NCBI GenBank assembly: GCA_038888155.1
Contig: JAWAJB010000002.1
Coordinates: forward strand, 192,001-256,000
Reading direction: 5' to 3'
Length of the DNA: 64,000 bases
Origin: Desulfurococcaceae archaeon
GTDB lineage: Archaea; Thermoproteota; Thermoprotei_A; Sulfolobales; Desulfurococcaceae
Part shown: positions 1 to 64,000 of the stretch, in pieces
Position numbering within the stretch: the first letter of the stretch is position 1
Layout of the letters: the number at the start of each line of letters is the position of its first letter
Made by a program: the position numbers and the translations under genes
The notes under the pieces: generated by a model
The model's database searches: none
The model's input: the letters and a program-made list of their open reading frames with translations, nothing else
What the model was told of the DNA's origin: nothing

Positions 1-1
1 T

Positions 2-331
2 ATGAGCCACAAAGGCTCAACTAGATACTTGGATAAACACTATGAAGACATAGTTCAAGATGCGCTAAACCTAGGTATACACGGAATTGTGGTACCTGCC
101 ACTAGGCTTGATATAATCAAGAAAACGAAGGAGAGAGTGGGAAATAAGTTAAAGCTATACTCTCCTGGTATAGGAGTTCAAGGTGCAATGCCAGGAGACG
201 CCATTTGTGCAGGTGCAGACTTCGAAATTGTGGGTAGGTATATAACTAGGTCAGACAATCCGGGGAAAAGAGCTCAAGAGATATATCGGGCTCAGTTAGG
301 GAAGGTGAGACTATGTCTTGGTTCGCAGTAG
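2..331 (+). CDS. pyrF: Orotidine 5'-phosphate decarboxylase, C-terminal part (truncated by window start)
   Basis: SPGIGVQG and IVGRYIT motifs of the OMPDC C-terminus; directly upstream of pyrE. Confidence 0.9.
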   Translation: MSHKGSTRYLDKHYEDIVQDALNLGIHGIVVPATRLDIIKKTKERVGNKLKLYSPGIGVQGAMPGDAICAGADFEIVGRYITRSDNPGKRAQEIYRAQLGKVRLCLGSQ

Positions 332-912
332 AGCTGTATAAAAATGGGATGGTTAAGCTAGGCGAATTCAAGCTATCCTCAGGACTGTACAGCCCATTCT
401 ATATTGATATGAGGAGGTTATACAGTTTCCCAGATTTAACTCGTCGAGTTGTTCAGGAACTGATTTCTAGAGTACCCTTCATGGATATTGATGTTATTGT
501 AGGCGTCGAGTCTGCAGGCATACCATTGGCAGCATATATAGCATGTTTCATCAATAAGCCCATGGCCTATGTAAGAAAAGAGAAAAAGAACTATGCAACA
601 GGTCTAGGAGTTGAAGGAGATGTTTCGGGTAAGAGAGCTCTTGTAATAGATGATGTAGTTACCACTGGAAACTCGCTTTTAAAAGCAATAGTAAATCTCA
701 AAGAGGCTGGCTCAATCCCAGTGAGGACAGTGGTTCTTGTGGATAGAGAGCAGGGTGCACGGGAAAACCTCTATAGGCATGGGGTAGAACTGTATTCACT
801 AGCAACTGCAAGTAGTATATTTAGGGATCTATATAATGCTGGTCTAATCAAAGAAGGAGACTACATCAACATAATAAAATATCTTGAGTCATTTAAGAGC
901 AAGGTCGATTAA
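313..912 (+). CDS. pyrE: Orotate phosphoribosyltransferase
   Basis: GEFKLSSG..SPFYIDMR, VRKEKK loop, PRPP-binding VIDDVVTTG. Confidence 0.95.
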   Translation: MSWFAVELYKNGMVKLGEFKLSSGLYSPFYIDMRRLYSFPDLTRRVVQELISRVPFMDIDVIVGVESAGIPLAAYIACFINKPMAYVRKEKKNYATGLGVEGDVSGKRALVIDDVVTTGNSLLKAIVNLKEAGSIPVRTVVLVDREQGARENLYRHGVELYSLATASSIFRDLYNAGLIKEGDYINIIKYLESFKSKVD

Positions 913-1678
913 ATTGTTCAAGAGTGCAAGGAAACTTAGTACACGGAAGCTTAGCAGTGAGTACTATCAAGTCGAGTTCGAGCTTCTTGATGGGGTCATA
1001 GAAAAACCCAAACCACTCCAGTTTATAAATATTTGGATACCTGGGATCGATGAAATACCTATGTCAATATCTCAATATCGTGAGAATAAAGTCTCGGTTA
1101 TATTTAAGGTAGTAGGCAGGGGAACAAAGGCCCTCAGGGACACAGAAGGCTTCTTTGGAGTTAAAGGTCCTATGGGCAAATCAATAGCACTTGATGGTTA
1201 CAAGAAATTGCTGTTTATTGCAGGCGGTGTGGGCATAGCCCCACTTCCCTACCTCGTAGATTACGCGAGCAACTATGGAATAAATGTCGACGTTGTATGG
1301 GGAACTCGTAAAGGAGATATGATTTTTAATGTGAGGGAACTGGTTGCCGGTGTAGGGGATATATATTACGCTACAGAGGACTGCACTATTGGTTATTGTG
1401 GACGCGCTATCGATTTAGCGATGAAGCTCTTAGAGAAAAATAATGGAAGATGGGAAATAGCATTAGGCGTTGGACCTGTAGATATGCTAAGAGAATTGTG
1501 CTCTTCTCTTAACAAAGGCAATTTTGTGTATATATCCCTCGAGGCTTTGATTAAGTGCGGTTACGGTGCATGTGGAAGTTGTGTGTTGAAACCATTACCA
1601 ATGCTCCTTTGCAGAGACGGCCCTGTATTTAAGTGCAATGAGGTGATGCCTTATCTCGAGAATAGACCTCAAAACTAA
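884..1678 (+). CDS. pyrK: Dihydroorotate dehydrogenase electron transfer subunit
   Basis: AGGVGIAP NAD motif; 2Fe-2S motif CGYGACGSC...C(RDGPVF); pyr operon context. Confidence 0.92.
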   Translation: MSHLRARSIKLFKSARKLSTRKLSSEYYQVEFELLDGVIEKPKPLQFINIWIPGIDEIPMSISQYRENKVSVIFKVVGRGTKALRDTEGFFGVKGPMGKSIALDGYKKLLFIAGGVGIAPLPYLVDYASNYGINVDVVWGTRKGDMIFNVRELVAGVGDIYYATEDCTIGYCGRAIDLAMKLLEKNNGRWEIALGVGPVDMLRELCSSLNKGNFVYISLEALIKCGYGACGSCVLKPLPMLLCRDGPVFKCNEVMPYLENRPQN

Positions 1679-1688
1679 AATTGCAGGG

Positions 1689-2564
1689 TTGCAACTAGAA
1701 CATCCGGTGTTAAACGCAAGTGGCATACTAGGTTCAGAGCCAGAACATATCACAATTCTTGTTAATGCAGGTTTCTCTGCTATTGTGACTAAAACATTTA
1801 CAGTAAGACCAAGAGAGGGGTATCAGCCACCTATATTGGTTGAGTTAAACAATTATAGCTTCTTAAATGCAGTGGGTCTGCCTAATCCGGGCATAGATTT
1901 CATTCCGGGGTTTATAGCTAAGATCAAAGATTTCAAGAAGCCCATTATTCTCAGTATCGGGGGAAACTACATTGAAGAATACGCCAAATTAGCAATCGTT
2001 GCCGAAGAAGCAGGGGTAGACGCTATAGAGGTAAATTTAAGTTGTCCACACGTAAAAGGCTACGGCTTAGAGATAGGGTCGGATCCGTCCTCGGTGAGAG
2101 ATGTAATAAAAAATATTGCATCAGTGATAAAAATACCCATAATAGTCAAATTAGGCGTCTCGGACAGGGTCGTTGAATCGGCTGGCAAAGCACTTGAGGC
2201 TGGAGCTAAGGCAATTACATTGATAAACACCATCAAGGCCATGGCAATTGATATTTACACAAAGACTCCAATTTTATCAAATAAACAGGGAGGTCTCTCT
2301 GGTGCTTCAATAAGACCGATAGCTATTAGAGTTGTTTACGATGTCTTCAAGGAATACAGGCCAGAGATAATAGGATGCGGGGGAATTATAAGTTGGAGAG
2401 ATGCGGCAGAGTTTATACTTGCAGGAGCGAAGGCTGTTCAAATTGGAAGCGCATTCCTGAAAAATCCGAGAATCGTTTTCGAGACTATAGAGGGTCTTAG
2501 AGACTGGGTTACATTTTTAGGATTCCACAGTCTAGAAGAACTTGTAGGCGCTGCCCACAAGTAA
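1689..2564 (+). CDS. pyrD: Dihydroorotate dehydrogenase, family 1B catalytic subunit (true start probably ~1653-1662)
   Basis: NAVGLPNPG, EVNLSCPH catalytic Cys, LINT, GGLSG motifs. Confidence 0.95.
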   Translation: MQLEHPVLNASGILGSEPEHITILVNAGFSAIVTKTFTVRPREGYQPPILVELNNYSFLNAVGLPNPGIDFIPGFIAKIKDFKKPIILSIGGNYIEEYAKLAIVAEEAGVDAIEVNLSCPHVKGYGLEIGSDPSSVRDVIKNIASVIKIPIIVKLGVSDRVVESAGKALEAGAKAITLINTIKAMAIDIYTKTPILSNKQGGLSGASIRPIAIRVVYDVFKEYRPEIIGCGGIISWRDAAEFILAGAKAVQIGSAFLKNPRIVFETIEGLRDWVTFLGFHSLEELVGAAHK

Positions 2565-2574
2565 TGACTCTTAG

Positions 2575-2650
2575 TGAAGCAGATGATGAGTCCCCTAGGG
2601 GTGGAGTGTCCGCATCTTTCGGTTTTGGAGTCCTCGGTCATCCCAAGGGA
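2575..2650. ncRNA. Possible small structured RNA (degenerate C/D-box or K-turn-like)
   Basis: GC-rich intergenic island with perfect ATGATGA at 2583-2589 and CCCCTAGGGG palindrome; no clean CTGA D box. Confidence 0.25.
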
Positions 2651-2709
2651 TTAATATAGAAAAAGGTGTAATTTAAATTTACTTATGAGTAAACCTTATT
2701 AAGCGCGCT

Positions 2710-3042
2710 TTAATAATCCACTAGACCCGCTTTTTTCATTTCATCTAGGACAATTATAAGGGGCTCTACTACCTCGTGATACTCTACTTTCGCATTAGTG
2801 GAAATATCCGTTACCATGTCTTCGACTGTATGGTCTCCATCGCATAATACCCATACATAGTAAGCCAAGGGAGACAATTCGTATACAGCTTCTTCGCTTA
2901 AAGCAACGTAGAACTTATCGGCCTCCGAGCCAACAAATTGACCGCGCCTAGACGGCTTTGATTCCTTCATCTCTGTGTACTTACCTAAAACTTCGCTGTC
3001 AATCTTCTCGCTGAATTCTTTGTCATTGCTCATATCACTCAC
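2710..3042 (-). CDS. PqqD-family (RiPP recognition element-like winged helix) protein
   Basis: YELSPLAYYVWVLCDGDHTVEDMV...LDEMKKAGLV matches the PqqD pattern (L..a..iW.lcDG..tv..i...L..L...glv). Confidence 0.75.
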   Translation of the reverse strand: MSDMSNDKEFSEKIDSEVLGKYTEMKESKPSRRGQFVGSEADKFYVALSEEAVYELSPLAYYVWVLCDGDHTVEDMVTDISTNAKVEYHEVVEPLIIVLDEMKKAGLVDY

Positions 3043-3478
3043 TTCTCATGCTTCTCCTTCTTTGGAAACCTCTTCTACCAAACGAGCCACTTCTACCTGT
3101 AGCACGTGGCTGGGATTCAGGAACCGTTTCAGGAACCGAATCTCCCGAAATTTGTTTTATATTAGTACTTCTTCCTACGTTTAACTGGACTCTGCCTCTG
3201 AATTCAGTGACCCAGGCGCCGTTTATCTCGACAACATCGCCGGTCTTTAGTGCCCCTGCTTTTTCGCCCCATAACACAGCTTCTACTCTGCCTGTTGAGT
3301 CGCCCACAATGGCATTGCTTATAGTTCGGGCGCCCCTTTTCGTATCAATTGTTCTTGGTTCACTTGTCTCTAGTACCCTGACCCTTACTGTTACGTTCTC
3401 CATTCCCGGGTTCAGTTGCATTACATTTAAAGGAGCTGTAGAACCCCTTGCCTCTCTATTCTCTGGTTCTATTCCCAT
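3035..3478 (-). CDS. ssb: Crenarchaeal single-stranded DNA-binding protein (single OB fold, Gly/Arg-rich tail)
   Basis: NVTVRVRVLE..RTISNAIVGDSTGRV..LWG..NGAWVTEFRGRVQLN closely resembles Sulfolobus SSB. Confidence 0.92.
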   Translation of the reverse strand: MGIEPENREARGSTAPLNVMQLNPGMENVTVRVRVLETSEPRTIDTKRGARTISNAIVGDSTGRVEAVLWGEKAGALKTGDVVEINGAWVTEFRGRVQLNVGRSTNIKQISGDSVPETVPESQPRATGRSGSFGRRGFQRRRSMRSE

Positions 3479-3581
3479 TTAACCCAACTCGCATACCGAT
3501 TGAACGTTTTCCAGTACTTTGATAAGGGTTAATAAATATTTTTGTGATCATCTCCTTGCAGGGGGCTCAATGGAGTTGTGG

Positions 3582-3821
3582 CTATTTACCACCAGCGAAT
3601 GGCGGCATTACTAACACTACGTCACCGTTGTTTAGTACCTGCCCTTCCTTTGGGAATCTGTAATTTACAAGAATTATAGGTTTGATCTTTATGTCATGGA
3701 GCTCGCTAGATAAGATTTCTATTAACTTTTCAACAGTAGTCAATTCGGGTAGCTCGTAAATTCTTTGTTTCCCCAATTTCTCAGCGTAAATAGAGATAAA
3801 GTTTACGACGACTTTAATCAT
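3582..3821 (-). CDS. moaD: MoaD/ThiS ubiquitin-like sulfur carrier
   Basis: 79 aa beta-grasp pattern ILVN...LNNGDVVLVMPPFAGG(K); divergent from aor. Confidence 0.85.
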   Translation of the reverse strand: MIKVVVNFISIYAEKLGKQRIYELPELTTVEKLIEILSSELHDIKIKPIILVNYRFPKEGQVLNNGDVVLVMPPFAGGK

Positions 3822-3862
3822 GCCCCCATCTCCTTTTGAAGAGCAAGAGACAAAATATCCCT

Positions 3863-3879
3863 AGTAATACCGTATTACT
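3863..3879. promoter_or_regulatory. Palindromic candidate operator in the moaD/aor divergent promoter
   Basis: AGTAATAC-C-GTATTACT perfect 8-bp inverted repeat. Confidence 0.4.
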
Positions 3880-3968
3880 TAGTATTGTTTTTGGTTTTTA
3901 TAAATAAAATAATCCAGTGTACAATATATTTATATAGGTTTGTTTTTATTAATAAAGGGTAATATCCA

Positions 3969-5861
3969 ATGCTCGGAGGATACATGGGTAAAATCCTTCG
4001 CGTTGACTTATGGAAGGAAAAAGTATACCATGAACCCTTACCTCCTGAACCCACCTTGAGAATGTGGCTTGGCGGAAGAGGTCTAGGCGTTTACTACATG
4101 TTAAAAGAAGTTAAACCAGGGATAGATCCACTGAGTCCTGAGAACAAAGCTATTGTAGCCACCGGACCATTAACTGGTGTGGCGGGGATACCAGCCTCTG
4201 GTAGATGGTGTTCTATAACAAAGTCTCCGCTGTCAAACACCATACACGATTCTCACAGTGGCGGGAAGTTTGGTCCTGAGTTAAAGTTTTCTGGCTTCGA
4301 TATGGTCATCATCGAAGGTAAGGCCGAGAGACCTGTTTACTTATGGATTCATGATGGCAAAGCAGAGTTAAGAGATGCAAAACACCTTTGGGGAATGGAC
4401 ACACACTCAACTACGGACACTATCATTGAGGAGATTTCCCCGTTAATAGGCAAGGATGAGTCAAAACAGATTAAGGTAGCGTGTATAGGTCCGGCAGGAG
4501 AGAGACTGGTGAGGTTTGCGTGTATAATTAATGACAAGGGAAGGGCAGCTGGTCGTGGAGGACATGGAGCCGTTTGGGGGAGTAAGAACTTTAAGGCTAT
4601 AGCTGTAAGAGGACACATGAAGCCACCTATAGGCAATGAGGCGCTCTTCAAAGAAGTAGTAGTTAAGTCAATTGACTTAATTAAAAAGTCTCCAGTAACC
4701 AGCGAGGGATTACCGAAATACGGAACCGCCATATTAGTAAACATAATTAACGCCCATGGAGTATTTCCGACTATGAACTTCAAGAAGAGCGTATTTGAAG
4801 GCGCCGAAAAGATTAGCGGAGAGACAATCGCCAGAGATATCATGGATTGGGACAAGCAAAAGGCATCCATATGTTGGGGATGTCCTATTGGATGCGCAAG
4901 ATATACACGTGTAAGAACAGAAAAGTTCTCTGGCGAAGGCGACGGCCCCGAATATGAGACGGTGTGGTCTTTAGGAGCCCAAACAGGCACCGATGATCTC
5001 TCTGCTGTGGCCAAGGCTCACTACCTTACTAACGAGCTCGGTCTAGACGGCATAACAATGGGGCACGTCATTGGCACATTCTTCGAGTTGGTGGAAAGGG
5101 GCAAAATACCTCAAGATCAGCTTAGGGGGCTAAACGCAACGTGGGGTAGAGGAGAGGCAATTGTAGAGTTAGTTTGGAGGACTGGATATAGATCCGGTAT
5201 TGGTAATGACATCGCAGAGGGATCGATGAGACTTGCAGCCAAGTATGGGGACCCAGAAGTAGCTATGACCGTGAGAGGCCAAGAGCTACCTGCATATGAC
5301 CCGAGGGGCATTCAGGGTCATGCTTTGGCATATGCTACAAGCAACCGTGGAGGTTGTCACCTACGGGCTTATCTGATCTCCCCTGAAATACTTGGTGTCC
5401 CATTAAAATCAGACAGATTTGTTACGGAAGGTAAAGGAAAGTTGGTAAAGGAAATGCAGGACTCGTTTGCCGTTGTAGATAGTATGGTTGTGTGTAAATT
5501 CGTTACATTCGCGTATTATGCAGATGTGCTATCGGAGCAAATATCTTCAGTCACTGGATGGAATTTAACCTTAGAGGAGTTTTACTCGATTGGGGAGAGA
5601 ATTTACAATGCAGAAAGAGTATTCAATGTATTGTCTTTTGGAGACGGCGAAGACTATGATACTCTACCTAAGAGATTATTGGAGCAACCAATTCTAGATG
5701 GTCCTTCAAAGGGGTATGTAGCTAAGATCAATGAAATGTTACCAGAATATTACGCTGCTAGAGGGTGGAAAAAGGGAAGACCAACACGGGCAAGATTGGA
5801 AGAGCTAGGCTTAAAATGGCTAGCCAATAGATTAGAGGAAGAAGGCCTACTTTTAGGCTGA
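3969..5861 (+). CDS. aor: Tungsten-containing aldehyde:ferredoxin oxidoreductase
   Basis: GRAAGRGGHGAVWGSKNFKAIAVRG pterin motif, CWGCPIGC + CKF 4Fe-4S ligands, GPEYET, DPRG, NRGGCH. Confidence 0.95.
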   Translation: MLGGYMGKILRVDLWKEKVYHEPLPPEPTLRMWLGGRGLGVYYMLKEVKPGIDPLSPENKAIVATGPLTGVAGIPASGRWCSITKSPLSNTIHDSHSGGKFGPELKFSGFDMVIIEGKAERPVYLWIHDGKAELRDAKHLWGMDTHSTTDTIIEEISPLIGKDESKQIKVACIGPAGERLVRFACIINDKGRAAGRGGHGAVWGSKNFKAIAVRGHMKPPIGNEALFKEVVVKSIDLIKKSPVTSEGLPKYGTAILVNIINAHGVFPTMNFKKSVFEGAEKISGETIARDIMDWDKQKASICWGCPIGCARYTRVRTEKFSGEGDGPEYETVWSLGAQTGTDDLSAVAKAHYLTNELGLDGITMGHVIGTFFELVERGKIPQDQLRGLNATWGRGEAIVELVWRTGYRSGIGNDIAEGSMRLAAKYGDPEVAMTVRGQELPAYDPRGIQGHALAYATSNRGGCHLRAYLISPEILGVPLKSDRFVTEGKGKLVKEMQDSFAVVDSMVVCKFVTFAYYADVLSEQISSVTGWNLTLEEFYSIGERIYNAERVFNVLSFGDGEDYDTLPKRLLEQPILDGPSKGYVAKINEMLPEYYAARGWKKGRPTRARLEELGLKWLANRLEEEGLLLG

Positions 5862-5870
5862 TCTATTAAT

Positions 5871-5880
5871 TCTTTTTTTT
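5871..5880 (+). terminator. Oligo-T archaeal terminator after aor
   Basis: TCTTTTTTTT ~10 nt after the stop codon. Confidence 0.45.
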
Positions 5881-5916
5881 GAATTTTCATAATCGCTTTC
5901 CATGAGGGTATGATCC

Positions 5917-7011
5917 TTGGTTATAGATGTAGGAGATTGGGAGATCAAGTTAAAGAAATATTCAAATCCCCGCGAATTAATTGTAGAGATCTCTACGCGG
6001 TGTAATCTTTCCTGTGTTCACTGCTTCCGTTACAGTGCCGAAGAACTAGCTTATCAGGACATGAAGACAGACGAGTTTAGACTTATCGTCAATAATGCGA
6101 TATCCTCAGGGATTAGGAAATTAGTGTTTTCGGGTTGGGGGGAACCAACGATAAACCCTTATTTTGGAGATATGTTGGAGTTCGCTAAGAGCAGAGGACT
6201 CTACGTGGTTGTTAATACTAATGGCTCATTGATAGGAAAGTACATAAATTTTCTCCTAGACTTGGCGGACGAGCTCTATATTAGCATTGATGCAGTAGAT
6301 GCTTCGATATATGAGCAGATAAGAAAAGCGAGCAATTTATCCGCGCTCTCAAGTGATTTAGTCCAGCTCGCTTATCTGAAGAAAAGTAGGAGGACACAAA
6401 AACCAATTATCAAGGCTATTTTCACTATAACTCGGTTTAATGTTGATCAGATGCTTAAACTCCCAGATTATGCTGTTGACGTTGGTATCCAGGAAATATA
6501 TCTAAGTCACTGTATACCTTACGTAGGAGGCATCGAAAAAATAGACTGTTTAAGCGATCAAGAATGTTTGAGTAGGCTAAGCAATCACATTGATAAAATA
6601 GCAGTTAGATTAATAAGTATGCCCATTAAGATGTGGCTGCCTAAGGCTGGTTACTACACTTCTAGAATTTGTCCCTTTATAAATAATAAAGCATTATTTG
6701 TAGGAGTTGACGGCAAGATCTCGCCTTGTATGTATATGGCGCATTCCTGGCATCCAATACTAGGCGGGGTTAAGCGAACAATTAAGAGAGTGGTGATCGG
6801 CGATGCCTTAAGAGAGAACATAGTATATGTTTGGCACAAAAACGCAAATATGATTTTCAAGCTATATTTCAACTACATGCCTTCATGCATAGACTGTGAG
6901 CTCGTGAACTGGTGTAGTTATACTCTGAGTAACGAGGTTGATTGCTGGGGAAATTCTCCTAACTGTTCTCACTGTCCATATCATTATAGATTATCGTATT
7001 GTCCCCTATGA
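5917..7011 (+). CDS. Radical SAM/SPASM protein, tungsten-cofactor oxidoreductase maturase type
   Basis: CNLSCVHC, GWGEP, Cys-rich C-terminus (CIDCELVNWC..CWGNSPNCSHC..CPL); directly downstream of aor. Confidence 0.85.
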   Translation: MVIDVGDWEIKLKKYSNPRELIVEISTRCNLSCVHCFRYSAEELAYQDMKTDEFRLIVNNAISSGIRKLVFSGWGEPTINPYFGDMLEFAKSRGLYVVVNTNGSLIGKYINFLLDLADELYISIDAVDASIYEQIRKASNLSALSSDLVQLAYLKKSRRTQKPIIKAIFTITRFNVDQMLKLPDYAVDVGIQEIYLSHCIPYVGGIEKIDCLSDQECLSRLSNHIDKIAVRLISMPIKMWLPKAGYYTSRICPFINNKALFVGVDGKISPCMYMAHSWHPILGGVKRTIKRVVIGDALRENIVYVWHKNANMIFKLYFNYMPSCIDCELVNWCSYTLSNEVDCWGNSPNCSHCPYHYRLSYCPL

Positions 7012-7177
7012 GCACTAGATTTTTATTCATTGACCAATTAACAAAAATCAAGGTAATTAACTACTAAAGGCTAAATTTTAATGAATGTATAGGACAACTC
7101 TATTGACGTTGTAGAAATATTAAGGCATAACCGTCTACATATTTTGCAGAACGGGCCTACGATAGGGGTCGCAATAA

Positions 7178-7459
7178 ATGGCTTATGACCAATTTTTAAT
7201 TGAAAGTGATGCGCCGGTAAACAGCAGAGAGACCAATAACGCACTAAAAATCCTATTAATTGCATATAATAAAGCTGATTGTTATTTCAGCAAGGGTTAC
7301 TTAAATAGTGAGGGAATTAAATTAGTAAATATAGCTATGCGAAGCATAATTAAGAAGCACCCACAATATATTGTCTATTTTAAGAAGTTGAGGAAGAGCA
7401 AATCCTACGAGCACTTCTTAAAACTACTGGGCGCCGTTGAAGCTATCGCACATCAGTAA
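7178..7459 (+). CDS. Small hypothetical protein
   Basis: 93 aa ORF filling the gap, Lys-rich helical composition; no motif recognised. Confidence 0.55.
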   Translation: MAYDQFLIESDAPVNSRETNNALKILLIAYNKADCYFSKGYLNSEGIKLVNIAMRSIIKKHPQYIVYFKKLRKSKSYEHFLKLLGAVEAIAHQ

Positions 7460-7905
7460 CTTTCGACGTAGACCATGTCTTCTGTGCAACTGTTTTCTTC
7501 GGCTAGGTTATACGCTCTGTATATACATTGTTCTGGTAAATCGCTACATTGAAATAAATGAGATACGCTAATTGATTTATCTGTACAGCCAAACTTGGGT
7601 ATGTAGTTAAAGTTTAGAGCCAGCTGTTTAGCAATTTCGACTTCGCAATCGCTACATTTGGACTTGATCAGAAGACAACCTAGGATTTCGACACAGTAAT
7701 TCGCCGTCAACGCATCTATATGCCACTTTAGACTTTTTTCTTTCGATAGATGACGCGATATCCTTGCAAGAGCTCCTCCAGGGCCCTTGCTTGAACCAAC
7801 ATATAAGTAGAGATTGGGGATCACTTTGACTATCTTATTCGCTAATAGTATCTCGATGTGAGACTTAACTTTGAGCACTAGAATGTAGCAATCCCAATGA
7901 TTCAT
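7453..7905 (-). CDS. GIY-YIG nuclease family protein (DUF123-like)
   Basis: YLYVGSSKGPGG..RISRH...WHID, FGCTD..SHLF pattern. Confidence 0.8.
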   Translation of the reverse strand: MNHWDCYILVLKVKSHIEILLANKIVKVIPNLYLYVGSSKGPGGALARISRHLSKEKSLKWHIDALTANYCVEILGCLLIKSKCSDCEVEIAKQLALNFNYIPKFGCTDKSISVSHLFQCSDLPEQCIYRAYNLAEENSCTEDMVYVESY

Positions 7906-8028
7906 ATATAGGTATTGCCCTCGGTTTTCGATTTAGTAATTATTAAGTGCCTGTTAGATATAACTTTTTTGGCAATTAAACAATGCCTTTAGCATAGTTT
8001 AAAATCAATAAAAAATAGAGGTGTTCAT

Positions 8029-9177
8029 TTGATCAGTGAAGACCTTCAGGAACTTATTCAGTTAATTAAAAGGTTTAGGATCGAGTTGGTGAAGCCGTTT
8101 GTGGGAAGAGAGGATGAAGGACTGGCAATCACTCTTGCACTTATGACTTCAGAACACATTGTTCTAATTGGCGAGCCGGGCACCGCTAAATCTGCTTTAG
8201 CAAGAAGGGCGGCAGACCTCCTTAAAGCAAGGTTCTTTAAGTACCTTCTCACGCGATTTACGGAACCAGACGAGCTATTTGGACCACTAGATATTTCAGC
8301 TCTCAAAAATGGTCGGTATGTACGAATTACCAAGGGTAAATTGCCTGAGGCCGAAATAGCCTTTCTTGATGAGATTTTTAACGCAAGCTCAGCTATACTT
8401 AACACTCTCCTAACGTTGCTCAACGAGAGAGTTATCTACGATGGGTATAACGAAATAGCTGTCCCCCTATGGGCTTTAGTATCTGCAAGTAATAGTGTGC
8501 CTGAGGAACTTGAATACCAGGCCTTATACGATAGGTTTCTCCTAAGACACTTCGTTAAGCCTGTTAGTGAAGACAGGTGGATGGACTTAATTAATGCTTC
8601 ATGGCTTATTGAGAAGGATGGATATAGGGCATGTACCCCTCTTCTAACAATAGAAGATCTGAAAACAATTAATTCTCTATTATTGAGTGTAGATATATCC
8701 AACATAAAGCCTTTGCTAATAAAATTATATGCCGTACTGGAAGATCAGGGAATTCACCTAACTGACCGCAGAAAGGGAAAGATCCTCAAGGTAATAGCTG
8801 CTCACAGCTTCCTTAATGGCAGGTTAACAGCCAATGAAGAGGATCTATCAGTTTTAAAATACGTTGCTCCGCGCGATCGTGCAGAAGCTGAAAAAATTCA
8901 CATTATCTTAATAGAGGAACTAGAGACTAGGGATAAGTTATTAAACGAACTACAAGATATCGTAAGTAACATCAGGGAAGTAAAGACCTTGCTAGGCAAA
9001 TTACAGGACTTCGATCCTAAATTATTGGAGTACTTAAGGGGATTTGAGAGAGCACGCAATAAAATTAATAAAATTGTTGAGAGCACTACAGATGAGGACG
9101 TCAAAAAGAAAGCAATCGATACTTTAAGTGAGTTAAACAACATTGTGGACGAGATTAAGAGAAGGCTGTTAATATGA
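8029..9177 (+). CDS. MoxR/RavA-family AAA+ ATPase
   Basis: Walker A GEPGTAKS, TRFTEPDELFGP, Walker B FLDEIFNA, ALYDRF. Confidence 0.9.
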   Translation: MISEDLQELIQLIKRFRIELVKPFVGREDEGLAITLALMTSEHIVLIGEPGTAKSALARRAADLLKARFFKYLLTRFTEPDELFGPLDISALKNGRYVRITKGKLPEAEIAFLDEIFNASSAILNTLLTLLNERVIYDGYNEIAVPLWALVSASNSVPEELEYQALYDRFLLRHFVKPVSEDRWMDLINASWLIEKDGYRACTPLLTIEDLKTINSLLLSVDISNIKPLLIKLYAVLEDQGIHLTDRRKGKILKVIAAHSFLNGRLTANEEDLSVLKYVAPRDRAEAEKIHIILIEELETRDKLLNELQDIVSNIREVKTLLGKLQDFDPKLLEYLRGFERARNKINKIVESTTDEDVKKKAIDTLSELNNIVDEIKRRLLI

Positions 9178-10457
9178 GTGGTAAGGAAACAGGTGCTTTG
9201 CGCGGAATTAATTATGATGAACTTATCATAAAGTACAGAGGGGATCGAGTAGTTAAGTTGTCCGAAATCCTTTTGTCTAGGGGGAAAACAATTCCGCGAA
9301 CAGCAGGAATTGATACATTCTATTCGCTTTACCTCCCAGCACCTATATTAAATGAGACTTCCACTTGTGAATTGTGTAAGGCGATTGTTAAAACACTAAC
9401 GAATACAACTGAGGGAGTCAGGCTAAGAACTAGATCCATGCTAGATACGTTGTTAAGCACGCTTACTGCAGCTGTATATCTATCGAGGCTATTCGAAAAA
9501 TTTCGTGTTGAGGAGCATTTAAAGGGAGGACATAACTCATTGCGGTATGAAAAGATCATGAACGATGCCAAAGAAGCTGCGTATGAAGTGCTTTCTGAAG
9601 TGGAAAATATATCTAGAGTTCGGTCGGCTCTTGAGGGACTACATCCTGGATCGATTAGCATCTTCTCTACGGAGGATTACAGCTTGGAACTTTTAAGGCT
9701 TGCTAAGGTGACTGATATCAAAAAGATCATAGAAATGCTAGAGGGGATCAAGCAATGCGATATTGCAACATCAAGGAGGAGCAGGCCATTTAAAAAGGGA
9801 GAAAGGCAGGGTTTCGTGTTGGGGTCGGATGTTGAGAGAATTGTTCCCTCGAATTTCCTATATAGCGATGATGTCTTTTACACCAGACTAGCGCAAGGAA
9901 GATTGTTGCTGTACAGCAAGACCATAGAGGAGTCTATGGGGTCAATCTACGTTTTGTTGGATAAAAGCGGGAGCATGGAAGGAGAGAAAATCTTATGGGC
10001 CAAGGCTGTTGCCCTTGCTCTATACATGAAGGCATTGAGAGGAGGGCGCGACTTCTACATAAGATTCTTCGACAGCCAGCCATACAGCTTGATGAACGTG
10101 AGGAGGAAACCCACTTCAAAAGATGCCACTAAAGTTTTTGAATATATAGCTAGAATCAAGAGCGCTGGAGGGACGGATATTACAAGGGCTCTTGTTACAG
10201 CAACGTCAGATCTCAGCAGTAATTTAATAAAAGGTAGCACTATCGTTTTAGTTACAGATGGGATAGATAGAGTTTTTGAGAGTCCACTTAAGCGGAATTT
10301 AAAGAAAAGCGATACAAAACTAATAACTGTCATGATAAAGGGCGAAAATAAAAGTCTCTTAGCGTTGTCAAAGGAATATCTAAAAGTTGTCAAACTAAGT
10401 CGAGAGGACATTATACAAGTAATAAAAGCAGTAGACCGTGAGATAAAACTCAATTGA
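9174..10457 (+). CDS. VWA-domain protein (ViaA-like partner of the AAA+ ATPase)
   Basis: MIDAS LDKSGSM, GGTDI, VTDG; ATGA overlap with the MoxR gene. Confidence 0.88.
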   Translation: MSGKETGALRGINYDELIIKYRGDRVVKLSEILLSRGKTIPRTAGIDTFYSLYLPAPILNETSTCELCKAIVKTLTNTTEGVRLRTRSMLDTLLSTLTAAVYLSRLFEKFRVEEHLKGGHNSLRYEKIMNDAKEAAYEVLSEVENISRVRSALEGLHPGSISIFSTEDYSLELLRLAKVTDIKKIIEMLEGIKQCDIATSRRSRPFKKGERQGFVLGSDVERIVPSNFLYSDDVFYTRLAQGRLLLYSKTIEESMGSIYVLLDKSGSMEGEKILWAKAVALALYMKALRGGRDFYIRFFDSQPYSLMNVRRKPTSKDATKVFEYIARIKSAGGTDITRALVTATSDLSSNLIKGSTIVLVTDGIDRVFESPLKRNLKKSDTKLITVMIKGENKSLLALSKEYLKVVKLSREDIIQVIKAVDREIKLN

Positions 10458-10483
10458 AGCGTATATACTGAACTGGGCTCATT

Positions 10484-11317
10484 CTAGGTAGAAAAGAGCG
10501 TAAGCGAATTTATGGGTTTTAAACACCGCTTCAATTCACATATCAATTCAGCTAAAATACTTATGGCGATCTCCTCTGGGGAATCAGATCCTATGTCCAA
10601 ACCTGCTGGTGCATGCACTCTATTCTTAAATTGGCCAACGTCTATGCCTTCTTTGCGTAATTTCTCTAGAATCCACAATGCCTTTTTTCTGCTGCACAAA
10701 ATCCATATATGCCCGGGAAACCTCCTTTCTATTAATTTTTTAAGTATTTGATACTCTAGCTCTGGCTTACCGTGCGTAATCACAGCTGCATCGTAATTAT
10801 TGCTTAGATCAATTTTATCTAGGCTTTCAATTATATTCCCGAGGATTCTTTCAGCATATGGAAATCTTTCTGCTGTAACTAGTTCAGGGTTGTCATCTAG
10901 AATCACTACTTTGTACTTTAAAATATTTGCCATGTCTCCAACAGGCTTGCCCACGTGCCCCGCTCCTATAATTAGAACTCTAGGAACAGTGTTTACGATA
11001 TCTATAAACACTTCTACCACACCTCCACAAATCATATGCGTTTTTATTGAATCCTTTGGCTCGCTTTCTTGCGTTAATGCAATTTTAATACGCCTTGGGC
11101 GAGCAATCTGAAGAGCTATAAGACATTCCTTGACAACTATATCTTCAATTTCTCCCCCTCCAATTGTACCCTTTTTTTGCCCGTCACTAGATACTGCGAT
11201 TGTCGTGCCCACGTCTCTAGGAGCACTTCCATCTTTTCCTATAATAGTTGCAATAGCTACACGCTTGCCTTTTGAAACGTTGTCCAAAACCCACTCAATA
11301 ATATCAGTTGTAACCAT
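10484..11317 (-). CDS. XdhC/CoxI/CoxF family molybdenum-cofactor chaperone
   Basis: GSAPR..G..GTIGGG.IE, MICGG.VEVFI, GAGHVG, HAPAGLDIGSDSPEEIAISILAE; ATG at 11317 follows a GGGGGG RBS (ORF track starts at 11383). Confidence 0.9.
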   Translation of the reverse strand: MVTTDIIEWVLDNVSKGKRVAIATIIGKDGSAPRDVGTTIAVSSDGQKKGTIGGGEIEDIVVKECLIALQIARPRRIKIALTQESEPKDSIKTHMICGGVVEVFIDIVNTVPRVLIIGAGHVGKPVGDMANILKYKVVILDDNPELVTAERFPYAERILGNIIESLDKIDLSNNYDAAVITHGKPELEYQILKKLIERRFPGHIWILCSRKKALWILEKLRKEGIDVGQFKNRVHAPAGLDIGSDSPEEIAISILAELICELKRCLKPINSLTLFST

Positions 11318-11395
11318 AGACCCCCCTGGGATAAAGACCATTTGGACGCTATATATTTCAAATTTTCCAATTTTTGTTAACATTTTATGATTTTA

Positions 11396-12238
11396 TTAAA
11401 GATTTAGCTCGCGTCTAACGTACTGATCTATCTCTATTCCAATTTCAGAGGACCTCTTGTATGCCGATTCTATGGTTTTCATAAGGGCTGATTTTACCCC
11501 CTCAGACTCCATCATCATTATCCCCCGTATGGTTGTTCCAGCTGGAGTTATTACCTCATCTCTAACGACGGCTGGATGGCTATCGATTTCACGCAAAAGT
11601 ATAGCCGTTCCTTCAAGCACGTCTAGAATTGATTTGTATGCGATATCCCTTGGCATACCGGATGCCACTGCACCTAGTACAAGCCCGTCTATTATTTCGG
11701 CTATAAATGCAGGCCCGCTACCAACCAGACCTGTCCACACATCTATGTATTCTTCTGGGACCCAATACACTGCTCCCATGCACTTAAATAGTTCCTCTAC
11801 TACTGTTTTGCTATGAGCATTATTGTCCTGCAATGCTATTGCAGTTGATGCCTTGCGTACTAGCACGTTGATATTTGTCATGGCCCTGTATATTTCTGCC
11901 CCAGGCATTACATCCATTAATGTTTTTAGCTTAATACCTGCCATAACCGATATAACAAGTTTATTTTTCCAGAGATCTCTGCCAGTATTCCTCATTACCT
12001 CGGGGAAATGATGCGGTTTAACACTTAATATAATAATATCTGATTGCTTTACTGCTTCTTTGTTACTCCGATGAACAGTGGCTCCAAGCATTTTAGCGTT
12101 CTCTAGCGTTTCATTTCTTCTACCAGTAGCAACAATTCTCGCTCCACCTCTACAACAGTCTTTGAGTGCGCCTATAATAGCCGATCCAATCCGTCCGGCG
12201 CCAATGATGGCTATAGTTTTCTCGTTGCAGTAGCCCAT
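11396..12238 (-). CDS. proC: Pyrroline-5-carboxylate reductase
   Basis: GAGRIG Rossmann motif, SVKPH, GSGPAF, VITPAGTTIRG. Confidence 0.93.
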   Translation of the reverse strand: MGYCNEKTIAIIGAGRIGSAIIGALKDCCRGGARIVATGRRNETLENAKMLGATVHRSNKEAVKQSDIIILSVKPHHFPEVMRNTGRDLWKNKLVISVMAGIKLKTLMDVMPGAEIYRAMTNINVLVRKASTAIALQDNNAHSKTVVEELFKCMGAVYWVPEEYIDVWTGLVGSGPAFIAEIIDGLVLGAVASGMPRDIAYKSILDVLEGTAILLREIDSHPAVVRDEVITPAGTTIRGIMMMESEGVKSALMKTIESAYKRSSEIGIEIDQYVRRELNL

Positions 12239-12371
12239 TTGTTGACCCCTCGACCCTAAATCAGATGAAATATGCTCATTTAAGTAACCTACGTAAATTA
12301 TGAAGAGTGCATATTTATAATGCTTATCTGTATGAGTGGATATGTGGGTAATATAGGAGAGTTGAAGAGAA

Positions 12372-12896
12372 TTGAGCTTTAATATAGTAATAACCCATGA
12401 GCAGGGTTTGGATAATTACAGATTTATTGCAAGTAGATTAAGAAGGATAGGTTTAGAGCATGTAATAGTGGATAAGGGGCCATCTCTTGTGCTTCTAAGG
12501 GTCGATGACCCCTACAAGGTGGTAGAAGCATTACGCGAGTACGTCAAGGATATACCCGTAATATATAGAGTTATCCCGGTTGATAGTGTGGTTGACCCAT
12601 ATGTCGAGGTGGTTGCAGCCAAGGTCAAAGAGTTAGTAGACCTTAAGTTACCCAGAGATAGCACTTTTAGGATCACGCTTCACGGCAGGCTATATTGGCA
12701 AGAGACAAGGTTGCCTGCCCATACTGTGGATGCCATTAGGGTTATTGCCCATGGAATAGACAGGTCAGTCTCTCTGACAAGACCAGATTACATTGTTTAC
12801 ATTAGAAGCGTCAAACTATACCATAGAAGGAGATATGCCACAATAACTGTTGCCGAACCACCCATGATACTTACTTTGAAGTCTAATAGGCCATAA
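12372..12896 (+). CDS. THUMP-domain RNA-binding protein
   Basis: YRVIPVD, TFRITLHGR, VSLTRPDYIVYI THUMP pattern. Confidence 0.8.
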   Translation: MSFNIVITHEQGLDNYRFIASRLRRIGLEHVIVDKGPSLVLLRVDDPYKVVEALREYVKDIPVIYRVIPVDSVVDPYVEVVAAKVKELVDLKLPRDSTFRITLHGRLYWQETRLPAHTVDAIRVIAHGIDRSVSLTRPDYIVYIRSVKLYHRRRYATITVAEPPMILTLKSNRP

Positions 12897-12897
12897 A

Positions 12898-13494
12898 TTA
12901 CACAGGTCTACCCACAGGAAATACGTAGAGTGCTATGTAATCATTCCCCAATCCTATGAGATTCAATACTTCGTTATCGTGGAAAGCGCCTATAGCAACC
13001 GTTCCAAGGCTCATTTCGCTTGAAGCTAGATATATATTTTGTCCTATATGACCCGCTTCATTGTGTATGTATCTAAATCCCCTTTCGCCGTACCAGCTAG
13101 TTGTTTTTTCATATAGGGCTACCAGGATAATGTTCACGGGTGCTTCTTTAACCCACAATTGATCTAAACATGCTCTCGTGAGTTCCCATGAGTAGTCTCC
13201 CTCTTTAATTAACATTAGCGAATGCGTTTGATCAATGTATCTATAGACGCCTGGCCTGACTCCTTCAACATCTCTAACAACCAAATATAACTCAATGGGG
13301 TATGTAGCACCAGCTGATGGGACTACGCGCCTTCTTCTGTCTATGAGACCATACGAGGTCCAAAGTAATTGTGATAGCTCGTCTAGCTTTAGCGGCTCTT
13401 TCCTAAATTTCCTGATACTTCGCCTCTTAATCAGAAGTTGGCACAAACACGTCGTCTTATTGGGCTCAGGTAGTTTTAGTTCCATGCGAATCAC
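12898..13494 (-). CDS. SagB/ThcOx-type nitroreductase-family dehydrogenase
   Basis: RRSIRKF, PSAGATYPIELY, EAGHIGQNIYL, IGAFHD. Confidence 0.88.
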   Translation of the reverse strand: MIRMELKLPEPNKTTCLCQLLIKRRSIRKFRKEPLKLDELSQLLWTSYGLIDRRRRVVPSAGATYPIELYLVVRDVEGVRPGVYRYIDQTHSLMLIKEGDYSWELTRACLDQLWVKEAPVNIILVALYEKTTSWYGERGFRYIHNEAGHIGQNIYLASSEMSLGTVAIGAFHDNEVLNLIGLGNDYIALYVFPVGRPV

Positions 13495-13776
13495 TCGTCA
13501 TAGAACATGTATATTTTAGATTGGAATAAATAAAAGCATTTTGAGTTTTCTTACTTATTCGGGTTGGTTAGACGTATTAAATCTCTAACTTTATAGTAGC
13601 TTCATGCTGACGATCCCTATAATCAAACCCCTCCGAAGAACAAACTAAATATATCAAAACTTTTAAGAAAAATAAGATCAATTAAGAGCCGTAGAATTAT
13701 CTATATGATTTCAACTAAAAGCAACTTAAAAAGAGCGCCGACCTGAAATATATAAACTCAACCTTTATACTTAAAC

Positions 13777-14319
13777 GTGAGTGGGTTGACCAACATGCTA
13801 TACAGGCTGTTATATCCTTTAAGAACATATCTTATTGTGTCAGGAAATAAGGATGAAGAAGTCGATGTCATGGCTGCTGATTGGGTCACCGTCGTGTCAG
13901 TCGAACCGTTTCTTGTCGCCGTGTCCATCGCGCCAACAAGATATACATTTAAGCTGATAAAGAAATATAAGGAGTTTGTTATTAGCGTCCCAAGTATACA
14001 TATGTTGAGCGATGTCTGGATCACTGGAACAGAGCATGGACCCGAGAAGATTAAAAAGACAAAGCTAGAGTTTGTTCCAGGCAGTAAGGTAGGGACTCCA
14101 CTTATTAGTAACGCGCTTGCTAATTTAGAATGCAAAGTCATCGGGGAACATCCCTATGGCGATCATGTGCTATTTATTGGGGAGGTAATCGCTTATCGCA
14201 AGAAAGAGGATGCATATATAGACAATGAACCCAAGCTGGAGGCTGGGTTCTTTGCACATATAGCTTTAGATAGGTTTGTGACGTTCAGAGAAGAGTTTTA
14301 CACTGCAGAACGCCGCTAA
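13777..14319 (+). CDS. Flavin reductase family protein
   Basis: VMAADW, VSIAPTRYT, LECKV...GDHVLFIGEV. Confidence 0.88.
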   Translation: MSGLTNMLYRLLYPLRTYLIVSGNKDEEVDVMAADWVTVVSVEPFLVAVSIAPTRYTFKLIKKYKEFVISVPSIHMLSDVWITGTEHGPEKIKKTKLEFVPGSKVGTPLISNALANLECKVIGEHPYGDHVLFIGEVIAYRKKEDAYIDNEPKLEAGFFAHIALDRFVTFREEFYTAERR

Positions 14320-14468
14320 TATTAAAAAATAGAGGTAATCGAAATCGTAGACCTTTTTGTATTTTTACTTAAAGGCCTGCTCTCCTCGCTTTTTGATCTG
14401 GCTCTAATTGACGCTACTATAGTCAAGGACGCAGTTTGTATGGGGATACAAAATTAAATGAAAAATGT

Positions 14469-15206
14469 TTAAGAACCCCTAACCTCGCTACACGCTGGAC
14501 ACTTGGGATTCTTTGTGATGTATATAACGTTAAAGTCCATGCTATATCCATCATACATAATTAATTTGTTTAATGCAGGCTTACCATATCCCGTTATTAA
14601 CTTGATAGCTTCGGTTACTTGTATCATCGCGATAAGACCAGAAGTTGAACCTATAATCGGGAACGTTTTTGTCTCGTCAAGTTCTTTAGGTAGAATACAC
14701 TGTAAACAAGGAGTAAGCCCAGGAACAACCACTAAAACTTGGCCGTAAAGTCCGTAAACTCCACCGTGGATGAGTGGCTTCAGGTATTTTAAACAAATCT
14801 TGTTTAACAGAAGTCTAGTTTTCCAGTTATCCAAGGCATCAATAACTAAATCTGATTCAGGAACAAGCTTTTCAAGCAGTGAAGCATCGGCCATTTCAGG
14901 AATAGCTCTAATTCTAACGTTGGGATTCAGTTTACAGAGCTTCTCGGCAGCAGATTCTACTTTTAGTCTACTAATATCATCGGTCCAGTGAAGAATCTGT
15001 CTGTTCAAATTGCTTAGCTCAACGCGCTCAAAGTCTACAAGCCTTATTTCCCCAACGCCAGCAGCTACTAGGTACAGTGCTATAGGGGAACCAAGGCCGC
15101 CGACCCCAACTACGGTTATCTTTGAGCTTTTAAGTTTCTCCTGTCCAGCAACTCCAAAAAGTCTTATTTGTCTCTCATATCGTTCAAGTTCATCTAGATT
15201 TAGCAT
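14469..15206 (-). CDS. moeB: ThiF/MoeB/HesA family E1-like adenylyltransferase
   Basis: RYERQI, GVGGLG, VELSNLNRQ, DALDN, CLQC and CPAC Zn motifs. Confidence 0.88.
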   Translation of the reverse strand: MLNLDELERYERQIRLFGVAGQEKLKSSKITVVGVGGLGSPIALYLVAAGVGEIRLVDFERVELSNLNRQILHWTDDISRLKVESAAEKLCKLNPNVRIRAIPEMADASLLEKLVPESDLVIDALDNWKTRLLLNKICLKYLKPLIHGGVYGLYGQVLVVVPGLTPCLQCILPKELDETKTFPIIGSTSGLIAMIQVTEAIKLITGYGKPALNKLIMYDGYSMDFNVIYITKNPKCPACSEVRGS

Positions 15207-15274
15207 GGGCCGTATACCTCAGCGTCCTTTTAACATGTGAAATTATTAAGCCTCATATATTTATGAAAGAAAAG

Positions 15275-15333
15275 GAGTATGATGAAGCCTTGCCGCGGGT
15301 GATAGGTGAGCACCGTGAACCCCTGGCTGATTA
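15275..15333 (+). ncRNA. C/D-box sRNA (2'-O-methylation guide)
   Basis: Box C ATGATGA 15279-15285, D' GTGA 15299-15302, C'-like AGGTGA 15304-15309, box D CTGA 15327-15330; GC-rich guides; AT-rich TATA-like sequence upstream. Confidence 0.8.
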
Positions 15334-15875
15334 ACATTTCTCTTCAACAAATTCGTGAATAACACAATAATACTTCAATAACATGGATTGGGCTGAGCGA
15401 CAATTATCATCTTTAAAAACCACCCACTTTCTTTATTCTCGCGTGAATCTGTCAAGCTATGAAATTCGCAGAACTAGGCACAACTATAAGGATCGTGAAA
15501 CACTTAAGCATTGAGATAGAAGTATCTATAGAGTGGAGACATAGCTTTCGCTTCATTGCTTAAAGCGTCTCATATACCATACGAACAACAAGTAGAGCCA
15601 TCAATAAAATGAGCAAAATTACATAGCCCATTATTTAAATACTCTATAGCTTTACCGTATCTGAAGATATAGGGATTAAGCTCAATGCTACAGGTTATAG
15701 CAAGCATTTAAGGCGTTTTGAAAGCAGTCAACGCTAAACTCATAATTGGGTTTTTAATAGCTTTCCAACGTTGAACATAGGAGGGTTATTGAATATACAT
15801 ATAGCGCATAGTCATATAGGTCCTGGGTAAGACTTTAATATATTGTGGAGCCATAATTCATGGTGGTGATTTGCG

Positions 15876-16394
15876 TTGGAGGAATTTTTAGAGTTCTTAA
15901 GGTCTAGAAGAAGTATTAGAAAATTCAGTCAAGAGCGCCCACCTATGGATTTACTTATGAAGGCCATTGATGTTGCACGATATGCACCTAGCGCAAGAAA
16001 TAGCCAACCTTGGAGATTTATAATAATAGAAAGCGATGAAGTTAAGAAAAAGCTTGCATCGCTTCACCCCTATGCTAAACCGCTTGAAGAGGCCCCCCTT
16101 GCCATTGTCGTTACCTGTCAAATCGATGAATCTCCGGTCTCTTACATGCTAGACTGCGGGAACGCAACAACATACCTCTTATTGGCACTACATGCTGTTG
16201 GTCTCGGATCAGTATGGATACAAGCGTTGAGAAATATTGATGAGGTAAAGGCTGTGATTAGCGCGCCTACTAACGTCATACCAGTTGCAATACTAGCTGT
16301 TGGCTATCCAAATGAACAACCGCCAACAAGACCAAGGAAGCCCCTCAATGAATTGGTTTACTTGAACAAATACGGTAACAAGGCAATAAAATAA
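15876..16394 (+). CDS. Nitroreductase family protein
   Basis: RRSIRKF, APSARNSQPWRF, GLGSVW, AVGYP. Confidence 0.9.
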   Translation: MEEFLEFLRSRRSIRKFSQERPPMDLLMKAIDVARYAPSARNSQPWRFIIIESDEVKKKLASLHPYAKPLEEAPLAIVVTCQIDESPVSYMLDCGNATTYLLLALHAVGLGSVWIQALRNIDEVKAVISAPTNVIPVAILAVGYPNEQPPTRPRKPLNELVYLNKYGNKAIK

Positions 16395-16396
16395 TT

Positions 16397-17770
16397 CTAA
16401 ATGTATGGGAAATCTAAAGAGGGAGGTGCATAAGAGGAAACCGCCACTTTGTCGGCTTTCAAGATAGCTGGCAAAGCTAAAATACACAACGATGCAGCTA
16501 AAATACAAAATCCAGCAACCAACTTCTCGCTAATCGGTTCGGACATTATTTCAAAGTCCAGTGAAATGGGAGAACCAAGTTTTGCTCTGCCATATTCGTC
16601 TAGTATTACGATTACTGATTTCATAGTACCCCTTGAGCGAATTATTGCCCCACGCCCATCATATTTTGCATCTAAATCCACTTGTACTGGAACATTTAGA
16701 TCGGCTATTTTTACATTATAGCTAATGTAACCACTAAACTCTTTGCCTGTGTATGTCGGGTTATATATAATTGGCAGTATTCTGCTTGAAAAAATCCTTA
16801 TATAGTCGCTATAACTCATTGAAAATAATGTCCCCTCGGATGTTATTATGAGTGCTAGCTCTTCGCTTTGATCTAAATAAAGAGGAGAGCCTGACTCCTT
16901 GATGTTCCTCACAGTTATAGCTGTAGTATATATCGACGCGTTAAGGGACGTAAGAGCTCCACCTATGAAACCACCCAATATAGCCAAAAGCAGGATTGCT
17001 AAAATAATTTTTGAAAATTTTCCAAGACCCTTTGGCTTAGCTATATATATCCCATATAAATCTTGAAGATATTTGTAAATATAATCCATGTATGAGGGCT
17101 CTCTTACGCTTACTTTAACAAGGAGTGGTATTAAGGCCATGCCCATTACGAAGCCGCCAATGTGGGCAAAGTATGCCACTCCGCCGAGTCTCATGTATCC
17201 ATAAATTACCTGTTCTGCAAACCAAAACAACAGGAACGTAGAAGCAGATAACCTGAAGCAATAAGGAAATAAGAAGAAATAGGTACACATTACAAGCTTG
17301 GTGTGCGGTAACATTAGGATATATGCTCCAAGCACACCGCTAATAGCCCCCGACGCTCCAACTGCTGGTATCGTCAAAGAGTCATAACCTCCAACTGGGA
17401 TGAATGCTACATGAAATAACACAGCTGAAATACCGGAAAGTAAGTACAGCCCAATGGTTTTGATATGTCCGATAAGTCCTTCTATCCGCGAGCCAAATAG
17501 CCAGAGGAAGTACATGTTGAAAAATATATGGAACAAATCTGCGTGTATAAACATACTTGTAAACATTTTTACGACGCCGTTAACCGGGTCAGACAGTAAA
17601 TAAATTGGCTTGAAGCCATAATCTAATACGCTCTGATCAGAAGTCTGGAACAATGGCGAGTAAGAAGAATAACTAGTGTACAAATACACCGCAACGTTCA
17701 AAACTATAACGAGCATTATTACAATCGGGGAATATTTCCCCTTAACAACCTCTCCTGGGAATACTGTCAA
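16397..17770 (-). CDS. Rhomboid intramembrane serine protease with C-terminal extension
   Basis: HADLFHIFFNM, catalytic GASGA and AHIGG. Confidence 0.88.
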   Translation of the reverse strand: MTVFPGEVVKGKYSPIVIMLVIVLNVAVYLYTSYSSYSPLFQTSDQSVLDYGFKPIYLLSDPVNGVVKMFTSMFIHADLFHIFFNMYFLWLFGSRIEGLIGHIKTIGLYLLSGISAVLFHVAFIPVGGYDSLTIPAVGASGAISGVLGAYILMLPHTKLVMCTYFFLFPYCFRLSASTFLLFWFAEQVIYGYMRLGGVAYFAHIGGFVMGMALIPLLVKVSVREPSYMDYIYKYLQDLYGIYIAKPKGLGKFSKIILAILLLAILGGFIGGALTSLNASIYTTAITVRNIKESGSPLYLDQSEELALIITSEGTLFSMSYSDYIRIFSSRILPIIYNPTYTGKEFSGYISYNVKIADLNVPVQVDLDAKYDGRGAIIRSRGTMKSVIVILDEYGRAKLGSPISLDFEIMSEPISEKLVAGFCILAASLCILALPAILKADKVAVSSYAPPSLDFPYI

Positions 17771-18083
17771 TGCAAAATCACGCTCGGGTGAGCTACTGAG
17801 GATATTGAATTAAAAAAATAACTTATAAATAACACAGTAACCTAAAACATATGCCTTAAATATTCAATTTAATATAATAGCGCATCTTTTGAGAAAAAAG
17901 AAAATCCCTTACTATATTTTATTTTTCATAAGATTGTGCCGAAACCCAAAGCCAAAGCCCACTCGCTATGCATTGAATGGAGAAATAAGCAGAAGTGAGC
18001 AGGGCGGTAATATATATTAAATAAAATTTTAAACTATAGTATCGCTCAAATATCTATGTTATCAATTTTAGGGCAAGAGAACA

Positions 18084-19127
18084 ATGGTGCTTGAGTGTTT
18101 TACAAAGCCAGGTATGAAGGTAATGCTCTTAGCAATAGGTGGGGGTGGAGATATAATTTCAACTGCAGTCCTATCCAGATCTCTCATGAGACAAAACATA
18201 AAGACAGTTATCGCCTCAATAGCTTGGGAAAGATATATTAATGATCCATCGCCGGGACCTTTAAGGCTGGATGAGATAGTTAACTTTGTGGAGAAAAAGG
18301 AGGGGTACATCTTAATAGACGGGAGATCCTACGCTGTTCGAGGTGGTTACAAGGTAATTTTCCAAGCTGCTAGGGTATCTGAAGCGTTGAATGAAAAAAT
18401 ATACATTATTGACTTATATGGAGGGGTGAATGGATACGTTAAATCGATACGAGAAATAGTAGCAAAGGAAGGGATTGATCTTATTATTGGCGTTGATGTA
18501 GGCGGTGATAGCATTGCTGTAGGATGCGAGGAGGGCCTATGGAGTCCTCTTGCAGACTGGATGGGCTTATCAGCTCTCCATGTAGTCAAAGGCAAATTAG
18601 CCCTACATTCACCTGGTAGTGATGGCGAACTGGAACAACAATACTTACTAAGTAGAATAGATCATATCGCGAGCAAGGGGGGGTTGCTCGGTATTAGGCT
18701 TTTATGCGAATCCGATGCGAAGCTGCTTGAAAACATACTGGAGAGAGCTAGCACCGAGGCCTCACTGATTTCACTGCTTGCGTATAGAGGTAGAAGGGGT
18801 GAGTTAACGCTCCGTGGGGGAACGAGAAAAGTAACGTTGTCTTTTTTAAGCACTTTAACATTCCTTTTGGATACAAACATAGTTATTGAGGATATAAGGC
18901 CTGCGAGAGAACTAACTGACACGAAGTCCATATATGAAGCGAATAAATTATTAAACGCCTATGGAATTTACACCGAGCTCGACTTCGAAGAAGATCTAGC
19001 GAGAGCTAATATTAAACCTTATGAGCTCTCTGCTGATTTAGTAATGAGGATAAGAAAATCCGGTAAAGAGCGAGTTGCTAAAAGCGCAATGATTAATTAT
19101 TGCAGGGAGGTTAACAAGTCACCTTAA
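18084..19127 (+). CDS. DUF1152-family protein
   Basis: GGGGDI, WER...DP.PGP, GVDVGGD, GSDGEL, TEAS motifs. Confidence 0.8.
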   Translation: MVLECFTKPGMKVMLLAIGGGGDIISTAVLSRSLMRQNIKTVIASIAWERYINDPSPGPLRLDEIVNFVEKKEGYILIDGRSYAVRGGYKVIFQAARVSEALNEKIYIIDLYGGVNGYVKSIREIVAKEGIDLIIGVDVGGDSIAVGCEEGLWSPLADWMGLSALHVVKGKLALHSPGSDGELEQQYLLSRIDHIASKGGLLGIRLLCESDAKLLENILERASTEASLISLLAYRGRRGELTLRGGTRKVTLSFLSTLTFLLDTNIVIEDIRPARELTDTKSIYEANKLLNAYGIYTELDFEEDLARANIKPYELSADLVMRIRKSGKERVAKSAMINYCREVNKSP

Positions 19128-19312
19128 TTTCTAGGCCAATAAATAGACAGAGGCATAATAAATTTATTCCTTGCTGGTTAAGCGATGTAATTAAAGCTTT
19201 AATGCGTTTCTAGCAACGATAGTGGCTTCTTATTTCTATGCAGGACAACGCACGTTGAGATCAAAGGATTGATCAAAAAATATTTTAAGGTGCGCCCATA
19301 ATAGACTACTAG

Positions 19313-21253
19313 GTGTACAATGTGAGCTATTTTAAAAAGTATCTGCTACTAAGTGAACCTGGGAAAAAAATAGTTCTACCGGGCAATTATGCTATCGCGA
19401 GAGGAGCATTAGAGGCAAATGTCGACGTGGTGACCGGGTACCCTGGAACGCCCTCGTCGGAAGTGCTTGAAATATTAAATGAACTGTCGGAAGAAATCGG
19501 CATTTACGCTGAAGTTTCGACAAATGAAATCGTTGCTGCAGAGATAGCTGGCGGCGCTGCTATGGCGGGATTGAAGGCGCTTGCGACTATGAAGCACGTG
19601 GGGGCTAACGTTGCCTCAGACTTTCTTAATACTGTGAATTTAACCGGTATTGATGGATCCTTTGTAGTTTACATAGCTGACGATCCGGGCGCATGGGTTT
19701 CCCAGAATGAACAAGATACTAGAGTATATTGTGAACTATTCCATATCCCTTGTCTTGAACCTTACTCTCAGGAGACCGCAAAGCTTCTTACTGTAAAGGC
19801 CTTTGAATTATCTGACAAATACAAAGTCCCCGTAATTCTGCGGACTACTCATAGAATAGCACATGCAAGTGGCATTGTGACATTGGGCTCGCTGCCGAGA
19901 TATCCGAAGGATCTACCCAGCGGCAAATTCACTAAGAACATAGAGAGGTGGTACTTGGGCGATATATTTGTACAAAAGCTCCACAAAGAACTGCACGAAA
20001 AGCTAGATAAGATTAAGGAAGAGTTTACAAAATTCGAGTCCAACTTTATTGAAAAGGGGAGCAGTGAGTTCGGCGTAATAGGCGACGGAGTTAGTATTAT
20101 GTACGCTAAAGAAGCAATAAGCGCAATGGGCTTAGATGACAAAGTAAGCCTCTTGGCAATTTCTACAATTTATCCAGTCCCAGACAAGCTTATAGCAAAC
20201 TTTCTCCAAGGACTTAGAGAAGTTCTAGTCGTCGAGGAAGTAGAACCCTATATTGAGAATTACGTTAAAGTCATAGGTATGGACTATGGTTTTAGAGATT
20301 TGAAGGTCTACGGCAGGGGCTCGCACCATATACCTATGCAGAGCGAGCTGAGTCCTGGCATTGTAGCAAACGCTATTGCTAAGATTAAGGGAATTAGTGC
20401 ACCCGCTCATCTAGGCAAAGACCAGTGGATGGCCGCTATTAAAAAAGCAGAGGAGAAAACTCCGCCAAGGTATCTAACATTCTGTCCAGGTTGTCCACAC
20501 CAAGCGACATTTTATGCGCTCAAAGTAGCGTTAGCTAGTGAACGAATAAACTTAGCAAATACACCAGTAATACTAGATATTGGATGCTATGGTCTCGCAC
20601 CATTTACAGCCGTCCAAATAGGGGATGTTAGCTTCAATATGGGCTCAGGTTTTGGACTAGCTATGGGATTGAGAATAGGGCTTTCACGAAAAGAAACTCC
20701 GGTTGTTGTTGGAGTGGTAGGAGACTCTACATTCTACCATGCAGCGTTGCCAGTCATAGCAAACCTCAAGTGGAACGAAACCGAATACAAGGGGATATTA
20801 TTACTAGTAGCAGATAACAGAATAACAGCTATGACTGGGGGACAACCAGATCCTAGCTCGGGTTATAGAGGCAATAGAAACCCGTCCCCTGTAATTCCCA
20901 TTGAGAACATCACGAGGGCTCTTGGTCTCGAAACCATTGTTGTTGATCCATACGATGTTAAAAGGACGGTCGGAGAATTTAGAGAAGCAATAAAGTTAGT
21001 TAAAGAAGGCAAAAACATAGTTGTTGTGTCGAGAAGAGGCTGCGCATTATATTATGAACCAAGAAAGAAGCCCTATTTTGTTGATTTAGAGAAATGTCGT
21101 GGATGTAAACTTTGTATAAGCTCATTTGGATGTCAAGCTATAAGGTGGGACGAGTCAATAAGCAAAGCAAAAATAGCTTCCGAGCTATGTGTTGGCTGCG
21201 GCGTATGTGCAGCTATTTGTCCCTTTAACGCAATAAGTTCTGAGGGAAGGTGA
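19313..21253 (+). CDS. iorA: Indolepyruvate:ferredoxin oxidoreductase alpha subunit
   Basis: GYPGTPSSE, MKHVG, SQNEQD, FCPGCPH, DIGCY, TPP motif GDSTFYH..DN, AMTGGQ, C-terminal 2x4Fe-4S. Confidence 0.93.
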   Translation: MYNVSYFKKYLLLSEPGKKIVLPGNYAIARGALEANVDVVTGYPGTPSSEVLEILNELSEEIGIYAEVSTNEIVAAEIAGGAAMAGLKALATMKHVGANVASDFLNTVNLTGIDGSFVVYIADDPGAWVSQNEQDTRVYCELFHIPCLEPYSQETAKLLTVKAFELSDKYKVPVILRTTHRIAHASGIVTLGSLPRYPKDLPSGKFTKNIERWYLGDIFVQKLHKELHEKLDKIKEEFTKFESNFIEKGSSEFGVIGDGVSIMYAKEAISAMGLDDKVSLLAISTIYPVPDKLIANFLQGLREVLVVEEVEPYIENYVKVIGMDYGFRDLKVYGRGSHHIPMQSELSPGIVANAIAKIKGISAPAHLGKDQWMAAIKKAEEKTPPRYLTFCPGCPHQATFYALKVALASERINLANTPVILDIGCYGLAPFTAVQIGDVSFNMGSGFGLAMGLRIGLSRKETPVVVGVVGDSTFYHAALPVIANLKWNETEYKGILLLVADNRITAMTGGQPDPSSGYRGNRNPSPVIPIENITRALGLETIVVDPYDVKRTVGEFREAIKLVKEGKNIVVVSRRGCALYYEPRKKPYFVDLEKCRGCKLCISSFGCQAIRWDESISKAKIASELCVGCGVCAAICPFNAISSEGR

Positions 21254-21873
21254 AACCTATGAAAGAGTCTAAGCAAGTAATTATAACAGGAGTAGGCGGA
21301 CAGGGAAACATTCTCTTAGCTAGGGTTATTGCTACAGCTACACTTATGGCAGGGTACGATGTTAGAGTGGGTGAACTATATGGTTCGGCACAGAGAGGTG
21401 GGCCGGTAGTTAGCTATGTTAAATACGGGGACAAGATATATTCGCCGATCATAGAAAGTGGGGCCGCAGATGCTATAATCTCGCTGGAAATAGGCGAAAC
21501 ACTGAGGAGGCTTAGCTTGCTAAAACCACAAGGAACAGTAATAATAAATAACTATTCGCTCATACCTACAGAAGTATCTATTGGCAAAGCTAAATACCCA
21601 ACACTTGAGGAAGTAATATCTATTGTGGGCAAAGTCGCAGGAAATATTTGCGTTGTTCCTGCAACGCAAAGCGCTGTTGAGTTGGGCGAGGTGAGGGCTA
21701 CAAATATTGTAATGTTGGGCGTCTTTGCACATGTATTTAACTCAGGTATCCCAATGGATTACTTTATAACAGCCATTAAAGAAAATGTTCCCGCTAAATA
21801 CGTTGATATTAACATTAAGGCATTCGAAAAAGGCGGCATGCTGGCGAGAGATTTATGTCTTCGAATCCCTTAA
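21250..21873 (+). CDS. iorB: Indolepyruvate:ferredoxin oxidoreductase beta subunit
   Basis: GVGGQG, GSAQRGGPV, NIVMLG; GTGA overlap with iorA. Confidence 0.92.
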   Translation: MKPMKESKQVIITGVGGQGNILLARVIATATLMAGYDVRVGELYGSAQRGGPVVSYVKYGDKIYSPIIESGAADAIISLEIGETLRRLSLLKPQGTVIINNYSLIPTEVSIGKAKYPTLEEVISIVGKVAGNICVVPATQSAVELGEVRATNIVMLGVFAHVFNSGIPMDYFITAIKENVPAKYVDINIKAFEKGGMLARDLCLRIP

Positions 21874-23300
21874 GAACTTTTTTCTACCCAGAGAGCATAG
21901 CAATCATAGGCGCTTCAAGAAATCCGCTAAAAATAGGTGGAATACTAACTAAGAATATTATTGAGGGCGGGTATAAAGGAAAAGTATACTTAGTGAATCC
22001 TTCAGGAGAGTCCATTTTTGGATTTAAGGCATATAAAAGCATTCTCGATGTCAAGGATAATGTTGATTTAGCAATTATCGTTATTCCGGCTAAATCTGTC
22101 CCCATTGCGTTGAGAGAACTTGGAGAGAAGGGAATAAAAGCTGTCGTAGTGATCTCCTCCGGTTTTGCTGAAGCTGGGAATGAGGGCAGAGCTCTACAGG
22201 AAGAAGTTGTAAAGATAGCAAGGCAGTATGGCATAAGAATGATAGGGCCAAACAGTTTCGGCATAGTATCTTCGCATATTAACTTAAATGCTACTTTTGG
22301 GGTGCCATTAAAGACAAAGGGTTCCATTGCGGTGTTATCTCAGAGCGGGGCCATAGCTGATGGAATACTTGACTGGTTTCAAGATGAGGGGTTAGCGTTC
22401 AGCATATTGGTTAACCTTGGAAACAGAGGAGATGTTAGTGAATCGGAGATCTTGGAGTTTCTACTGGAGGATGAAAACACTGAAGCTATTGGAATATATC
22501 TTGAGGGGTTGCCTCCTGGAGGCGGAAAAAAGTTTATGGATACGCTGAGTGCTGTATCAAGAGTTAAACCCGTTGTTATTTTAAAGGCGGGCAAAAGTAC
22601 TGCTGGCGCTAAAGCCGCCCTCTCTCATACTGGATCATTGGCTGGGAACTACCGTGTGTACGAGTCCGCTATTCGCCAGAGAGGGGGTATATTTGTAGAG
22701 GACATGGAAGGGTTTATGGATACGTTAAGAGCCTATAGCGGATACATTAAGAGGCTTAAATACTCAAAAATAAAATGTCAACATGTTAGTTGTTCGAGGA
22801 GTGCATCTACCAAGAAGATCGCTATTATAAGCAACTCGGGAGGACTTGGAATACTCGCATCTGATGAAGCAGAGAAAATTGGACTAGAGGTGCCCACGCT
22901 CCCAAGCAATGTAGTTAATGATATAAGAAAAATAATTCCCCCATTTGGAAATCCATACAACCCTATTGATATAACAGCTCAGGGCACACCTCAGGATCAA
23001 TACAGTATGTACACCAAAGTATTTGAAGTTATAGAAAAGGCACAGCTGGTCGATGGATACGTCCTAGTAATTGAGGGAAGCTACCCACCCGAGTTAATGG
23101 GCGTCTTAAAAGATGCAGTAGTGAATGATATACTTCAGAAGACGCCCAAGCCAGTTGTTGTTAATTGGTTTGCTGCTAAATCGGCTGTAGCTAGTTATAT
23201 CTTTGAGATCGAGAAAAGCGGCATACCCGTATACCCCACACCAGAAAGAGCAGTAAGAAGCATTCACAAACTATTAACTCATAGTGTAGTGTTGGAGTAG
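21855..23300 (+). CDS. acdA: ADP-forming acyl-CoA synthetase alpha subunit
   Basis: IAIIGAS CoA-binding, GPNSFG, SQSG, phospho-His SHTGSLAG, NPIDIT. Confidence 0.88.
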   Translation: MSSNPLRTFFYPESIAIIGASRNPLKIGGILTKNIIEGGYKGKVYLVNPSGESIFGFKAYKSILDVKDNVDLAIIVIPAKSVPIALRELGEKGIKAVVVISSGFAEAGNEGRALQEEVVKIARQYGIRMIGPNSFGIVSSHINLNATFGVPLKTKGSIAVLSQSGAIADGILDWFQDEGLAFSILVNLGNRGDVSESEILEFLLEDENTEAIGIYLEGLPPGGGKKFMDTLSAVSRVKPVVILKAGKSTAGAKAALSHTGSLAGNYRVYESAIRQRGGIFVEDMEGFMDTLRAYSGYIKRLKYSKIKCQHVSCSRSASTKKIAIISNSGGLGILASDEAEKIGLEVPTLPSNVVNDIRKIIPPFGNPYNPIDITAQGTPQDQYSMYTKVFEVIEKAQLVDGYVLVIEGSYPPELMGVLKDAVVNDILQKTPKPVVVNWFAAKSAVASYIFEIEKSGIPVYPTPERAVRSIHKLLTHSVVLE

Positions 23301-23342
23301 CCTCTACTCAAACTACAACATTGCTTTTATTTTTATATACAC

Positions 23343-24080
23343 TTAAAGTTCAATTTCGTATCCCGGATATGGTAGGTATACCTCAAGGTCGCCTGGAACC
23401 CCTGTCCTCAGTCCTGGGACATCTACGTAGTAGTGCGCAAGCGCGAGGCGCTTAACACCGGCTTTTGAGGCCACTAATATTGCGTCATTAATTGTACTGT
23501 GCCCATATAGATGCGCCCCTTCCACGTATCCCGCCGACTCGTGTATTAGTAGGTCGCAGTTTTTTGCTAATTCTATAAGATATGGGTTGTATGATGTGTC
23601 GCCAGAATATGTAACGCACTTGTCTTCAGCTTCAACTCTCACAGACAGAGTTGGTACAGGATGGATAGTCCTCTCAAATTTTAAATTAAAAACACCAATA
23701 GATAATTTGTTTGCACTCGATATTGGGTGCAGTTTAACTATATTTACATCCACACCGAGAGCTTTTAATACTCTAAAAAGATCCTCTAGGACTTCTTCAG
23801 CCACGTATACATTAACTTCATTGGACCTCTCAAAATATTTAGCAAGCATAATTAAAGTTGGAAGTCCAATTACATGATCCCCATGAAGATGCGATATTAT
23901 AATGCCCTCCAAGTCGCTTACCTTAAAGCCATGAGAGTAAAGAGCCCTACAAGTCGCTTCGCCTGCATCCAGCAAGATGCCTTTACCAGTTCTCGGTAAT
24001 ATTAGAATAGACAAGTGTCCTAGAATAGGCTTTGAAATCCAACCGCCTACGCCTAAAAATACTACTTTCAAATATCTCAC
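23343..24080 (-). CDS. MBL-fold hydrolase, RNase Z/BN-like
   Basis: SHLHGDH, YSGDT, LIHES, GHST, AHYY. Confidence 0.85.
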   Translation of the reverse strand: MRYLKVVFLGVGGWISKPILGHLSILILPRTGKGILLDAGEATCRALYSHGFKVSDLEGIIISHLHGDHVIGLPTLIMLAKYFERSNEVNVYVAEEVLEDLFRVLKALGVDVNIVKLHPISSANKLSIGVFNLKFERTIHPVPTLSVRVEAEDKCVTYSGDTSYNPYLIELAKNCDLLIHESAGYVEGAHLYGHSTINDAILVASKAGVKRLALAHYYVDVPGLRTGVPGDLEVYLPYPGYEIEL

Positions 24081-24326
24081 CTTATATAGCCAAATCAGGT
24101 AATTAAATCAAAATAACCTTTTTTGCACGTGAAAGTTAAGAATCATGATTGCAATTAGGTATGGCTATTTTTGTTTGGATTGGAAGTTAATATAAGTAAA
24201 AAATTCATCGATTATTTTACAATTATTAACTTAAATTAAAAAGTATCTATAGAAAATCGATCTTACTGTAGCTTCGTAGCAACATTTTTATTGGAGATAC
24301 ATAATGAAATGGTCAACGTTGATATT

Positions 24327-25004
24327 TTAATCAGCTCGTTTGTTTTTCGACAATTTATTTAAAAATGGATTCGATAATAGCTCCTCTCTTAATGTGGTCT
24401 CTTCGCCATGCCCTGGTAGAACTCTAAAATCTCCTTCTAAAGTTGTTAATTTCGCAAGCGACCTCATAAGATTTTTCTCTGAACCGCCCCTTAAGTCCGT
24501 TCTCCCAACAGTGCCTTTAAATAAAGTATCACCGGTGAAGAGGAGAGATCCGATTTGAAGACAAACACTACCAGGGGTGTGTCCAGGTGTGTGTATAACA
24601 TTTAATTGAAATCCATTTACATCAATTTTCCCTTCTTGGCTTATTGGTTTTATGTTCGTAGGCTTATTGAATTTCTTTCTATATTGTACCAAGCCTAGTA
24701 TGCCAGATCTATTCATTATTCCCACGTCGGCCTCGTGAATAATAACTGGGGCATTATATTCACCAGATAAGTCTCCTGAGTGGTAAACATGGTCAAAGTG
24801 CCCATGTGTTGCTATAATGAATGCAATAATGCGCAGGCCTAAATTTTTAATGGCGTTTTCAATAATCTCAATCTCTGCTCCTGGGTCAATTATAAAGCCT
24901 AGATCTCCTCTATAAACAATGTAAGTGTTTGTGGCCAGAGGTCCACCGGTTACTCTCAAGTATGATATCTCCAATTCGCCATTCACCTGCCAATCTATAA
25001 TCAA
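24327..25004 (-). CDS. MBL-fold hydrolase, glyoxalase II-like
   Basis: THGHFDH, HTPGHTPGS, TGDTLF..GRTD, PGHG. Confidence 0.9.
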   Translation of the reverse strand: MIIDWQVNGELEISYLRVTGGPLATNTYIVYRGDLGFIIDPGAEIEIIENAIKNLGLRIIAFIIATHGHFDHVYHSGDLSGEYNAPVIIHEADVGIMNRSGILGLVQYRKKFNKPTNIKPISQEGKIDVNGFQLNVIHTPGHTPGSVCLQIGSLLFTGDTLFKGTVGRTDLRGGSEKNLMRSLAKLTTLEGDFRVLPGHGEETTLREELLSNPFLNKLSKNKRAD

Positions 25005-25067
25005 TAACTACGTCGCTCTATTATCCTTAAAACTGCCCAGTTTAAATGAAGCTAAACACAATCGACT

Positions 25068-26717
25068 TTACTCAACTTGAGAAGGAGATAGTTCACTTAT
25101 TTTAATTGGTTCAAATAGGTTTTGTTGTTTTTGAAAATGTTGGAGTAATTCAAGCTCCCCGATCTCGGTCACGCTCTTATAAGCTCTAACACAGTCTTCC
25201 AAAACTCTTCTTTCGACTTCTCCTTTCTTGAGTCTTATAGTGATTTTAATGCCCTCAATAGGTATCATAACAAATCCCAAGGCATGCTTGTGAATATTCC
25301 TGGCGAAGTATTTCACCGCGTTCTTTATAAGTTGTTCTTTGATTTTATTTTTCTCAAAAGTCGTATGGACCACCCTACTCCTCAAGCTCCACAAAGTCTT
25401 TCTAATGAAATACGAGTAACTTGCAAATCTCTGAGTTATAAATAACTTGAATGGAGAGACGCGACCTTTAATTATAGGCGTTAAACAGTCATACAAGTCA
25501 AAATCTGATGATATAAGGGTACCATCCCTTACCGCACTTTCAAAAGCGTCTGTCCCGGGAAGGGGTGTGTATATTGAAAAGTGGGCTACATCTAGCCCGT
25601 ATTTAATTAAACCGTAAGCGTACTTTATAGTTCTTTTGATCGATTTGATATCTTCGTAGGGAGCCCCCAAAACAAAACCAGCGTATACTATTATACCTGC
25701 TTTTGAGAGTAATTGTACTGCTCTAATTCCTATATCCGTGTTATTCCCCTTTCTCATTCTCTTCAAAGTCTCTGGATCTCCACTCTCGATTCCTAGAAAA
25801 GAGATACGAATGCCCGCCTCTTTTAATTCATTAATTAGCCATGGATTTTTAACTATCAGATCTGCCCTTAATTGAACGATTCCTTTCATCTCTCGACCAT
25901 ACAACTCTCGAAGTTTATTTAGCAAATTCAACTTGGTAATAATTCCTGTCTTGGTTGGCACTATGAAGTTATCATCAACAAAGAATAACCACTTAAAACC
26001 CAATTGAAAAATTCTCCTAATTTCTTCAATGACTCTATCTACACTCTTTAACCTCCACCTCGCTCCCCACATTTTAGTGACCGAGCAGAAATCGCACCTA
26101 TAAGGACACCCTCGTGAAGTCTCCACAGGCGCAACTGGTGCATTAGACTCTAATATGTCTATACCATAAAGCTCCTTTTGATAGATCTCATATTTTGGAA
26201 TGGGGAGCTCGTCTAGGTTTTCTATAAATTTTCTCATCCCGGTTGTCTTTATTATCCCATGTTCCCTAAATGCTATACCCTTGATATTAAAGGGGGCCTC
26301 TCCTTCTTTAGTTCTTCTCAGGATATCCCTGAAGGTCTCTTCTCCTTCGCCAAGGACTACGAGGTCAACAACGCCGCTATTGAGGATCAGAGGATACGTA
26401 AAGGTGGCGTGATGTCCACCAGATATAATAAGCGGATTAATAGCTCTCTTTAAGGTCCTTGCTACTTCTAAGCTGGCATTATGACTCGTTGAGCTATTCA
26501 TTACAAAGCCAACGATGTCAGGATCGTAAGTTATAGCTACATCGACCAATTCATCGGCTTTTAGATTAAGGGCCAAGCTGTCAACAAACTTTACATCATA
26601 CCCTTCTCTCTCGGCTATCGCCGCTAAATAGGCTACAGAAAGCGGAGGTATTCTAAAACCAAACACATCAGAGTAAATGCTCTTAGAACTACTTACTAGG
26701 GTAAGCAACACTCTCAT
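25068..26717 (-). CDS. B12-binding-domain radical SAM protein
   Basis: PPLSVAYLAA, GGHHAT, GEGE, SRGCPYRCDFC, GIESG, TPLPGT. Confidence 0.9.
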   Translation of the reverse strand: MRVLLTLVSSSKSIYSDVFGFRIPPLSVAYLAAIAEREGYDVKFVDSLALNLKADELVDVAITYDPDIVGFVMNSSTSHNASLEVARTLKRAINPLIISGGHHATFTYPLILNSGVVDLVVLGEGEETFRDILRRTKEGEAPFNIKGIAFREHGIIKTTGMRKFIENLDELPIPKYEIYQKELYGIDILESNAPVAPVETSRGCPYRCDFCSVTKMWGARWRLKSVDRVIEEIRRIFQLGFKWLFFVDDNFIVPTKTGIITKLNLLNKLRELYGREMKGIVQLRADLIVKNPWLINELKEAGIRISFLGIESGDPETLKRMRKGNNTDIGIRAVQLLSKAGIIVYAGFVLGAPYEDIKSIKRTIKYAYGLIKYGLDVAHFSIYTPLPGTDAFESAVRDGTLISSDFDLYDCLTPIIKGRVSPFKLFITQRFASYSYFIRKTLWSLRSRVVHTTFEKNKIKEQLIKNAVKYFARNIHKHALGFVMIPIEGIKITIRLKKGEVERRVLEDCVRAYKSVTEIGELELLQHFQKQQNLFEPIKISELSPSQVE

Positions 26718-26886
26718 GGATGAGAGCCTCTTCGTTAATATTGTTTATTATAATTCTTAATATTTCTTAGACTGTTGTTGGAAGAGGTTTGCATTTTTGC
26801 CTTGAAATATTGTTCCCGTAGATGTTAAGTAAATCTTAAGGATCTTCAATATAAAAAATATAAATTATAGCGCTATTTAAAAGGTA

Positions 26887-28272
26887 TTAAAGCAACAATT
26901 TATTGGCGCACTTGTTAACTTTATCAACTATATCATTCAATTTTTGGATATCATCGTCGAGAGATATATGGTATCGCCTCGTCAACTCTCCAATATGCTT
27001 AGTAATGTACTTGTCTTTTAGTAAGTGGCACAGGTCTACACCTAGTGATGCTAGTACAGCACGATAATCTGTTGCATTTTTTAGAGCTTTAGCGACTTCA
27101 AAATATATCTCTCTTGCTGGCTTGCCCTCCCTTGTTGAGAGCTCCTCTACTAACTCGCTGCTCCAGCATGGTTTTTCTGCCAGTACCTTTTCAATTAATT
27201 CGCCGTTTATTTTAATTCCCTTGATAAAATCTGAAACTACATCAATCACGTCGTTAGTCTTATTAAATGCCTCCATGAGAAGGGCATTTATTTCCTGTAG
27301 CTCTAAGTTGTATCCGTATGGAAGAGAACTGTAAAGCGATAATGATGATGTAAGCAGACCTATTGCCTTATATGCATTTGCCCTAGTTATCTCCATTGTG
27401 ACAAGGTTTTTCTTGTGTGGCATAATGCTGCTCGTGGCAATGTGCTCTAGCGGAGCCTTGACTCCCTCTGGTATAGTTGCATTTAAAATTAGCATATCTT
27501 CGGCAAACCTGCTTATCTCAGTTAAAAGTATAGTGACAAGCGACAGTGGGTATATTAGAAATAGCCTAGAGCCGGTGGCAAAATATGGAGGGAGAGGCTC
27601 GCTATAAAGGCATAGGGTCTCGGATAGCTTATTAAAATCAGGTTCTATCATGCTACCAGCTGCGGGACCGCTTCCCAACGGATTTTCGTCTATTAAAGAG
27701 AGAGATGCTGCAAGCAGTTGCCAAATGCGAGTGAATGTGTGTTCATATGAAAGGAAGTATATAGATGCTGTACCCCCTTGAGCTAATTGCCTATGAGTAA
27801 AGTACGGCATGTTGATCTCTTGGTACTCAATAGCCTTTTCAAGCATAATGCGCCTCAATTCGAGGAGCTTGTATAGAACTTCGATTACCCTCTCTCTTGT
27901 AAATAGCCTTAAAACGGCTGCGACGTGATCGTTTCTGCTGCGTCCCAATGCTAAATATCCTGCTAAAGGCCCAACCTCCTTATATAAATAAGCCTCTATA
28001 GCTTCGAAAAAGTCCTCAAATACGTGACCTTCCTTCTCAATCCACTCATAGACATTTTTTGCGTTCAGCTGTATTGTCTCTCTTAGGATGTTAACCAGCT
28101 TATTGAGTTCTTCGCCCTTAGGTACAAGTCCCTTGGCTTCGAGACTCCTTAAGTGAGCTAGTATGACCATGGCTATGTGTTTTGCTATGTATTTGTCTTG
28201 CTCTAAGCTAGAAGTATATTTTTCAACTGGTAGCTTAGACTCGCCCAAAAACGATCTATATCTAATTACCAT
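26887..28272 (-). CDS. argH: Argininosuccinate lyase (fumarase/aspartase superfamily)
   Basis: GRSRND, MPYFTHRQLAQ, PLGSG, signature SSIMPHKKN, GYNLELQE. Confidence 0.8.
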   Translation of the reverse strand: MVIRYRSFLGESKLPVEKYTSSLEQDKYIAKHIAMVILAHLRSLEAKGLVPKGEELNKLVNILRETIQLNAKNVYEWIEKEGHVFEDFFEAIEAYLYKEVGPLAGYLALGRSRNDHVAAVLRLFTRERVIEVLYKLLELRRIMLEKAIEYQEINMPYFTHRQLAQGGTASIYFLSYEHTFTRIWQLLAASLSLIDENPLGSGPAAGSMIEPDFNKLSETLCLYSEPLPPYFATGSRLFLIYPLSLVTILLTEISRFAEDMLILNATIPEGVKAPLEHIATSSIMPHKKNLVTMEITRANAYKAIGLLTSSLSLYSSLPYGYNLELQEINALLMEAFNKTNDVIDVVSDFIKGIKINGELIEKVLAEKPCWSSELVEELSTREGKPAREIYFEVAKALKNATDYRAVLASLGVDLCHLLKDKYITKHIGELTRRYHISLDDDIQKLNDIVDKVNKCANKLLL

Positions 28273-28432
28273 ACTTACCCCTTTGACTTATATGAATTAT
28301 ATTTTTCAATTATAAGTTTAAATAAAATCATGCATCTCATCAGGTGTTCTTATGGAGGACCTGTAAATGCAGATCCTGGATTGTGTGTGTTTTTACCTCC
28401 TCTACTCTATATAATATGTTACGTGTATCCCC

Positions 28433-29128
28433 ATGGAGCATGAAAGCATATCAAAATTAGTAGAAGAGGTATTAAAGAGCGATCCAGCAATAACCAAGTG
28501 CCTAGAAATGGGCATAGTAAATTACTCGAAATTGGCTAGGAGGCTAAAATCAGTGTTATCCAAGACAATAAGTCGAGATATTTCGCTTGAGTCAATAAAA
28601 ATGGCTTTGATTAGGCTACAGGCGAAGGGAGGCATCTTTCAACCTGTTAGTAAAGAGGCTTTGAGCGTTATTGCTAGATCAAGAGTTGAGGTAAGAACAG
28701 GCGTTGTAATAATAATTGTAGGCGCTGGTCTACTGCAAAAAGCCCTCTCAGTAGCATCGGAGATATCGCCTAAAGCTAGGTATATTGCAATAATGCACAG
28801 TGGCATGACTGCTACGATAGTCCTCGACGAGTCCTCGGCAAACACCTTACTAAGACTAATAGATAATCAAAGCGTTATAGAAATTCAGCGCGATCATGCG
28901 GCACTAGTAGTTATCAGCCCTCCAGATATTACATGGGTTCCAGGAGTAGTAGCATATATAACAAACATACTAGCTAACCATGGAATTAATATCCTGCATA
29001 TAGAGTCTTGCTACACAGACACTGTCATGGTTGTAACTAAGAAGGATTTGATCCCAGCGTTTAACGTACTAGTGAAACACATTGAAATAGCAAAAGCCCT
29101 TCTCATGGGAACAGAAAAACATTCATAG
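28433..29128 (+). CDS. ACT-domain regulatory protein with N-terminal HTH-like region
   Basis: VNYSKLARRL..IKMALIR N-terminus; ACT PGVVAYITNILANHGINI..IESCYTDT. Confidence 0.8.
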   Translation: MEHESISKLVEEVLKSDPAITKCLEMGIVNYSKLARRLKSVLSKTISRDISLESIKMALIRLQAKGGIFQPVSKEALSVIARSRVEVRTGVVIIIVGAGLLQKALSVASEISPKARYIAIMHSGMTATIVLDESSANTLLRLIDNQSVIEIQRDHAALVVISPPDITWVPGVVAYITNILANHGINILHIESCYTDTVMVVTKKDLIPAFNVLVKHIEIAKALLMGTEKHS

Positions 29129-29322
29129 GAGAAGAGTGTAGCCGGAGAACACCTCGAAAGATTTTGATCAGATTATCTGAGGGACTGAAACCAACGCGAG
29201 TTTCAAAAAGTGAGTTAAACGAAGGCCATCAACATACCAAGATTTATATTAATCTAATACAGGTTCTTTAAACAAGTCCATGGACCCTAACTATATATTA
29301 TTACTGGCATATGATTGAATAG

Positions 29323-30291
29323 GTGTTATTTATGTTCTACCTAAAGGATGTGTATTCAGCTCGAAAGCGAATATCTAAGTACGTTAGAAGAACGCCCTTG
29401 GTATACTCTAAAAAGCTATCAAACCTCCTTGGCTTTAACACTTACCTTAAACTCGAGAATCACCAAGTCACAAGGGCTTTTAAAGTAAGAGGAGGTGTAA
29501 ACTACGTGTTGAGTAATGAGGATGAAGCCCTAAAGAGTGGATTAATTACGGCATCGACCGGCAACCATGCCCAGTCCATAGCATACGCTGGGTCCATTAT
29601 AGGGGCAAAAGTTGTGGTTGTGATGCCCCATGGCGTATCGAGAGTTAAGGTAGATGCTGTAAAAGACTTGGGCGCTGAGGTCATATTCTATGGAAAAGTT
29701 TTTGATGAGGCACTAGATTATGCGCTAGATTTATCCAAGAACAAAGGCATGAAATTCGTACACAGTGTGAATGAATCCCTCTTATACCCTGGAGTTGGAA
29801 CTATGCACTTAGAAGTGCTTGAGGATTTACCCGAGGTGAATGTAGTAATTAACCCTATTGGTGGAGGATCTGGGGCAAGTAGCGGAGTAATTATATACAA
29901 GACTGTTAATCCTAAGATCAAAGTCATCGGCGTTCAAGCAGAGGGGGCTCCTAGTGTTTATTTATCGATAAAGGAAGGAAAGGTCGTTTCAACGGGCGAG
30001 GCCAGGACTGCTGCTGAAGGTCTGGCTACATCAAGGGCCTATGACTTTTCTTTTAATATATTAAAGGGCAGAATAGATGACGTGGTGCTTGTAAGCGACA
30101 GGGAGATATTTCGGGCTGTAAAGCTGTTGGTTGAAACAGAGAGAGAGATCGCAGAACCAGCGGGAGCTGCTTCTTTGGCTGCTGCTCTCAAATTAAAAAA
30201 CACGGAAGACATTAATGTCGTCCTAATGGTAACAGGTGGCAACATAGATATCCCAATATTGAGTAAATTACTTCAAAGCCAGGAGGACTAA
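29323..30291 (+). CDS. PLP-dependent threonine/serine ammonia-lyase or serine racemase family (no ACT domain)
   Basis: KLENHQ..AFKVRG PLP lysine, STGNHAQ, PIGGGSG, EPAGAA, TGGNID. Confidence 0.88.
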   Translation: MLFMFYLKDVYSARKRISKYVRRTPLVYSKKLSNLLGFNTYLKLENHQVTRAFKVRGGVNYVLSNEDEALKSGLITASTGNHAQSIAYAGSIIGAKVVVVMPHGVSRVKVDAVKDLGAEVIFYGKVFDEALDYALDLSKNKGMKFVHSVNESLLYPGVGTMHLEVLEDLPEVNVVINPIGGGSGASSGVIIYKTVNPKIKVIGVQAEGAPSVYLSIKEGKVVSTGEARTAAEGLATSRAYDFSFNILKGRIDDVVLVSDREIFRAVKLLVETEREIAEPAGAASLAAALKLKNTEDINVVLMVTGGNIDIPILSKLLQSQED

Positions 30292-30382
30292 TAATCGACT
30301 CAATAATTTTATATTCTATCAAACATCATTTTGTGAAATAAATAAGTCTTTAAGTAAACATCGGCTTCAATGAGCCCTTCGG

Positions 30383-30410
30383 TATAAGTTAATTAAGGTG
30401 AAAACTTATA
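30383..30410. promoter_or_regulatory. Inverted repeat overlapping the likely TATA box of the dpp operon
   Basis: TATAAGTT-N12-AACTTATA; TTATAAA at 30406-30412. Confidence 0.35.
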
Positions 30411-30473
30411 AAGGCAAAGGTCGTATTACTCTTTTCCAAGTAAATAACTTGGCGCTAAACGCTGGGAAAGAAA

Positions 30474-31394
30474 ATGGGCTTTGGAAGATATATAATAAAA
30501 AGCCTATTGGCCTCCATACCTGTGCTTATAGGGGCTACTTTTATAGTATTTGCCCTTATTTACGTTACAGGTGACCCAGTCAGCGTAATTCTAGGAGAGT
30601 TCGCAACTCCAGAATTAGTTGAGAAGCTTAGGCAAGACCTTGGGCTAGATAAACCACTTATCGTTCAGTACTTCATTTGGTTAAGTAGGGTAATAAGAGG
30701 AGATTTTGGGGTGTCCTATATGAGCAGGCTTCCAGTAACACTAGTTGTACTAGAGAGAATCCCAACTACGCTAATGTTAACTGGAACTGCATTTCTAATT
30801 TCACTAGGCCTGGGCATTTCATCTGGCGTTCTGGCCGCCCTTCGACACGGCTCAAGGGTGGATACGATTATTAGTTCTGTTATCATATTCTTCTTCTCTG
30901 TGCCCTACTTCTGGTTCGCTACAGTTCTCTTGTGGATATTTACTGTTCAGATACGATTGTACTCTACAATCGGCGATCTCTTTCAAAGGTTGTGGTTGCC
31001 GTCTATTGCCCTAGGAGTTCCTACGGCGGCAGCGTACGCTAAGCTCACCAGATCTAATGTTATTGACACGCTTTATCAAGACTATGTTCGTACCGCTAAG
31101 TCTAAGGGTTTAAGGGAACGCATTATTATTATAAGGCACGTTCTAAAAAATGCACTATTACCTATAGTAGCTCTTGCTGTTCTGAGAATTCCATGGCTTT
31201 TTGGCGGCGCCGTAGTAACAGAATCTGTATTCGGTTGGCCCGGATTGGGTTCGCTGCTTATAACAGCAATATATAGGCGAGATTTTCCCATAGTTCAAGC
31301 CATAACATTCATTATAGTAGTTATGATTACAGTATCGGATATACTTGGTGACCTGTTAATGGCGCTTATAGACCCTAGGGTGCGAATGGGGTGA
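30474..31394 (+). CDS. dppB: Dipeptide/oligopeptide ABC transporter permease
   Basis: GLDKPL..QY, GDFG.S, DYVRTAKSKGL EAA loop, E.VFGWPGLG, IDPRV. Confidence 0.93.
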   Translation: MGFGRYIIKSLLASIPVLIGATFIVFALIYVTGDPVSVILGEFATPELVEKLRQDLGLDKPLIVQYFIWLSRVIRGDFGVSYMSRLPVTLVVLERIPTTLMLTGTAFLISLGLGISSGVLAALRHGSRVDTIISSVIIFFFSVPYFWFATVLLWIFTVQIRLYSTIGDLFQRLWLPSIALGVPTAAAYAKLTRSNVIDTLYQDYVRTAKSKGLRERIIIIRHVLKNALLPIVALAVLRIPWLFGGAVVTESVFGWPGLGSLLITAIYRRDFPIVQAITFIIVVMITVSDILGDLLMALIDPRVRMG

Positions 31395-31406
31395 CCCACT
31401 CTGGGT

Positions 31407-32273
31407 GTGCTTAAATCATCATTAGACATTATAAAAAAGAACATCATAGGAAAAACAGCAATTTTTCTCAGGGATAAGAAGAGCTTATTGAGCATTACCA
31501 TACTCTTATGCATAGTAATGTTATCTGTAATGGCCGACTATATTGCACCTTATCACTTTAACGAACAGGATCTAGCTAGAAGGTTGCAACCTCCCAGCAT
31601 GATCCACGTCTTTGGTACTGATGCTCTGGGAAGAGACATATTTTCTAGGATATTGTACGCGGGTCGCGTGACGCTCTTGTTGGGTGTAACGATAACCATA
31701 CTCACATCAATTATAGGGATCTCCTTTGGCTTGCTATCGGGTTACGTTGGTGGGTTAGTTGACCTAATTATATGCAAAATAGCTGAGATCTTTTGGGCTT
31801 TCCCAACAATAGTACTGGCCCTCGCGTTAGCCGCTGTTCTCGGCCCGAGCGTTGAAAATGTAATCCTAGTTCTTGCTATACTTATGTGGGTGCCGTTTAC
31901 TAAGGTCACTAGGGCTAAAGCGCTTGTTCTGCGTGAAATGCCATTCATTAAGTATGTAAAGGCATTGGGCCTAAACCCCTTTATAATAATAGGTAAACAC
32001 GTGTTCCCAAACTTAATATCCGATATCATTGTTTTGTTCGTGTTATCTATTCCCGATGCCATGTTGACAAGTGCGGCACTAAGTTTTTTGGGGTTAGGAG
32101 TTCAACCTCCAACGCCAGAGTGGGGTGCAATGCTGGCCGATGGTAGATTATACTTTACTAGAGCCCCTTGGATAACTATATTCCCCGGTATGTTCCTTGT
32201 TTTAACAGCCTTAAGCTTAAATATTCTTGGCGATGTACTACGTGATTTGACTGCTCCAAGGCTACGGGGGTAA
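31407..32273 (+). CDS. dppC: Dipeptide/oligopeptide ABC transporter permease
   Basis: HVFGTDALGRDIFSR, LSFLGLGVQPPTPEWG. Confidence 0.93.
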   Translation: MLKSSLDIIKKNIIGKTAIFLRDKKSLLSITILLCIVMLSVMADYIAPYHFNEQDLARRLQPPSMIHVFGTDALGRDIFSRILYAGRVTLLLGVTITILTSIIGISFGLLSGYVGGLVDLIICKIAEIFWAFPTIVLALALAAVLGPSVENVILVLAILMWVPFTKVTRAKALVLREMPFIKYVKALGLNPFIIIGKHVFPNLISDIIVLFVLSIPDAMLTSAALSFLGLGVQPPTPEWGAMLADGRLYFTRAPWITIFPGMFLVLTALSLNILGDVLRDLTAPRLRG

Positions 32274-32280
32274 CTGGTAA

Positions 32281-33255
32281 ATGTACACGCAACTACTTCA
32301 GGTAAGGAACTTAGTGGTGTATTACGCAACTAGGCATGGAGTCGTAAAAGCCGTGGACGGCATGTCGTTTCATGTGGGCAAGGGTGAAAAAGTTTGCTTA
32401 ATAGGAGAAAGTGGTTCTGGTAAATCAACAGTAGCCCTTTCAATAATGAAGCTGTTGCCAAAAAACGCTACAGTTGAGGGGGAAATAATATTTGAAGGCA
32501 TTAATTTGCTGAACTTGAGCGAAGATGATATGCGTAAGATTAGAGGCAGTGAAATATCAATGGTGTTTCAAGATCCGCTGACTGCTCTTAATCCGCTTTT
32601 AACTATTGGGTTACAGTGTAGTGAACCTTACGAAGAACACTTGAAAATAAGTAGAAGGGAGGCTATGACCAAAGCTATTGATATGCTGAAAAAAGTGAAA
32701 ATACCATCTGCTGAAATTGCCATAAGGAGATATCCACATACATTTAGTGGCGGTATGAGGCAGAGAAGCCTTATTGCTATGATGCTTTCTCTCAAGCCTA
32801 AATTGATTGTTGCAGATGAGCCATTTTCTGCCTTAGATGTATCTCTGCAGGTAGGTGTTATGCAACTACTAAATGAATTAATAAAGGATTCGGGTGCATC
32901 GTTGTTGTTGATAACACATGATTTGGGAGTTGCCGCTGAAATGTGTGATAGAGTTGTTGTGATGTATGCTGGCAAACTCCTTGAGGAATCGGATGTCTTT
33001 AACATCTTTGATAATCCTAAGCATCCCTATACACAAGGACTTCTGAGCTCTCTCCCTACGCCAGATAAAATCCTTAAGAAATCGGAGCTACCCATGATGA
33101 GAGGGCTTCCCCCAAGCCTAGTAAACCCTCCACCTGGTTGTAGATTCCACCCTAGGTGCCCATTCGCTACAGAGAAGTGCAGCAGGGAGGAACCCCCCCT
33201 CGTTGAAATAGATAGAGGCCACAAAGTAGCTTGTTGGCTACAAAAAGGTGTTTAA
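32281..33255 (+). CDS. dppD: Dipeptide/oligopeptide ABC transporter ATP-binding subunit
   Basis: GESGSGKS, FSGGMRQR, ADEP, HPYT, C-terminal GCRFHPRC..C..VAC. Confidence 0.94.
   Translation: MYTQLLQVRNLVVYYATRHGVVKAVDGMSFHVGKGEKVCLIGESGSGKSTVALSIMKLLPKNATVEGEIIFEGINLLNLSEDDMRKIRGSEISMVFQDPLTALNPLLTIGLQCSEPYEEHLKISRREAMTKAIDMLKKVKIPSAEIAIRRYPHTFSGGMRQRSLIAMMLSLKPKLIVADEPFSALDVSLQVGVMQLLNELIKDSGASLLLITHDLGVAAEMCDRVVVMYAGKLLEESDVFNIFDNPKHPYTQGLLSSLPTPDKILKKSELPMMRGLPPSLVNPPPGCRFHPRCPFATEKCSREEPPLVEIDRGHKVACWLQKGV
33108..33235 (+). repeat. 128-bp direct repeat copy 1 (dppD 3' end)
   Basis: Matches 34079-34206 with 3 synonymous mismatches by eye. Confidence 0.92.
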
Positions 33256-33257
33256 AC

Positions 33258-34241
33258 ATGACGCTTCTAAATGTAGAAAATCTAAAGAAATACTTTCCAC
33301 TAAAAAGATTTGCATTTTTAGGGGGAGGTCTGTATGTTAGAGCTGTTGACGATGTATCTTTCACGCTAAATTATGCCGAAAGCGTGGGAATAGTTGGTGA
33401 GAGCGGTTCTGGAAAAACTACGCTTGGATACGTCGTAGCAGGTCTGGAGAAACCAACTAGTGGGAGAATGACATTAGATGGCATAGATATAACTCGTAAG
33501 ATGCCCAAGGCGTTAAGAGGGACTGTTCAAATAGTATTTCAAGACCCCAGATCCTCTTTTGATCCTAGGCTCAAGGTATTAGACTCTGTTGTAGAGCCAT
33601 TGATGATACTTGGTGGAACTAACTTAACAAAGGACGAAGCTATAGAAAGGGCTATAGAGCTCGGTAGATCAATTGGTTTAGATGAGGAGCAACTAAATAA
33701 ATATCCACATGAGTTGAGCGGCGGTCAAATTCAGAGAGTAGCCATTGCAAGGGCTTTAATAACCAACCCAAAGCTAGTCGTCCTCGATGAACCAACTTCT
33801 GCGCTAGACGTTTCGCTTAGATCTCAGATCTTAAATTTGCTGATGAAAATTAAACAACAAATGAGACTTACCTATCTAATAATATCTCACGACATGTTTA
33901 CAATTAGTTATATGAGCGAGAGAATAATGACTATGTACGCGGGTAAAGTGGTTGAAGAAGCCGTCACAGATAATATACTGAACAAACCGCTACATCCCTA
34001 TACACTGGCCCTCATTACCTCTACACCTACCCCAAACCCCCATCTTAGAAACCGTAAACGGCTGATTTTGCAGGGCGATCCCCCAAGCCTAGTAAACCCT
34101 CCACCTGGTTGTAGGTTTCACCCTAGGTGCCCATTTGCTACAGAGAAGTGCAGCAGGGAGGAACCCCCCCTCGTTGAAATAGATAGAGGCCACAAAGTAG
34201 CTTGTTACAATATTGAAAAAGTTGAAAAAGGGATTGCTTAG
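33258..34241 (+). CDS. dppF: Dipeptide/oligopeptide ABC transporter ATP-binding subunit
   Basis: GESGSGKT, LSGGQIQR, LDEPTSALD, HPYT; ATG 33258 after AGGTG RBS. Confidence 0.94.
   Translation: MTLLNVENLKKYFPLKRFAFLGGGLYVRAVDDVSFTLNYAESVGIVGESGSGKTTLGYVVAGLEKPTSGRMTLDGIDITRKMPKALRGTVQIVFQDPRSSFDPRLKVLDSVVEPLMILGGTNLTKDEAIERAIELGRSIGLDEEQLNKYPHELSGGQIQRVAIARALITNPKLVVLDEPTSALDVSLRSQILNLLMKIKQQMRLTYLIISHDMFTISYMSERIMTMYAGKVVEEAVTDNILNKPLHPYTLALITSTPTPNPHLRNRKRLILQGDPPSLVNPPPGCRFHPRCPFATEKCSREEPPLVEIDRGHKVACYNIEKVEKGIA
34079..34206 (+). repeat. 128-bp direct repeat copy 2 (dppF 3' end)
   Basis: Near-identical to 33108-33235 (offset 971). Confidence 0.92.
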
Positions 34242-34463
34242 ATCGAAACGACACAGACGAGTCTAGCGAGCAAATACCAAAGCTATTTAGTTAAAATTTT
34301 CCCGAACAACATTTTGCAATGAGAACGCGAGCTACTTTTCTCTCATTGACTATTCTGGAAGGCTACTTTGAATAGGCTAAGGAGTATACGAATAACCAGC
34401 TGCTAAAAACGAAGTGTGATAGGTATAAAAATTACGCTAACTATTTAAGAACTGGGTGTTATT

Positions 34464-36149
34464 GTGAAAGCGATATCGAGGACTATGATAGTTGCCCTCA
34501 TGGTTGTTATAGTGGCTATCGCTATTATAGCAGCAGTGCTAATAACGCCAACTCCTTCTCCAATCACTACTCAAACTCCAACAACAACCCCTACTCCCAC
34601 TCCTACTACGATTGGGCTGTTCAGAATAGGGCACAACTATGAACCCGATACTCTAGATCTTCACGCAACAACTTGGGCCGATATAACCTCGTCGTTGATT
34701 TACGGTACTTACTTAATACGTGATTGGCGCAATGGTGAATTTCTTGGGTACTTGGCTGAGAGATGGTGGTTTGGTGAACAGGGCAAGGAGGTCTACATCA
34801 AGCTAAAATCAAATCTAAAATTCGCTAATGGTGAGCCGATAAATGCGAGTGTAATTAAGTACACGTATGAAAGAATGCTTAGTAAAAATGCACCAACACT
34901 AGGCACTTTCGGCAAGCTGGAGCGTGTTGAAGTGGTTGATAACCTCACAGCCAAACTGGTGTTTAAAGAACCTTTTGCCCCACTATTGATAACATTAATA
35001 AATAGCTATCACGGCGTTTTTCCACCCGGGTATATTGGCTCTGTTGGCGATATTGAGTTCGGCCGCAAGCCCCTCAGCGCAGGCTATTTCTACGTTGTAG
35101 AGTGGAAAGTTGGGGATTATATCCTTTATGAACGTAACCCACATTACATAAGGAGAGCTGATGTCGGGGGACAAGGGCCTTTACCCATTGAGAAGATACA
35201 ATTAAAGTTTATACGGGATCCCGCAGGCCTGGTATCATCCTTGCTGGCAGGAGACGTTGATTTAATAACTACTATACCCCCAGATCTTTACCCCGAGCTT
35301 CTCCAAAGAAATGGATCAGATATAATTGTTGCTACATACCCCGGCATTCAACTAAACTACTTTGGTTTCAACACCATTAAGTGGCCATTCAGCGACGTTA
35401 ATGTAAGGCGCGCAGTATCGGTAGTTCTGGGAGGCACAGATATACGCGAGGGACTAAATCAGATCTTAAGTGGATTAACGTACCCTATATGGGGTCCTCT
35501 TGTACCCACAATAGCTGGCTACAATGGAGAAATGGAGAAATATGCTCAGGATGTAAATTACTATAACTTATCTTTGTCTGAGAGAATAAAGAAGGCTCAC
35601 GAAATCCTCAAGGCAGCTGGATGGGAGGACCGAGATGGCGACGGCATATTAGAGTACACTAACGGAACTAAATTCGAGTTCCCGCTGCTAGTACCTAGCG
35701 AATTTTTTGATGTTAAAGAGGCTGAATTCTTGACAAACATTTTAGGCCAAGCTGGTATGAAATTCAATATACAAGTCATGGATACTGTAACGATAAGAGA
35801 CAAATATTTATTAAAAGCGGAACACTATGCTTTTCTATACATATATGGTTACCAGGATGCCATGATACTGAGGTATCTTTTCCACAGTACCGGCGTCAAA
35901 AGAACGTGGTTTAATACCCCTGAACTCGATGAATTACTTGATAAAGTTACTACAGTTGTTGATCCAGTAGAAAGACAGAAGTATATAGATGCAGCTCAAA
36001 AGATATTAATTGACAATTCGCCGTGGGTACCTCTATATGCTCCCAAGTCTGCTATGGCCTGGCGCTCTGAGTACACAGGTTTGATAATTAACGAATACGA
36101 AGGAGGGACTCTACTCTTCGAGCTAGTGTCTAAGAAAATTGGGGGCTAA
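34464..36149 (+). CDS. dppA: Family 5 peptide ABC transporter substrate-binding protein
   Basis: N-terminal hydrophobic anchor, Thr/Pro linker, LKFANGEPINA, PFSDVNVRRAV, DRDGDGILE. Confidence 0.9.
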   Translation: MKAISRTMIVALMVVIVAIAIIAAVLITPTPSPITTQTPTTTPTPTPTTIGLFRIGHNYEPDTLDLHATTWADITSSLIYGTYLIRDWRNGEFLGYLAERWWFGEQGKEVYIKLKSNLKFANGEPINASVIKYTYERMLSKNAPTLGTFGKLERVEVVDNLTAKLVFKEPFAPLLITLINSYHGVFPPGYIGSVGDIEFGRKPLSAGYFYVVEWKVGDYILYERNPHYIRRADVGGQGPLPIEKIQLKFIRDPAGLVSSLLAGDVDLITTIPPDLYPELLQRNGSDIIVATYPGIQLNYFGFNTIKWPFSDVNVRRAVSVVLGGTDIREGLNQILSGLTYPIWGPLVPTIAGYNGEMEKYAQDVNYYNLSLSERIKKAHEILKAAGWEDRDGDGILEYTNGTKFEFPLLVPSEFFDVKEAEFLTNILGQAGMKFNIQVMDTVTIRDKYLLKAEHYAFLYIYGYQDAMILRYLFHSTGVKRTWFNTPELDELLDKVTTVVDPVERQKYIDAAQKILIDNSPWVPLYAPKSAMAWRSEYTGLIINEYEGGTLLFELVSKKIGG

Positions 36150-36214
36150 GGGCAATTTAGGTCAATCTTTTTTGTTTTTCTATTCGGCTGTTATGAAAGA
36201 AGGGGTAATACGTT

Positions 36215-37111
36215 TTGACAGACAATCTTGAAAAGATCATCCAAGAGACTTCGCTTAAATTTATTGAGAGATACAAAGCTCGAGTAGGTATAGGTGTTAA
36301 GGACCTTAAAAGCGGAAAGGAATATTACATAAATGGAGATATTCGCTTCCAGCCTGCTAGCGTATTCAAGATATTTATACTTTCAACGCTATATGATCAA
36401 GCTGTAAAAGGCAACGTAGATTTAGATAAAATGATCTCCATTGATGATCAAGAAATATCTCCAGGCTCCGGTATATTAAGACATTTTACAGGTAAGTATT
36501 CTTTTAAAATAAGGGATCTAGCTGGACTTATGATGATCTTAAGTGATAATACTGCTACAGACCTTATTCTCAATTTAGTTGGCAAAGATAATGTTAATGA
36601 AACTATTAAAAGATATGGGCTTCATGACTCCAAGGTAGTATATTCATGCAAAGAGCTGATTTTCAAAGCTTTGGGTACAAGCGATCCTCGGCTGTTAGCT
36701 CGAAGGCTTAAGTCAAGGAGACCGAAGATTGATCTAGACTTTCTTAGAAACTACGAAACCAACAATGTAACAACACCCCGGGATATAGTGAAGATATTAG
36801 AGCTTCTTTATTACAGAAAAATTCTAACTCCAGTGGCTTGCAATGAGATTATTGACATCATGAAAAGGTGCCAAACCGGTGAGGCGAGAATGAAAAGATA
36901 TCTGCCGCCAAGCGTAGAGGTAGCTCATAAAACTGGAACTATTGCTGGCATTGTAAACGACGCTGGAATAGTGTTTTGCGGTAAAAGAGATTTCATTCTC
37001 GCAATTTTCCTCAATGAAATTCCTCTCCGCAATGGCCGCTATGTTGCTATTGGAGAAGACTTTATTGCTAAACTATCGTATAAAGTTTATAGGGCCATAA
37101 TATCTTCGTAG
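36215..37111 (+). CDS. Class A beta-lactamase-fold serine hydrolase, no signal peptide
   Basis: SxxK (PASVFK), SDN (LSDNTATD), TTPRD, KTG (AHKTGT), NDAGIV. Confidence 0.9.
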   Translation: MTDNLEKIIQETSLKFIERYKARVGIGVKDLKSGKEYYINGDIRFQPASVFKIFILSTLYDQAVKGNVDLDKMISIDDQEISPGSGILRHFTGKYSFKIRDLAGLMMILSDNTATDLILNLVGKDNVNETIKRYGLHDSKVVYSCKELIFKALGTSDPRLLARRLKSRRPKIDLDFLRNYETNNVTTPRDIVKILELLYYRKILTPVACNEIIDIMKRCQTGEARMKRYLPPSVEVAHKTGTIAGIVNDAGIVFCGKRDFILAIFLNEIPLRNGRYVAIGEDFIAKLSYKVYRAIISS

Positions 37112-37207
37112 TAACAGGAAAACTCTTTTTTATTGACTCACATAAACTATAAATTTTTATAATACCTTCGAGAGTAATAATCATTAACCGATTATTGGTA
37201 GATTCAG

Positions 37208-38830
37208 ATGAGCTCTAGTTGTTATGATATATTAATTAAAGAAGCCCTCATTGTCGATGGAAGTGGTTCCCCCTTCATTAGGGGAGATATAGGTATTAGC
37301 GATGGTAAAATATCCAGATTGGGTCTAGATCTTGGTAATTGTGCTGAAACAGTTATTAATGCTAACAGGCTAATCGTATCCCCTGGCTTTATAGATATGC
37401 ATTCCCATGGTGACTATACATTACTTGCTATGCCCCGCGCCGAGAGCTCTGTTCTTCAAGGCGTTACAACAGTAGTTATTGGCAATTGCGGGAACTCCCT
37501 TGCACCCATTACCAAGAAAAACTTCGAGCTGTTCAAAAACTTTATGAGCCCGTCCCTTGTACAAGGTTACGATTATGGATGGGATTGGAGAAGTACGAAA
37601 GAATTCGCGGAAAAACTAGAGAGGAGAGGTATCTCTGTTAACGTAGTTATGCTTACAGGGCACAATACAATAAGGATTGCCGTTAAAGGTTTGGATTCAA
37701 GTCCTCCTACAAAAAATGAGCTCGAGGAAATGAAAGAGCTTCTTAGGGAATCAATCGAGCAGGGCTCTTGGGGTTTATCTACAGGGTTGATATACGTCCC
37801 AGGCTCCTATTCTAACAAGGAGGAAATAATGGAGCTAGCCAAGGTTCTTAAGGAATTCCATAAAAGACTGATCTACTCTACTCACATGAGAAACGAAGGA
37901 AAGTATCTTTTGGAGTCAGTTGAGGAGGCAATAGAAATAGGCGAAAAAGCCGGCGTCCCTGTTCACATTTCTCACCTCAAAGCAAGCGGCAAGTCTAATT
38001 GGGGCAAGGTAGTAGCAGCCCTGAGATTGATGAGTAGGGCAAGGGAAAGGGGGGTAGATATTACCTGTGATGTCTACCCCTATACAGCTGGTAGTACGCG
38101 AATTACAGCTATATTGCCAGACTGGGTTATTGAGGGAGGATTAGATAATACACTTAAGCGACTCAGCGACCCTTCCACCCGTGAAAAAATAATGAGAGAT
38201 ATTGAAGAAGATCGCATGAGAAACGAGAACTTCATTAAGAGTTGTGGTTGGGACAATATATACATAGCTAGATGCCCAGCATATAAAGAGTTTGAAGGCA
38301 AATCACTACGTGATATCCTATATGGTTTAGGGGACATCTATGAAAACTTCTTTAATTTCTTAGTGAAAGTTCAACTTAATGCATACATAGTAATATTCTA
38401 CGGCGATGAAGAAGATGTAGAAGCTGTATTAAAGCATCCACTTTCGTGCGTGGGGTCAGACTCAAGTCCGATATCTCCGGAATTTGGCGGAAAACCCCAC
38501 CCAAGGGCATATGGCACCTTTCCACGAGTCCTGGGTAGATACGTTAGAGAAAGGAGATTAATTACTATTGAAGAAGCAATTAGGAAGATGACCTCTATGC
38601 CTGCAACTAAGCTAGGCATATCTGATAGAGGGCTAATAAGGCAGGGATTCTTTGCAGATTTAGTGATTTTTGATCCCAACAAGGTTATCGACAATGCGAC
38701 TTTTGGAGATCCTCATCGCTATCCATCTGGAATAAATTACGTTATAGTTAATGGTCAAATTGTCGTCGATCAAGGAGTTCACACCAATAAATTTCCCGGA
38801 AAAGTGTTAAGGTCTCAGCCGTATAAGTAA
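37208..38830 (+). CDS. N-acyl-D-amino-acid deacylase (D-aminoacylase family amidohydrolase)
   Basis: PGFIDMHSH, GNCG, THMRNE, HISHLK, DVYPY, GSD, PHPRAYGTFPR. Confidence 0.92.
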   Translation: MSSSCYDILIKEALIVDGSGSPFIRGDIGISDGKISRLGLDLGNCAETVINANRLIVSPGFIDMHSHGDYTLLAMPRAESSVLQGVTTVVIGNCGNSLAPITKKNFELFKNFMSPSLVQGYDYGWDWRSTKEFAEKLERRGISVNVVMLTGHNTIRIAVKGLDSSPPTKNELEEMKELLRESIEQGSWGLSTGLIYVPGSYSNKEEIMELAKVLKEFHKRLIYSTHMRNEGKYLLESVEEAIEIGEKAGVPVHISHLKASGKSNWGKVVAALRLMSRARERGVDITCDVYPYTAGSTRITAILPDWVIEGGLDNTLKRLSDPSTREKIMRDIEEDRMRNENFIKSCGWDNIYIARCPAYKEFEGKSLRDILYGLGDIYENFFNFLVKVQLNAYIVIFYGDEEDVEAVLKHPLSCVGSDSSPISPEFGGKPHPRAYGTFPRVLGRYVRERRLITIEEAIRKMTSMPATKLGISDRGLIRQGFFADLVIFDPNKVIDNATFGDPHRYPSGINYVIVNGQIVVDQGVHTNKFPGKVLRSQPYK

Positions 38831-38928
38831 TTTTAAACTTTTTTGATCATTCTAGCTTTAAACAAAACTGATTGTGAATATGAGTTTAGTTTAAAAAAGG
38901 ATTATACGTTTGTAGTTTAGGTGGAAAT

Positions 38929-39348
38929 GTGAGCGAAAAGCCACTGGCCGCATTTATACTTATATTAATTAGTGGAGTAATGATGGTTGTTTCGAGCATT
39001 CTGTTCATGATAGGAGCCAGCTTGTTCATCCAGATACCGCGTTTCTTCCCTCGGCTGATTGCATCGTTAGCACTTGTCATAGGATTTGCCGGAGGAATAT
39101 TGGGGATCTTAATTTTGTTGGGGGCATTTATGATAAACACTGGAAACCCCAACAAGGTGCGAACGTGGTCTATTATAGTATTAGTGGCGTGTGTTTTAAG
39201 CATATTGCCCCCAATTAATGTCTCAACGCTGTTCGGTGGCATTTTCATAGGTTTTACATTTGGAATAGTGGGAGCTATTTTGGGATTAACTTGGAGACCA
39301 CTGCCAAAAGAAAAGAAGTTTACAGAAACGCCACCATCTAAGGCGTAA
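38929..39348 (+). CDS. Small multi-pass membrane protein
   Basis: Four hydrophobic segments, GGIFIGFTFGIVGAILGL; AGGTGG RBS. Confidence 0.75.
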   Translation: MSEKPLAAFILILISGVMMVVSSILFMIGASLFIQIPRFFPRLIASLALVIGFAGGILGILILLGAFMINTGNPNKVRTWSIIVLVACVLSILPPINVSTLFGGIFIGFTFGIVGAILGLTWRPLPKEKKFTETPPSKA

Positions 39349-39576
39349 GATGAGCACTCTAAGTTTACAAAGACGGCGTATTCTTTGTCATTCACCGCGA
39401 ATCAATTTTGTTTTTGATCTCTATTGCACGTTAGAAGGATAAACAACGTACACGTTATCGTGAGGATTGAGAGTTCTATAACTCAAAGATCCTACTAAAT
39501 AATTTTGACGGCTCTTTCTAAGCCTCAATAGATAAATCTTATAAATGATTACAAATGTGATTATACTTGCAAGTAG

Positions 39577-40356
39577 GTGTTCATATTGAAATATCAAGAG
39601 TGGTTTAATTACGTACATGGTAAAATTAAGAGCGGAAAACCGCTCTTAGGAGCATGGATAACTTTGCCTTATCCTGATGTAACCGAGGTGTTGAGCAATC
39701 TGCCCTTTGATTGGTTCCTAATCGACATGGAACATTCTCCGATTGATATTTCCCAGATCTCTCCACTACTCATGAGCATTAAAGAAACAAACGTTGTCCC
39801 AATCACGAGGGTTCCCTGGAATGACTTTGTAGCAATAAAGAGAGTTCTAGACCTCGGTGTTGCGGGAGTGTTGGTGCCTTGGGTCAACAGCAAGGAAGAG
39901 GCCATCAAGGCCGTTGAGGCTGTGAGATATCCGCCACTGGGAATTCGGGGAGTCGGTCCCAGAAGGTGTGTTAAATATGGTTTTGAAAATGTTGTTCAGT
40001 ATTTCAATGAGTGGAGCAAATATGCAATAGTTATAACTCAAATAGAGACTAAAAAGGCCTATGAAAATCTCGAGGAGATAATATCTGTTGACGGCGTTAC
40101 AGGCATATTAATAGGTCCGTCAGATCTGTCTGCATCACTTGGCATGTTTGGTAAGGCGAATACCCCGGAGTTTGAAAATATACTGAGGGATATTGCAACT
40201 AGAGCGAAACCGTATGAAAAAATAATTGGTATATTCGCACCAAATCCAGAGTTCGCGCTCAAGGCTTATAAGCTAGGTTACAACTTCATAGCGCTCTCGC
40301 ATGACATCACCTATCTAATTGAAGGCGCCAAAAAGTTCCTCGGGATGTTTCAATAA
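39577..40356 (+). CDS. HpcH/HpaI class II pyruvate aldolase
   Basis: FDWFLIDMEHS, IKRVLDLG, RYPPLGIRG, QIET, IGPSDLS. Confidence 0.92.
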   Translation: MFILKYQEWFNYVHGKIKSGKPLLGAWITLPYPDVTEVLSNLPFDWFLIDMEHSPIDISQISPLLMSIKETNVVPITRVPWNDFVAIKRVLDLGVAGVLVPWVNSKEEAIKAVEAVRYPPLGIRGVGPRRCVKYGFENVVQYFNEWSKYAIVITQIETKKAYENLEEIISVDGVTGILIGPSDLSASLGMFGKANTPEFENILRDIATRAKPYEKIIGIFAPNPEFALKAYKLGYNFIALSHDITYLIEGAKKFLGMFQ

Positions 40357-40594
40357 CTATTGTAAGCTAAAAATTGAAAATAAAGTTTTTTACTCTTCAA
40401 TTTTTAGTTCATAAAATTGCTCGAAGAAGGCTTTCCTGTTAATCGCGATGGACGATAAAGCTAAAAATGTTCTATTCATGTTAGTTGTGCATTATTTGTT
40501 CTACATTCTCTATATTAAAATTGTCAAAAAGACGGATAAGTGTAAGAAATAGAAAGTTTATATTTTTCCTTGGATAACTTTTTTAGGTGGTGTC

Positions 40595-41152
40595 GTGGAT
40601 TTATTCAACTTTCATAACTCGCTCAAAGAAATAGCTTGCCATGTAAAGGAGCTTGAAAATAAAGTAAATGGGGAATCAATTGATCAGCTTATTAGAACTA
40701 TGCTAGAGTCCGACAGGATATTTGTTTATGGAGCCGGTAGATCTGGCCTTATGGGAAAAGCATTTGCCCAGAGGTTGATGCACATAGGCCGGCAGGTCTT
40801 TGTGATTGGAGAAACACTAGTCACTGCGATGAAGAAAGGTGATGCCTTTATTCTTATTTCGGGTAGCGGTCAAACACCATCTACAGTATGTCTTGCCAAG
40901 AAGGCAAAAGAGCTCGGTGTGAAAATAGTGACAATTACTGCCCACCCGGAAAGCCAATTAGGCACAATATCCGACATTATTGTCCATATACCGAGCAAAA
41001 CTAAGCTGCTAGAAAAACCATCTTATGCCCCTTTCACAGCCTTGTTCGACATTTCTGTTTTGGCGGTATTAGACTCTGTTATATCTGAAGTTATGAGTCG
41101 ATTAGGTTTACAAGAAGAAGATATCTTTAGGAGACACGCAAATGTAGAGTAG
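40595..41152 (+). CDS. SIS-domain sugar-phosphate isomerase, 6-phospho-3-hexuloisomerase-like
   Basis: GAGRSGL..FAQRLMHIG, SGSGQT, C-terminal RHANVE. Confidence 0.85.
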   Translation: MDLFNFHNSLKEIACHVKELENKVNGESIDQLIRTMLESDRIFVYGAGRSGLMGKAFAQRLMHIGRQVFVIGETLVTAMKKGDAFILISGSGQTPSTVCLAKKAKELGVKIVTITAHPESQLGTISDIIVHIPSKTKLLEKPSYAPFTALFDISVLAVLDSVISEVMSRLGLQEEDIFRRHANVE

Positions 41153-41164
41153 GAGAAGATCCCT

Positions 41165-42118
41165 ATGAGGTCCTTAGATGCAATTGGTTATGGAGATATA
41201 TGCGTAGATTATGTTATTAAAGTCAAACGTTTCCCAAATGTTGACGAAAAAGTCTACATGGTGGGGAGTAGCAAACATGGCGGTGGCGTAACTGCGAATT
41301 TTGCCGTGGGTATATCTAGGCTTGGAGCATTAACTGGATTCGTTGGGGGCATAGGCAAGGATGAAAATGGGCGCTTTTTGTTGGAACTACTTAAAAAAGA
41401 TAAAATAGACACCTCTTTCTTGAAAATTTATGATGATCGTGAAACTGCAGTAAACTTTATAATTCTAGAAGAGACTGGAGATAGAAGGATCATCATGGAT
41501 CCTCTTCTAAGAGAAAACGTCCCTCCACCAGAGGTATTTGGTCATGATCTTGAGATGTATTTAGGTCGCGCAAAAGTTCTTCACACTTCGGCCATTAAAC
41601 TACCCGCCGCTATTAATTTAAGTAAAGTGGCCAAGAAAAACAACGTGTTAATTTCATTTGACTTAGAGAAGCACATTATAGAGCAATTCTCTCCCGAAAT
41701 CGTTGTGGAAATGATAAAGTTAACTGATATATTGCTGCCGAATAAAATGGGGGCAATTGCATTAACAGGCGAGACTTCTCTCATTGATGCGGGCAAAAAA
41801 CTGTTATCCCTTGGACCAAAAGTAGTAATAATTACGCTGGGCGAAAGAGGTTGCCTAGCTCTCACAAAAGATAGGATAAGAATGATACCTGCCTTCAAAA
41901 TTAAGCCTGTTGATACAACAGGTGCCGGAGACGCGTTTAACGCAGGATTCATATATGGATATGTAATCAAGGGGATGGACATTGATGAGGCTACACAACT
42001 TGCTAATCTTGTAGCGGCTATTAAATGTACTAAACTGGGAGCTCAATCGGGCATGCCGCTAAGAAGTGAAGTTGAAAAGTTCATAGGGGAGTTAAAGTTG
42101 AAAATTTCTCTCAACTAG
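41165..42118 (+). CDS. PfkB/ribokinase-family carbohydrate kinase
   Basis: GGGVTANFAV, ITLGERG, PfkB signature VDTTGAGDAFNAG. Confidence 0.92.
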   Translation: MRSLDAIGYGDICVDYVIKVKRFPNVDEKVYMVGSSKHGGGVTANFAVGISRLGALTGFVGGIGKDENGRFLLELLKKDKIDTSFLKIYDDRETAVNFIILEETGDRRIIMDPLLRENVPPPEVFGHDLEMYLGRAKVLHTSAIKLPAAINLSKVAKKNNVLISFDLEKHIIEQFSPEIVVEMIKLTDILLPNKMGAIALTGETSLIDAGKKLLSLGPKVVIITLGERGCLALTKDRIRMIPAFKIKPVDTTGAGDAFNAGFIYGYVIKGMDIDEATQLANLVAAIKCTKLGAQSGMPLRSEVEKFIGELKLKISLN

Positions 42119-42250
42119 CTTCTATAGGTTACCGTCTACATGCCTACAAAAATTTCTAAGCCTAGAAAATTTCCCCAAAGAAAAGTGGCAAATTGACAAG
42201 TATGAAAAACTTTAATAAAAATAGTATGCCTTTAAACTCTCTATATCTAG

Positions 42251-43489
42251 CTATTTTGATAAAAGTATCTTTTTCGACAACATATAATATATCTTAGCCA
42301 TTTTTTCAAACTCCTCAACGGCTAGAAACTCGTCGGTACTGTGTGCCGGATCTGGCGGTCCAGGACCATATGTGATTGTATGTATACCACACTCAGTGTA
42401 ATAATGCATATCAAGACCGGCTGCACATACTATCTTCCTGGGCACTTTCCCCAGAATTTCCAGTGCCGTTATTGCTGCTAGATGTACCAACTCAGATTCT
42501 GGGTTGGTAATCGCCGGTGGCATTTTACCAACTATTTTGACCCCTACACTAACGTTGTTGAGCTTTGAGGCTATTCTTTCTATGAACTCTACGACTTCTC
42601 TTTCTACTTCCTCAAGTCTCTCCTCCACTAAAATTCTTCGATCTATTGTGAATGAACAATATCCTGGGACGACATTTATTTTAACACCGCATTTTACTTC
42701 ACCTCCCAGTGTAATGCCAGCTTTTGCTGCTCGAGGATCTTCGTATTCATATATGGTCTTTTTGAGCTCTAAAACTCCAGCATAATCTCTTAAGAGTCGA
42801 TACGCTATTTCTACAACATATTCAAATGCGTTTACACCTAGCCAGGGCCTCGAAGCATGAGATTGCCTGCCATGCACTTCAACTAAAAACCACAATACCC
42901 CTCTGTGCCCTATTCTTATTGTATCAGATCCGCTTGGCTCTCCAATGATAACGTAATTCGGCCTCGTTAGGCCCTGTTTAACAAGGTACCCTGTCCCAGT
43001 TTCCCCTCCAGTTTCCTCGTCTGGGACTAGTGCTACTTCAATTGTGCCCTTTAGGGGCAGACGGGACTCCACTAGCGCTTTGGCCGCTGCAAGGAAAGCT
43101 GCTATTCCTCCCTTCATATCGCATGTTCCGCGCCCGTAGATCTTTCCCCCCTCTATGGTGGGCTCAAACGGCTTTTTGCTCCACCCGAAGCCAGGGGGGA
43201 CGACATCGTAGTGGCCATTAAAGTGGAGCACTGGCTCCCCAGATCCATATCTCCCGAGAACTATGTACCTCGGGTAGTTCGCGTACTCGGGCCTGTGCTT
43301 GGCGACGTATTCCCTGGGGACCTCGATGAGATCAACGTTAAACCCAATTGACTTTAACACCTCGCTAGCTAGAGCAGAGAACTCCCTGTAGTTCTCGCCC
43401 GGCGGGTTAACTGTTGGTATAGAGACCATATCTTTAAGGAGACTTAGACCCCATGGGAGCTCTTTTTCGACAAGCTCAAGCTGATTCAA
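42251..43489 (-). CDS. M20 metallopeptidase, DapE/ArgE family (copy 1)
   Basis: GHYDVV, GRGTCDMKGG, DEETGG, GEP, AHSTDE. Confidence 0.92.
   Translation of the reverse strand: MNQLELVEKELPWGLSLLKDMVSIPTVNPPGENYREFSALASEVLKSIGFNVDLIEVPREYVAKHRPEYANYPRYIVLGRYGSGEPVLHFNGHYDVVPPGFGWSKKPFEPTIEGGKIYGRGTCDMKGGIAAFLAAAKALVESRLPLKGTIEVALVPDEETGGETGTGYLVKQGLTRPNYVIIGEPSGSDTIRIGHRGVLWFLVEVHGRQSHASRPWLGVNAFEYVVEIAYRLLRDYAGVLELKKTIYEYEDPRAAKAGITLGGEVKCGVKINVVPGYCSFTIDRRILVEERLEEVEREVVEFIERIASKLNNVSVGVKIVGKMPPAITNPESELVHLAAITALEILGKVPRKIVCAAGLDMHYYTECGIHTITYGPGPPDPAHSTDEFLAVEEFEKMAKIYYMLSKKILLSK
42927..43453 (-). repeat. 527-bp direct repeat copy 1 (M20 N-terminal catalytic half)
   Basis: Appears identical to 50372-50898 (offset 7445); the ORF track shows identical shadow ORFs at 43030 and 50475. 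Confidence 0.95.
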
Positions 43490-43570
43490 ATGCTCACCAT
43501 TTTACTCTATACGAGAACATTTTAAAAACTTGTCAACCCTTGAATCTAATCGTTGAGAGCTAAAGCCGTG

Positions 43571-45274
43571 CTAGTATATGTATTTATACCCAAGGGCTTT
43601 GGCCTTTGATGCCCACGAAGGGACTGGGGGTATTAGCTTGTCCTCGGGCTGAACCGGTACATCTATTAGTGTTGGTCCCTGAATTTTGATCGCTTCCTTT
43701 ATTTTATACTCAAGATCTTCTGGGCTCACTCGAAGTCCTACAAGTCCAAATCCTTCTGCTATCTTGACGTAATCAATCGGTTTAAAGTCCGTAGCGAAGT
43801 ATCTAGGTCCATAATGCATAAGAATTGACGCTCTTATCCAGCCAAAGCTCTGATTGTTGAAGAGGATTATTTTAACATTTGGCTGGAGCCTCGAAAGCGT
43901 CTCTAATTCGCCTGCTGTGAATCCGAAGCTACCATCACCAGCTAGCGCAAAAACTGTGTTGTTTGGATTTGCATAATATGCTCCTATTGCAGCTGGTATA
44001 GAGTAGCCGAGAGCACCAATCGAGTAATTAAATAGTATCCTTCTGCCCCCCTCACGTACTTTAAAGTACGTAGACGTATAAATAGCTCCAACCCCTGGAT
44101 CACAAGCAATGATATAGTTCTTTGGTATAATTCTTTCGAATACTTTTATAAATTGAAGCGGGTTAACATAATCTCTTCCTTCTGTTTGAGCGATGGAAAT
44201 TATCGAATCATACTCGCTTCTTTTTGCCTTAATGTAGTCCACCCACGCTGAGGTGCCCTTAATAGCCTTAGCTCTCACAGTGTCGATAATCTCCTGAAGC
44301 GTACTTTTCGCATCCCCAATGAGCTCTAAATCTGTTCTTAGGTGATTTCCTACTTCGGCCTCGCTTATGTCCAAGTGGATTACTTTTGTTCCAGGCTTAG
44401 GCATTGTCCAGTTATCTGTTGCAACTTGGTCAACATTACATCCTATGAAGAATACGAGGTCGGCATTTGATAAAATATCATTTGAGAAGGAAGTACCTCC
44501 TCTCGAACCAATAACGCCAACTGAGAGCGGGTGGGATTCGGGAAAACAGCCCTTGCCTGCAATAGTGCTTGCTACTGGTATTCGAAGAATTTCAGCTAAC
44601 TCTAAAATTTCGTTCCATGCTTGAGAGTAGAGCGCTCCCTGACCGCAGACAATTAAGGGTCGCTCCGAATTAAGCAGTAACTCTACGGCTTTAGTGACAT
44701 ATTCTCTCGTAGGTGTTATTCTATGTCCTGGGTACTTAGAGAACTCTTTTTGTATAAACAAGTCTGTTTTTCCTACCTCTTCCTCAAGGACATTAACCGG
44801 GATCCTAATATGTACCGGTCCAGGTCTGCCGGTTGTTGTAAGCCTAAATGCCCTTCTAAAAATTAAGGGAATGTCTTCTCCTCGATAAATGGTAAGGGAC
44901 TCTTTCACAAAGTTAATGAAAAGTGACGTTTGATCAAAAGCAGTTAAAGCGTTTTTCTTCTCTAAATGAAGTGGCATATCCGTGGTTATATAAATTACGG
45001 GGGTTGCAGATTTATGTGCCTCTACGACAGAGGGGAGTACGTGTGCTGCCCCTGAGCTCGGACTTTCGCATATTCCTGGTTTATAACTTACCTTACTGTA
45101 TCCATCTGCTGCAAAACAGGCGTTTCTCTCATCCCTCAGCATAACATGTTTTACTGCGTCTCCAACTTCCAACCATTCATTATAGAGTGGAATAGTTGTT
45201 TCGCCCGGCAGTCCGAATACGTGCTTAACATTGTATCCTATAAGAGTTTCTAAGAGGACTCTTGCCGCTTTCAT
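43571..45274 (-). CDS. TPP-dependent enzyme, acetolactate synthase-like
   Basis: FGLPGE, RDERNA.FAADGY, GRPGPVHI, TPP motif GDGSFG...NNQSFG. Confidence 0.9.
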   Translation of the reverse strand: MKAARVLLETLIGYNVKHVFGLPGETTIPLYNEWLEVGDAVKHVMLRDERNACFAADGYSKVSYKPGICESPSSGAAHVLPSVVEAHKSATPVIYITTDMPLHLEKKNALTAFDQTSLFINFVKESLTIYRGEDIPLIFRRAFRLTTTGRPGPVHIRIPVNVLEEEVGKTDLFIQKEFSKYPGHRITPTREYVTKAVELLLNSERPLIVCGQGALYSQAWNEILELAEILRIPVASTIAGKGCFPESHPLSVGVIGSRGGTSFSNDILSNADLVFFIGCNVDQVATDNWTMPKPGTKVIHLDISEAEVGNHLRTDLELIGDAKSTLQEIIDTVRAKAIKGTSAWVDYIKAKRSEYDSIISIAQTEGRDYVNPLQFIKVFERIIPKNYIIACDPGVGAIYTSTYFKVREGGRRILFNYSIGALGYSIPAAIGAYYANPNNTVFALAGDGSFGFTAGELETLSRLQPNVKIILFNNQSFGWIRASILMHYGPRYFATDFKPIDYVKIAEGFGLVGLRVSPEDLEYKIKEAIKIQGPTLIDVPVQPEDKLIPPVPSWASKAKALGYKYIY

Positions 45275-45358
45275 TATGTTTCACCGTGGATAGGCCATTA
45301 ATTAAAACAACAGGATAATATTTAAAGATAAAAAATATCATTTGGTCAAAAATCTAGT

Positions 45359-45760
45359 TCAGGATGAAATTATTAGTTCCTCCCCTAAATGTAAGCCAAT
45401 TTCCCCGCCCGTCTTTGGCTCCTTTGTATAGCAAATTATATTCATGTGGTTCGGCATATGAGTTTCGTCAAAGCCGGCAATCGAGCACAGGGGTTCTTTC
45501 CTTAAAAACAAAATATCTCCTACCGCAACAATGCCACCTTTAGTAACCTCAAAAAAGCATAAATATACAGCGCCTTTGACACTAGAGCCAGGCTTCGCAT
45601 CAGGATTGGATGTTAAAATAAGCTCGTGGATCTCCCCTGACTTCACTGCGCGAGTATGGGGAGTTATAAGTTTTAACTCACGATCAGGTAGTCGGAGATC
45701 CATTACAGCAATTACTGTGCCGCTCACTGATCTCTTTGCAAGAAATATATCTTTTCCCAT
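45359..45760 (-). CDS. Conserved hypothetical protein (DUF6917-like)
   Basis: GEIHELI, YL.FFEV..GG...GD, GFDETHMPNHMNI conserved-looking motifs; ATG at 45760 preferred over 45883. Confidence 0.65.
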   Translation of the reverse strand: MGKDIFLAKRSVSGTVIAVMDLRLPDRELKLITPHTRAVKSGEIHELILTSNPDAKPGSSVKGAVYLCFFEVTKGGIVAVGDILFLRKEPLCSIAGFDETHMPNHMNIICYTKEPKTGGEIGLHLGEELIISS

Positions 45761-46069
45761 GATTGAAAATCGCGCATATGGTTCTGCGGACAAATTACAC
45801 ACCCATTTCGAATGTATTGTTTTGTAGATATTAAGAGCAAAAACGGAACATTGTCCATAAAACTCAGTAATATTAAACTTCACAAATAGGTTTACACATT
45901 TATTTGGGCTATTATTTACATCTAACTTGAAGAAGCATGCTCAAATTTATGTAGATTTAATTATCATTTAAGATCTCTCGTACTTTTCGTGGCAGACATT
46001 CGTATGAGTAACAGATAACTGATAAACTCATTCAAAACATTAACTTCTTAGTAGAAGCAATTTAGCTGC

Positions 46070-47350
46070 TTAAGCGAAGTCGCTATATTCAGCGTACTTT
46101 AATCCAAGCACGTTGGCCACATCCTTTAACTCTTCGCGGACGTCCATGGGCACAATTACATGATGATTTGTCACCGCTATATTGGGTAGCTTCTCTACGT
46201 TAAAATCTACTTCTAGTATACTTTGGGTTCTACACAGAGCGGGGTGCATCAAACCGCTCTCCATAATGTACCCTTTGGCCACAAGCATTAAATTGCGCTT
46301 GAGACTTAGTGAAATGGCAGTGTAAGGACCTTTCCTCAATTTGCCTGTTAACGAGTAGGGACATCCCGATTCGAAGTGTGAAACAATAGTTAACTCTTCG
46401 CCTAAACTTAGCGGAACTGTGCAGTGAGCGAAGTGTATTTTATTATCGTTTAGCGATGATGTATTTGCAATCCAACCTGTAGTCCCTACCAAGGACTTTG
46501 AAATCATCATAGTAGCCAATGAGGAGAGATCGCCCTCGCAGGCTGTGGCGATTCCTATGCTATTTAGTAAGGCTACTGATAAACAGGGAGTTATTTGGCG
46601 CGTCTCCAAGTACGGGAAACAATCAATTGCTATGCCACCATAATTACCTGACTCAGTCACGTGTCTGAGGACAGAGTACAATTTTGCGACTTCAATCAAC
46701 CTGTCTTTTGGGAGACTGCACTTTATTTTATTTAAGGCGCACATGAAATGATCTGCATAGGACCCTCCATCGCTTTCGCTTTCTATCTCATTTATGAGGC
46801 TTTCGATAGTGTATGTTTCTACAGTAGCTTCAAATAACCTCTCAAATTCTTTAACTGCATCTTGTTTGCTATTGTTTGAACAGATCAAAAGAACTCTTGT
46901 CCCCAGTACTGAAGATACTGCTTGAATTACTCTTATCATTCGATCCAACGTTGGAGTGCATCTAGGAGAATTAAGGCTACTGCAATAGTATACACCAAGC
47001 GATACGTTCTCAAGTTCGAGGTTAGCCCTAGCAGAAATAGCTGACGCCAAACTGTTGTGCTCGCCGTGGGACAGTAAAATAGCCTTATTGTAACCGGATG
47101 ATATCACGAACTTTTGAATGAGCTTACTAACGCCGCCAGTTAGAGCGACAATTAATGGAATAGCGTCAAGGCGCTTTTCTGTTATCTCTTGTATATCTTT
47201 TTGGTTTGTGACAACTGGCAAATAGGTTAAATTGAGGCCGCTTTTCTCCAAGTATTTCTTCAGTCCATTATAAATCTCCCAATAATATGACTCGCCATGA
47301 ATTCTTGAAGCAAAGGGAGCGACCAACACCTTTTTCAAGAGCGACACCAC
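46070..47350 (-). CDS. L-fucose/L-arabinose isomerase-like protein
   Basis: TGG, IDCFP, PCL, ACEGD, FAHCTVP, HFES, CRTQ, NHHV. Confidence 0.75.
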   Translation of the reverse strand: MVSLLKKVLVAPFASRIHGESYYWEIYNGLKKYLEKSGLNLTYLPVVTNQKDIQEITEKRLDAIPLIVALTGGVSKLIQKFVISSGYNKAILLSHGEHNSLASAISARANLELENVSLGVYYCSSLNSPRCTPTLDRMIRVIQAVSSVLGTRVLLICSNNSKQDAVKEFERLFEATVETYTIESLINEIESESDGGSYADHFMCALNKIKCSLPKDRLIEVAKLYSVLRHVTESGNYGGIAIDCFPYLETRQITPCLSVALLNSIGIATACEGDLSSLATMMISKSLVGTTGWIANTSSLNDNKIHFAHCTVPLSLGEELTIVSHFESGCPYSLTGKLRKGPYTAISLSLKRNLMLVAKGYIMESGLMHPALCRTQSILEVDFNVEKLPNIAVTNHHVIVPMDVREELKDVANVLGLKYAEYSDFA

Positions 47351-47721
47351 AATTATTAAATTTCATTACCCTCCGACTTTAAATAAGGTTAATGCCGTTA
47401 AGAGCTCTTGAAAAATTTTATACATCAAGGAGCTATGCATTTTTCATTAAATTAATATGTGCAAAGTGGCGTGGTTTAGGGAGAATAATTTCTCGTAGCT
47501 TGATGCCATTTCAGCAATCCGACAACAAGCCCTTAGGGTGAGTTTAATGCGGGATTTAAACGTTCACGTTTTCTTATCGTAAATGGAGTGTTCGGATCGA
47601 GAGCTTATCAAAGTTAACCTCGAGCATCTAAATAACTGTTAAAGAGAGCGTGAAGATTAGAGCGAAAATAAATATTTCTCCTTATTAATGTTTATTTCGC
47701 TTAATTTAGATAGGTGATTGA

Positions 47722-48225
47722 TTGAGGAAAATAAAATTGAATGGAACGATAATTCTCCTTTCATTAGCAATTGCAACCTTTGCTCTGTACTTTGGAAATT
47801 TCCTCGAAACAAACGAGAACAGCCTCTCAGAACGTCAAAAGTATCTAGACATGACTATTGACATAGAGAATAAAACTGGAGAAATTAGTTTTAGCTTAGG
47901 CCCTGTTCAATTAACCAAAGGAAACTTAATCATCAGACCTAAAATTACAGGCTATTATGGGAATTTAACTATAGCACTAAACGGAGCTGTTTTATTGACC
48001 TCTACTTCAAACTCCTATAGAATCAACATGCCCTGCTTATTTAGTTCGAGTGAACCGTGCTATAGAGTGATGATGTTGATCCCCGGCTACGACATTCCAT
48101 TGGGGGTTGAGGAGGGAGTTTACAATTTGTCTATAATACTAAGTTGGAAGGCCATGGGGACTGGGCGACTTTACTTAAGAATTTTAATAGAACATAATGG
48201 ATTAACTGCTGTAGATAGGCGGTAG
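47722..48225 (+). CDS. Hypothetical membrane-anchored or secreted beta-rich protein
   Basis: N-terminal TM segment; AGGTGA RBS; no motif recognised. Confidence 0.65.
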   Translation: MRKIKLNGTIILLSLAIATFALYFGNFLETNENSLSERQKYLDMTIDIENKTGEISFSLGPVQLTKGNLIIRPKITGYYGNLTIALNGAVLLTSTSNSYRINMPCLFSSSEPCYRVMMLIPGYDIPLGVEEGVYNLSIILSWKAMGTGRLYLRILIEHNGLTAVDRR

Positions 48226-48331
48226 AGCGATAACGCTATTTTGCTAAAATGTAACAAGGCCGAGAGATTTTAAAAGACCCGCATGTACACTCTACATCGA
48301 CATTAACATGAAGTTTGTGTTTTGACGACAG

Positions 48332-49516
48332 TCACAATAAATTACGTTGAATTATAATTTTAAGGTATAGCATTAGAGATAACAAATTTGTGATAAGCGT
48401 GTATAGTAGTACATATAGAGTTGAACTGAACAAGTTGCTGTATATATAGCCGCCAACGGCCCACATAACTCCATATATTAAACCAAATAGTCCGTAGCCA
48501 AAAGGTCTTTTAGAGGGCTCTAATATACTTGCTAATGCTGCCCTCATAACACTCTCTTCGTAGCATGCAATAATGCCCCACGGAATGACACATAGAATTG
48601 TTAGCTCCCGCGGAGCAAATAAAATTAGCGAAATAAATGTGAGCGAGAGTATTGGCGGAATAATAAAGGTTTTAACACCCACTTTATCAAATAAGTACCC
48701 CAGCGGAACGGCAACCAAAGCGTCCACTATCATGGCGATCGCGTATCCTAGTCCAATCTCGTAATCGCTTAAGGCACCAGTAGATTTCAAATAGTAAGAG
48801 GCAATTGTCCAGTGCATGAAGCCCAAAGCGAAAAAGCTAGATGCAATTATGTATAGCTTGAAGTCTCGGCCTATCGCGTGGAATAACTTACCATTTTCAC
48901 CTTCTGTAGTGCTCATACTTCGAAGTTGGGGATATAAGATATAAGAGAATAAAACAAGTCCGACAGCAATAATGCCGGGAATTGCCAATGTAAGGAAACC
49001 TGCCCTATAACCCCAGTTTGTTAGTACGAATACGATTACCAATGGACCTATGAACGCACCAAGCTGATCTAGTAGTTCGTGAATTCCGAACCCTTTTCCG
49101 AGCCCAATATTACTTGATACTTCTGCAACTACTACATCACGAGATGGGGCCCTTAGACCTTTACCTACTCTGTCAAGAACGTATAGCATAGTTGCAATGC
49201 TCCACGATGATACGACCCCAAGCAGGGGTATACTAAATGCCGTAATACAGTAACCCAGTATAGTAAAGCTCCATATAACCTTAGACGAACCAAACAAAGT
49301 AGCTATAAGACCTGATATGAACCTTAAAGCATAGCCTATGAATTCGCCAAAACCGACTAAAGCCGGTCCCACAGGGGGCGATCCAAGCTCCTTTAAATAT
49401 GCTCCACTAATTGATCTACCCCCCTCATAAACAATATCGGCGAAAAGTGAAACGAGCCCCAACAAATAAAAAACGAACCTTGCCCGTTTCAGTGCTCTGT
49501 TTTCCATCGAACTCAC
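48332..49516 (-). CDS. MFS transporter
   Basis: VSLFADIVYEG, DRVGKGLRAPSRD, GKGFGIHELLDQLGAFIGP; about 12 TM segments. Confidence 0.9.
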   Translation of the reverse strand: MSSMENRALKRARFVFYLLGLVSLFADIVYEGGRSISGAYLKELGSPPVGPALVGFGEFIGYALRFISGLIATLFGSSKVIWSFTILGYCITAFSIPLLGVVSSWSIATMLYVLDRVGKGLRAPSRDVVVAEVSSNIGLGKGFGIHELLDQLGAFIGPLVIVFVLTNWGYRAGFLTLAIPGIIAVGLVLFSYILYPQLRSMSTTEGENGKLFHAIGRDFKLYIIASSFFALGFMHWTIASYYLKSTGALSDYEIGLGYAIAMIVDALVAVPLGYLFDKVGVKTFIIPPILSLTFISLILFAPRELTILCVIPWGIIACYEESVMRAALASILEPSKRPFGYGLFGLIYGVMWAVGGYIYSNLFSSTLYVLLYTLITNLLSLMLYLKIIIQRNLL

Positions 49517-49692
49517 CCAAAGTTGTATTTATTGAATTTTATTTAACTGGCATTTGTATGTTTTTTCACATTAATAAAGTCTTCATCTAATTAAACACGG
49601 ACATACGTCAACGAAGGGAGTCGCCTCTGAAAAGTTTAGCTGTACTTCTAAATAATGTGGCATTGTAATGTCGTCTAAAAAAGTAACGTGTT

Positions 49693-50940
49693 TCACATTT
49701 GGGGACATATTACCTTGCGCAAGATAAGATAGTAAATTTTGGTAATTTTCTCGAATTCCTCTATTGTTAAAAACTCATCCGCACTGTGGGCAGTACCAAG
49801 TAGCCCCGGACCGTAAGTAATTGTTTCGATACCAATTTCCGTGTAATAGCGCATATCTAGGCCTCCCATGCACACAGTTGTCCTGGGCCTAAATCCTAAT
49901 ACTTCTTTTGTTAGTTCTATAGCCAAATTAACTAGAGTAGAGTTGGGGGTCGTAATAGCAGGTTTGAATTTACCTGTTATTTTGACGTTAACATCTATCT
50001 CTTTGTACTCTCTTGATACTTTTTCCACGATATCTACAATCTCCTTTTCAACGTCCTCAAGTCTCTCCTCGGGAATAACTCTACGATCTAATGAAAACGC
50101 GCAATAGCCGGGGACCACATTTGACTTTGCTCCGCCACGAATTTCGCCTCCCATCATCGCTGTTGGTCTCGCTCCGCGAGGATCGTCGTATTCATACTTG
50201 CTTTTCCTGTTCTCCAATATAGGTAAATACTCCGCAATCAACCTGTTAGCTATTTTAACCATATACTCAAATGCATTTACCCCAAGCCATGGAGCTGAGC
50301 CGTGAGCCTGCTTTCCGTGAAACTCGATTAGACACCCAATTCCACCTTTATGTCCTATCCATATTACACTGGATCCGCTTGGCTCTCCAATGATAACGTA
50401 ATTCGGCCTCGTTAGGCCCTGTTTAACAAGGTACCCTGTCCCAGTTTCCCCTCCAGTTTCCTCGTCTGGGACTAGTGCTACTTCAATTGTGCCCTTTAGG
50501 GGCAGACGGGACTCCACTAGCGCTTTGGCCGCTGCAAGGAAAGCTGCTATTCCTCCCTTCATATCGCATGTTCCGCGCCCGTAGATCTTTCCCCCCTCTA
50601 TGGTGGGCTCAAACGGCTTTTTGCTCCACCCGAAGCCAGGGGGGACGACATCGTAGTGGCCATTAAAGTGGAGCACTGGCTCCCCAGATCCATATCTCCC
50701 GAGAACTATGTACCTCGGGTAGTTCGCGTACTCGGGCCTGTGCTTGGCGACGTATTCCCTGGGGACCTCGATGAGATCAACGTTAAACCCAATTGACTTT
50801 AACACCTCGCTAGCTAGAGCAGAGAACTCCCTGTAGTTCTCGCCCGGCGGGTTAACTGTTGGTATAGAGACCATATCTTTAAGGAGACTTAGACCCCAAC
50901 TAATATACTCTTCTATTTTACTTAAACTCACTTCCCTCAC
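49693..50940 (-). CDS. M20 metallopeptidase, DapE/ArgE family (copy 2)
   Basis: Same metal-ligand motifs as copy 1; HGSAPW, AHSADE. Confidence 0.92.
   Translation of the reverse strand: MREVSLSKIEEYISWGLSLLKDMVSIPTVNPPGENYREFSALASEVLKSIGFNVDLIEVPREYVAKHRPEYANYPRYIVLGRYGSGEPVLHFNGHYDVVPPGFGWSKKPFEPTIEGGKIYGRGTCDMKGGIAAFLAAAKALVESRLPLKGTIEVALVPDEETGGETGTGYLVKQGLTRPNYVIIGEPSGSSVIWIGHKGGIGCLIEFHGKQAHGSAPWLGVNAFEYMVKIANRLIAEYLPILENRKSKYEYDDPRGARPTAMMGGEIRGGAKSNVVPGYCAFSLDRRVIPEERLEDVEKEIVDIVEKVSREYKEIDVNVKITGKFKPAITTPNSTLVNLAIELTKEVLGFRPRTTVCMGGLDMRYYTEIGIETITYGPGLLGTAHSADEFLTIEEFEKITKIYYLILRKVICPQM
50372..50898 (-). repeat. 527-bp direct repeat copy 2
   Basis: Appears identical to 42927-43453. 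Confidence 0.95.
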
Positions 50941-51191
50941 ACCGATTTGGAGGAATTTTATACTTAGGTTAATTAATTTACTTGCAAATGATTATATCCA
51001 GAAGAGAAAAAATGTCAGACTCAAGCGATTTTACTCTTTAGCTGAACTGCGATGACGTTGAATTTCTATTCAAGGTCGGACTTTAAGCGGACTCAGACTC
51101 TATTAAAACCTGTAGCATTTCCCCTAGCTATCCAAATTATACTTATTTGCCTTGTAAGTTAAAGGCTTATAGCAGCACATACTAAATTGAA

Positions 51192-52478
51192 TCAGATAAT
51201 CGTATAATTGTAGTATTGTTTTAGAAACGAGGTAAAGTTCTCCCATTCTGGTTCAATTGGTGGAGGGATCTTCAAAGAGAGAGGTCTCGTGTCTTTAAGC
51301 CCTGCAGATGTAATTACTGTGATAATAACGGCATCTCTCTCGACCTTTCCTTCTTCAATAAGCTTTATGGTAGCTGCCAAAGATGCTGCAGAGGCTGCCT
51401 CGGGGAAGATGCCCTCATATCTGGCTAGTAAATAAATTGCTTCAACTATTTCACTATCCGATACAGGCTGAGCTAATCCACCGGAGTCTCGAATTGCGCG
51501 AAAGGCTTGATAGCTACTTATGTTCCCAGCTATAGATAAGGCAATGCTTTCCTTGGCTGATACCTTCTCTACGTAATCTAGGCCTTTTTTAAGAGCATTA
51601 GCAAGGGGGCCCATCTCTGTCTCTGCCGCTACCATTTTAGGGATCCTGTCGATAAATCCCAGCGTGTAGTAGTCATTAAACCCTGCCCAAATGCCGTACA
51701 ACCCCTCTCCATTAGCAGTTGGAACAACAACGTAATCCGGGACATTAAAGTTTAGTTGCTCGACGATTTCATAGGCTATTGTCTTATGTCCTTGTGTTCC
51801 ATATGGATTTCCGGTTGGCATTGGTCGACTAAATGTACCGGTTGGATACCACCCAAGCTCATTTACACACTTATTCATCAAGAAGAGCCTTCCCTCTCCT
51901 GTTCTTACTGGAACCACCTTGGCACCATACGCTCTCATAAATGCAAACATTGTCTCGGATATTAATGGATGTGCAAAAATAACTGCCTCCATGCCAGCTA
52001 CAGCTGCGTAAGCAGCTGTAGAGGCTCCGTGATTTCCAGTTGTTGAGACGGTTGCCATTTTAGCGCCAAACTCTAGCCCCTTTGAAATTGCTATTGAACA
52101 TAACCTATCTTTATATGACCATGTTGGATTGGTAGATTCGTTCTTAATGTAGAGGTTTCTTAAATGAAGTTTTTTCTCCAAGTTTTTAGCCTTAATTAGT
52201 TGCGTGTTACCTTCACCTAGCGTGATCATGTGTTTTTCATTTTCTACAGGCAATAGCTCTTTGTACCTCCAAACTCCTAATTCCTTAGGTCTCTTAAGGA
52301 AAAGGTCCCTTGAGATCTCACTTGAGATGGCTTCAAAATCGTAGGTTACTATGAGATTTGAAACAAATTTATCAGTTCTACAGCTAGGACATCCATTGAA
52401 GAGCTTTGAAATAGGATACTCTGCACCACATTTTATACACTTTAAGCCAACTACTCTCCTCTTCATATATAACTCCAA
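51192..52478 (-). CDS. thrC: Threonine synthase-like PLP enzyme with N-terminal Zn ribbon
   Basis: CIKC..CPSC, LGEGNT, NPTWSYKDR, STTGNHGAS, KTIAYEI, EGIFPEAASA. Confidence 0.82.
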   Translation of the reverse strand: MELYMKRRVVGLKCIKCGAEYPISKLFNGCPSCRTDKFVSNLIVTYDFEAISSEISRDLFLKRPKELGVWRYKELLPVENEKHMITLGEGNTQLIKAKNLEKKLHLRNLYIKNESTNPTWSYKDRLCSIAISKGLEFGAKMATVSTTGNHGASTAAYAAVAGMEAVIFAHPLISETMFAFMRAYGAKVVPVRTGEGRLFLMNKCVNELGWYPTGTFSRPMPTGNPYGTQGHKTIAYEIVEQLNFNVPDYVVVPTANGEGLYGIWAGFNDYYTLGFIDRIPKMVAAETEMGPLANALKKGLDYVEKVSAKESIALSIAGNISSYQAFRAIRDSGGLAQPVSDSEIVEAIYLLARYEGIFPEAASAASLAATIKLIEEGKVERDAVIITVITSAGLKDTRPLSLKIPPPIEPEWENFTSFLKQYYNYTII

Positions 52479-52586
52479 TAACCAGTAGGGAAAGTTTGAC
52501 TAATAAGCGTCTAAGACGCCTACAAAAAGTCAATAGTTGGCGACCCTGATTATACCGATGTGTCTTTCGAGTTAATGAAGAGAATT

Positions 52587-53873
52587 TTATTCATTCAACG
52601 GAGAGGAGGCAAGGGCCTTTATTGTCTCCTTGAGAACGCGCACCCCAGTAATAACATCGTTCCAATCGGTCCACTCAAGAGGAGAATGGCTGATTCCTCT
52701 ATAGCTTGGCACAAATATCATTCCCGTCTTTACCTTAGATGCTAGATTTTGAGAGTCGTGTCCTGCGCCACTGTTTACTCTCTTCGTTTTGATGCCCATT
52801 TGTTTTGCAGCATTTTCAATAACATTTACTACTTCATTTGAAAGCGGCACTGGCTTATGGGTTAAAAGGGTCTGTGTAGAAACTCGCACTCTATATTTTA
52901 ATGTGAGTTGCTCTAGGAAGTCCTCAATGTCCTCCTTGAATTTAAAAATGTTATTCTCGTTGAAGTCCCTAATATCTATACCCATCTCAACCCTACCCGG
53001 AATGGTATTTATCACGTTGGGATAGACTTGCATTTTGCCAACCGTTCCTAGCGTAGTGGGGCTTATTCGTTCTGCATTCTTATATACGTACATAATTACC
53101 TCTGCAGAAGCAACAAGGGGATCCTTACGCATTCTCATGGGAATTGTTCCAGCGTGACTTGCCTCGCCCTCTACGGTAACTTTTAGCCAAGTTATACCGT
53201 TAATGTTCTCCACTACCCCTATTGGTATTCCTTCGCTCCACAGGATAGGCCCCTGCTCAATATGTAGCTCAACCATATATTCGACATCATCTAACCCTCT
53301 TATGCAATTTCCCTTATAACCTATGTTCTCAAGGGCCTCCTCTAGAGTTTTCCCTTCACTATTTCTCGCCCTTAATGCCTCTTCAACGCTCAACTTACCA
53401 ACTAGAACAGAGCTTCCAAGGAGACTTGGCGTGAAAGCTGATCCCTCTTCTGCAGTGAAAACTACAATTTCTATAGGTCTATCATTAATAAAATTCTCCT
53501 CGATGAGGCTCTTGATTGCCTCGATAGATCCAAACACTCCTAGGGCCCCATCAAATTGACCGCCATTTACCACTGTATCAATGTGGGACCCAGTCATAAC
53601 TGTACCAGTTTTATATCTTGTCCCTTCCAGCCTTCCATATATGTTTCCAACGACATCAACTTTAACAGCAAGTCCCGCCTCCTCCATTAATCTGACAATG
53701 TAGTCTCTAGCCTTTCTATCGGCCTCAGAACCCGTTAACCTAGTTACCCCCTTGGTTTCGTCTAATTCGCTGTATTTCTTAACCCCAATGGGGGGGTTGC
53801 GACCAAATTTGCCTGATTCAACAATTGTTTCAATTAATCTCTCAACATTAATACCCACACCACTATATGTCAT
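52587..53873 (-). CDS. Zn-dependent hydrolase, N-carbamoyl-L-amino-acid/allantoate amidohydrolase family (M20)
   Basis: GSHIDTV.NGG.FDG, AEEG, ELHIEQGP, HAGTIPM, GAGHD, GISHSP.E; ATG 53873 preferred. Confidence 0.92.
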   Translation of the reverse strand: MTYSGVGINVERLIETIVESGKFGRNPPIGVKKYSELDETKGVTRLTGSEADRKARDYIVRLMEEAGLAVKVDVVGNIYGRLEGTRYKTGTVMTGSHIDTVVNGGQFDGALGVFGSIEAIKSLIEENFINDRPIEIVVFTAEEGSAFTPSLLGSSVLVGKLSVEEALRARNSEGKTLEEALENIGYKGNCIRGLDDVEYMVELHIEQGPILWSEGIPIGVVENINGITWLKVTVEGEASHAGTIPMRMRKDPLVASAEVIMYVYKNAERISPTTLGTVGKMQVYPNVINTIPGRVEMGIDIRDFNENNIFKFKEDIEDFLEQLTLKYRVRVSTQTLLTHKPVPLSNEVVNVIENAAKQMGIKTKRVNSGAGHDSQNLASKVKTGMIFVPSYRGISHSPLEWTDWNDVITGVRVLKETIKALASSPLNE

Positions 53874-54339
53874 ATTCCCGGGCACCCATATTATGTAATA
53901 GATTAGAGAGTTATACAACTTTCTGAATGTTTTCCGGGTAAAAATATCAAGCGATGTCGAGTACTAAGCGATCCACATTAGTGCATTTACTAGTCTATAT
54001 TTGGGGCTACAAGCTCGGCGCCTGATATTACATAATCCCGCGAGGACCTTTAAGCCATAAAACCGCTCAAAATCATATTTGCCTTCATAATTTGATACCT
54101 GACGCGATTTTAATAGTTGGGCTTGCAAAGTGAGATATCTGCAGTTATTGAATTCAAGTGCATACAGAAAAAGAGTCCCACCAACCTATCAATAGTTGTT
54201 CATAAAACAAGCTGACTATATCCAACTAACAATATTTAAGTATCGATCCCCCAATAGGACACGCAAGTGAATGGACTGATTATGGTAACTATCCTTTGAG
54301 GCTTATGTTACAATAACTGTGCGCCTGCTGGAAACTAAA

Positions 54340-54597
54340 TTAACTATGGGCTCGAACTGCCTTAGCAAATATTAATTTGTTATTTATATGAGAAATCTCA
54401 ACTACTTTATAGCCATACCTTGAAATTAACAGCTCTAGAATTCTAAATGGCACGGTCTCTATGTTGAAATAGATCTTTAGTTCAGAGACTCCCCTATTAG
54501 AGGCCTCAGAGGCCAAGCTATTTAATAAGGCTATTGGATGTTCTTTACACGAGTTTTTTGCCTCCCTTAGATCTATTTCAACACTTGACATCTCCAA
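54340..54597 (-). CDS. Small TusA/SirA-like protein
   Basis: EIDLR....C..HP start and GYKVVE..AKAVR end resemble the TusA fold. Confidence 0.5.
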   Translation of the reverse strand: MEMSSVEIDLREAKNSCKEHPIALLNSLASEASNRGVSELKIYFNIETVPFRILELLISRYGYKVVEISHINNKLIFAKAVRAHS

Positions 54598-54791
54598 AAC
54601 CTACATCGGTTATATACAAGCCAATTAAATCCAAATAAAACTTTTATATGGCATATTATAATTTTCCTCCAGCTCCTTGCTCACAAATCGTTGAAGACAT
54701 TTTATGATGTTAAATTAATATGATCGATCCCTGTGGGAGTTGGAATGAAGGCATATAATGTTCAAAATTAAATAATAGCCATGGTGAAAAA

Positions 54792-55919
54792 ATGAAAATT
54801 ACTCAAGTAGATATTATTCCACTTAGCGTTCCTTCTTCAAGGCCATTAAAAGTTGGAACATATGGAGAATTGGGTGAAAAGTTAAACTTCATAATGAGCA
54901 AAGTCTACACAGACGAAGGTATAGTTGGCTATGGCGAGGCTCCTCCGCTTCCGCCACTATCACCTGAATCGCAAGAAGTTATAGTAGGAGTACTACAGAA
55001 AAGAATAGTTCCTTCAATCCTAGGGGAGGATCCCTTTGATCATGAGGGTATTTGGGAAAAGATGGATTTTGTAGCACCTACTTATCCTATGGCAAAGTCT
55101 GTGATCGATATTGCTTTGTATGATATAGTGGGTAAAGCACTTAACATTCCATTATATAAATTCCTCGGCGGAGGATCCAATAAAAAATTCCCAGTGGTTG
55201 GATTAATTGGCCTTGGGACCACGGATTTAGTAGTTAACGAAGCCAGGAGGCTCGTAAGTGAGGGCTATAAAGGGTTAAGGCTCAAGATTAGCCCTGGAAG
55301 GGATGTTGAGCTAGTGAAAGCAGTTCGTCAAGAAATTGGAGATGATGTGACCATACGTGTTGACGCCAATCAAAGCTACTCAAAGTACAGGGCAATAAGA
55401 ACGATAAGAGCTATTGAGAGATATGAAGTCGAACTTGTAGAACAACCTACACCTTGGTGGGATTTCAAGGGCTTAGCTGAAGTCGCTAAATCTGTCGACA
55501 CGCCAATTATGCCGCATGAATCCCTATATTTAATTTCAGATGTTAAAGCCTTAATCGATCTAGAAGCCCTCGAAGTCCTAGGATTAAAAGTTTATAGACC
55601 TGGCGGCGGTATAACTAGCGCGAAAAAATTAATTAACATGGCGCAAATATTAAACATTCCATGCTTACTCCACGATGATATAGAGCTTGGGGTTTCATTG
55701 GCAGCTGCAGCGCATTTCATTGTGGCAAATTATAGGAACATTAAATTGAAGTGCGAACTTTCTGGTTATCCCGATTGGATAGGCGATGAAGTAATCAAGA
55801 CGCCTGTAAAGATAGTTAAAGGATTTGCTGAGGCACCAGAAGGACCTGGTCTAGGAGTTGAACTCGACGACGAAAAAGTTAAAAAGTACTCTAAAGGAAT
55901 TATAACTTGCAAATTATGA
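54792..55919 (+). CDS. Enolase superfamily, muconate-lactonizing/dipeptide epimerase subgroup, non-canonical motifs
   Basis: TDEGIVGYGE, IDIALYDIVGK, RVDAN, EQP, GPGLGVELD. Confidence 0.9.
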   Translation: MKITQVDIIPLSVPSSRPLKVGTYGELGEKLNFIMSKVYTDEGIVGYGEAPPLPPLSPESQEVIVGVLQKRIVPSILGEDPFDHEGIWEKMDFVAPTYPMAKSVIDIALYDIVGKALNIPLYKFLGGGSNKKFPVVGLIGLGTTDLVVNEARRLVSEGYKGLRLKISPGRDVELVKAVRQEIGDDVTIRVDANQSYSKYRAIRTIRAIERYEVELVEQPTPWWDFKGLAEVAKSVDTPIMPHESLYLISDVKALIDLEALEVLGLKVYRPGGGITSAKKLINMAQILNIPCLLHDDIELGVSLAAAAHFIVANYRNIKLKCELSGYPDWIGDEVIKTPVKIVKGFAEAPEGPGLGVELDDEKVKKYSKGIITCKL

Positions 55920-55987
55920 ACTTTGTTTTCCAGAGAATACATCTTTTATATGTACATACTTTTGAGCGAATCAGTTTTATCTTAGCT

Positions 55988-57262
55988 CTAAACTGAGGAG
56001 ATTAAATTTAGATATAGCTCCGCGTAGATCTTAGAAGCTGTGACAATGTTGTTGACCTCAATGTATTCATTGGGGGCATGCACTCCAACGGCGCCTGGAC
56101 CATATGTTGCAACTTCATAGCCCTTCATTAGATAATATATCATATCTAGCCCATTGAAGCATACAACCTTATCAGGTTTTACTCCTGTTATGTTTGCTGA
56201 AGACCTTTCAATAGCTTCATACAATTTTAAATTTGGATCAGCAACAGCCGACTCCTGGGATAAGATCAGATTTGTCTCGACATCGATGCCCAATTCCTTG
56301 GCTTTAATAGCTATAAATTCCTCTATTTCCCTCCAAGCATCTTCAACAGTTTCTTCAGGGATAACCCTCCTATCTATACTAAAAATTACTTCACCGGGGA
56401 CTTGGTTGATCTTTTCTCCTCCCTTTAGTAACCCTCCTATCATTAAAGTAGCCTTTGAGGCCTCTTCAATATCATATTTGAACTTGCTCCTTTTGCTTTC
56501 AACCTTTGGAACTAGTTCGTCGAACATTTTAACTGCTAAGCGAGAAGCTCTCTCAAAAGCATTTACACCTAGCCAAGGAGATGCACCATGAGCTGTTTTG
56601 CCCTTAACGATAACTAATCCCCTAATGCGTCCCTTTTGGCCAATGTAAATCCTATTCAACCCCGTTGGTTCAGCGATAACCACATATCTCCCTCTGACCT
56701 TGTTATTCTCGGTAATGTACTGCGTCCCAGTTTCACCGCCGATCTCCTCATCTGGTACCAGGAAGATCTCGATCCCGTAACCAGTTTTATCAATAGCACC
56801 TAGGAGCCCTACAATTGATAAGATTGTTGCTGTTATCCCTCCCTTCATGTCTCCTGCCCCTCTTCCAAATACTTTCCCATCTATTAGTTTTGGCTTAAAT
56901 GGCTCTGTTACAGTCCAGCCGGGACCGCCTGCGACAACATCATAGTGCCCGTTAAAGTGTAAAATGGTGTTTCTCGAATCCCCCACTCTAATTATTGCTA
57001 GGTACCTTGGTTTACTCTTTCCCTCAGCTGGCAACCTGGGGTCTGTATATTCTGAAGGAATAGTCTCTATAGTGACGATAATACCGTAATCCTTTAGAAA
57101 GTCTCTAATTAACTCTACAAATTCTTTGTAATTGGTGCCCTCGGGTGATATTGTGGACAACGAGATCATATCGAGAAATAGTTTCACAAAGTTGTCAGCT
57201 TCCCTGCTTATGGTTCCATAAATCTTCTCTTTATTAATATAGGTCATGTTTGCACTACCCAC
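55988..57262 (-). CDS. M20 metallopeptidase, DapE/ArgE family (copy 3, divergent)
   Basis: HFNGHYDVV, GRGAGDMKGG, DEEIGG, AEP, HAPNE. Confidence 0.92.
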   Translation of the reverse strand: MGSANMTYINKEKIYGTISREADNFVKLFLDMISLSTISPEGTNYKEFVELIRDFLKDYGIIVTIETIPSEYTDPRLPAEGKSKPRYLAIIRVGDSRNTILHFNGHYDVVAGGPGWTVTEPFKPKLIDGKVFGRGAGDMKGGITATILSIVGLLGAIDKTGYGIEIFLVPDEEIGGETGTQYITENNKVRGRYVVIAEPTGLNRIYIGQKGRIRGLVIVKGKTAHGASPWLGVNAFERASRLAVKMFDELVPKVESKRSKFKYDIEEASKATLMIGGLLKGGEKINQVPGEVIFSIDRRVIPEETVEDAWREIEEFIAIKAKELGIDVETNLILSQESAVADPNLKLYEAIERSSANITGVKPDKVVCFNGLDMIYYLMKGYEVATYGPGAVGVHAPNEYIEVNNIVTASKIYAELYLNLISSV

Positions 57263-57363
57263 ATTTTTAATATCCGACGTATAAATAAATTTGTCTACAT
57301 CTTCATAGTCAATAATGAAACAAAGAGATAACAGCGATAACGGGAAATCAAGGTTTTCCTTCT

Positions 57364-58074
57364 TTACTTGGGCCCCCTTTCCAGCTCTTCCTTGATGCGA
57401 TTCCTTAGCTCCTTTATTTTACTTAGGTTTTCCTTTATTTTCTCGAGCCATTCTTTCGATGCCTCAATGCCTTTCCTAGTGAAAAACGCCACTGCTTCGC
57501 TACGGCTCTTAAATATACCGGCCTCTACCAGCTCGTCGATGATCATTGCATCTTCATCCCTTAGCCTTATTGACGAGATAACTGTAGACAAAGACTCTAA
57601 AGCGCTTCTAGTTTCATTAATTGCAAATCTCACAGTTTCTTCTAGTTCCTTTCCAACAACTTCTGCAAGCCTCCAAGGCAAAGTAGTAATCGCACTCCAT
57701 GTAGATCTCCTTTTAATCTTGATCTCCGGGTATTTTTCCTCGATGTATTTAATGACTTCTCCGTATTTATCTTGGAATTCCTTTATCATTGTCTTCATAT
57801 ACTCCTCCAAGCTTCTAGTAGCATCAATCACAGCCATGTCGTTGAACTTTTTGGCTTCCTCCATTATTTCTCTCACTCCTCGCCTAGTCTCAATTAATGC
57901 GTCTTCGAAATAGTCTACAATGTGTTCTAGTTTCCTATAAAGCCTCATTACTTTTTGTGGAGTGAGCCAATCGGAGACCTCTGATCTAAGGACCTCGAGC
58001 TCTTCTAACGCCTTTTTAAAGGCTCTCTCAAGTCTATCCTTTATTAATTTCAATTCATTTTTTGTGTCAGACAT
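57364..58074 (-). CDS. Coiled-coil protein with C-terminal ribbon-helix-helix/CopG-like domain
   Basis: IRLRDEDAMIIDELVEAGIFKSRSEAVAFF; ATG 58074 after GTGGT RBS-like sequence (ORF track starts at 58281). Confidence 0.75.
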   Translation of the reverse strand: MSDTKNELKLIKDRLERAFKKALEELEVLRSEVSDWLTPQKVMRLYRKLEHIVDYFEDALIETRRGVREIMEEAKKFNDMAVIDATRSLEEYMKTMIKEFQDKYGEVIKYIEEKYPEIKIKRRSTWSAITTLPWRLAEVVGKELEETVRFAINETRSALESLSTVISSIRLRDEDAMIIDELVEAGIFKSRSEAVAFFTRKGIEASKEWLEKIKENLSKIKELRNRIKEELERGPK

Positions 58075-58368
58075 ATTACCACATCTCTTGTAATTTTGTA
58101 AAAACAACCTATAAAATTTTTCTAATACAAATCGCGACAAAGCAAACAATTTTTGATCCTTCAATCTTGGAGTTCTTTGCGCTTGTGTAATTGATGAGCA
58201 CAATCTATTATTAACGTGATATAAACTGGTAAAAACTGGTCCGATTAGACTGACGTTTAACCAACTATTGATTTCTTGCACGCAGGCAATTCTACAGGAT
58301 TTTTATGTCGAAAATTACATTATAGACCTCGCCCATAAATTTGAATTAAGTAAAAATAATTTTTTAAA

Positions 58369-58857
58369 CTATGGTTCAACATCGAATGGTATCTCTAATA
58401 GCTCTTTGGAGGCCCTAAATCTTACCTTACCTATTTTAATTTTACCTATGTCCCTAGAGGAGATAGTGTGCTGTTTGTTGCATGCATTGATATTCCATAT
58501 CTCCCCGTTAGTATCATATACTATGAGAATATGCAAGGTTTGTACCTCATCCGGTATTGGAAATAAATCATAAATTATGTTACCGTAATTTGATTCCGCT
58601 TCTTTACGCGACATTACCTTAATCTCGATTTTAAGGTCCTCGGCTATTTTTTTATTTGTTAAATCTTCTATTAACTTTATTTCCTCCGGGCTAGGCGCTT
58701 TATTGAATCTAACTGTAAGTCTGCCGTGCTTGCCATTAACATACACACCAGCAGTCCACATAGCGCTCGGTCCAAGGACTCTTACAACTGATCCTTTCAA
58801 CAGATGGAGAGCCGTGTGGGTGCGAACTTCATCAGTGTAATTCATCTGCTCCTTCAA
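58369..58857 (-). CDS. alaXS: Alanyl-tRNA editing protein AlaX-S
   Basis: EVRTHTALH (HxxxH) and NACNKQH (CxxxH) Zn ligands, YDLFP, KVRFR; resembles Pyrococcus AlaX-S. Confidence 0.88.
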   Translation of the reverse strand: MKEQMNYTDEVRTHTALHLLKGSVVRVLGPSAMWTAGVYVNGKHGRLTVRFNKAPSPEEIKLIEDLTNKKIAEDLKIEIKVMSRKEAESNYGNIIYDLFPIPDEVQTLHILIVYDTNGEIWNINACNKQHTISSRDIGKIKIGKVRFRASKELLEIPFDVEP

Positions 58858-58941
58858 TCCATGTGCACCGCAGAAGTATATTTACAATAATTGTTTTAAA
58901 AATTTTTGAGTCATGTTGCGTAATACACAGGATGCTTGAGA

Positions 58942-60186
58942 TCATTTGGTAAATTTAGAGAATATGTAGTAAATCAAACCTGTTACTGCCATTGAGGGCA
59001 GAGTTGCACCTAGCCAAGGCAAATAAGCCGAAATGATTACATAAAGGCCGAACCCAATAAACCACGATGCAATCCCAGGATATCTCAGCTGTTGTGCCTT
59101 TTCGCCGATTAGTTCTTCGATTTCATATTTTTTCCTGCATACCGCAAAGTAATCTATGATCATAATTGATGCTAAGGGAACGAAAGCCCCACCGATAAGT
59201 AGCAGGAACCATTCGTACTCTTGCATAGGGAAAATGAGAGCAATAGCTGTTCCTAGTAAACCCACGAATAAAATTTGTCTTCTAAGCGATTCACGGGGTC
59301 TTACATTCTTAAAGGTTATGGCAGCAGAATATATATCTAAGAACGTAGTAGTTGTAGTTGACAATAGCACAATCAGCATTGCCGGTATCCCCAGTCCATA
59401 AACAGCGATAATTCCTATCGGATCACCTATACCTAAGTACATGTTTGATATCCCGCCTACAAAATAAAACAAGCTACTAGTTATGAAGTACCCAAGAAAT
59501 GTACTCCAGAAAGCACCTCCCTTTACGAGTCTTGAGTAATCAGCGACAAGGGGTAACCAAGAAACTGGCATCGCCACAACCAGGTCCAAGGCTTGTAGTT
59601 CGGTCAAATCGCCTGTACTGTAATGCCAATTTACAAAGCCTATATTGCCAACAACTACAGTCGTAAGCCAAACAATGAGAACTAGTAGCATGAGAGCAGA
59701 TATTCTTTCGAGCCACCTCCACTTTTTGGGTCCTACAACGGTCCAAAAAGTATTGAGCAATCCGAAAACTATTATCCATAAACTGAAATTCGACGGATAC
59801 CCGAGAGCTATGAAAACGGTATCTAAGGCTCTTGCACCAACGATATTCATGACAGCAGTCCAGCCAATTAGTTGCAAGTAGTTGAGCAGGGATGCTAAGA
59901 ATGATCCCTTCACACCAAGCGGTCTTCGCGAAAGAACCATTGTTGGGACGCCAACTTGATATCCCTCTAATGCCACAAGTCCCATTAACGCATTACCTAT
60001 TATGTGCCCAATTATTATTACAACCAATGCTGAAAACAGTGAAACTCCAGGTACCAACAACGCGCCAGCCCAAAACTCAGCTATAGAAATGCCTGCTCCA
60101 AACCAAATTGCCAGCAGATCCCATGAATTTAGGAATCTCTGTGAGTGGGACACGGGCTCAATTCGGCTACTCGCATCTTCGCTCAT
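58942..60186 (-). CDS. cytX: NCS1 family permease, CytX-like (putative hydroxymethylpyrimidine transporter)
   Basis: WFGAGISIAE, LQLIGWTAVM, AMPVSWLPLVADYSR, STTTTTFLDIYSA. Confidence 0.82.
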   Translation of the reverse strand: MSEDASSRIEPVSHSQRFLNSWDLLAIWFGAGISIAEFWAGALLVPGVSLFSALVVIIIGHIIGNALMGLVALEGYQVGVPTMVLSRRPLGVKGSFLASLLNYLQLIGWTAVMNIVGARALDTVFIALGYPSNFSLWIIVFGLLNTFWTVVGPKKWRWLERISALMLLVLIVWLTTVVVGNIGFVNWHYSTGDLTELQALDLVVAMPVSWLPLVADYSRLVKGGAFWSTFLGYFITSSLFYFVGGISNMYLGIGDPIGIIAVYGLGIPAMLIVLLSTTTTTFLDIYSAAITFKNVRPRESLRRQILFVGLLGTAIALIFPMQEYEWFLLLIGGAFVPLASIMIIDYFAVCRKKYEIEELIGEKAQQLRYPGIASWFIGFGLYVIISAYLPWLGATLPSMAVTGLIYYIFSKFTK

Positions 60187-60208
60187 AATACCACCAAAGG
60201 GATTCCAT

Positions 60209-60226
60209 ATATAAACCAGTTTATAT
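60209..60226. promoter_or_regulatory. Palindromic operator upstream of cytX (candidate ThiR site)
   Basis: ATATAAAC-CA-GTTTATAT, 23-40 nt upstream of the start codon. Confidence 0.5.
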
Positions 60227-60633
60227 GCTTTAGATAATTCGGTTATCGCGCATTACAAGAGTGTAGAGCGATATTTCATATATTGAGTATATCGTCGATA
60301 ACCGGCCCAATTAGATATCTCTGAATTTAAATATAGTATGTCAAATGGGACATCGCTTAGTATCAATTCTCCAGCATAAGCACAAGTGGAGAAAATATGC
60401 CCGCTAGACATTAAGACCGTGAACATAGTAATAAGCAGTGAAGATTTAGTGAAGAGCCGGCGGAAGTTCGAATAAAAAGGAGGTAAATTGCGCGATTTTC
60501 CTTTGTCGTTTTCTCTATGTCCTGCTATTCTAAAGCTTAAATTACAAAATTATTCGTTTTAATCAATTTAGTTTGAAACCCTATTGGTTTTACGAAATGT
60601 TTAGTTTTATGAGCCCCTTAAACATGACAATGT

Positions 60634-61017
60634 TTGCTGGAGGAGCCCGTGTCCGAGGATGTATATCAATTGAGAAAGGGAGTATGGGTCAAACTAAGTA
60701 ATGAAGCCAGCAAGCGCGTTGTCCATATAATTAAGAGCGTTGAAGATAAACAGCGCGTTGAGTGTCTCGTACGCGCAACGGAAAAGACATATGCACTATA
60801 CTACGAAGTTTTCATGGTTCTTGAGCCGACGAGGAGGCTCAAAAATTCTAGAGGCGACATTAATTACGATGAATACGTCTTTAGGGTGGGCGATAAATTA
60901 TTCGTTTTAACGGTGCTGTACAGGTATACTAACAAGTGCTTTGATACAGGGGTCTATATTGGGCTAGACAAAGGTAAAATTTTGACACTAAGAAAACTTG
61001 CGAAGTGGGAGTTCTAA
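60634..61017 (+). CDS. Hypothetical protein
   Basis: 127 aa ORF with GGAGGA RBS before GTG ~60649; no motif recognised. Confidence 0.6.
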   Translation: MLEEPVSEDVYQLRKGVWVKLSNEASKRVVHIIKSVEDKQRVECLVRATEKTYALYYEVFMVLEPTRRLKNSRGDINYDEYVFRVGDKLFVLTVLYRYTNKCFDTGVYIGLDKGKILTLRKLAKWEF

Positions 61018-61320
61018 ACTTTTTTGGACTTAAACACCAAAATGTTGTAGAAATAGGGAATTGGCTATCAGAAATTTCTAGGTAAACGTTAAGCAAAGAA
61101 CAAAAAATGATTGATTTGGTTAATACACCGTGAATTACTATTAAATAGTGCTCGACAGGCTCGCTAGGGTATACGAAAGGCAGGGTAAAGTAAAAGAAGA
61201 TCGTGTCAGACTGCCAATCAAAGTGTAACATAGTAAGAAAAGAGTACCTTTTAAAAAATAAAGAGACAGTTAAAAAAAAATAATGAAGCAGATTGGAGCT
61301 TTTATGCACACGTAAAAAAA

Positions 61321-62796
61321 TTAAGAGTGCCCCGCGCTCTCTCTTCTTTTAGCCACTGCCTCACTAATTTCATACACAAAGCTCTTGAATTTGTTAATAA
61401 TATTTTCATCGTTGGGATCTATCGTTGAAAATACCCCGCGATTCCAAACGGTTATCAAGGGTTTAATTGCATTCTCCCGATACCTGCAGTAATACCTTAT
61501 AACGACATCTGATAATACCTCATTTCTTCTAACCCACCCTTCACTGATTCTTGTTGTTAAATGTATCACTAGCTTTCCATTGTTCTTAAGCCATGCATAT
61601 AGAGCGGAAATATTGTTCCAATATTTGGTCTTGTCTTTAGTTCTTATCCATATATTCTCTGCCTCATTGATAACTATTATGCCTGGATTATACTTCTCGA
61701 TCGCTCCTCGTATATGCGAGATCAACTCCTCCAGCGGGTACCTCGATGGATTTATCGACTCGAAAAAGAAGTAGTTTTCAACAACCCATCGAATTTCCTC
61801 CCTTTTAAGACTCGTATACTCGGCTAAAACCCTGTAAGGAATCATCATTTTAAATTCGTGGGGTGACCACTTGAAGGAGAACACCAATATTTTTAAGTCA
61901 TTAAATAGAGCAAGAGCGATTATAGGTATAAATATATCAACATTACGTGCATATGGAGGAGCGCTGTTTGTTATCACATCCCCACTATAAATGCTTCCAA
62001 TAAGATGCTTCCACAATTCAAGTCCCCGTAGCTCCTTAGACAGCGTTACTAGAGGTCTTACTGGAGTTGGCGGAACGTGCAAATCAATGCCCCTACTTTG
62101 CATAATTGTGAAAGGTATCTCGGCTAACAGTATCGGTGAGCCACGGGCTTTCCTGATCTCAAGCGAGCGTGAGATAAGCCCTCCATGTTTTTTGAGCCTT
62201 AGTGCGAGTACGATATCGGAGACGAACTCCGCGCCCCCAAGATCTTGAACCTCCTTGTTCATTTGTATCTCTGCTACCAAAACCAGAAGTCCATTAACAA
62301 TTTTATCTAAATGGTAAAAGAAATTCAGTAAAACAGCTCTCTTTGTCTCCAGAGCTTCTATAAGCTCTAATATTGGATTTACTGAGTCTATCACCACTAT
62401 GCTATAGCTACTTTTTACAACTAAATGGCTAATAGTATTCATTATCTCTTCGGGTGAGGCTACTGGTAGTTTAACGTAAGTTAGTAGCTGCTTGCTCTCC
62501 GCTTCCTGCAAGTTTATTCCCAGCTTTCCCATGTTCCTGTACAGCTTTTCTTTATCCTCGTAGAAAGTTATGAAGAGGCACTTGTGGCCCCTGAGAGCAT
62601 TTGAGTAGCAGATCTTGGAGGCAAGAGTAGTCTTTCCGGAGCCGGGGTGACCTACAATTAGAAGCATGGACTTGGATGGAATATCGCCGAGCAATTCATC
62701 TAGGCCAGAAATACCTGTGATGAACGAAGTACTCACTTTTATCACTTGATGATTTTCGGATGTCTTCATGTACAATATATTTGTATTGATGAACAA
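61321..62796 (-). CDS. KaiC/RAD55-family ATPase, tandem domains, second degenerate
   Basis: TGISGLDELL, Walker A GHPGSGKT, VVIDS, EFVSDIVL, LEIRKARG; second domain lacks a Walker A. Confidence 0.85.
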   Translation of the reverse strand: MFINTNILYMKTSENHQVIKVSTSFITGISGLDELLGDIPSKSMLLIVGHPGSGKTTLASKICYSNALRGHKCLFITFYEDKEKLYRNMGKLGINLQEAESKQLLTYVKLPVASPEEIMNTISHLVVKSSYSIVVIDSVNPILELIEALETKRAVLLNFFYHLDKIVNGLLVLVAEIQMNKEVQDLGGAEFVSDIVLALRLKKHGGLISRSLEIRKARGSPILLAEIPFTIMQSRGIDLHVPPTPVRPLVTLSKELRGLELWKHLIGSIYSGDVITNSAPPYARNVDIFIPIIALALFNDLKILVFSFKWSPHEFKMMIPYRVLAEYTSLKREEIRWVVENYFFFESINPSRYPLEELISHIRGAIEKYNPGIIVINEAENIWIRTKDKTKYWNNISALYAWLKNNGKLVIHLTTRISEGWVRRNEVLSDVVIRYYCRYRENAIKPLITVWNRGVFSTIDPNDENIINKFKSFVYEISEAVAKRRESAGHS

Positions 62797-62977
62797 TATA
62801 AAAATTTAACGCATAATACTTTATTTTGCTTTTCTCTACCCGATCCATTCAACTTAATATTAAGTAATTTTTAAGTAAATGGTAAATAGACTAATCGACA
62901 AATTGTCCACTCCTCCTAGATGGGGATGACGTTATGGTAGTATAAGCCCAATAAGTGTTTATTTGTTTTTGGTAATC

Positions 62978-64000
62978 CTAAGCCAATGGCTCCCTCAGTA
63001 AGACTCTTCCTGCTAACGTTTTATTGTACTTTGAGTTCTCAACAACTATAGTACCGTTGACTAGTACGTATTTTATCCCGCTAGGCGGCTGCCTAGGATC
63101 GCCTAGAAGGGGATGATCTAGCTCGACAACGTTAAATACAACGATATCAGCATAGTAGCCTTGCTTGATGCCCCCCCTTCTAGCTAGACCAGCAATTCTT
63201 GCAGGTATGCTAGTTAGTTTTTCTATGGCCTCCTCTATAGGTAAAATATTTTTCTCAACCACATATTTCTTTATAAACCTAGGGAAGCAGCCGTAAGTAT
63301 TAGGATGTGGAAGATAGTACGGAGGGACCTTTAACTCCCATTGCATCCCCAAGTTAAACGTGTCTGTTACAACAGCAGAGATCTTATGCTTTATAGCTTC
63401 CTCAAGAGAGGCTTCATGTAGCTCTAACATTCTGTTGATCTCAATTTCAGTTGTTGGGTCTTCGGAGAGTAAATCTAATATAAGATCTACAATGTCCTTG
63501 TTTAATTTCTCGGAGACTTCATATAATGTGAATCCTGAGATCCCGTCTACATTGCTTTTAACTATTGTTATATGTTTAGCTAAATCAGTTATATAGAATG
63601 GGTTAAGAGAGTATATTTTACCCTCTTGAATATTCCTCTTAACTTCATCTCTATAATCCTTAGCTCTCAATAAATTTCCTAATCGTTCGAGGTTGCCTGC
63701 GTCCCGGATGCATGGAGATAACAGTGATGCAAGGTATTTTATTTTAAAGACGCCGCCCGTTTCCGTGGGAATAACATCGAATCCTATCTCAAGACCCGAT
63801 TCACGAGCTTTCTCAATGGTTTTTATAGTTTCGCGGGCAGAAACCCTCCATAATTCCTCATTATCAGGGTAAACTATGTAGCCGGGCAATAGATGCGAGA
63901 TCTCTACCCTTATCCCAGCCTTTCTTCCTACTTCAATGGCCTCTATTATTCCTTCAATTTTACGTGGCAATAATTTCGAGGTTCCTCTTCTTATACCCGT
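62978..64000 (-). CDS. N-acyl-D-amino-acid deacylase family amidohydrolase (copy 2, 5' end outside window)
   Basis: EISHL, FDVIP, PHPNTYGCFPR, ADIVVF, GIKYVLVNG; frame open to window end. Confidence 0.85.
   Translation of the reverse strand, partial: TGIRRGTSKLLPRKIEGIIEAIEVGRKAGIRVEISHLLPGYIVYPDNEELWRVSARETIKTIEKARESGLEIGFDVIPTETGGVFKIKYLASLLSPCIRDAGNLERLGNLLRAKDYRDEVKRNIQEGKIYSLNPFYITDLAKHITIVKSNVDGISGFTLYEVSEKLNKDIVDLILDLLSEDPTTEIEINRMLELHEASLEEAIKHKISAVVTDTFNLGMQWELKVPPYYLPHPNTYGCFPRFIKKYVVEKNILPIEEAIEKLTSIPARIAGLARRGGIKQGYYADIVVFNVVELDHPLLGDPRQPPSGIKYVLVNGTIVVENSKYNKTLAGRVLLREPLA

Follow-up and report, generated by a model that had tools for sequence, protein, structure and literature searches.

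The window analysed here, a 64,000 nucleotide stretch of DNA from a Desulfurococcaceae archaeon, raises the question of whether a hot-spring archaeon can take up peptides containing D-residues and make use of them. The initial annotation had proposed a candidate island extending over all of 29.3-64 kb, for the import of D-residue-containing peptides (bacterial murein fragments, or heat-racemised/N-acylated peptides) and their conversion to usable amino acids. We arrive at a narrower answer: the core at 30.5-38.8 kb is, on balance, probably a cassette for salvaging D-residue-bearing small peptides or N-acyl amino acids. The substrate would be captured outside the cell by a membrane-anchored family-5 solute-binding protein (SBP) and imported through DppBC/DppDF. 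Once in the cytoplasm, its D-configured peptide bond would be cut by a signal-less PBP-A-like serine hydrolase, acting either as a D-Ala-D-Ala-type carboxypeptidase or as a D-aminopeptidase, and a zinc amidohydrolase of the D-aminoacylase family would act on the N-acyl-D-Xaa or X-D-Xaa remnants to free their D-amino acid. The freed amino acids would then feed the peptide fermentation of the organism (IOR, AOR, ADP-forming acetyl-CoA synthetase). We infer the substrate class, the D-specificity and this order of reactions from homology and conserved linkage. [quoted passage not shown]

The core run and its importer

All core genes between 29.3 and 38.8 kb lie on the + strand with intergenic gaps of at most 222 bp. 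The same-strand run noticed initially is thus real, and the Pfam and NCBIfam profile searches used to assign gene families recover the content ascribed to it: a PLP enzyme, dppBCDF, an SBP, a hydrolase with SxxK, SDN and KTG motifs and a D-aminoacylase-family gene. The importer comprises a DppB-type permease (30474..31394, +; BPD_transp_1 and BPD_transp_1_N), a DppC-type permease (31407..32273, +; BPD_transp_1 and OppC_N) and two ATPases of the DppD (32281..33255, +) and DppF type (33231..34241, +), both with ABC_tran and oligo_HPY domains and encoded by genes overlapping by 25 bp. The family-5 SBP follows at 34464..36149 (+; SBP_bac_5, 190 bits). Its translation starts with a hydrophobic helix succeeded by a Thr/Pro-rich linker of archaeal type, and the protein is predicted to be extracellular and anchored in the membrane by this N-terminal helix. 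Solved relatives are distant (best E 4e-25) and have peptides, opines, nickel or glutathione as ligands; archaeal Dpp-type importers are also known to carry sugars. Contigs from an RNA library are identical to the SBP gene over 34494-36138, to dppD over 32316-32640, to parts of the serine hydrolase gene and, further downstream, to an M20 gene (over 42233-43490), none of which is proof of transcription.

An importer of this kind could simply serve the uptake of ordinary L-oligopeptides for fermentation. The hydrolases would then be unconnected with D-residues and act as general-purpose peptidases or deacylases, for instance on N-blocked L-peptides. The ligand of the SBP is not readable from its sequence, the assembly contains about nine dppB homologues, and peptide fermentation by the organism is suggested by genes for IOR (IorAB), AOR and ADP-forming acetyl-CoA synthetase in the window, 10-25 kb upstream of the cassette. 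Characterised members of the M20 and carbamoylase families found in the neighbourhood also act on L-substrates. We nevertheless consider L-peptide uptake unlikely, since characterised enzymes from both hydrolase families of the core either show D-specificity or act on D-Ala-D-Ala, related loci contain epimerases and D-peptidases of the M55 and Pab87 types, and a repeatedly co-transferred pair of hydrolases would be needless if these were L-peptidases.

At the 5′ edge of the run, the PLP fold-type II enzyme (29323..30291, +; PALP, 238 bits) belongs to the Ser/Thr dehydratase/serine racemase family and has no regulatory domain. It scores under the cut-off of every NCBIfam equivalog; the best PDB match is the 'probable serine racemase' 6lut (E 2e-55), with Thr deaminases next. 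This gene had been counted as part of the cassette and does adjoin dpp on the same strand; however, none of the related loci examined has a counterpart of it beside the cassette. Homologues with 65-67% nucleotide identity occur in three same-genus genomes without the cassette. Directly upstream lies a gene for an ACT-domain protein (28433..29128, +; Pfam ACT_7, E 5e-11), which may be an amino-acid-sensing regulator and whose membership in the cassette is uncertain. A 61% paralogue fragment of it is present on contig C113.

The two hydrolases of the core

The gene following that of the SBP (36215..37111, +) encodes a class-A-β-lactamase/PBP-A-like serine hydrolase (P0001; Beta-lactamase2, 196 bits), which scores 144 against bla_class_A where the cut-off is 200. 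Its motifs are S49-V-F-K52, S110-D-N112 and K239-T-G241, and SVFK, SDN and KTG are invariant among 31 relatives. The description of the enzyme as signal-less is borne out, because the ORF is already maximal after an upstream stop and the longest possible translation begins with a hydrophilic helix; the protein is thus predicted to be cytoplasmic. The structure model (pLDDT 94) has 4ewf, 6v4w and PBP-A as top Foldseek matches. The Omega-loop region is unaligned to the PDB profile hits, and the model shows short helices at 145-177. The nearest characterised relative is PBP-A, a DD-carboxy/endopeptidase (PMC11189452). This class-A-type cytoplasmic hydrolase is what is new in the cassette and represents an uncharacterised family.

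A metallo-amidohydrolase of the D-aminoacylase family (N-acyl-D-amino acid deacylase type) is encoded at 37208..38830 (+; Amidohydro_3), with PDB matches to 9g5m, 3gip (N-acyl-D-Glu deacylase) and 1m7j (D-aminoacylase) at E-values of 7e-84 to 5e-82. HxH, GNCG, THMR, SHLK, GSD, YPY and the Arg of PHPR are all present in the alignment (motifs as defined in PMC12149444), and the protein retains the metal ligands, YPY motif and Arg of the solved D-aminoacylases. A second gene of the family (62978..64000, −; Amidohydro_3) is cut by the end of the window, its ORF in the assembly measuring 593 aa in full. The two proteins share 38% identity over residues 123-538 and 54% over residues 6-103. Both D-aminoacylase genes reported initially are accordingly Amidohydro_3 members, the first being clearly homologous to solved D-aminoacylases.

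Taken as a whole, PF07969 comprises a mixture of functions (PMC13081902), and the core amidohydrolase counts a carbohydrate de-N-acetylase (9kb1/9kb3, E about 5e-73) among its solved relatives. This would be compatible with a non-peptide amide substrate (an N-acylated sugar, a lactam or some other amide), in which case the amidohydrolase would remove N-acyl groups and the serine enzyme would work as an esterase or lactamase. Opines and other non-peptides are indeed bound by family-5 SBPs, and class-A-fold enzymes hydrolyse lactams. However, elsewhere the cassette has M55 or Pab87-type peptidases and amino-acid racemase/epimerase genes beside it, no glycosidases were noted among the neighbours examined, and a β-lactamase would be of no obvious benefit to a murein-less cell. 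A substrate of this type appears very unlikely.

Conservation of the gene combination

The initial annotation had suggested looking for the cassette across archaea. Of 80 genome loci that encode a homologue of the serine hydrolase, 12 contain dppB/C and 15 a D-aminoacylase homologue. Counted within 8 kb of the hydrolase over 86 rows, which include the window itself, dpp occurs in 17, an amidohydrolase in 16, either of them in 25 and both in 8, with neither partner in 61. As a background, 5.9% and 2.4% of the bases of the window's own assembly lie within 8 kb of dpp and amidohydrolase genes, respectively; given that the rows are mutually related and the background is that of one genome, the enrichment is no statistical test. 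The Bathyarchaeia loci show dpp in 0/27 and an amidohydrolase in 2/27, many of those contigs being short.

Linkage of a Dpp importer to a class-A/PBP-A-like hydrolase, with or without a D-aminoacylase homologue, is found in both Thermococcaceae loci (2/2), in three genomes of the same order (G219-221; order amidohydrolase-SBP-dppBCDF-hydrolase), and in Clostridia, Dialister and Caldilineaceae. Two contigs from hot metagenomes, L133 and L134, carry it with identities of 54-70% for dpp (64-66% for the DppB-type permease), 67-68% for the SBP, 57% for the amidohydrolase and 50-51% for the hydrolase, and L134 shares the dppBCDF-SBP-hydrolase order of the window. The combination thus recurs in separate clades across two domains, archaea and bacteria. 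Some related loci contain further enzymes: a Pab87-type CubicO peptidase (PF00144 and Pab87_oct) downstream of the amidohydrolase at L001, members of the M55 D-aminopeptidase cluster at L062, L047 and L073 (Pfam scan on the L062 member only), and MR_MLE homologues at L005 (Pfam confirmed) and L040 (tblastn only). The presence of D-specific enzymes in these loci supports a putative role in the salvage of D-residue peptides or N-acyl amino acids.

Origin of the cassette

Over its first 19 kb the window shows synteny with same-genus genomes, with nucleotide identities of 64-73%. Since the region carrying the cassette is genome-specific and the cassette is most like those of other hyperthermophilic archaea, it was probably acquired by transfer. 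An artefact, a bacterial or otherwise foreign contig misbinned with the archaeon, might be suspected from the size of the assembly (2.42 Mb as against 1.2-1.5 Mb in the genus), a contamination of 6.4%, GC values from 0.35 to 0.51 and duplicated tRNAs on small contigs. Yet the cassette sits on the 306-kb contig C2, the very contig whose first 19 window kb match the genus synteny, and the tRNAs of contigs C1-C4 do not overlap. In addition, the membrane anchor and Thr/Pro linker of the SBP are of archaeal type, the nearest cassettes are archaeal, and the stretch was found at 100% identity in DNA runs from two studies. Misbinning is hence extremely improbable.

Other D-related genes elsewhere in the assembly also favour the salvage reading: contig C5 carries a second cluster with Aminotran_3, an SBP, dppBCDF, two D-aminoacylase homologues and an Asp/Glu racemase, while a Pab87-like gene lies on C3 and an M55 gene on C1.

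Murein as a possible substrate source

According to Delfosse et al. (2009, PMC2651629), Pab87 of Pyrococcus abyssi has D-stereospecific activity on muropeptides, its gene context includes a PLP aminotransferase, the D-aminoacylase PAB0090 and dpp PAB0091-95, and scavenging of bacterial cell-wall D-peptides was proposed from this context. The view that no such archaeal pathway had been described can thus not be maintained, at least as far as a proposed role is concerned. The P. abyssi locus resembles the cassette in its D-aminoacylase and dpp genes; the class-A-type hydrolase is new. Searches of the assembly, which is 97% complete, turned up none of the murein-specific families S66, M15 (VanX type) or NlpC/P60. 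Support for a murein origin is accordingly no stronger than that for heat-racemised or N-acylated peptides. The idea of D-residue peptide import and use is supported for the core cassette, but murein is not favoured as the source; the substrate could derive from bacterial wall peptides or from heat-racemised or N-blocked peptides.

The remaining 25 kb

Downstream of the core, a separate unit at 39577..42118 (+) encodes an HpcH/HpaI aldolase, a SIS-domain protein and a PfkB kinase of sugar or sugar-acid type. The next (42251..47350, −) contains genes for a fucose/arabinose-isomerase-like protein, DUF6917, a TPP enzyme and an M20 DapE/ArgE-type hydrolase (42251-43489, −). A third unit (48332..53918, −) combines an M20 carbamoylase-family amidase (L-type; 52587-53918, −), a threonine-synthase-like PLP enzyme (51192-52478, −), a second M20 hydrolase (49693-50940, −) and an MFS transporter. 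It is followed by an enolase-superfamily enzyme of the MLE subgroup (54792..55919, +; MR_MLE_N/C) and by a unit (55988..60186, −) with an NCS1 permease, two proteins without known family and a third M20 hydrolase (55988-57262, −). The initial annotation had left out the unrelated genes for the HpcH aldolase, SIS protein, PfkB kinase, TPP enzyme and DUF6917, as well as the isomerase-like protein, both permeases (MFS and NCS1) and a KaiC-like ATPase (61321..62796, −).

The genes that it did name are present, with some changes of type. All three DapE-like M20 hydrolases exceed the NF006400 cut-off, although two of them are 73% identical paralogues so that their count is not independent. The supposed N-carbamoylase is indeed a carbamoylase-family amidase but of an L-specific family (closest solved relative N-carbamoyl-L-amino acid hydrolase 3n5f, E 4e-88), and the second PLP lyase is a PALP gene of threonine-synthase-like type. 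The enolase-superfamily gene agrees with its assignment as a racemase/epimerase, its nearest solved relatives being N-succinyl/N-acyl amino acid racemases and dipeptide epimerases (2qde, 2p88, 3jva, 1jpm, 1r0m; E 5e-54 to 9e-38). No homologue was found across 16 same-genus genomes, and matches in 16 of 351 genomes of the class have at most 36% identity.

That all of this forms, together with the core, one island dedicated to murein fragments and the conversion of their D-amino acids is highly doubtful. The 35 kb hold three of the six M20 and two of the four D-aminoacylase-family homologues of the 2.42-Mb assembly, a strong clustering of amidohydrolase-type genes; an M20 gene flanks that of the MR_MLE enzyme, itself close to dipeptide epimerases and N-succinylamino acid racemases, and the syntenic backbone that the genus shares lacks the region. 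On the other hand, the span breaks up into at least six separately oriented units, is of sugar type at 39.6-47.4 kb (aldolase, SIS, kinase, isomerase-like protein, TPP enzyme), has its carbamoylase from the L-family and no GNAT succinyltransferase among the neighbouring genes. The other units never accompany the cassette in any related locus, and the missing S66, M15 and NlpC/P60 families also argue against a murein island. The 35-kb island is thus coherent only in part: genome specificity and the clustering stand, and beyond the core cassette the outer 25 kb consist of more transporter-plus-amidohydrolase units of putatively related purpose, together with unrelated sugar genes. As a separate observation, the KaiC-like ATPase has a 50% paralogue on contig C5, where it lies upstream of that contig's dpp/D-aminoacylase cluster, the second in the assembly.

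The core cassette and its neighbours

Eight genes form one same-strand run from 29323 to 38830 with intergenic gaps of at most 222 bp, and the ORF listing together with the Pfam and NCBIfam scans bears out the gene list of the initial annotation. The first gene, from 29323, encodes a PLP fold-type II enzyme of the Ser/Thr dehydratase/serine racemase family. It is followed by dppB, dppC, dppD and dppF (genes 2–5), a family-5 solute-binding protein (SBP; gene 6, 34464–36149, + strand), a Beta-lactamase2 (PF13354) protein of 298 aa (gene 7, 36215–37111) and an Amidohydro_3 protein of 540 aa (gene 8, 37208–38830). In the translated SBP an N-terminal membrane helix precedes a Thr/Pro-rich linker, as is usual for anchored binding proteins of archaea. 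The PLP gene had been counted as a member of the set. None of the other loci examined has a counterpart beside the cassette and homologues occur in same-genus genomes without it, so that we regard the gene as a neighbour of the cassette only.

A second SBP, dppC and dppB set, 58–63% identical to that of the window, is present on the same contig (C2:281090–284782, equivalent to L091:5090–8782), and no ATPase genes were found by tblastn in this 20-kb locus. In run X2, a DNA contig of depth 35 connects 29253 with 41945 and skips 12.7 kb comprising the whole cassette and an aldolase/SIS/kinase unit. With only 22 letters on one side of the junction it lies below the reliability bar of the read-contig search and may represent either a repeat artefact or a cassette-less population variant.

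The amidohydrolase belongs to the D-aminoacylase family

The amidohydrolase matches solved D-aminoacylases and N-acyl-D-glutamate deacylase with E values of 7e-84 to 5e-82; a carbohydrate de-N-acetylase is also among its solved relatives. When aligned to 9g5m it keeps DMHSH, GNCG, THMR, SHLK and GSD in register. All residues that we take to be metal ligands (HxH, the bridging Cys and two His) are kept, as is the catalytic Asp, and the YPY motif and substrate Arg of the solved enzyme have their counterparts in the aligned segments 'dvYPYtag' and 'phpRaygtfprvlg'. According to a 2025 review, the metal ligands, the YPY motif and the Arg, which binds the D-amino acid carboxylate, define the family, and a Pyrococcus abyssi enzyme is listed in its table as N-acyl-D-aspartate deacylase (PMC12149444). 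In contrast to the solved D-aminoacylases, the window protein carries an unaligned insert at about residues 300–393, and it remains below the cut-off of NF006560 (PRK09061) with 228.8 bits against 340.

PBP-A is the nearest characterised relative of the serine hydrolase

The motifs S49xxK52 (SVFK), S110DN and K239TG of the PF13354 protein are invariant in 31 relatives, and its AlphaFold model (pLDDT 94) matches class A enzymes in Foldseek with a TM of 0.77–0.80. It falls below the bla_class_A cut-off (NF033103; 144.4 bits, cut-off 200) and scores far under every cut-off of the named class A subfamilies in NCBIfam. Its relatives are few (61%, 51%, then 47% identity or less), mostly metagenomic, and named 'beta-lactamase class A' or 'serine hydrolase' by their sources. 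A profile of the 31 relatives found the uncharacterised Sphaerobacter structure 4ewf as top PDB match (E 6e-53) and next PBP-A of Thermosynechococcus (2j9o/2j7v, E 6e-47), ahead of true beta-lactamases. The same ranking was obtained by Foldseek with the model, where PBP-A occupies ranks 6–10 (TM 0.77–0.89). The entries that outscore PBP-A, 4ewf and 6v4w, are uncharacterised structural-genomics structures, and PBP-A is the nearest characterised relative both by sequence profile and by fold.

PBP-A is described as a DD-carboxy/endopeptidase with an N-terminal membrane anchor (PMC11189452). The window protein shows no signal peptide and cannot carry one, because its ORF is already the longest possible and opens with a hydrophilic helix without a hydrophobic N-terminus. 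With a DD-peptidase as nearest characterised relative and no anchor of its own, the hydrolase is predicted, from sequence and model, to be a cytoplasmic relative of PBP-A. The two proteins (PBP-A being Tll2115 of Thermosynechococcus elongatus, 2j7v/2j9o) have the same fold (TM 0.79–0.89) and the SxxK, SDN and KTG motifs in common. However, PBP-A is anchored outside the membrane and acts on the organism's own murein, whereas the window protein lacks signal and anchor and resides in a murein-less host. Identity is only about 24%, and the window protein has a helical segment of about 35 residues at the position of the Omega loop, which in class A beta-lactamases provides the deacylating Glu166 (and Asn170). 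This region (about residues 139–172) is skipped by the profile matches to solved enzymes, and in the model three short helices occupy residues 145–177, where the loop would lie. In many relatives, though in no fixed column, an acidic residue and then an Asn stand ahead of a conserved NVTTP. Two tandem class-A-like hydrolase genes, 38% and 40% identical to that of the window, are found on one metagenome contig (L138:947-2688).

The combination recurs in archaea and bacteria

While a search of the genome contigs with the single protein gave no relative, an alignment-based scan identified 80 genome loci with a hydrolase homologue, 12 of them with dppB/C and 15 with an amidohydrolase homologue. 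With six further loci from the window's own class (86 rows) and a limit of 8 kb, dpp genes were present in 17 rows, an amidohydrolase in 16, either in 25 and both in 8; as background, 5.9% and 2.4% of the bases in the window's own assembly lie within 8 kb of dpp and amidohydrolase genes, respectively. The gene-neighbourhood search suggested by the initial annotation for dpp, beta-lactamase-fold and D-aminoacylase genes thus reveals a combination that recurs in both archaea and bacteria. By group, the numbers with dpp and amidohydrolase genes within 8 kb are 2/2 and 1/2 for Thermococcaceae, 4/4 and 1/4 for same-order Thermoprotei, 9/37 and 10/37 for other bacteria (mostly Clostridia), 1/11 and 1/11 for Chloroflexota, 0/27 and 2/27 for Bathyarchaeia, and 0/4 and 0/4 for other archaea and same-class genomes, counts which are descriptive and not a test, given the relatedness of the rows and the shortness of many contigs.

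The order amidohydrolase-SBP-dppBCDF-hydrolase is seen in a genome of the same order (G220) and in Dialister (L065), hydrolase-SBP-dppBCDF-amidohydrolase followed by a Pab87-type gene in Thermococcaceae (L001), and MR_MLE-amidohydrolase-hydrolase-SBP-dppBCDF in Sedimentibacter (L005). The closest cassettes came from the metagenome-contig scan (L133 and L134), with 67–68% identity to the window in the SBP and 57% in the amidohydrolase. L134 has the window's own order, dppBCDF-SBP-hydrolase; in L133, which adjoins an archaeal-type ATPase, amidohydrolase-dppBCDF is divergent from SBP-hydrolase. Some of the metagenome loci duplicate MAG contigs, L135 having the layout and length of L106.

Within the window's class the hydrolase family occurs in 8 of 351 genomes, and there was no real match among 40 nearer relatives. 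A quick tree places the window hydrolase on a long branch and in no starred clade, the nearest rows being Thermococcaceae and a same-order genus. The neighbours of the Bathyarchaeia hydrolases (2-hydroxyacid dehydrogenase, MFS, thymidylate kinase, SOD and others) were considered as a functional lead and set aside, as they look like lineage synteny.

Elsewhere the cassette is joined by families whose characterised members act on D-residues. These are a Pab87-type CubicO peptidase in L001, members of an M55 D-aminopeptidase cluster in three loci (L062, L047 and L073, the L062 member being the one scanned with Pfam) and enolase-type epimerase/racemase homologues in two (L005 and L040). A Dpp importer is also paired with a D-aminoacylase in the same-genus genome G004 and on contig C5 of the window's own assembly (G000). 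The C5 cluster (C5:1579–15203, L089) encodes a KaiC-like ATPase, a class-III aminotransferase, SBP, dppBCDF, two D-aminoacylase homologues in divergent positions (45–46% identical) and an Asp/Glu/hydantoin racemase. A Pab87-like gene of the assembly is located at C3:163565–164548 and an M55 gene on C1.

A proposed variant of the Pab87-type locus

The proposal that this region serves in the scavenging of D-residue peptides came with the remark that it was not recognised as an archaeal pathway already described. It does have an archaeal precedent, since both a similar gene context and the D-peptide idea were published by Delfosse et al. in 2009. According to that paper, P. abyssi Pab87 acts D-stereospecifically and cleaves the terminal D-Ala from muropeptides at 90 °C, its gene context includes the PLP aminotransferase PAB0086, the D-aminoacylase PAB0090 and dpp genes PAB0091-95, and such enzymes were proposed to process D-peptides from bacterial cell debris (PMC2651629). 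Studies of P. horikoshii describe a regulated use of free D-amino acids via racemases (PMC6047364, PMC13628549). In a literature search covering open-access main texts, the Pab87 paper was the sole precedent found for this exact cassette, and no published description was found of a class-A-type hydrolase in D-peptide salvage.

Like the Pab87 locus, the window cassette belongs to a murein-less archaeon and combines a Dpp importer, a D-aminoacylase-family enzyme and a serine peptidase of the penicillin-recognising fold that lacks an export signal, with a PLP enzyme nearby; the proposed role, feeding on environmental D-residue peptides, is also the same. The C5 cluster is nearer to the published P. 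abyssi context than the window cassette is. Pab87 is an S12 peptidase of class-C type that carries a lipocalin octamerisation domain, whereas the window cassette lacks an S12 CubicO protein (PF00144 plus the Pab87 octamerisation domain) and has the class-A/PBP-A-type enzyme (PF13354, 298 aa) instead. Moreover, the PLP enzyme of the Pab87 locus is an aminotransferase while that of the window is of fold-type II, and the gene order differs. In the Thermococcaceae locus L001 a class-A-like and a Pab87-type gene occur within a single dpp/D-aminoacylase cluster. The core is best classed with the Pab87-type loci proposed for D-peptide salvage in archaea, as a variant that also occurs in bacteria and in which a predicted cytoplasmic class-A/PBP-A-like hydrolase takes the place of the serine peptidase. 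What is known is the Pab87-type locus; what is new is an uncharacterised hydrolase of this type in the serine-peptidase role.

The Bacillus subtilis dpp-ykf operon encodes the M55 D-aminopeptidase DppA, DppBCDE, the LD-carboxypeptidase YkfA, the L-Ala-D/L-Glu epimerase YkfB and the endopeptidase YkfC, and functions in murein peptide recycling. It likewise couples a Dpp importer to cytoplasmic D-specific peptide-processing enzymes, and M55 and enolase-type epimerase genes lie beside the cassette in some Clostridia loci. In contrast, the M55 gene of the window's assembly is on another contig and the enolase-family gene belongs to a different unit at a distance of 16 kb, while the Bacillus operon has no counterpart of the window's serine hydrolase or D-aminoacylase. 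DppA is also mentioned in the Pab87 paper (PMC2651629).

Whether the substrates are murein fragments was also considered. PF02016 (S66 LD-carboxypeptidase), PF00877 (NlpC/P60) and PF01427 (M15 VanX type) gave no match in the 97%-complete assembly, the same profiles detecting 7, 9 and 3 of 14 reference genomes as positive controls. This result weakens the case for a complete murein-stem pathway. The original interpretation is partly borne out, in the probable salvage of D-peptides by the core. The listing of the P. abyssi homologue as an N-acyl-D-Asp deacylase in the review table (PMC12149444) would fit heat-racemised peptides at least as well.

In the model which we favour, the anchored SBP would capture small peptides or N-acyl amino acids containing D-residues and DppBCDF would import them. 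The cytoplasmic PBP-A-like enzyme would then cleave a D-configured bond, the D-aminoacylase-type enzyme would free the remaining D-amino acid, and the products would feed fermentation. While the genes are directly observed, we infer the substrate class and stereochemistry from family and context. We also consider it possible, if on balance doubtful, that the signal-less PF13354 proteins form a distinct family of cytoplasmic D-peptidases with PBP-A-like wall enzymes as ancestors. Such a family would move together with a Dpp importer of its own, in many cases also with a D-aminoacylase, and this mobile 'D-peptide utilisation' cassette would be exchanged between bacteria and two or more archaeal phyla. 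On this reading it would give murein-less hyperthermophiles access to bacterial wall peptides or heat-racemised peptides as food.

A considerable part of dissolved and sedimentary organic nitrogen consists of D-amino acids, which are hard to digest. To our knowledge, what is known of their use by archaea comes chiefly from Pyrococcus, where racemases act on the free forms, and from the one structural paper on Pab87. The cassette is conserved from gut Clostridia to hot-spring Thermoprotei. A physiological role would also follow for a family labelled 'beta-lactamase class A' by resistance-gene pipelines, whose carriers include organisms without a penicillin target. An importer and two hydrolases make for a compact and directly testable system, with three soluble proteins and thermostable relatives in culturable Thermococcus.

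The downstream region

The initial annotation had extended the scavenging island from 29.3 to 64 kb. The downstream genes it relied on are indeed present, namely three M20 genes of DapE/ArgE type, one of the M20 carbamoylase family, a threonine-synthase-like PLP gene, an MLE-subgroup enolase-superfamily gene and a further D-aminoacylase-family gene truncated where the window ends. However, it passed over an aldolase, an SIS protein, a PfkB kinase, a TPP enzyme, DUF6917, a fucose/arabinose-isomerase-like protein, MFS and NCS1 permeases and a KaiC-like ATPase in the same span. The ORF listing divides the span into at least six separate units, the genes at 39.6–47.4 kb are of sugar type, and the units outside the core are tied to D-residues or to the cassette by proximity alone, so that a single island is not sustained. 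One unit combines an MFS transporter, an M20 enzyme, the ThrC-like gene and the L-carbamoylase-family enzyme, and another the NCS1 permease, two proteins of unknown family and an M20 enzyme; such units of transporter and M20 genes may well serve in the uptake of modified amino acids. Of the genes that together mark a hydantoin utilisation (hyu) cluster, an L-carbamoylase-family gene and an NCS1 permease occur here, but in different units; NCBIfam found no hydantoinase equivalog in the window, and an Asp/Glu/hydantoin racemase occurs on C5 only.

The nearest relatives of the MR_MLE enzyme (54792–55919) are N-succinyl/N-acyl amino acid racemases and dipeptide epimerases. The enzyme scores 109 and 43 bits against two epimerase equivalogs with cut-offs of 500 and 343, and its match to YkfB (1jpm, E 5e-39) is surpassed by enzymes of the NSAR type. 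In the N-succinylamino acid racemase route of Geobacillus and Bacillus cereus, a racemase, a GNAT succinyltransferase and an M20 L-desuccinylase carry out an irreversible D-to-L conversion. The window gene resembles this route in its match to the B. cereus enzyme (2p88, E 9e-53) and in abutting an M20 gene of DapE/ArgE type; it differs in that no acyltransferase gene was found among its neighbours. The pairing with M20 is not conserved in 15 related loci. In a single one of these, from a same-class genome (L113; G050:C3:52409-56518), a 36% MR_MLE homologue lies directly beside a 38% D-aminoacylase homologue on the same strand. This pair corresponds to the racemase/D-acylase combination employed in industrial resolutions.

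Several further observations concern individual genes. The M20 genes at 42251–43489 and 49693–50940, which belong to two different units, share 73% identity (80% over 1.2 kb of DNA) and represent a recent duplication. The 426-aa protein of 46070–47350 (- strand), at the head of a DUF6917/TPP enzyme/M20 unit, has no Pfam match above threshold and resembles fucose/arabinose isomerase clusters by language-model features (0.96) and structure (TM 0.8–0.9). In the NCS1/M20 unit, the 162-aa product of 58369–58857 (- strand) gave a faint match (E 0.14) to the Thr/Ala-tRNA synthetase second additional domain and has a 31% paralogue on C1. For five small or unknown ORFs, Pfam up to E 5 gave nothing usable, and the sole Atlas lead was an RHH-like assignment for 57364–58281 (score 0.90). 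The KaiC-like ATPase (61321–62796) adjoins the D-aminoacylase-family gene at the window end, and a 50% paralogue (L089:1579-2967) heads the C5 cluster; it could be a shared regulator.

Host assembly and environmental matches

The assembly comprises 2.42 Mb in 134 contigs (97% complete, 6.4% contamination), compared with 1.2–1.5 Mb in relatives of the genus. Contig GC ranges from 0.35 to 0.51 and tRNAs are duplicated on small contigs, tRNA-Ser(gct) being present five times, whereas the tRNA sets of C1–C4 are non-overlapping; the small contigs probably include other populations. Positions 1–19 kb of the window are syntenic with same-genus genomes at 64–73% nucleotide identity, the synteny ends at about 19 kb (C2:211000), and 29–49 kb gives only scattered gene-level matches. 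Contig C2 is thus the archaeon's own and the cassette lies in a genome-specific accessory stretch. Mis-binning of C2, suspected from the roughly 42% identity of IorA to same-genus copies, was rejected in view of this synteny. For IorA (19313–21253), IorB and the ADP-forming ACS, which follow the syntenic part, the best match (62%) lies in a genome from another family of the order, against only about 42% within the genus. With AOR, IorAB and an ADP-forming acetyl-CoA synthetase, the window carries the hallmark genes of a peptide-fermenting anaerobe. An affiliation with Sulfolobales suggested by GC content was set aside in view of these fermentation genes. A sigma-70 promoter and terminator scan, with 36 sites against 29 expected, carries no information for an archaeal host.

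The stretch is found at 100% identity in DNA runs of two studies labelled as hot springs, and a fourth study, also with a hot-spring label, contains a relative at 90–95% identity that includes fragments of these genes. RNA-library contigs cover only parts of the stretch. Those of one library match almost the entire SBP gene, together with portions of the hydrolase, dppD and one M20 gene, at complete identity, which provides a weak hint of expression in nature.
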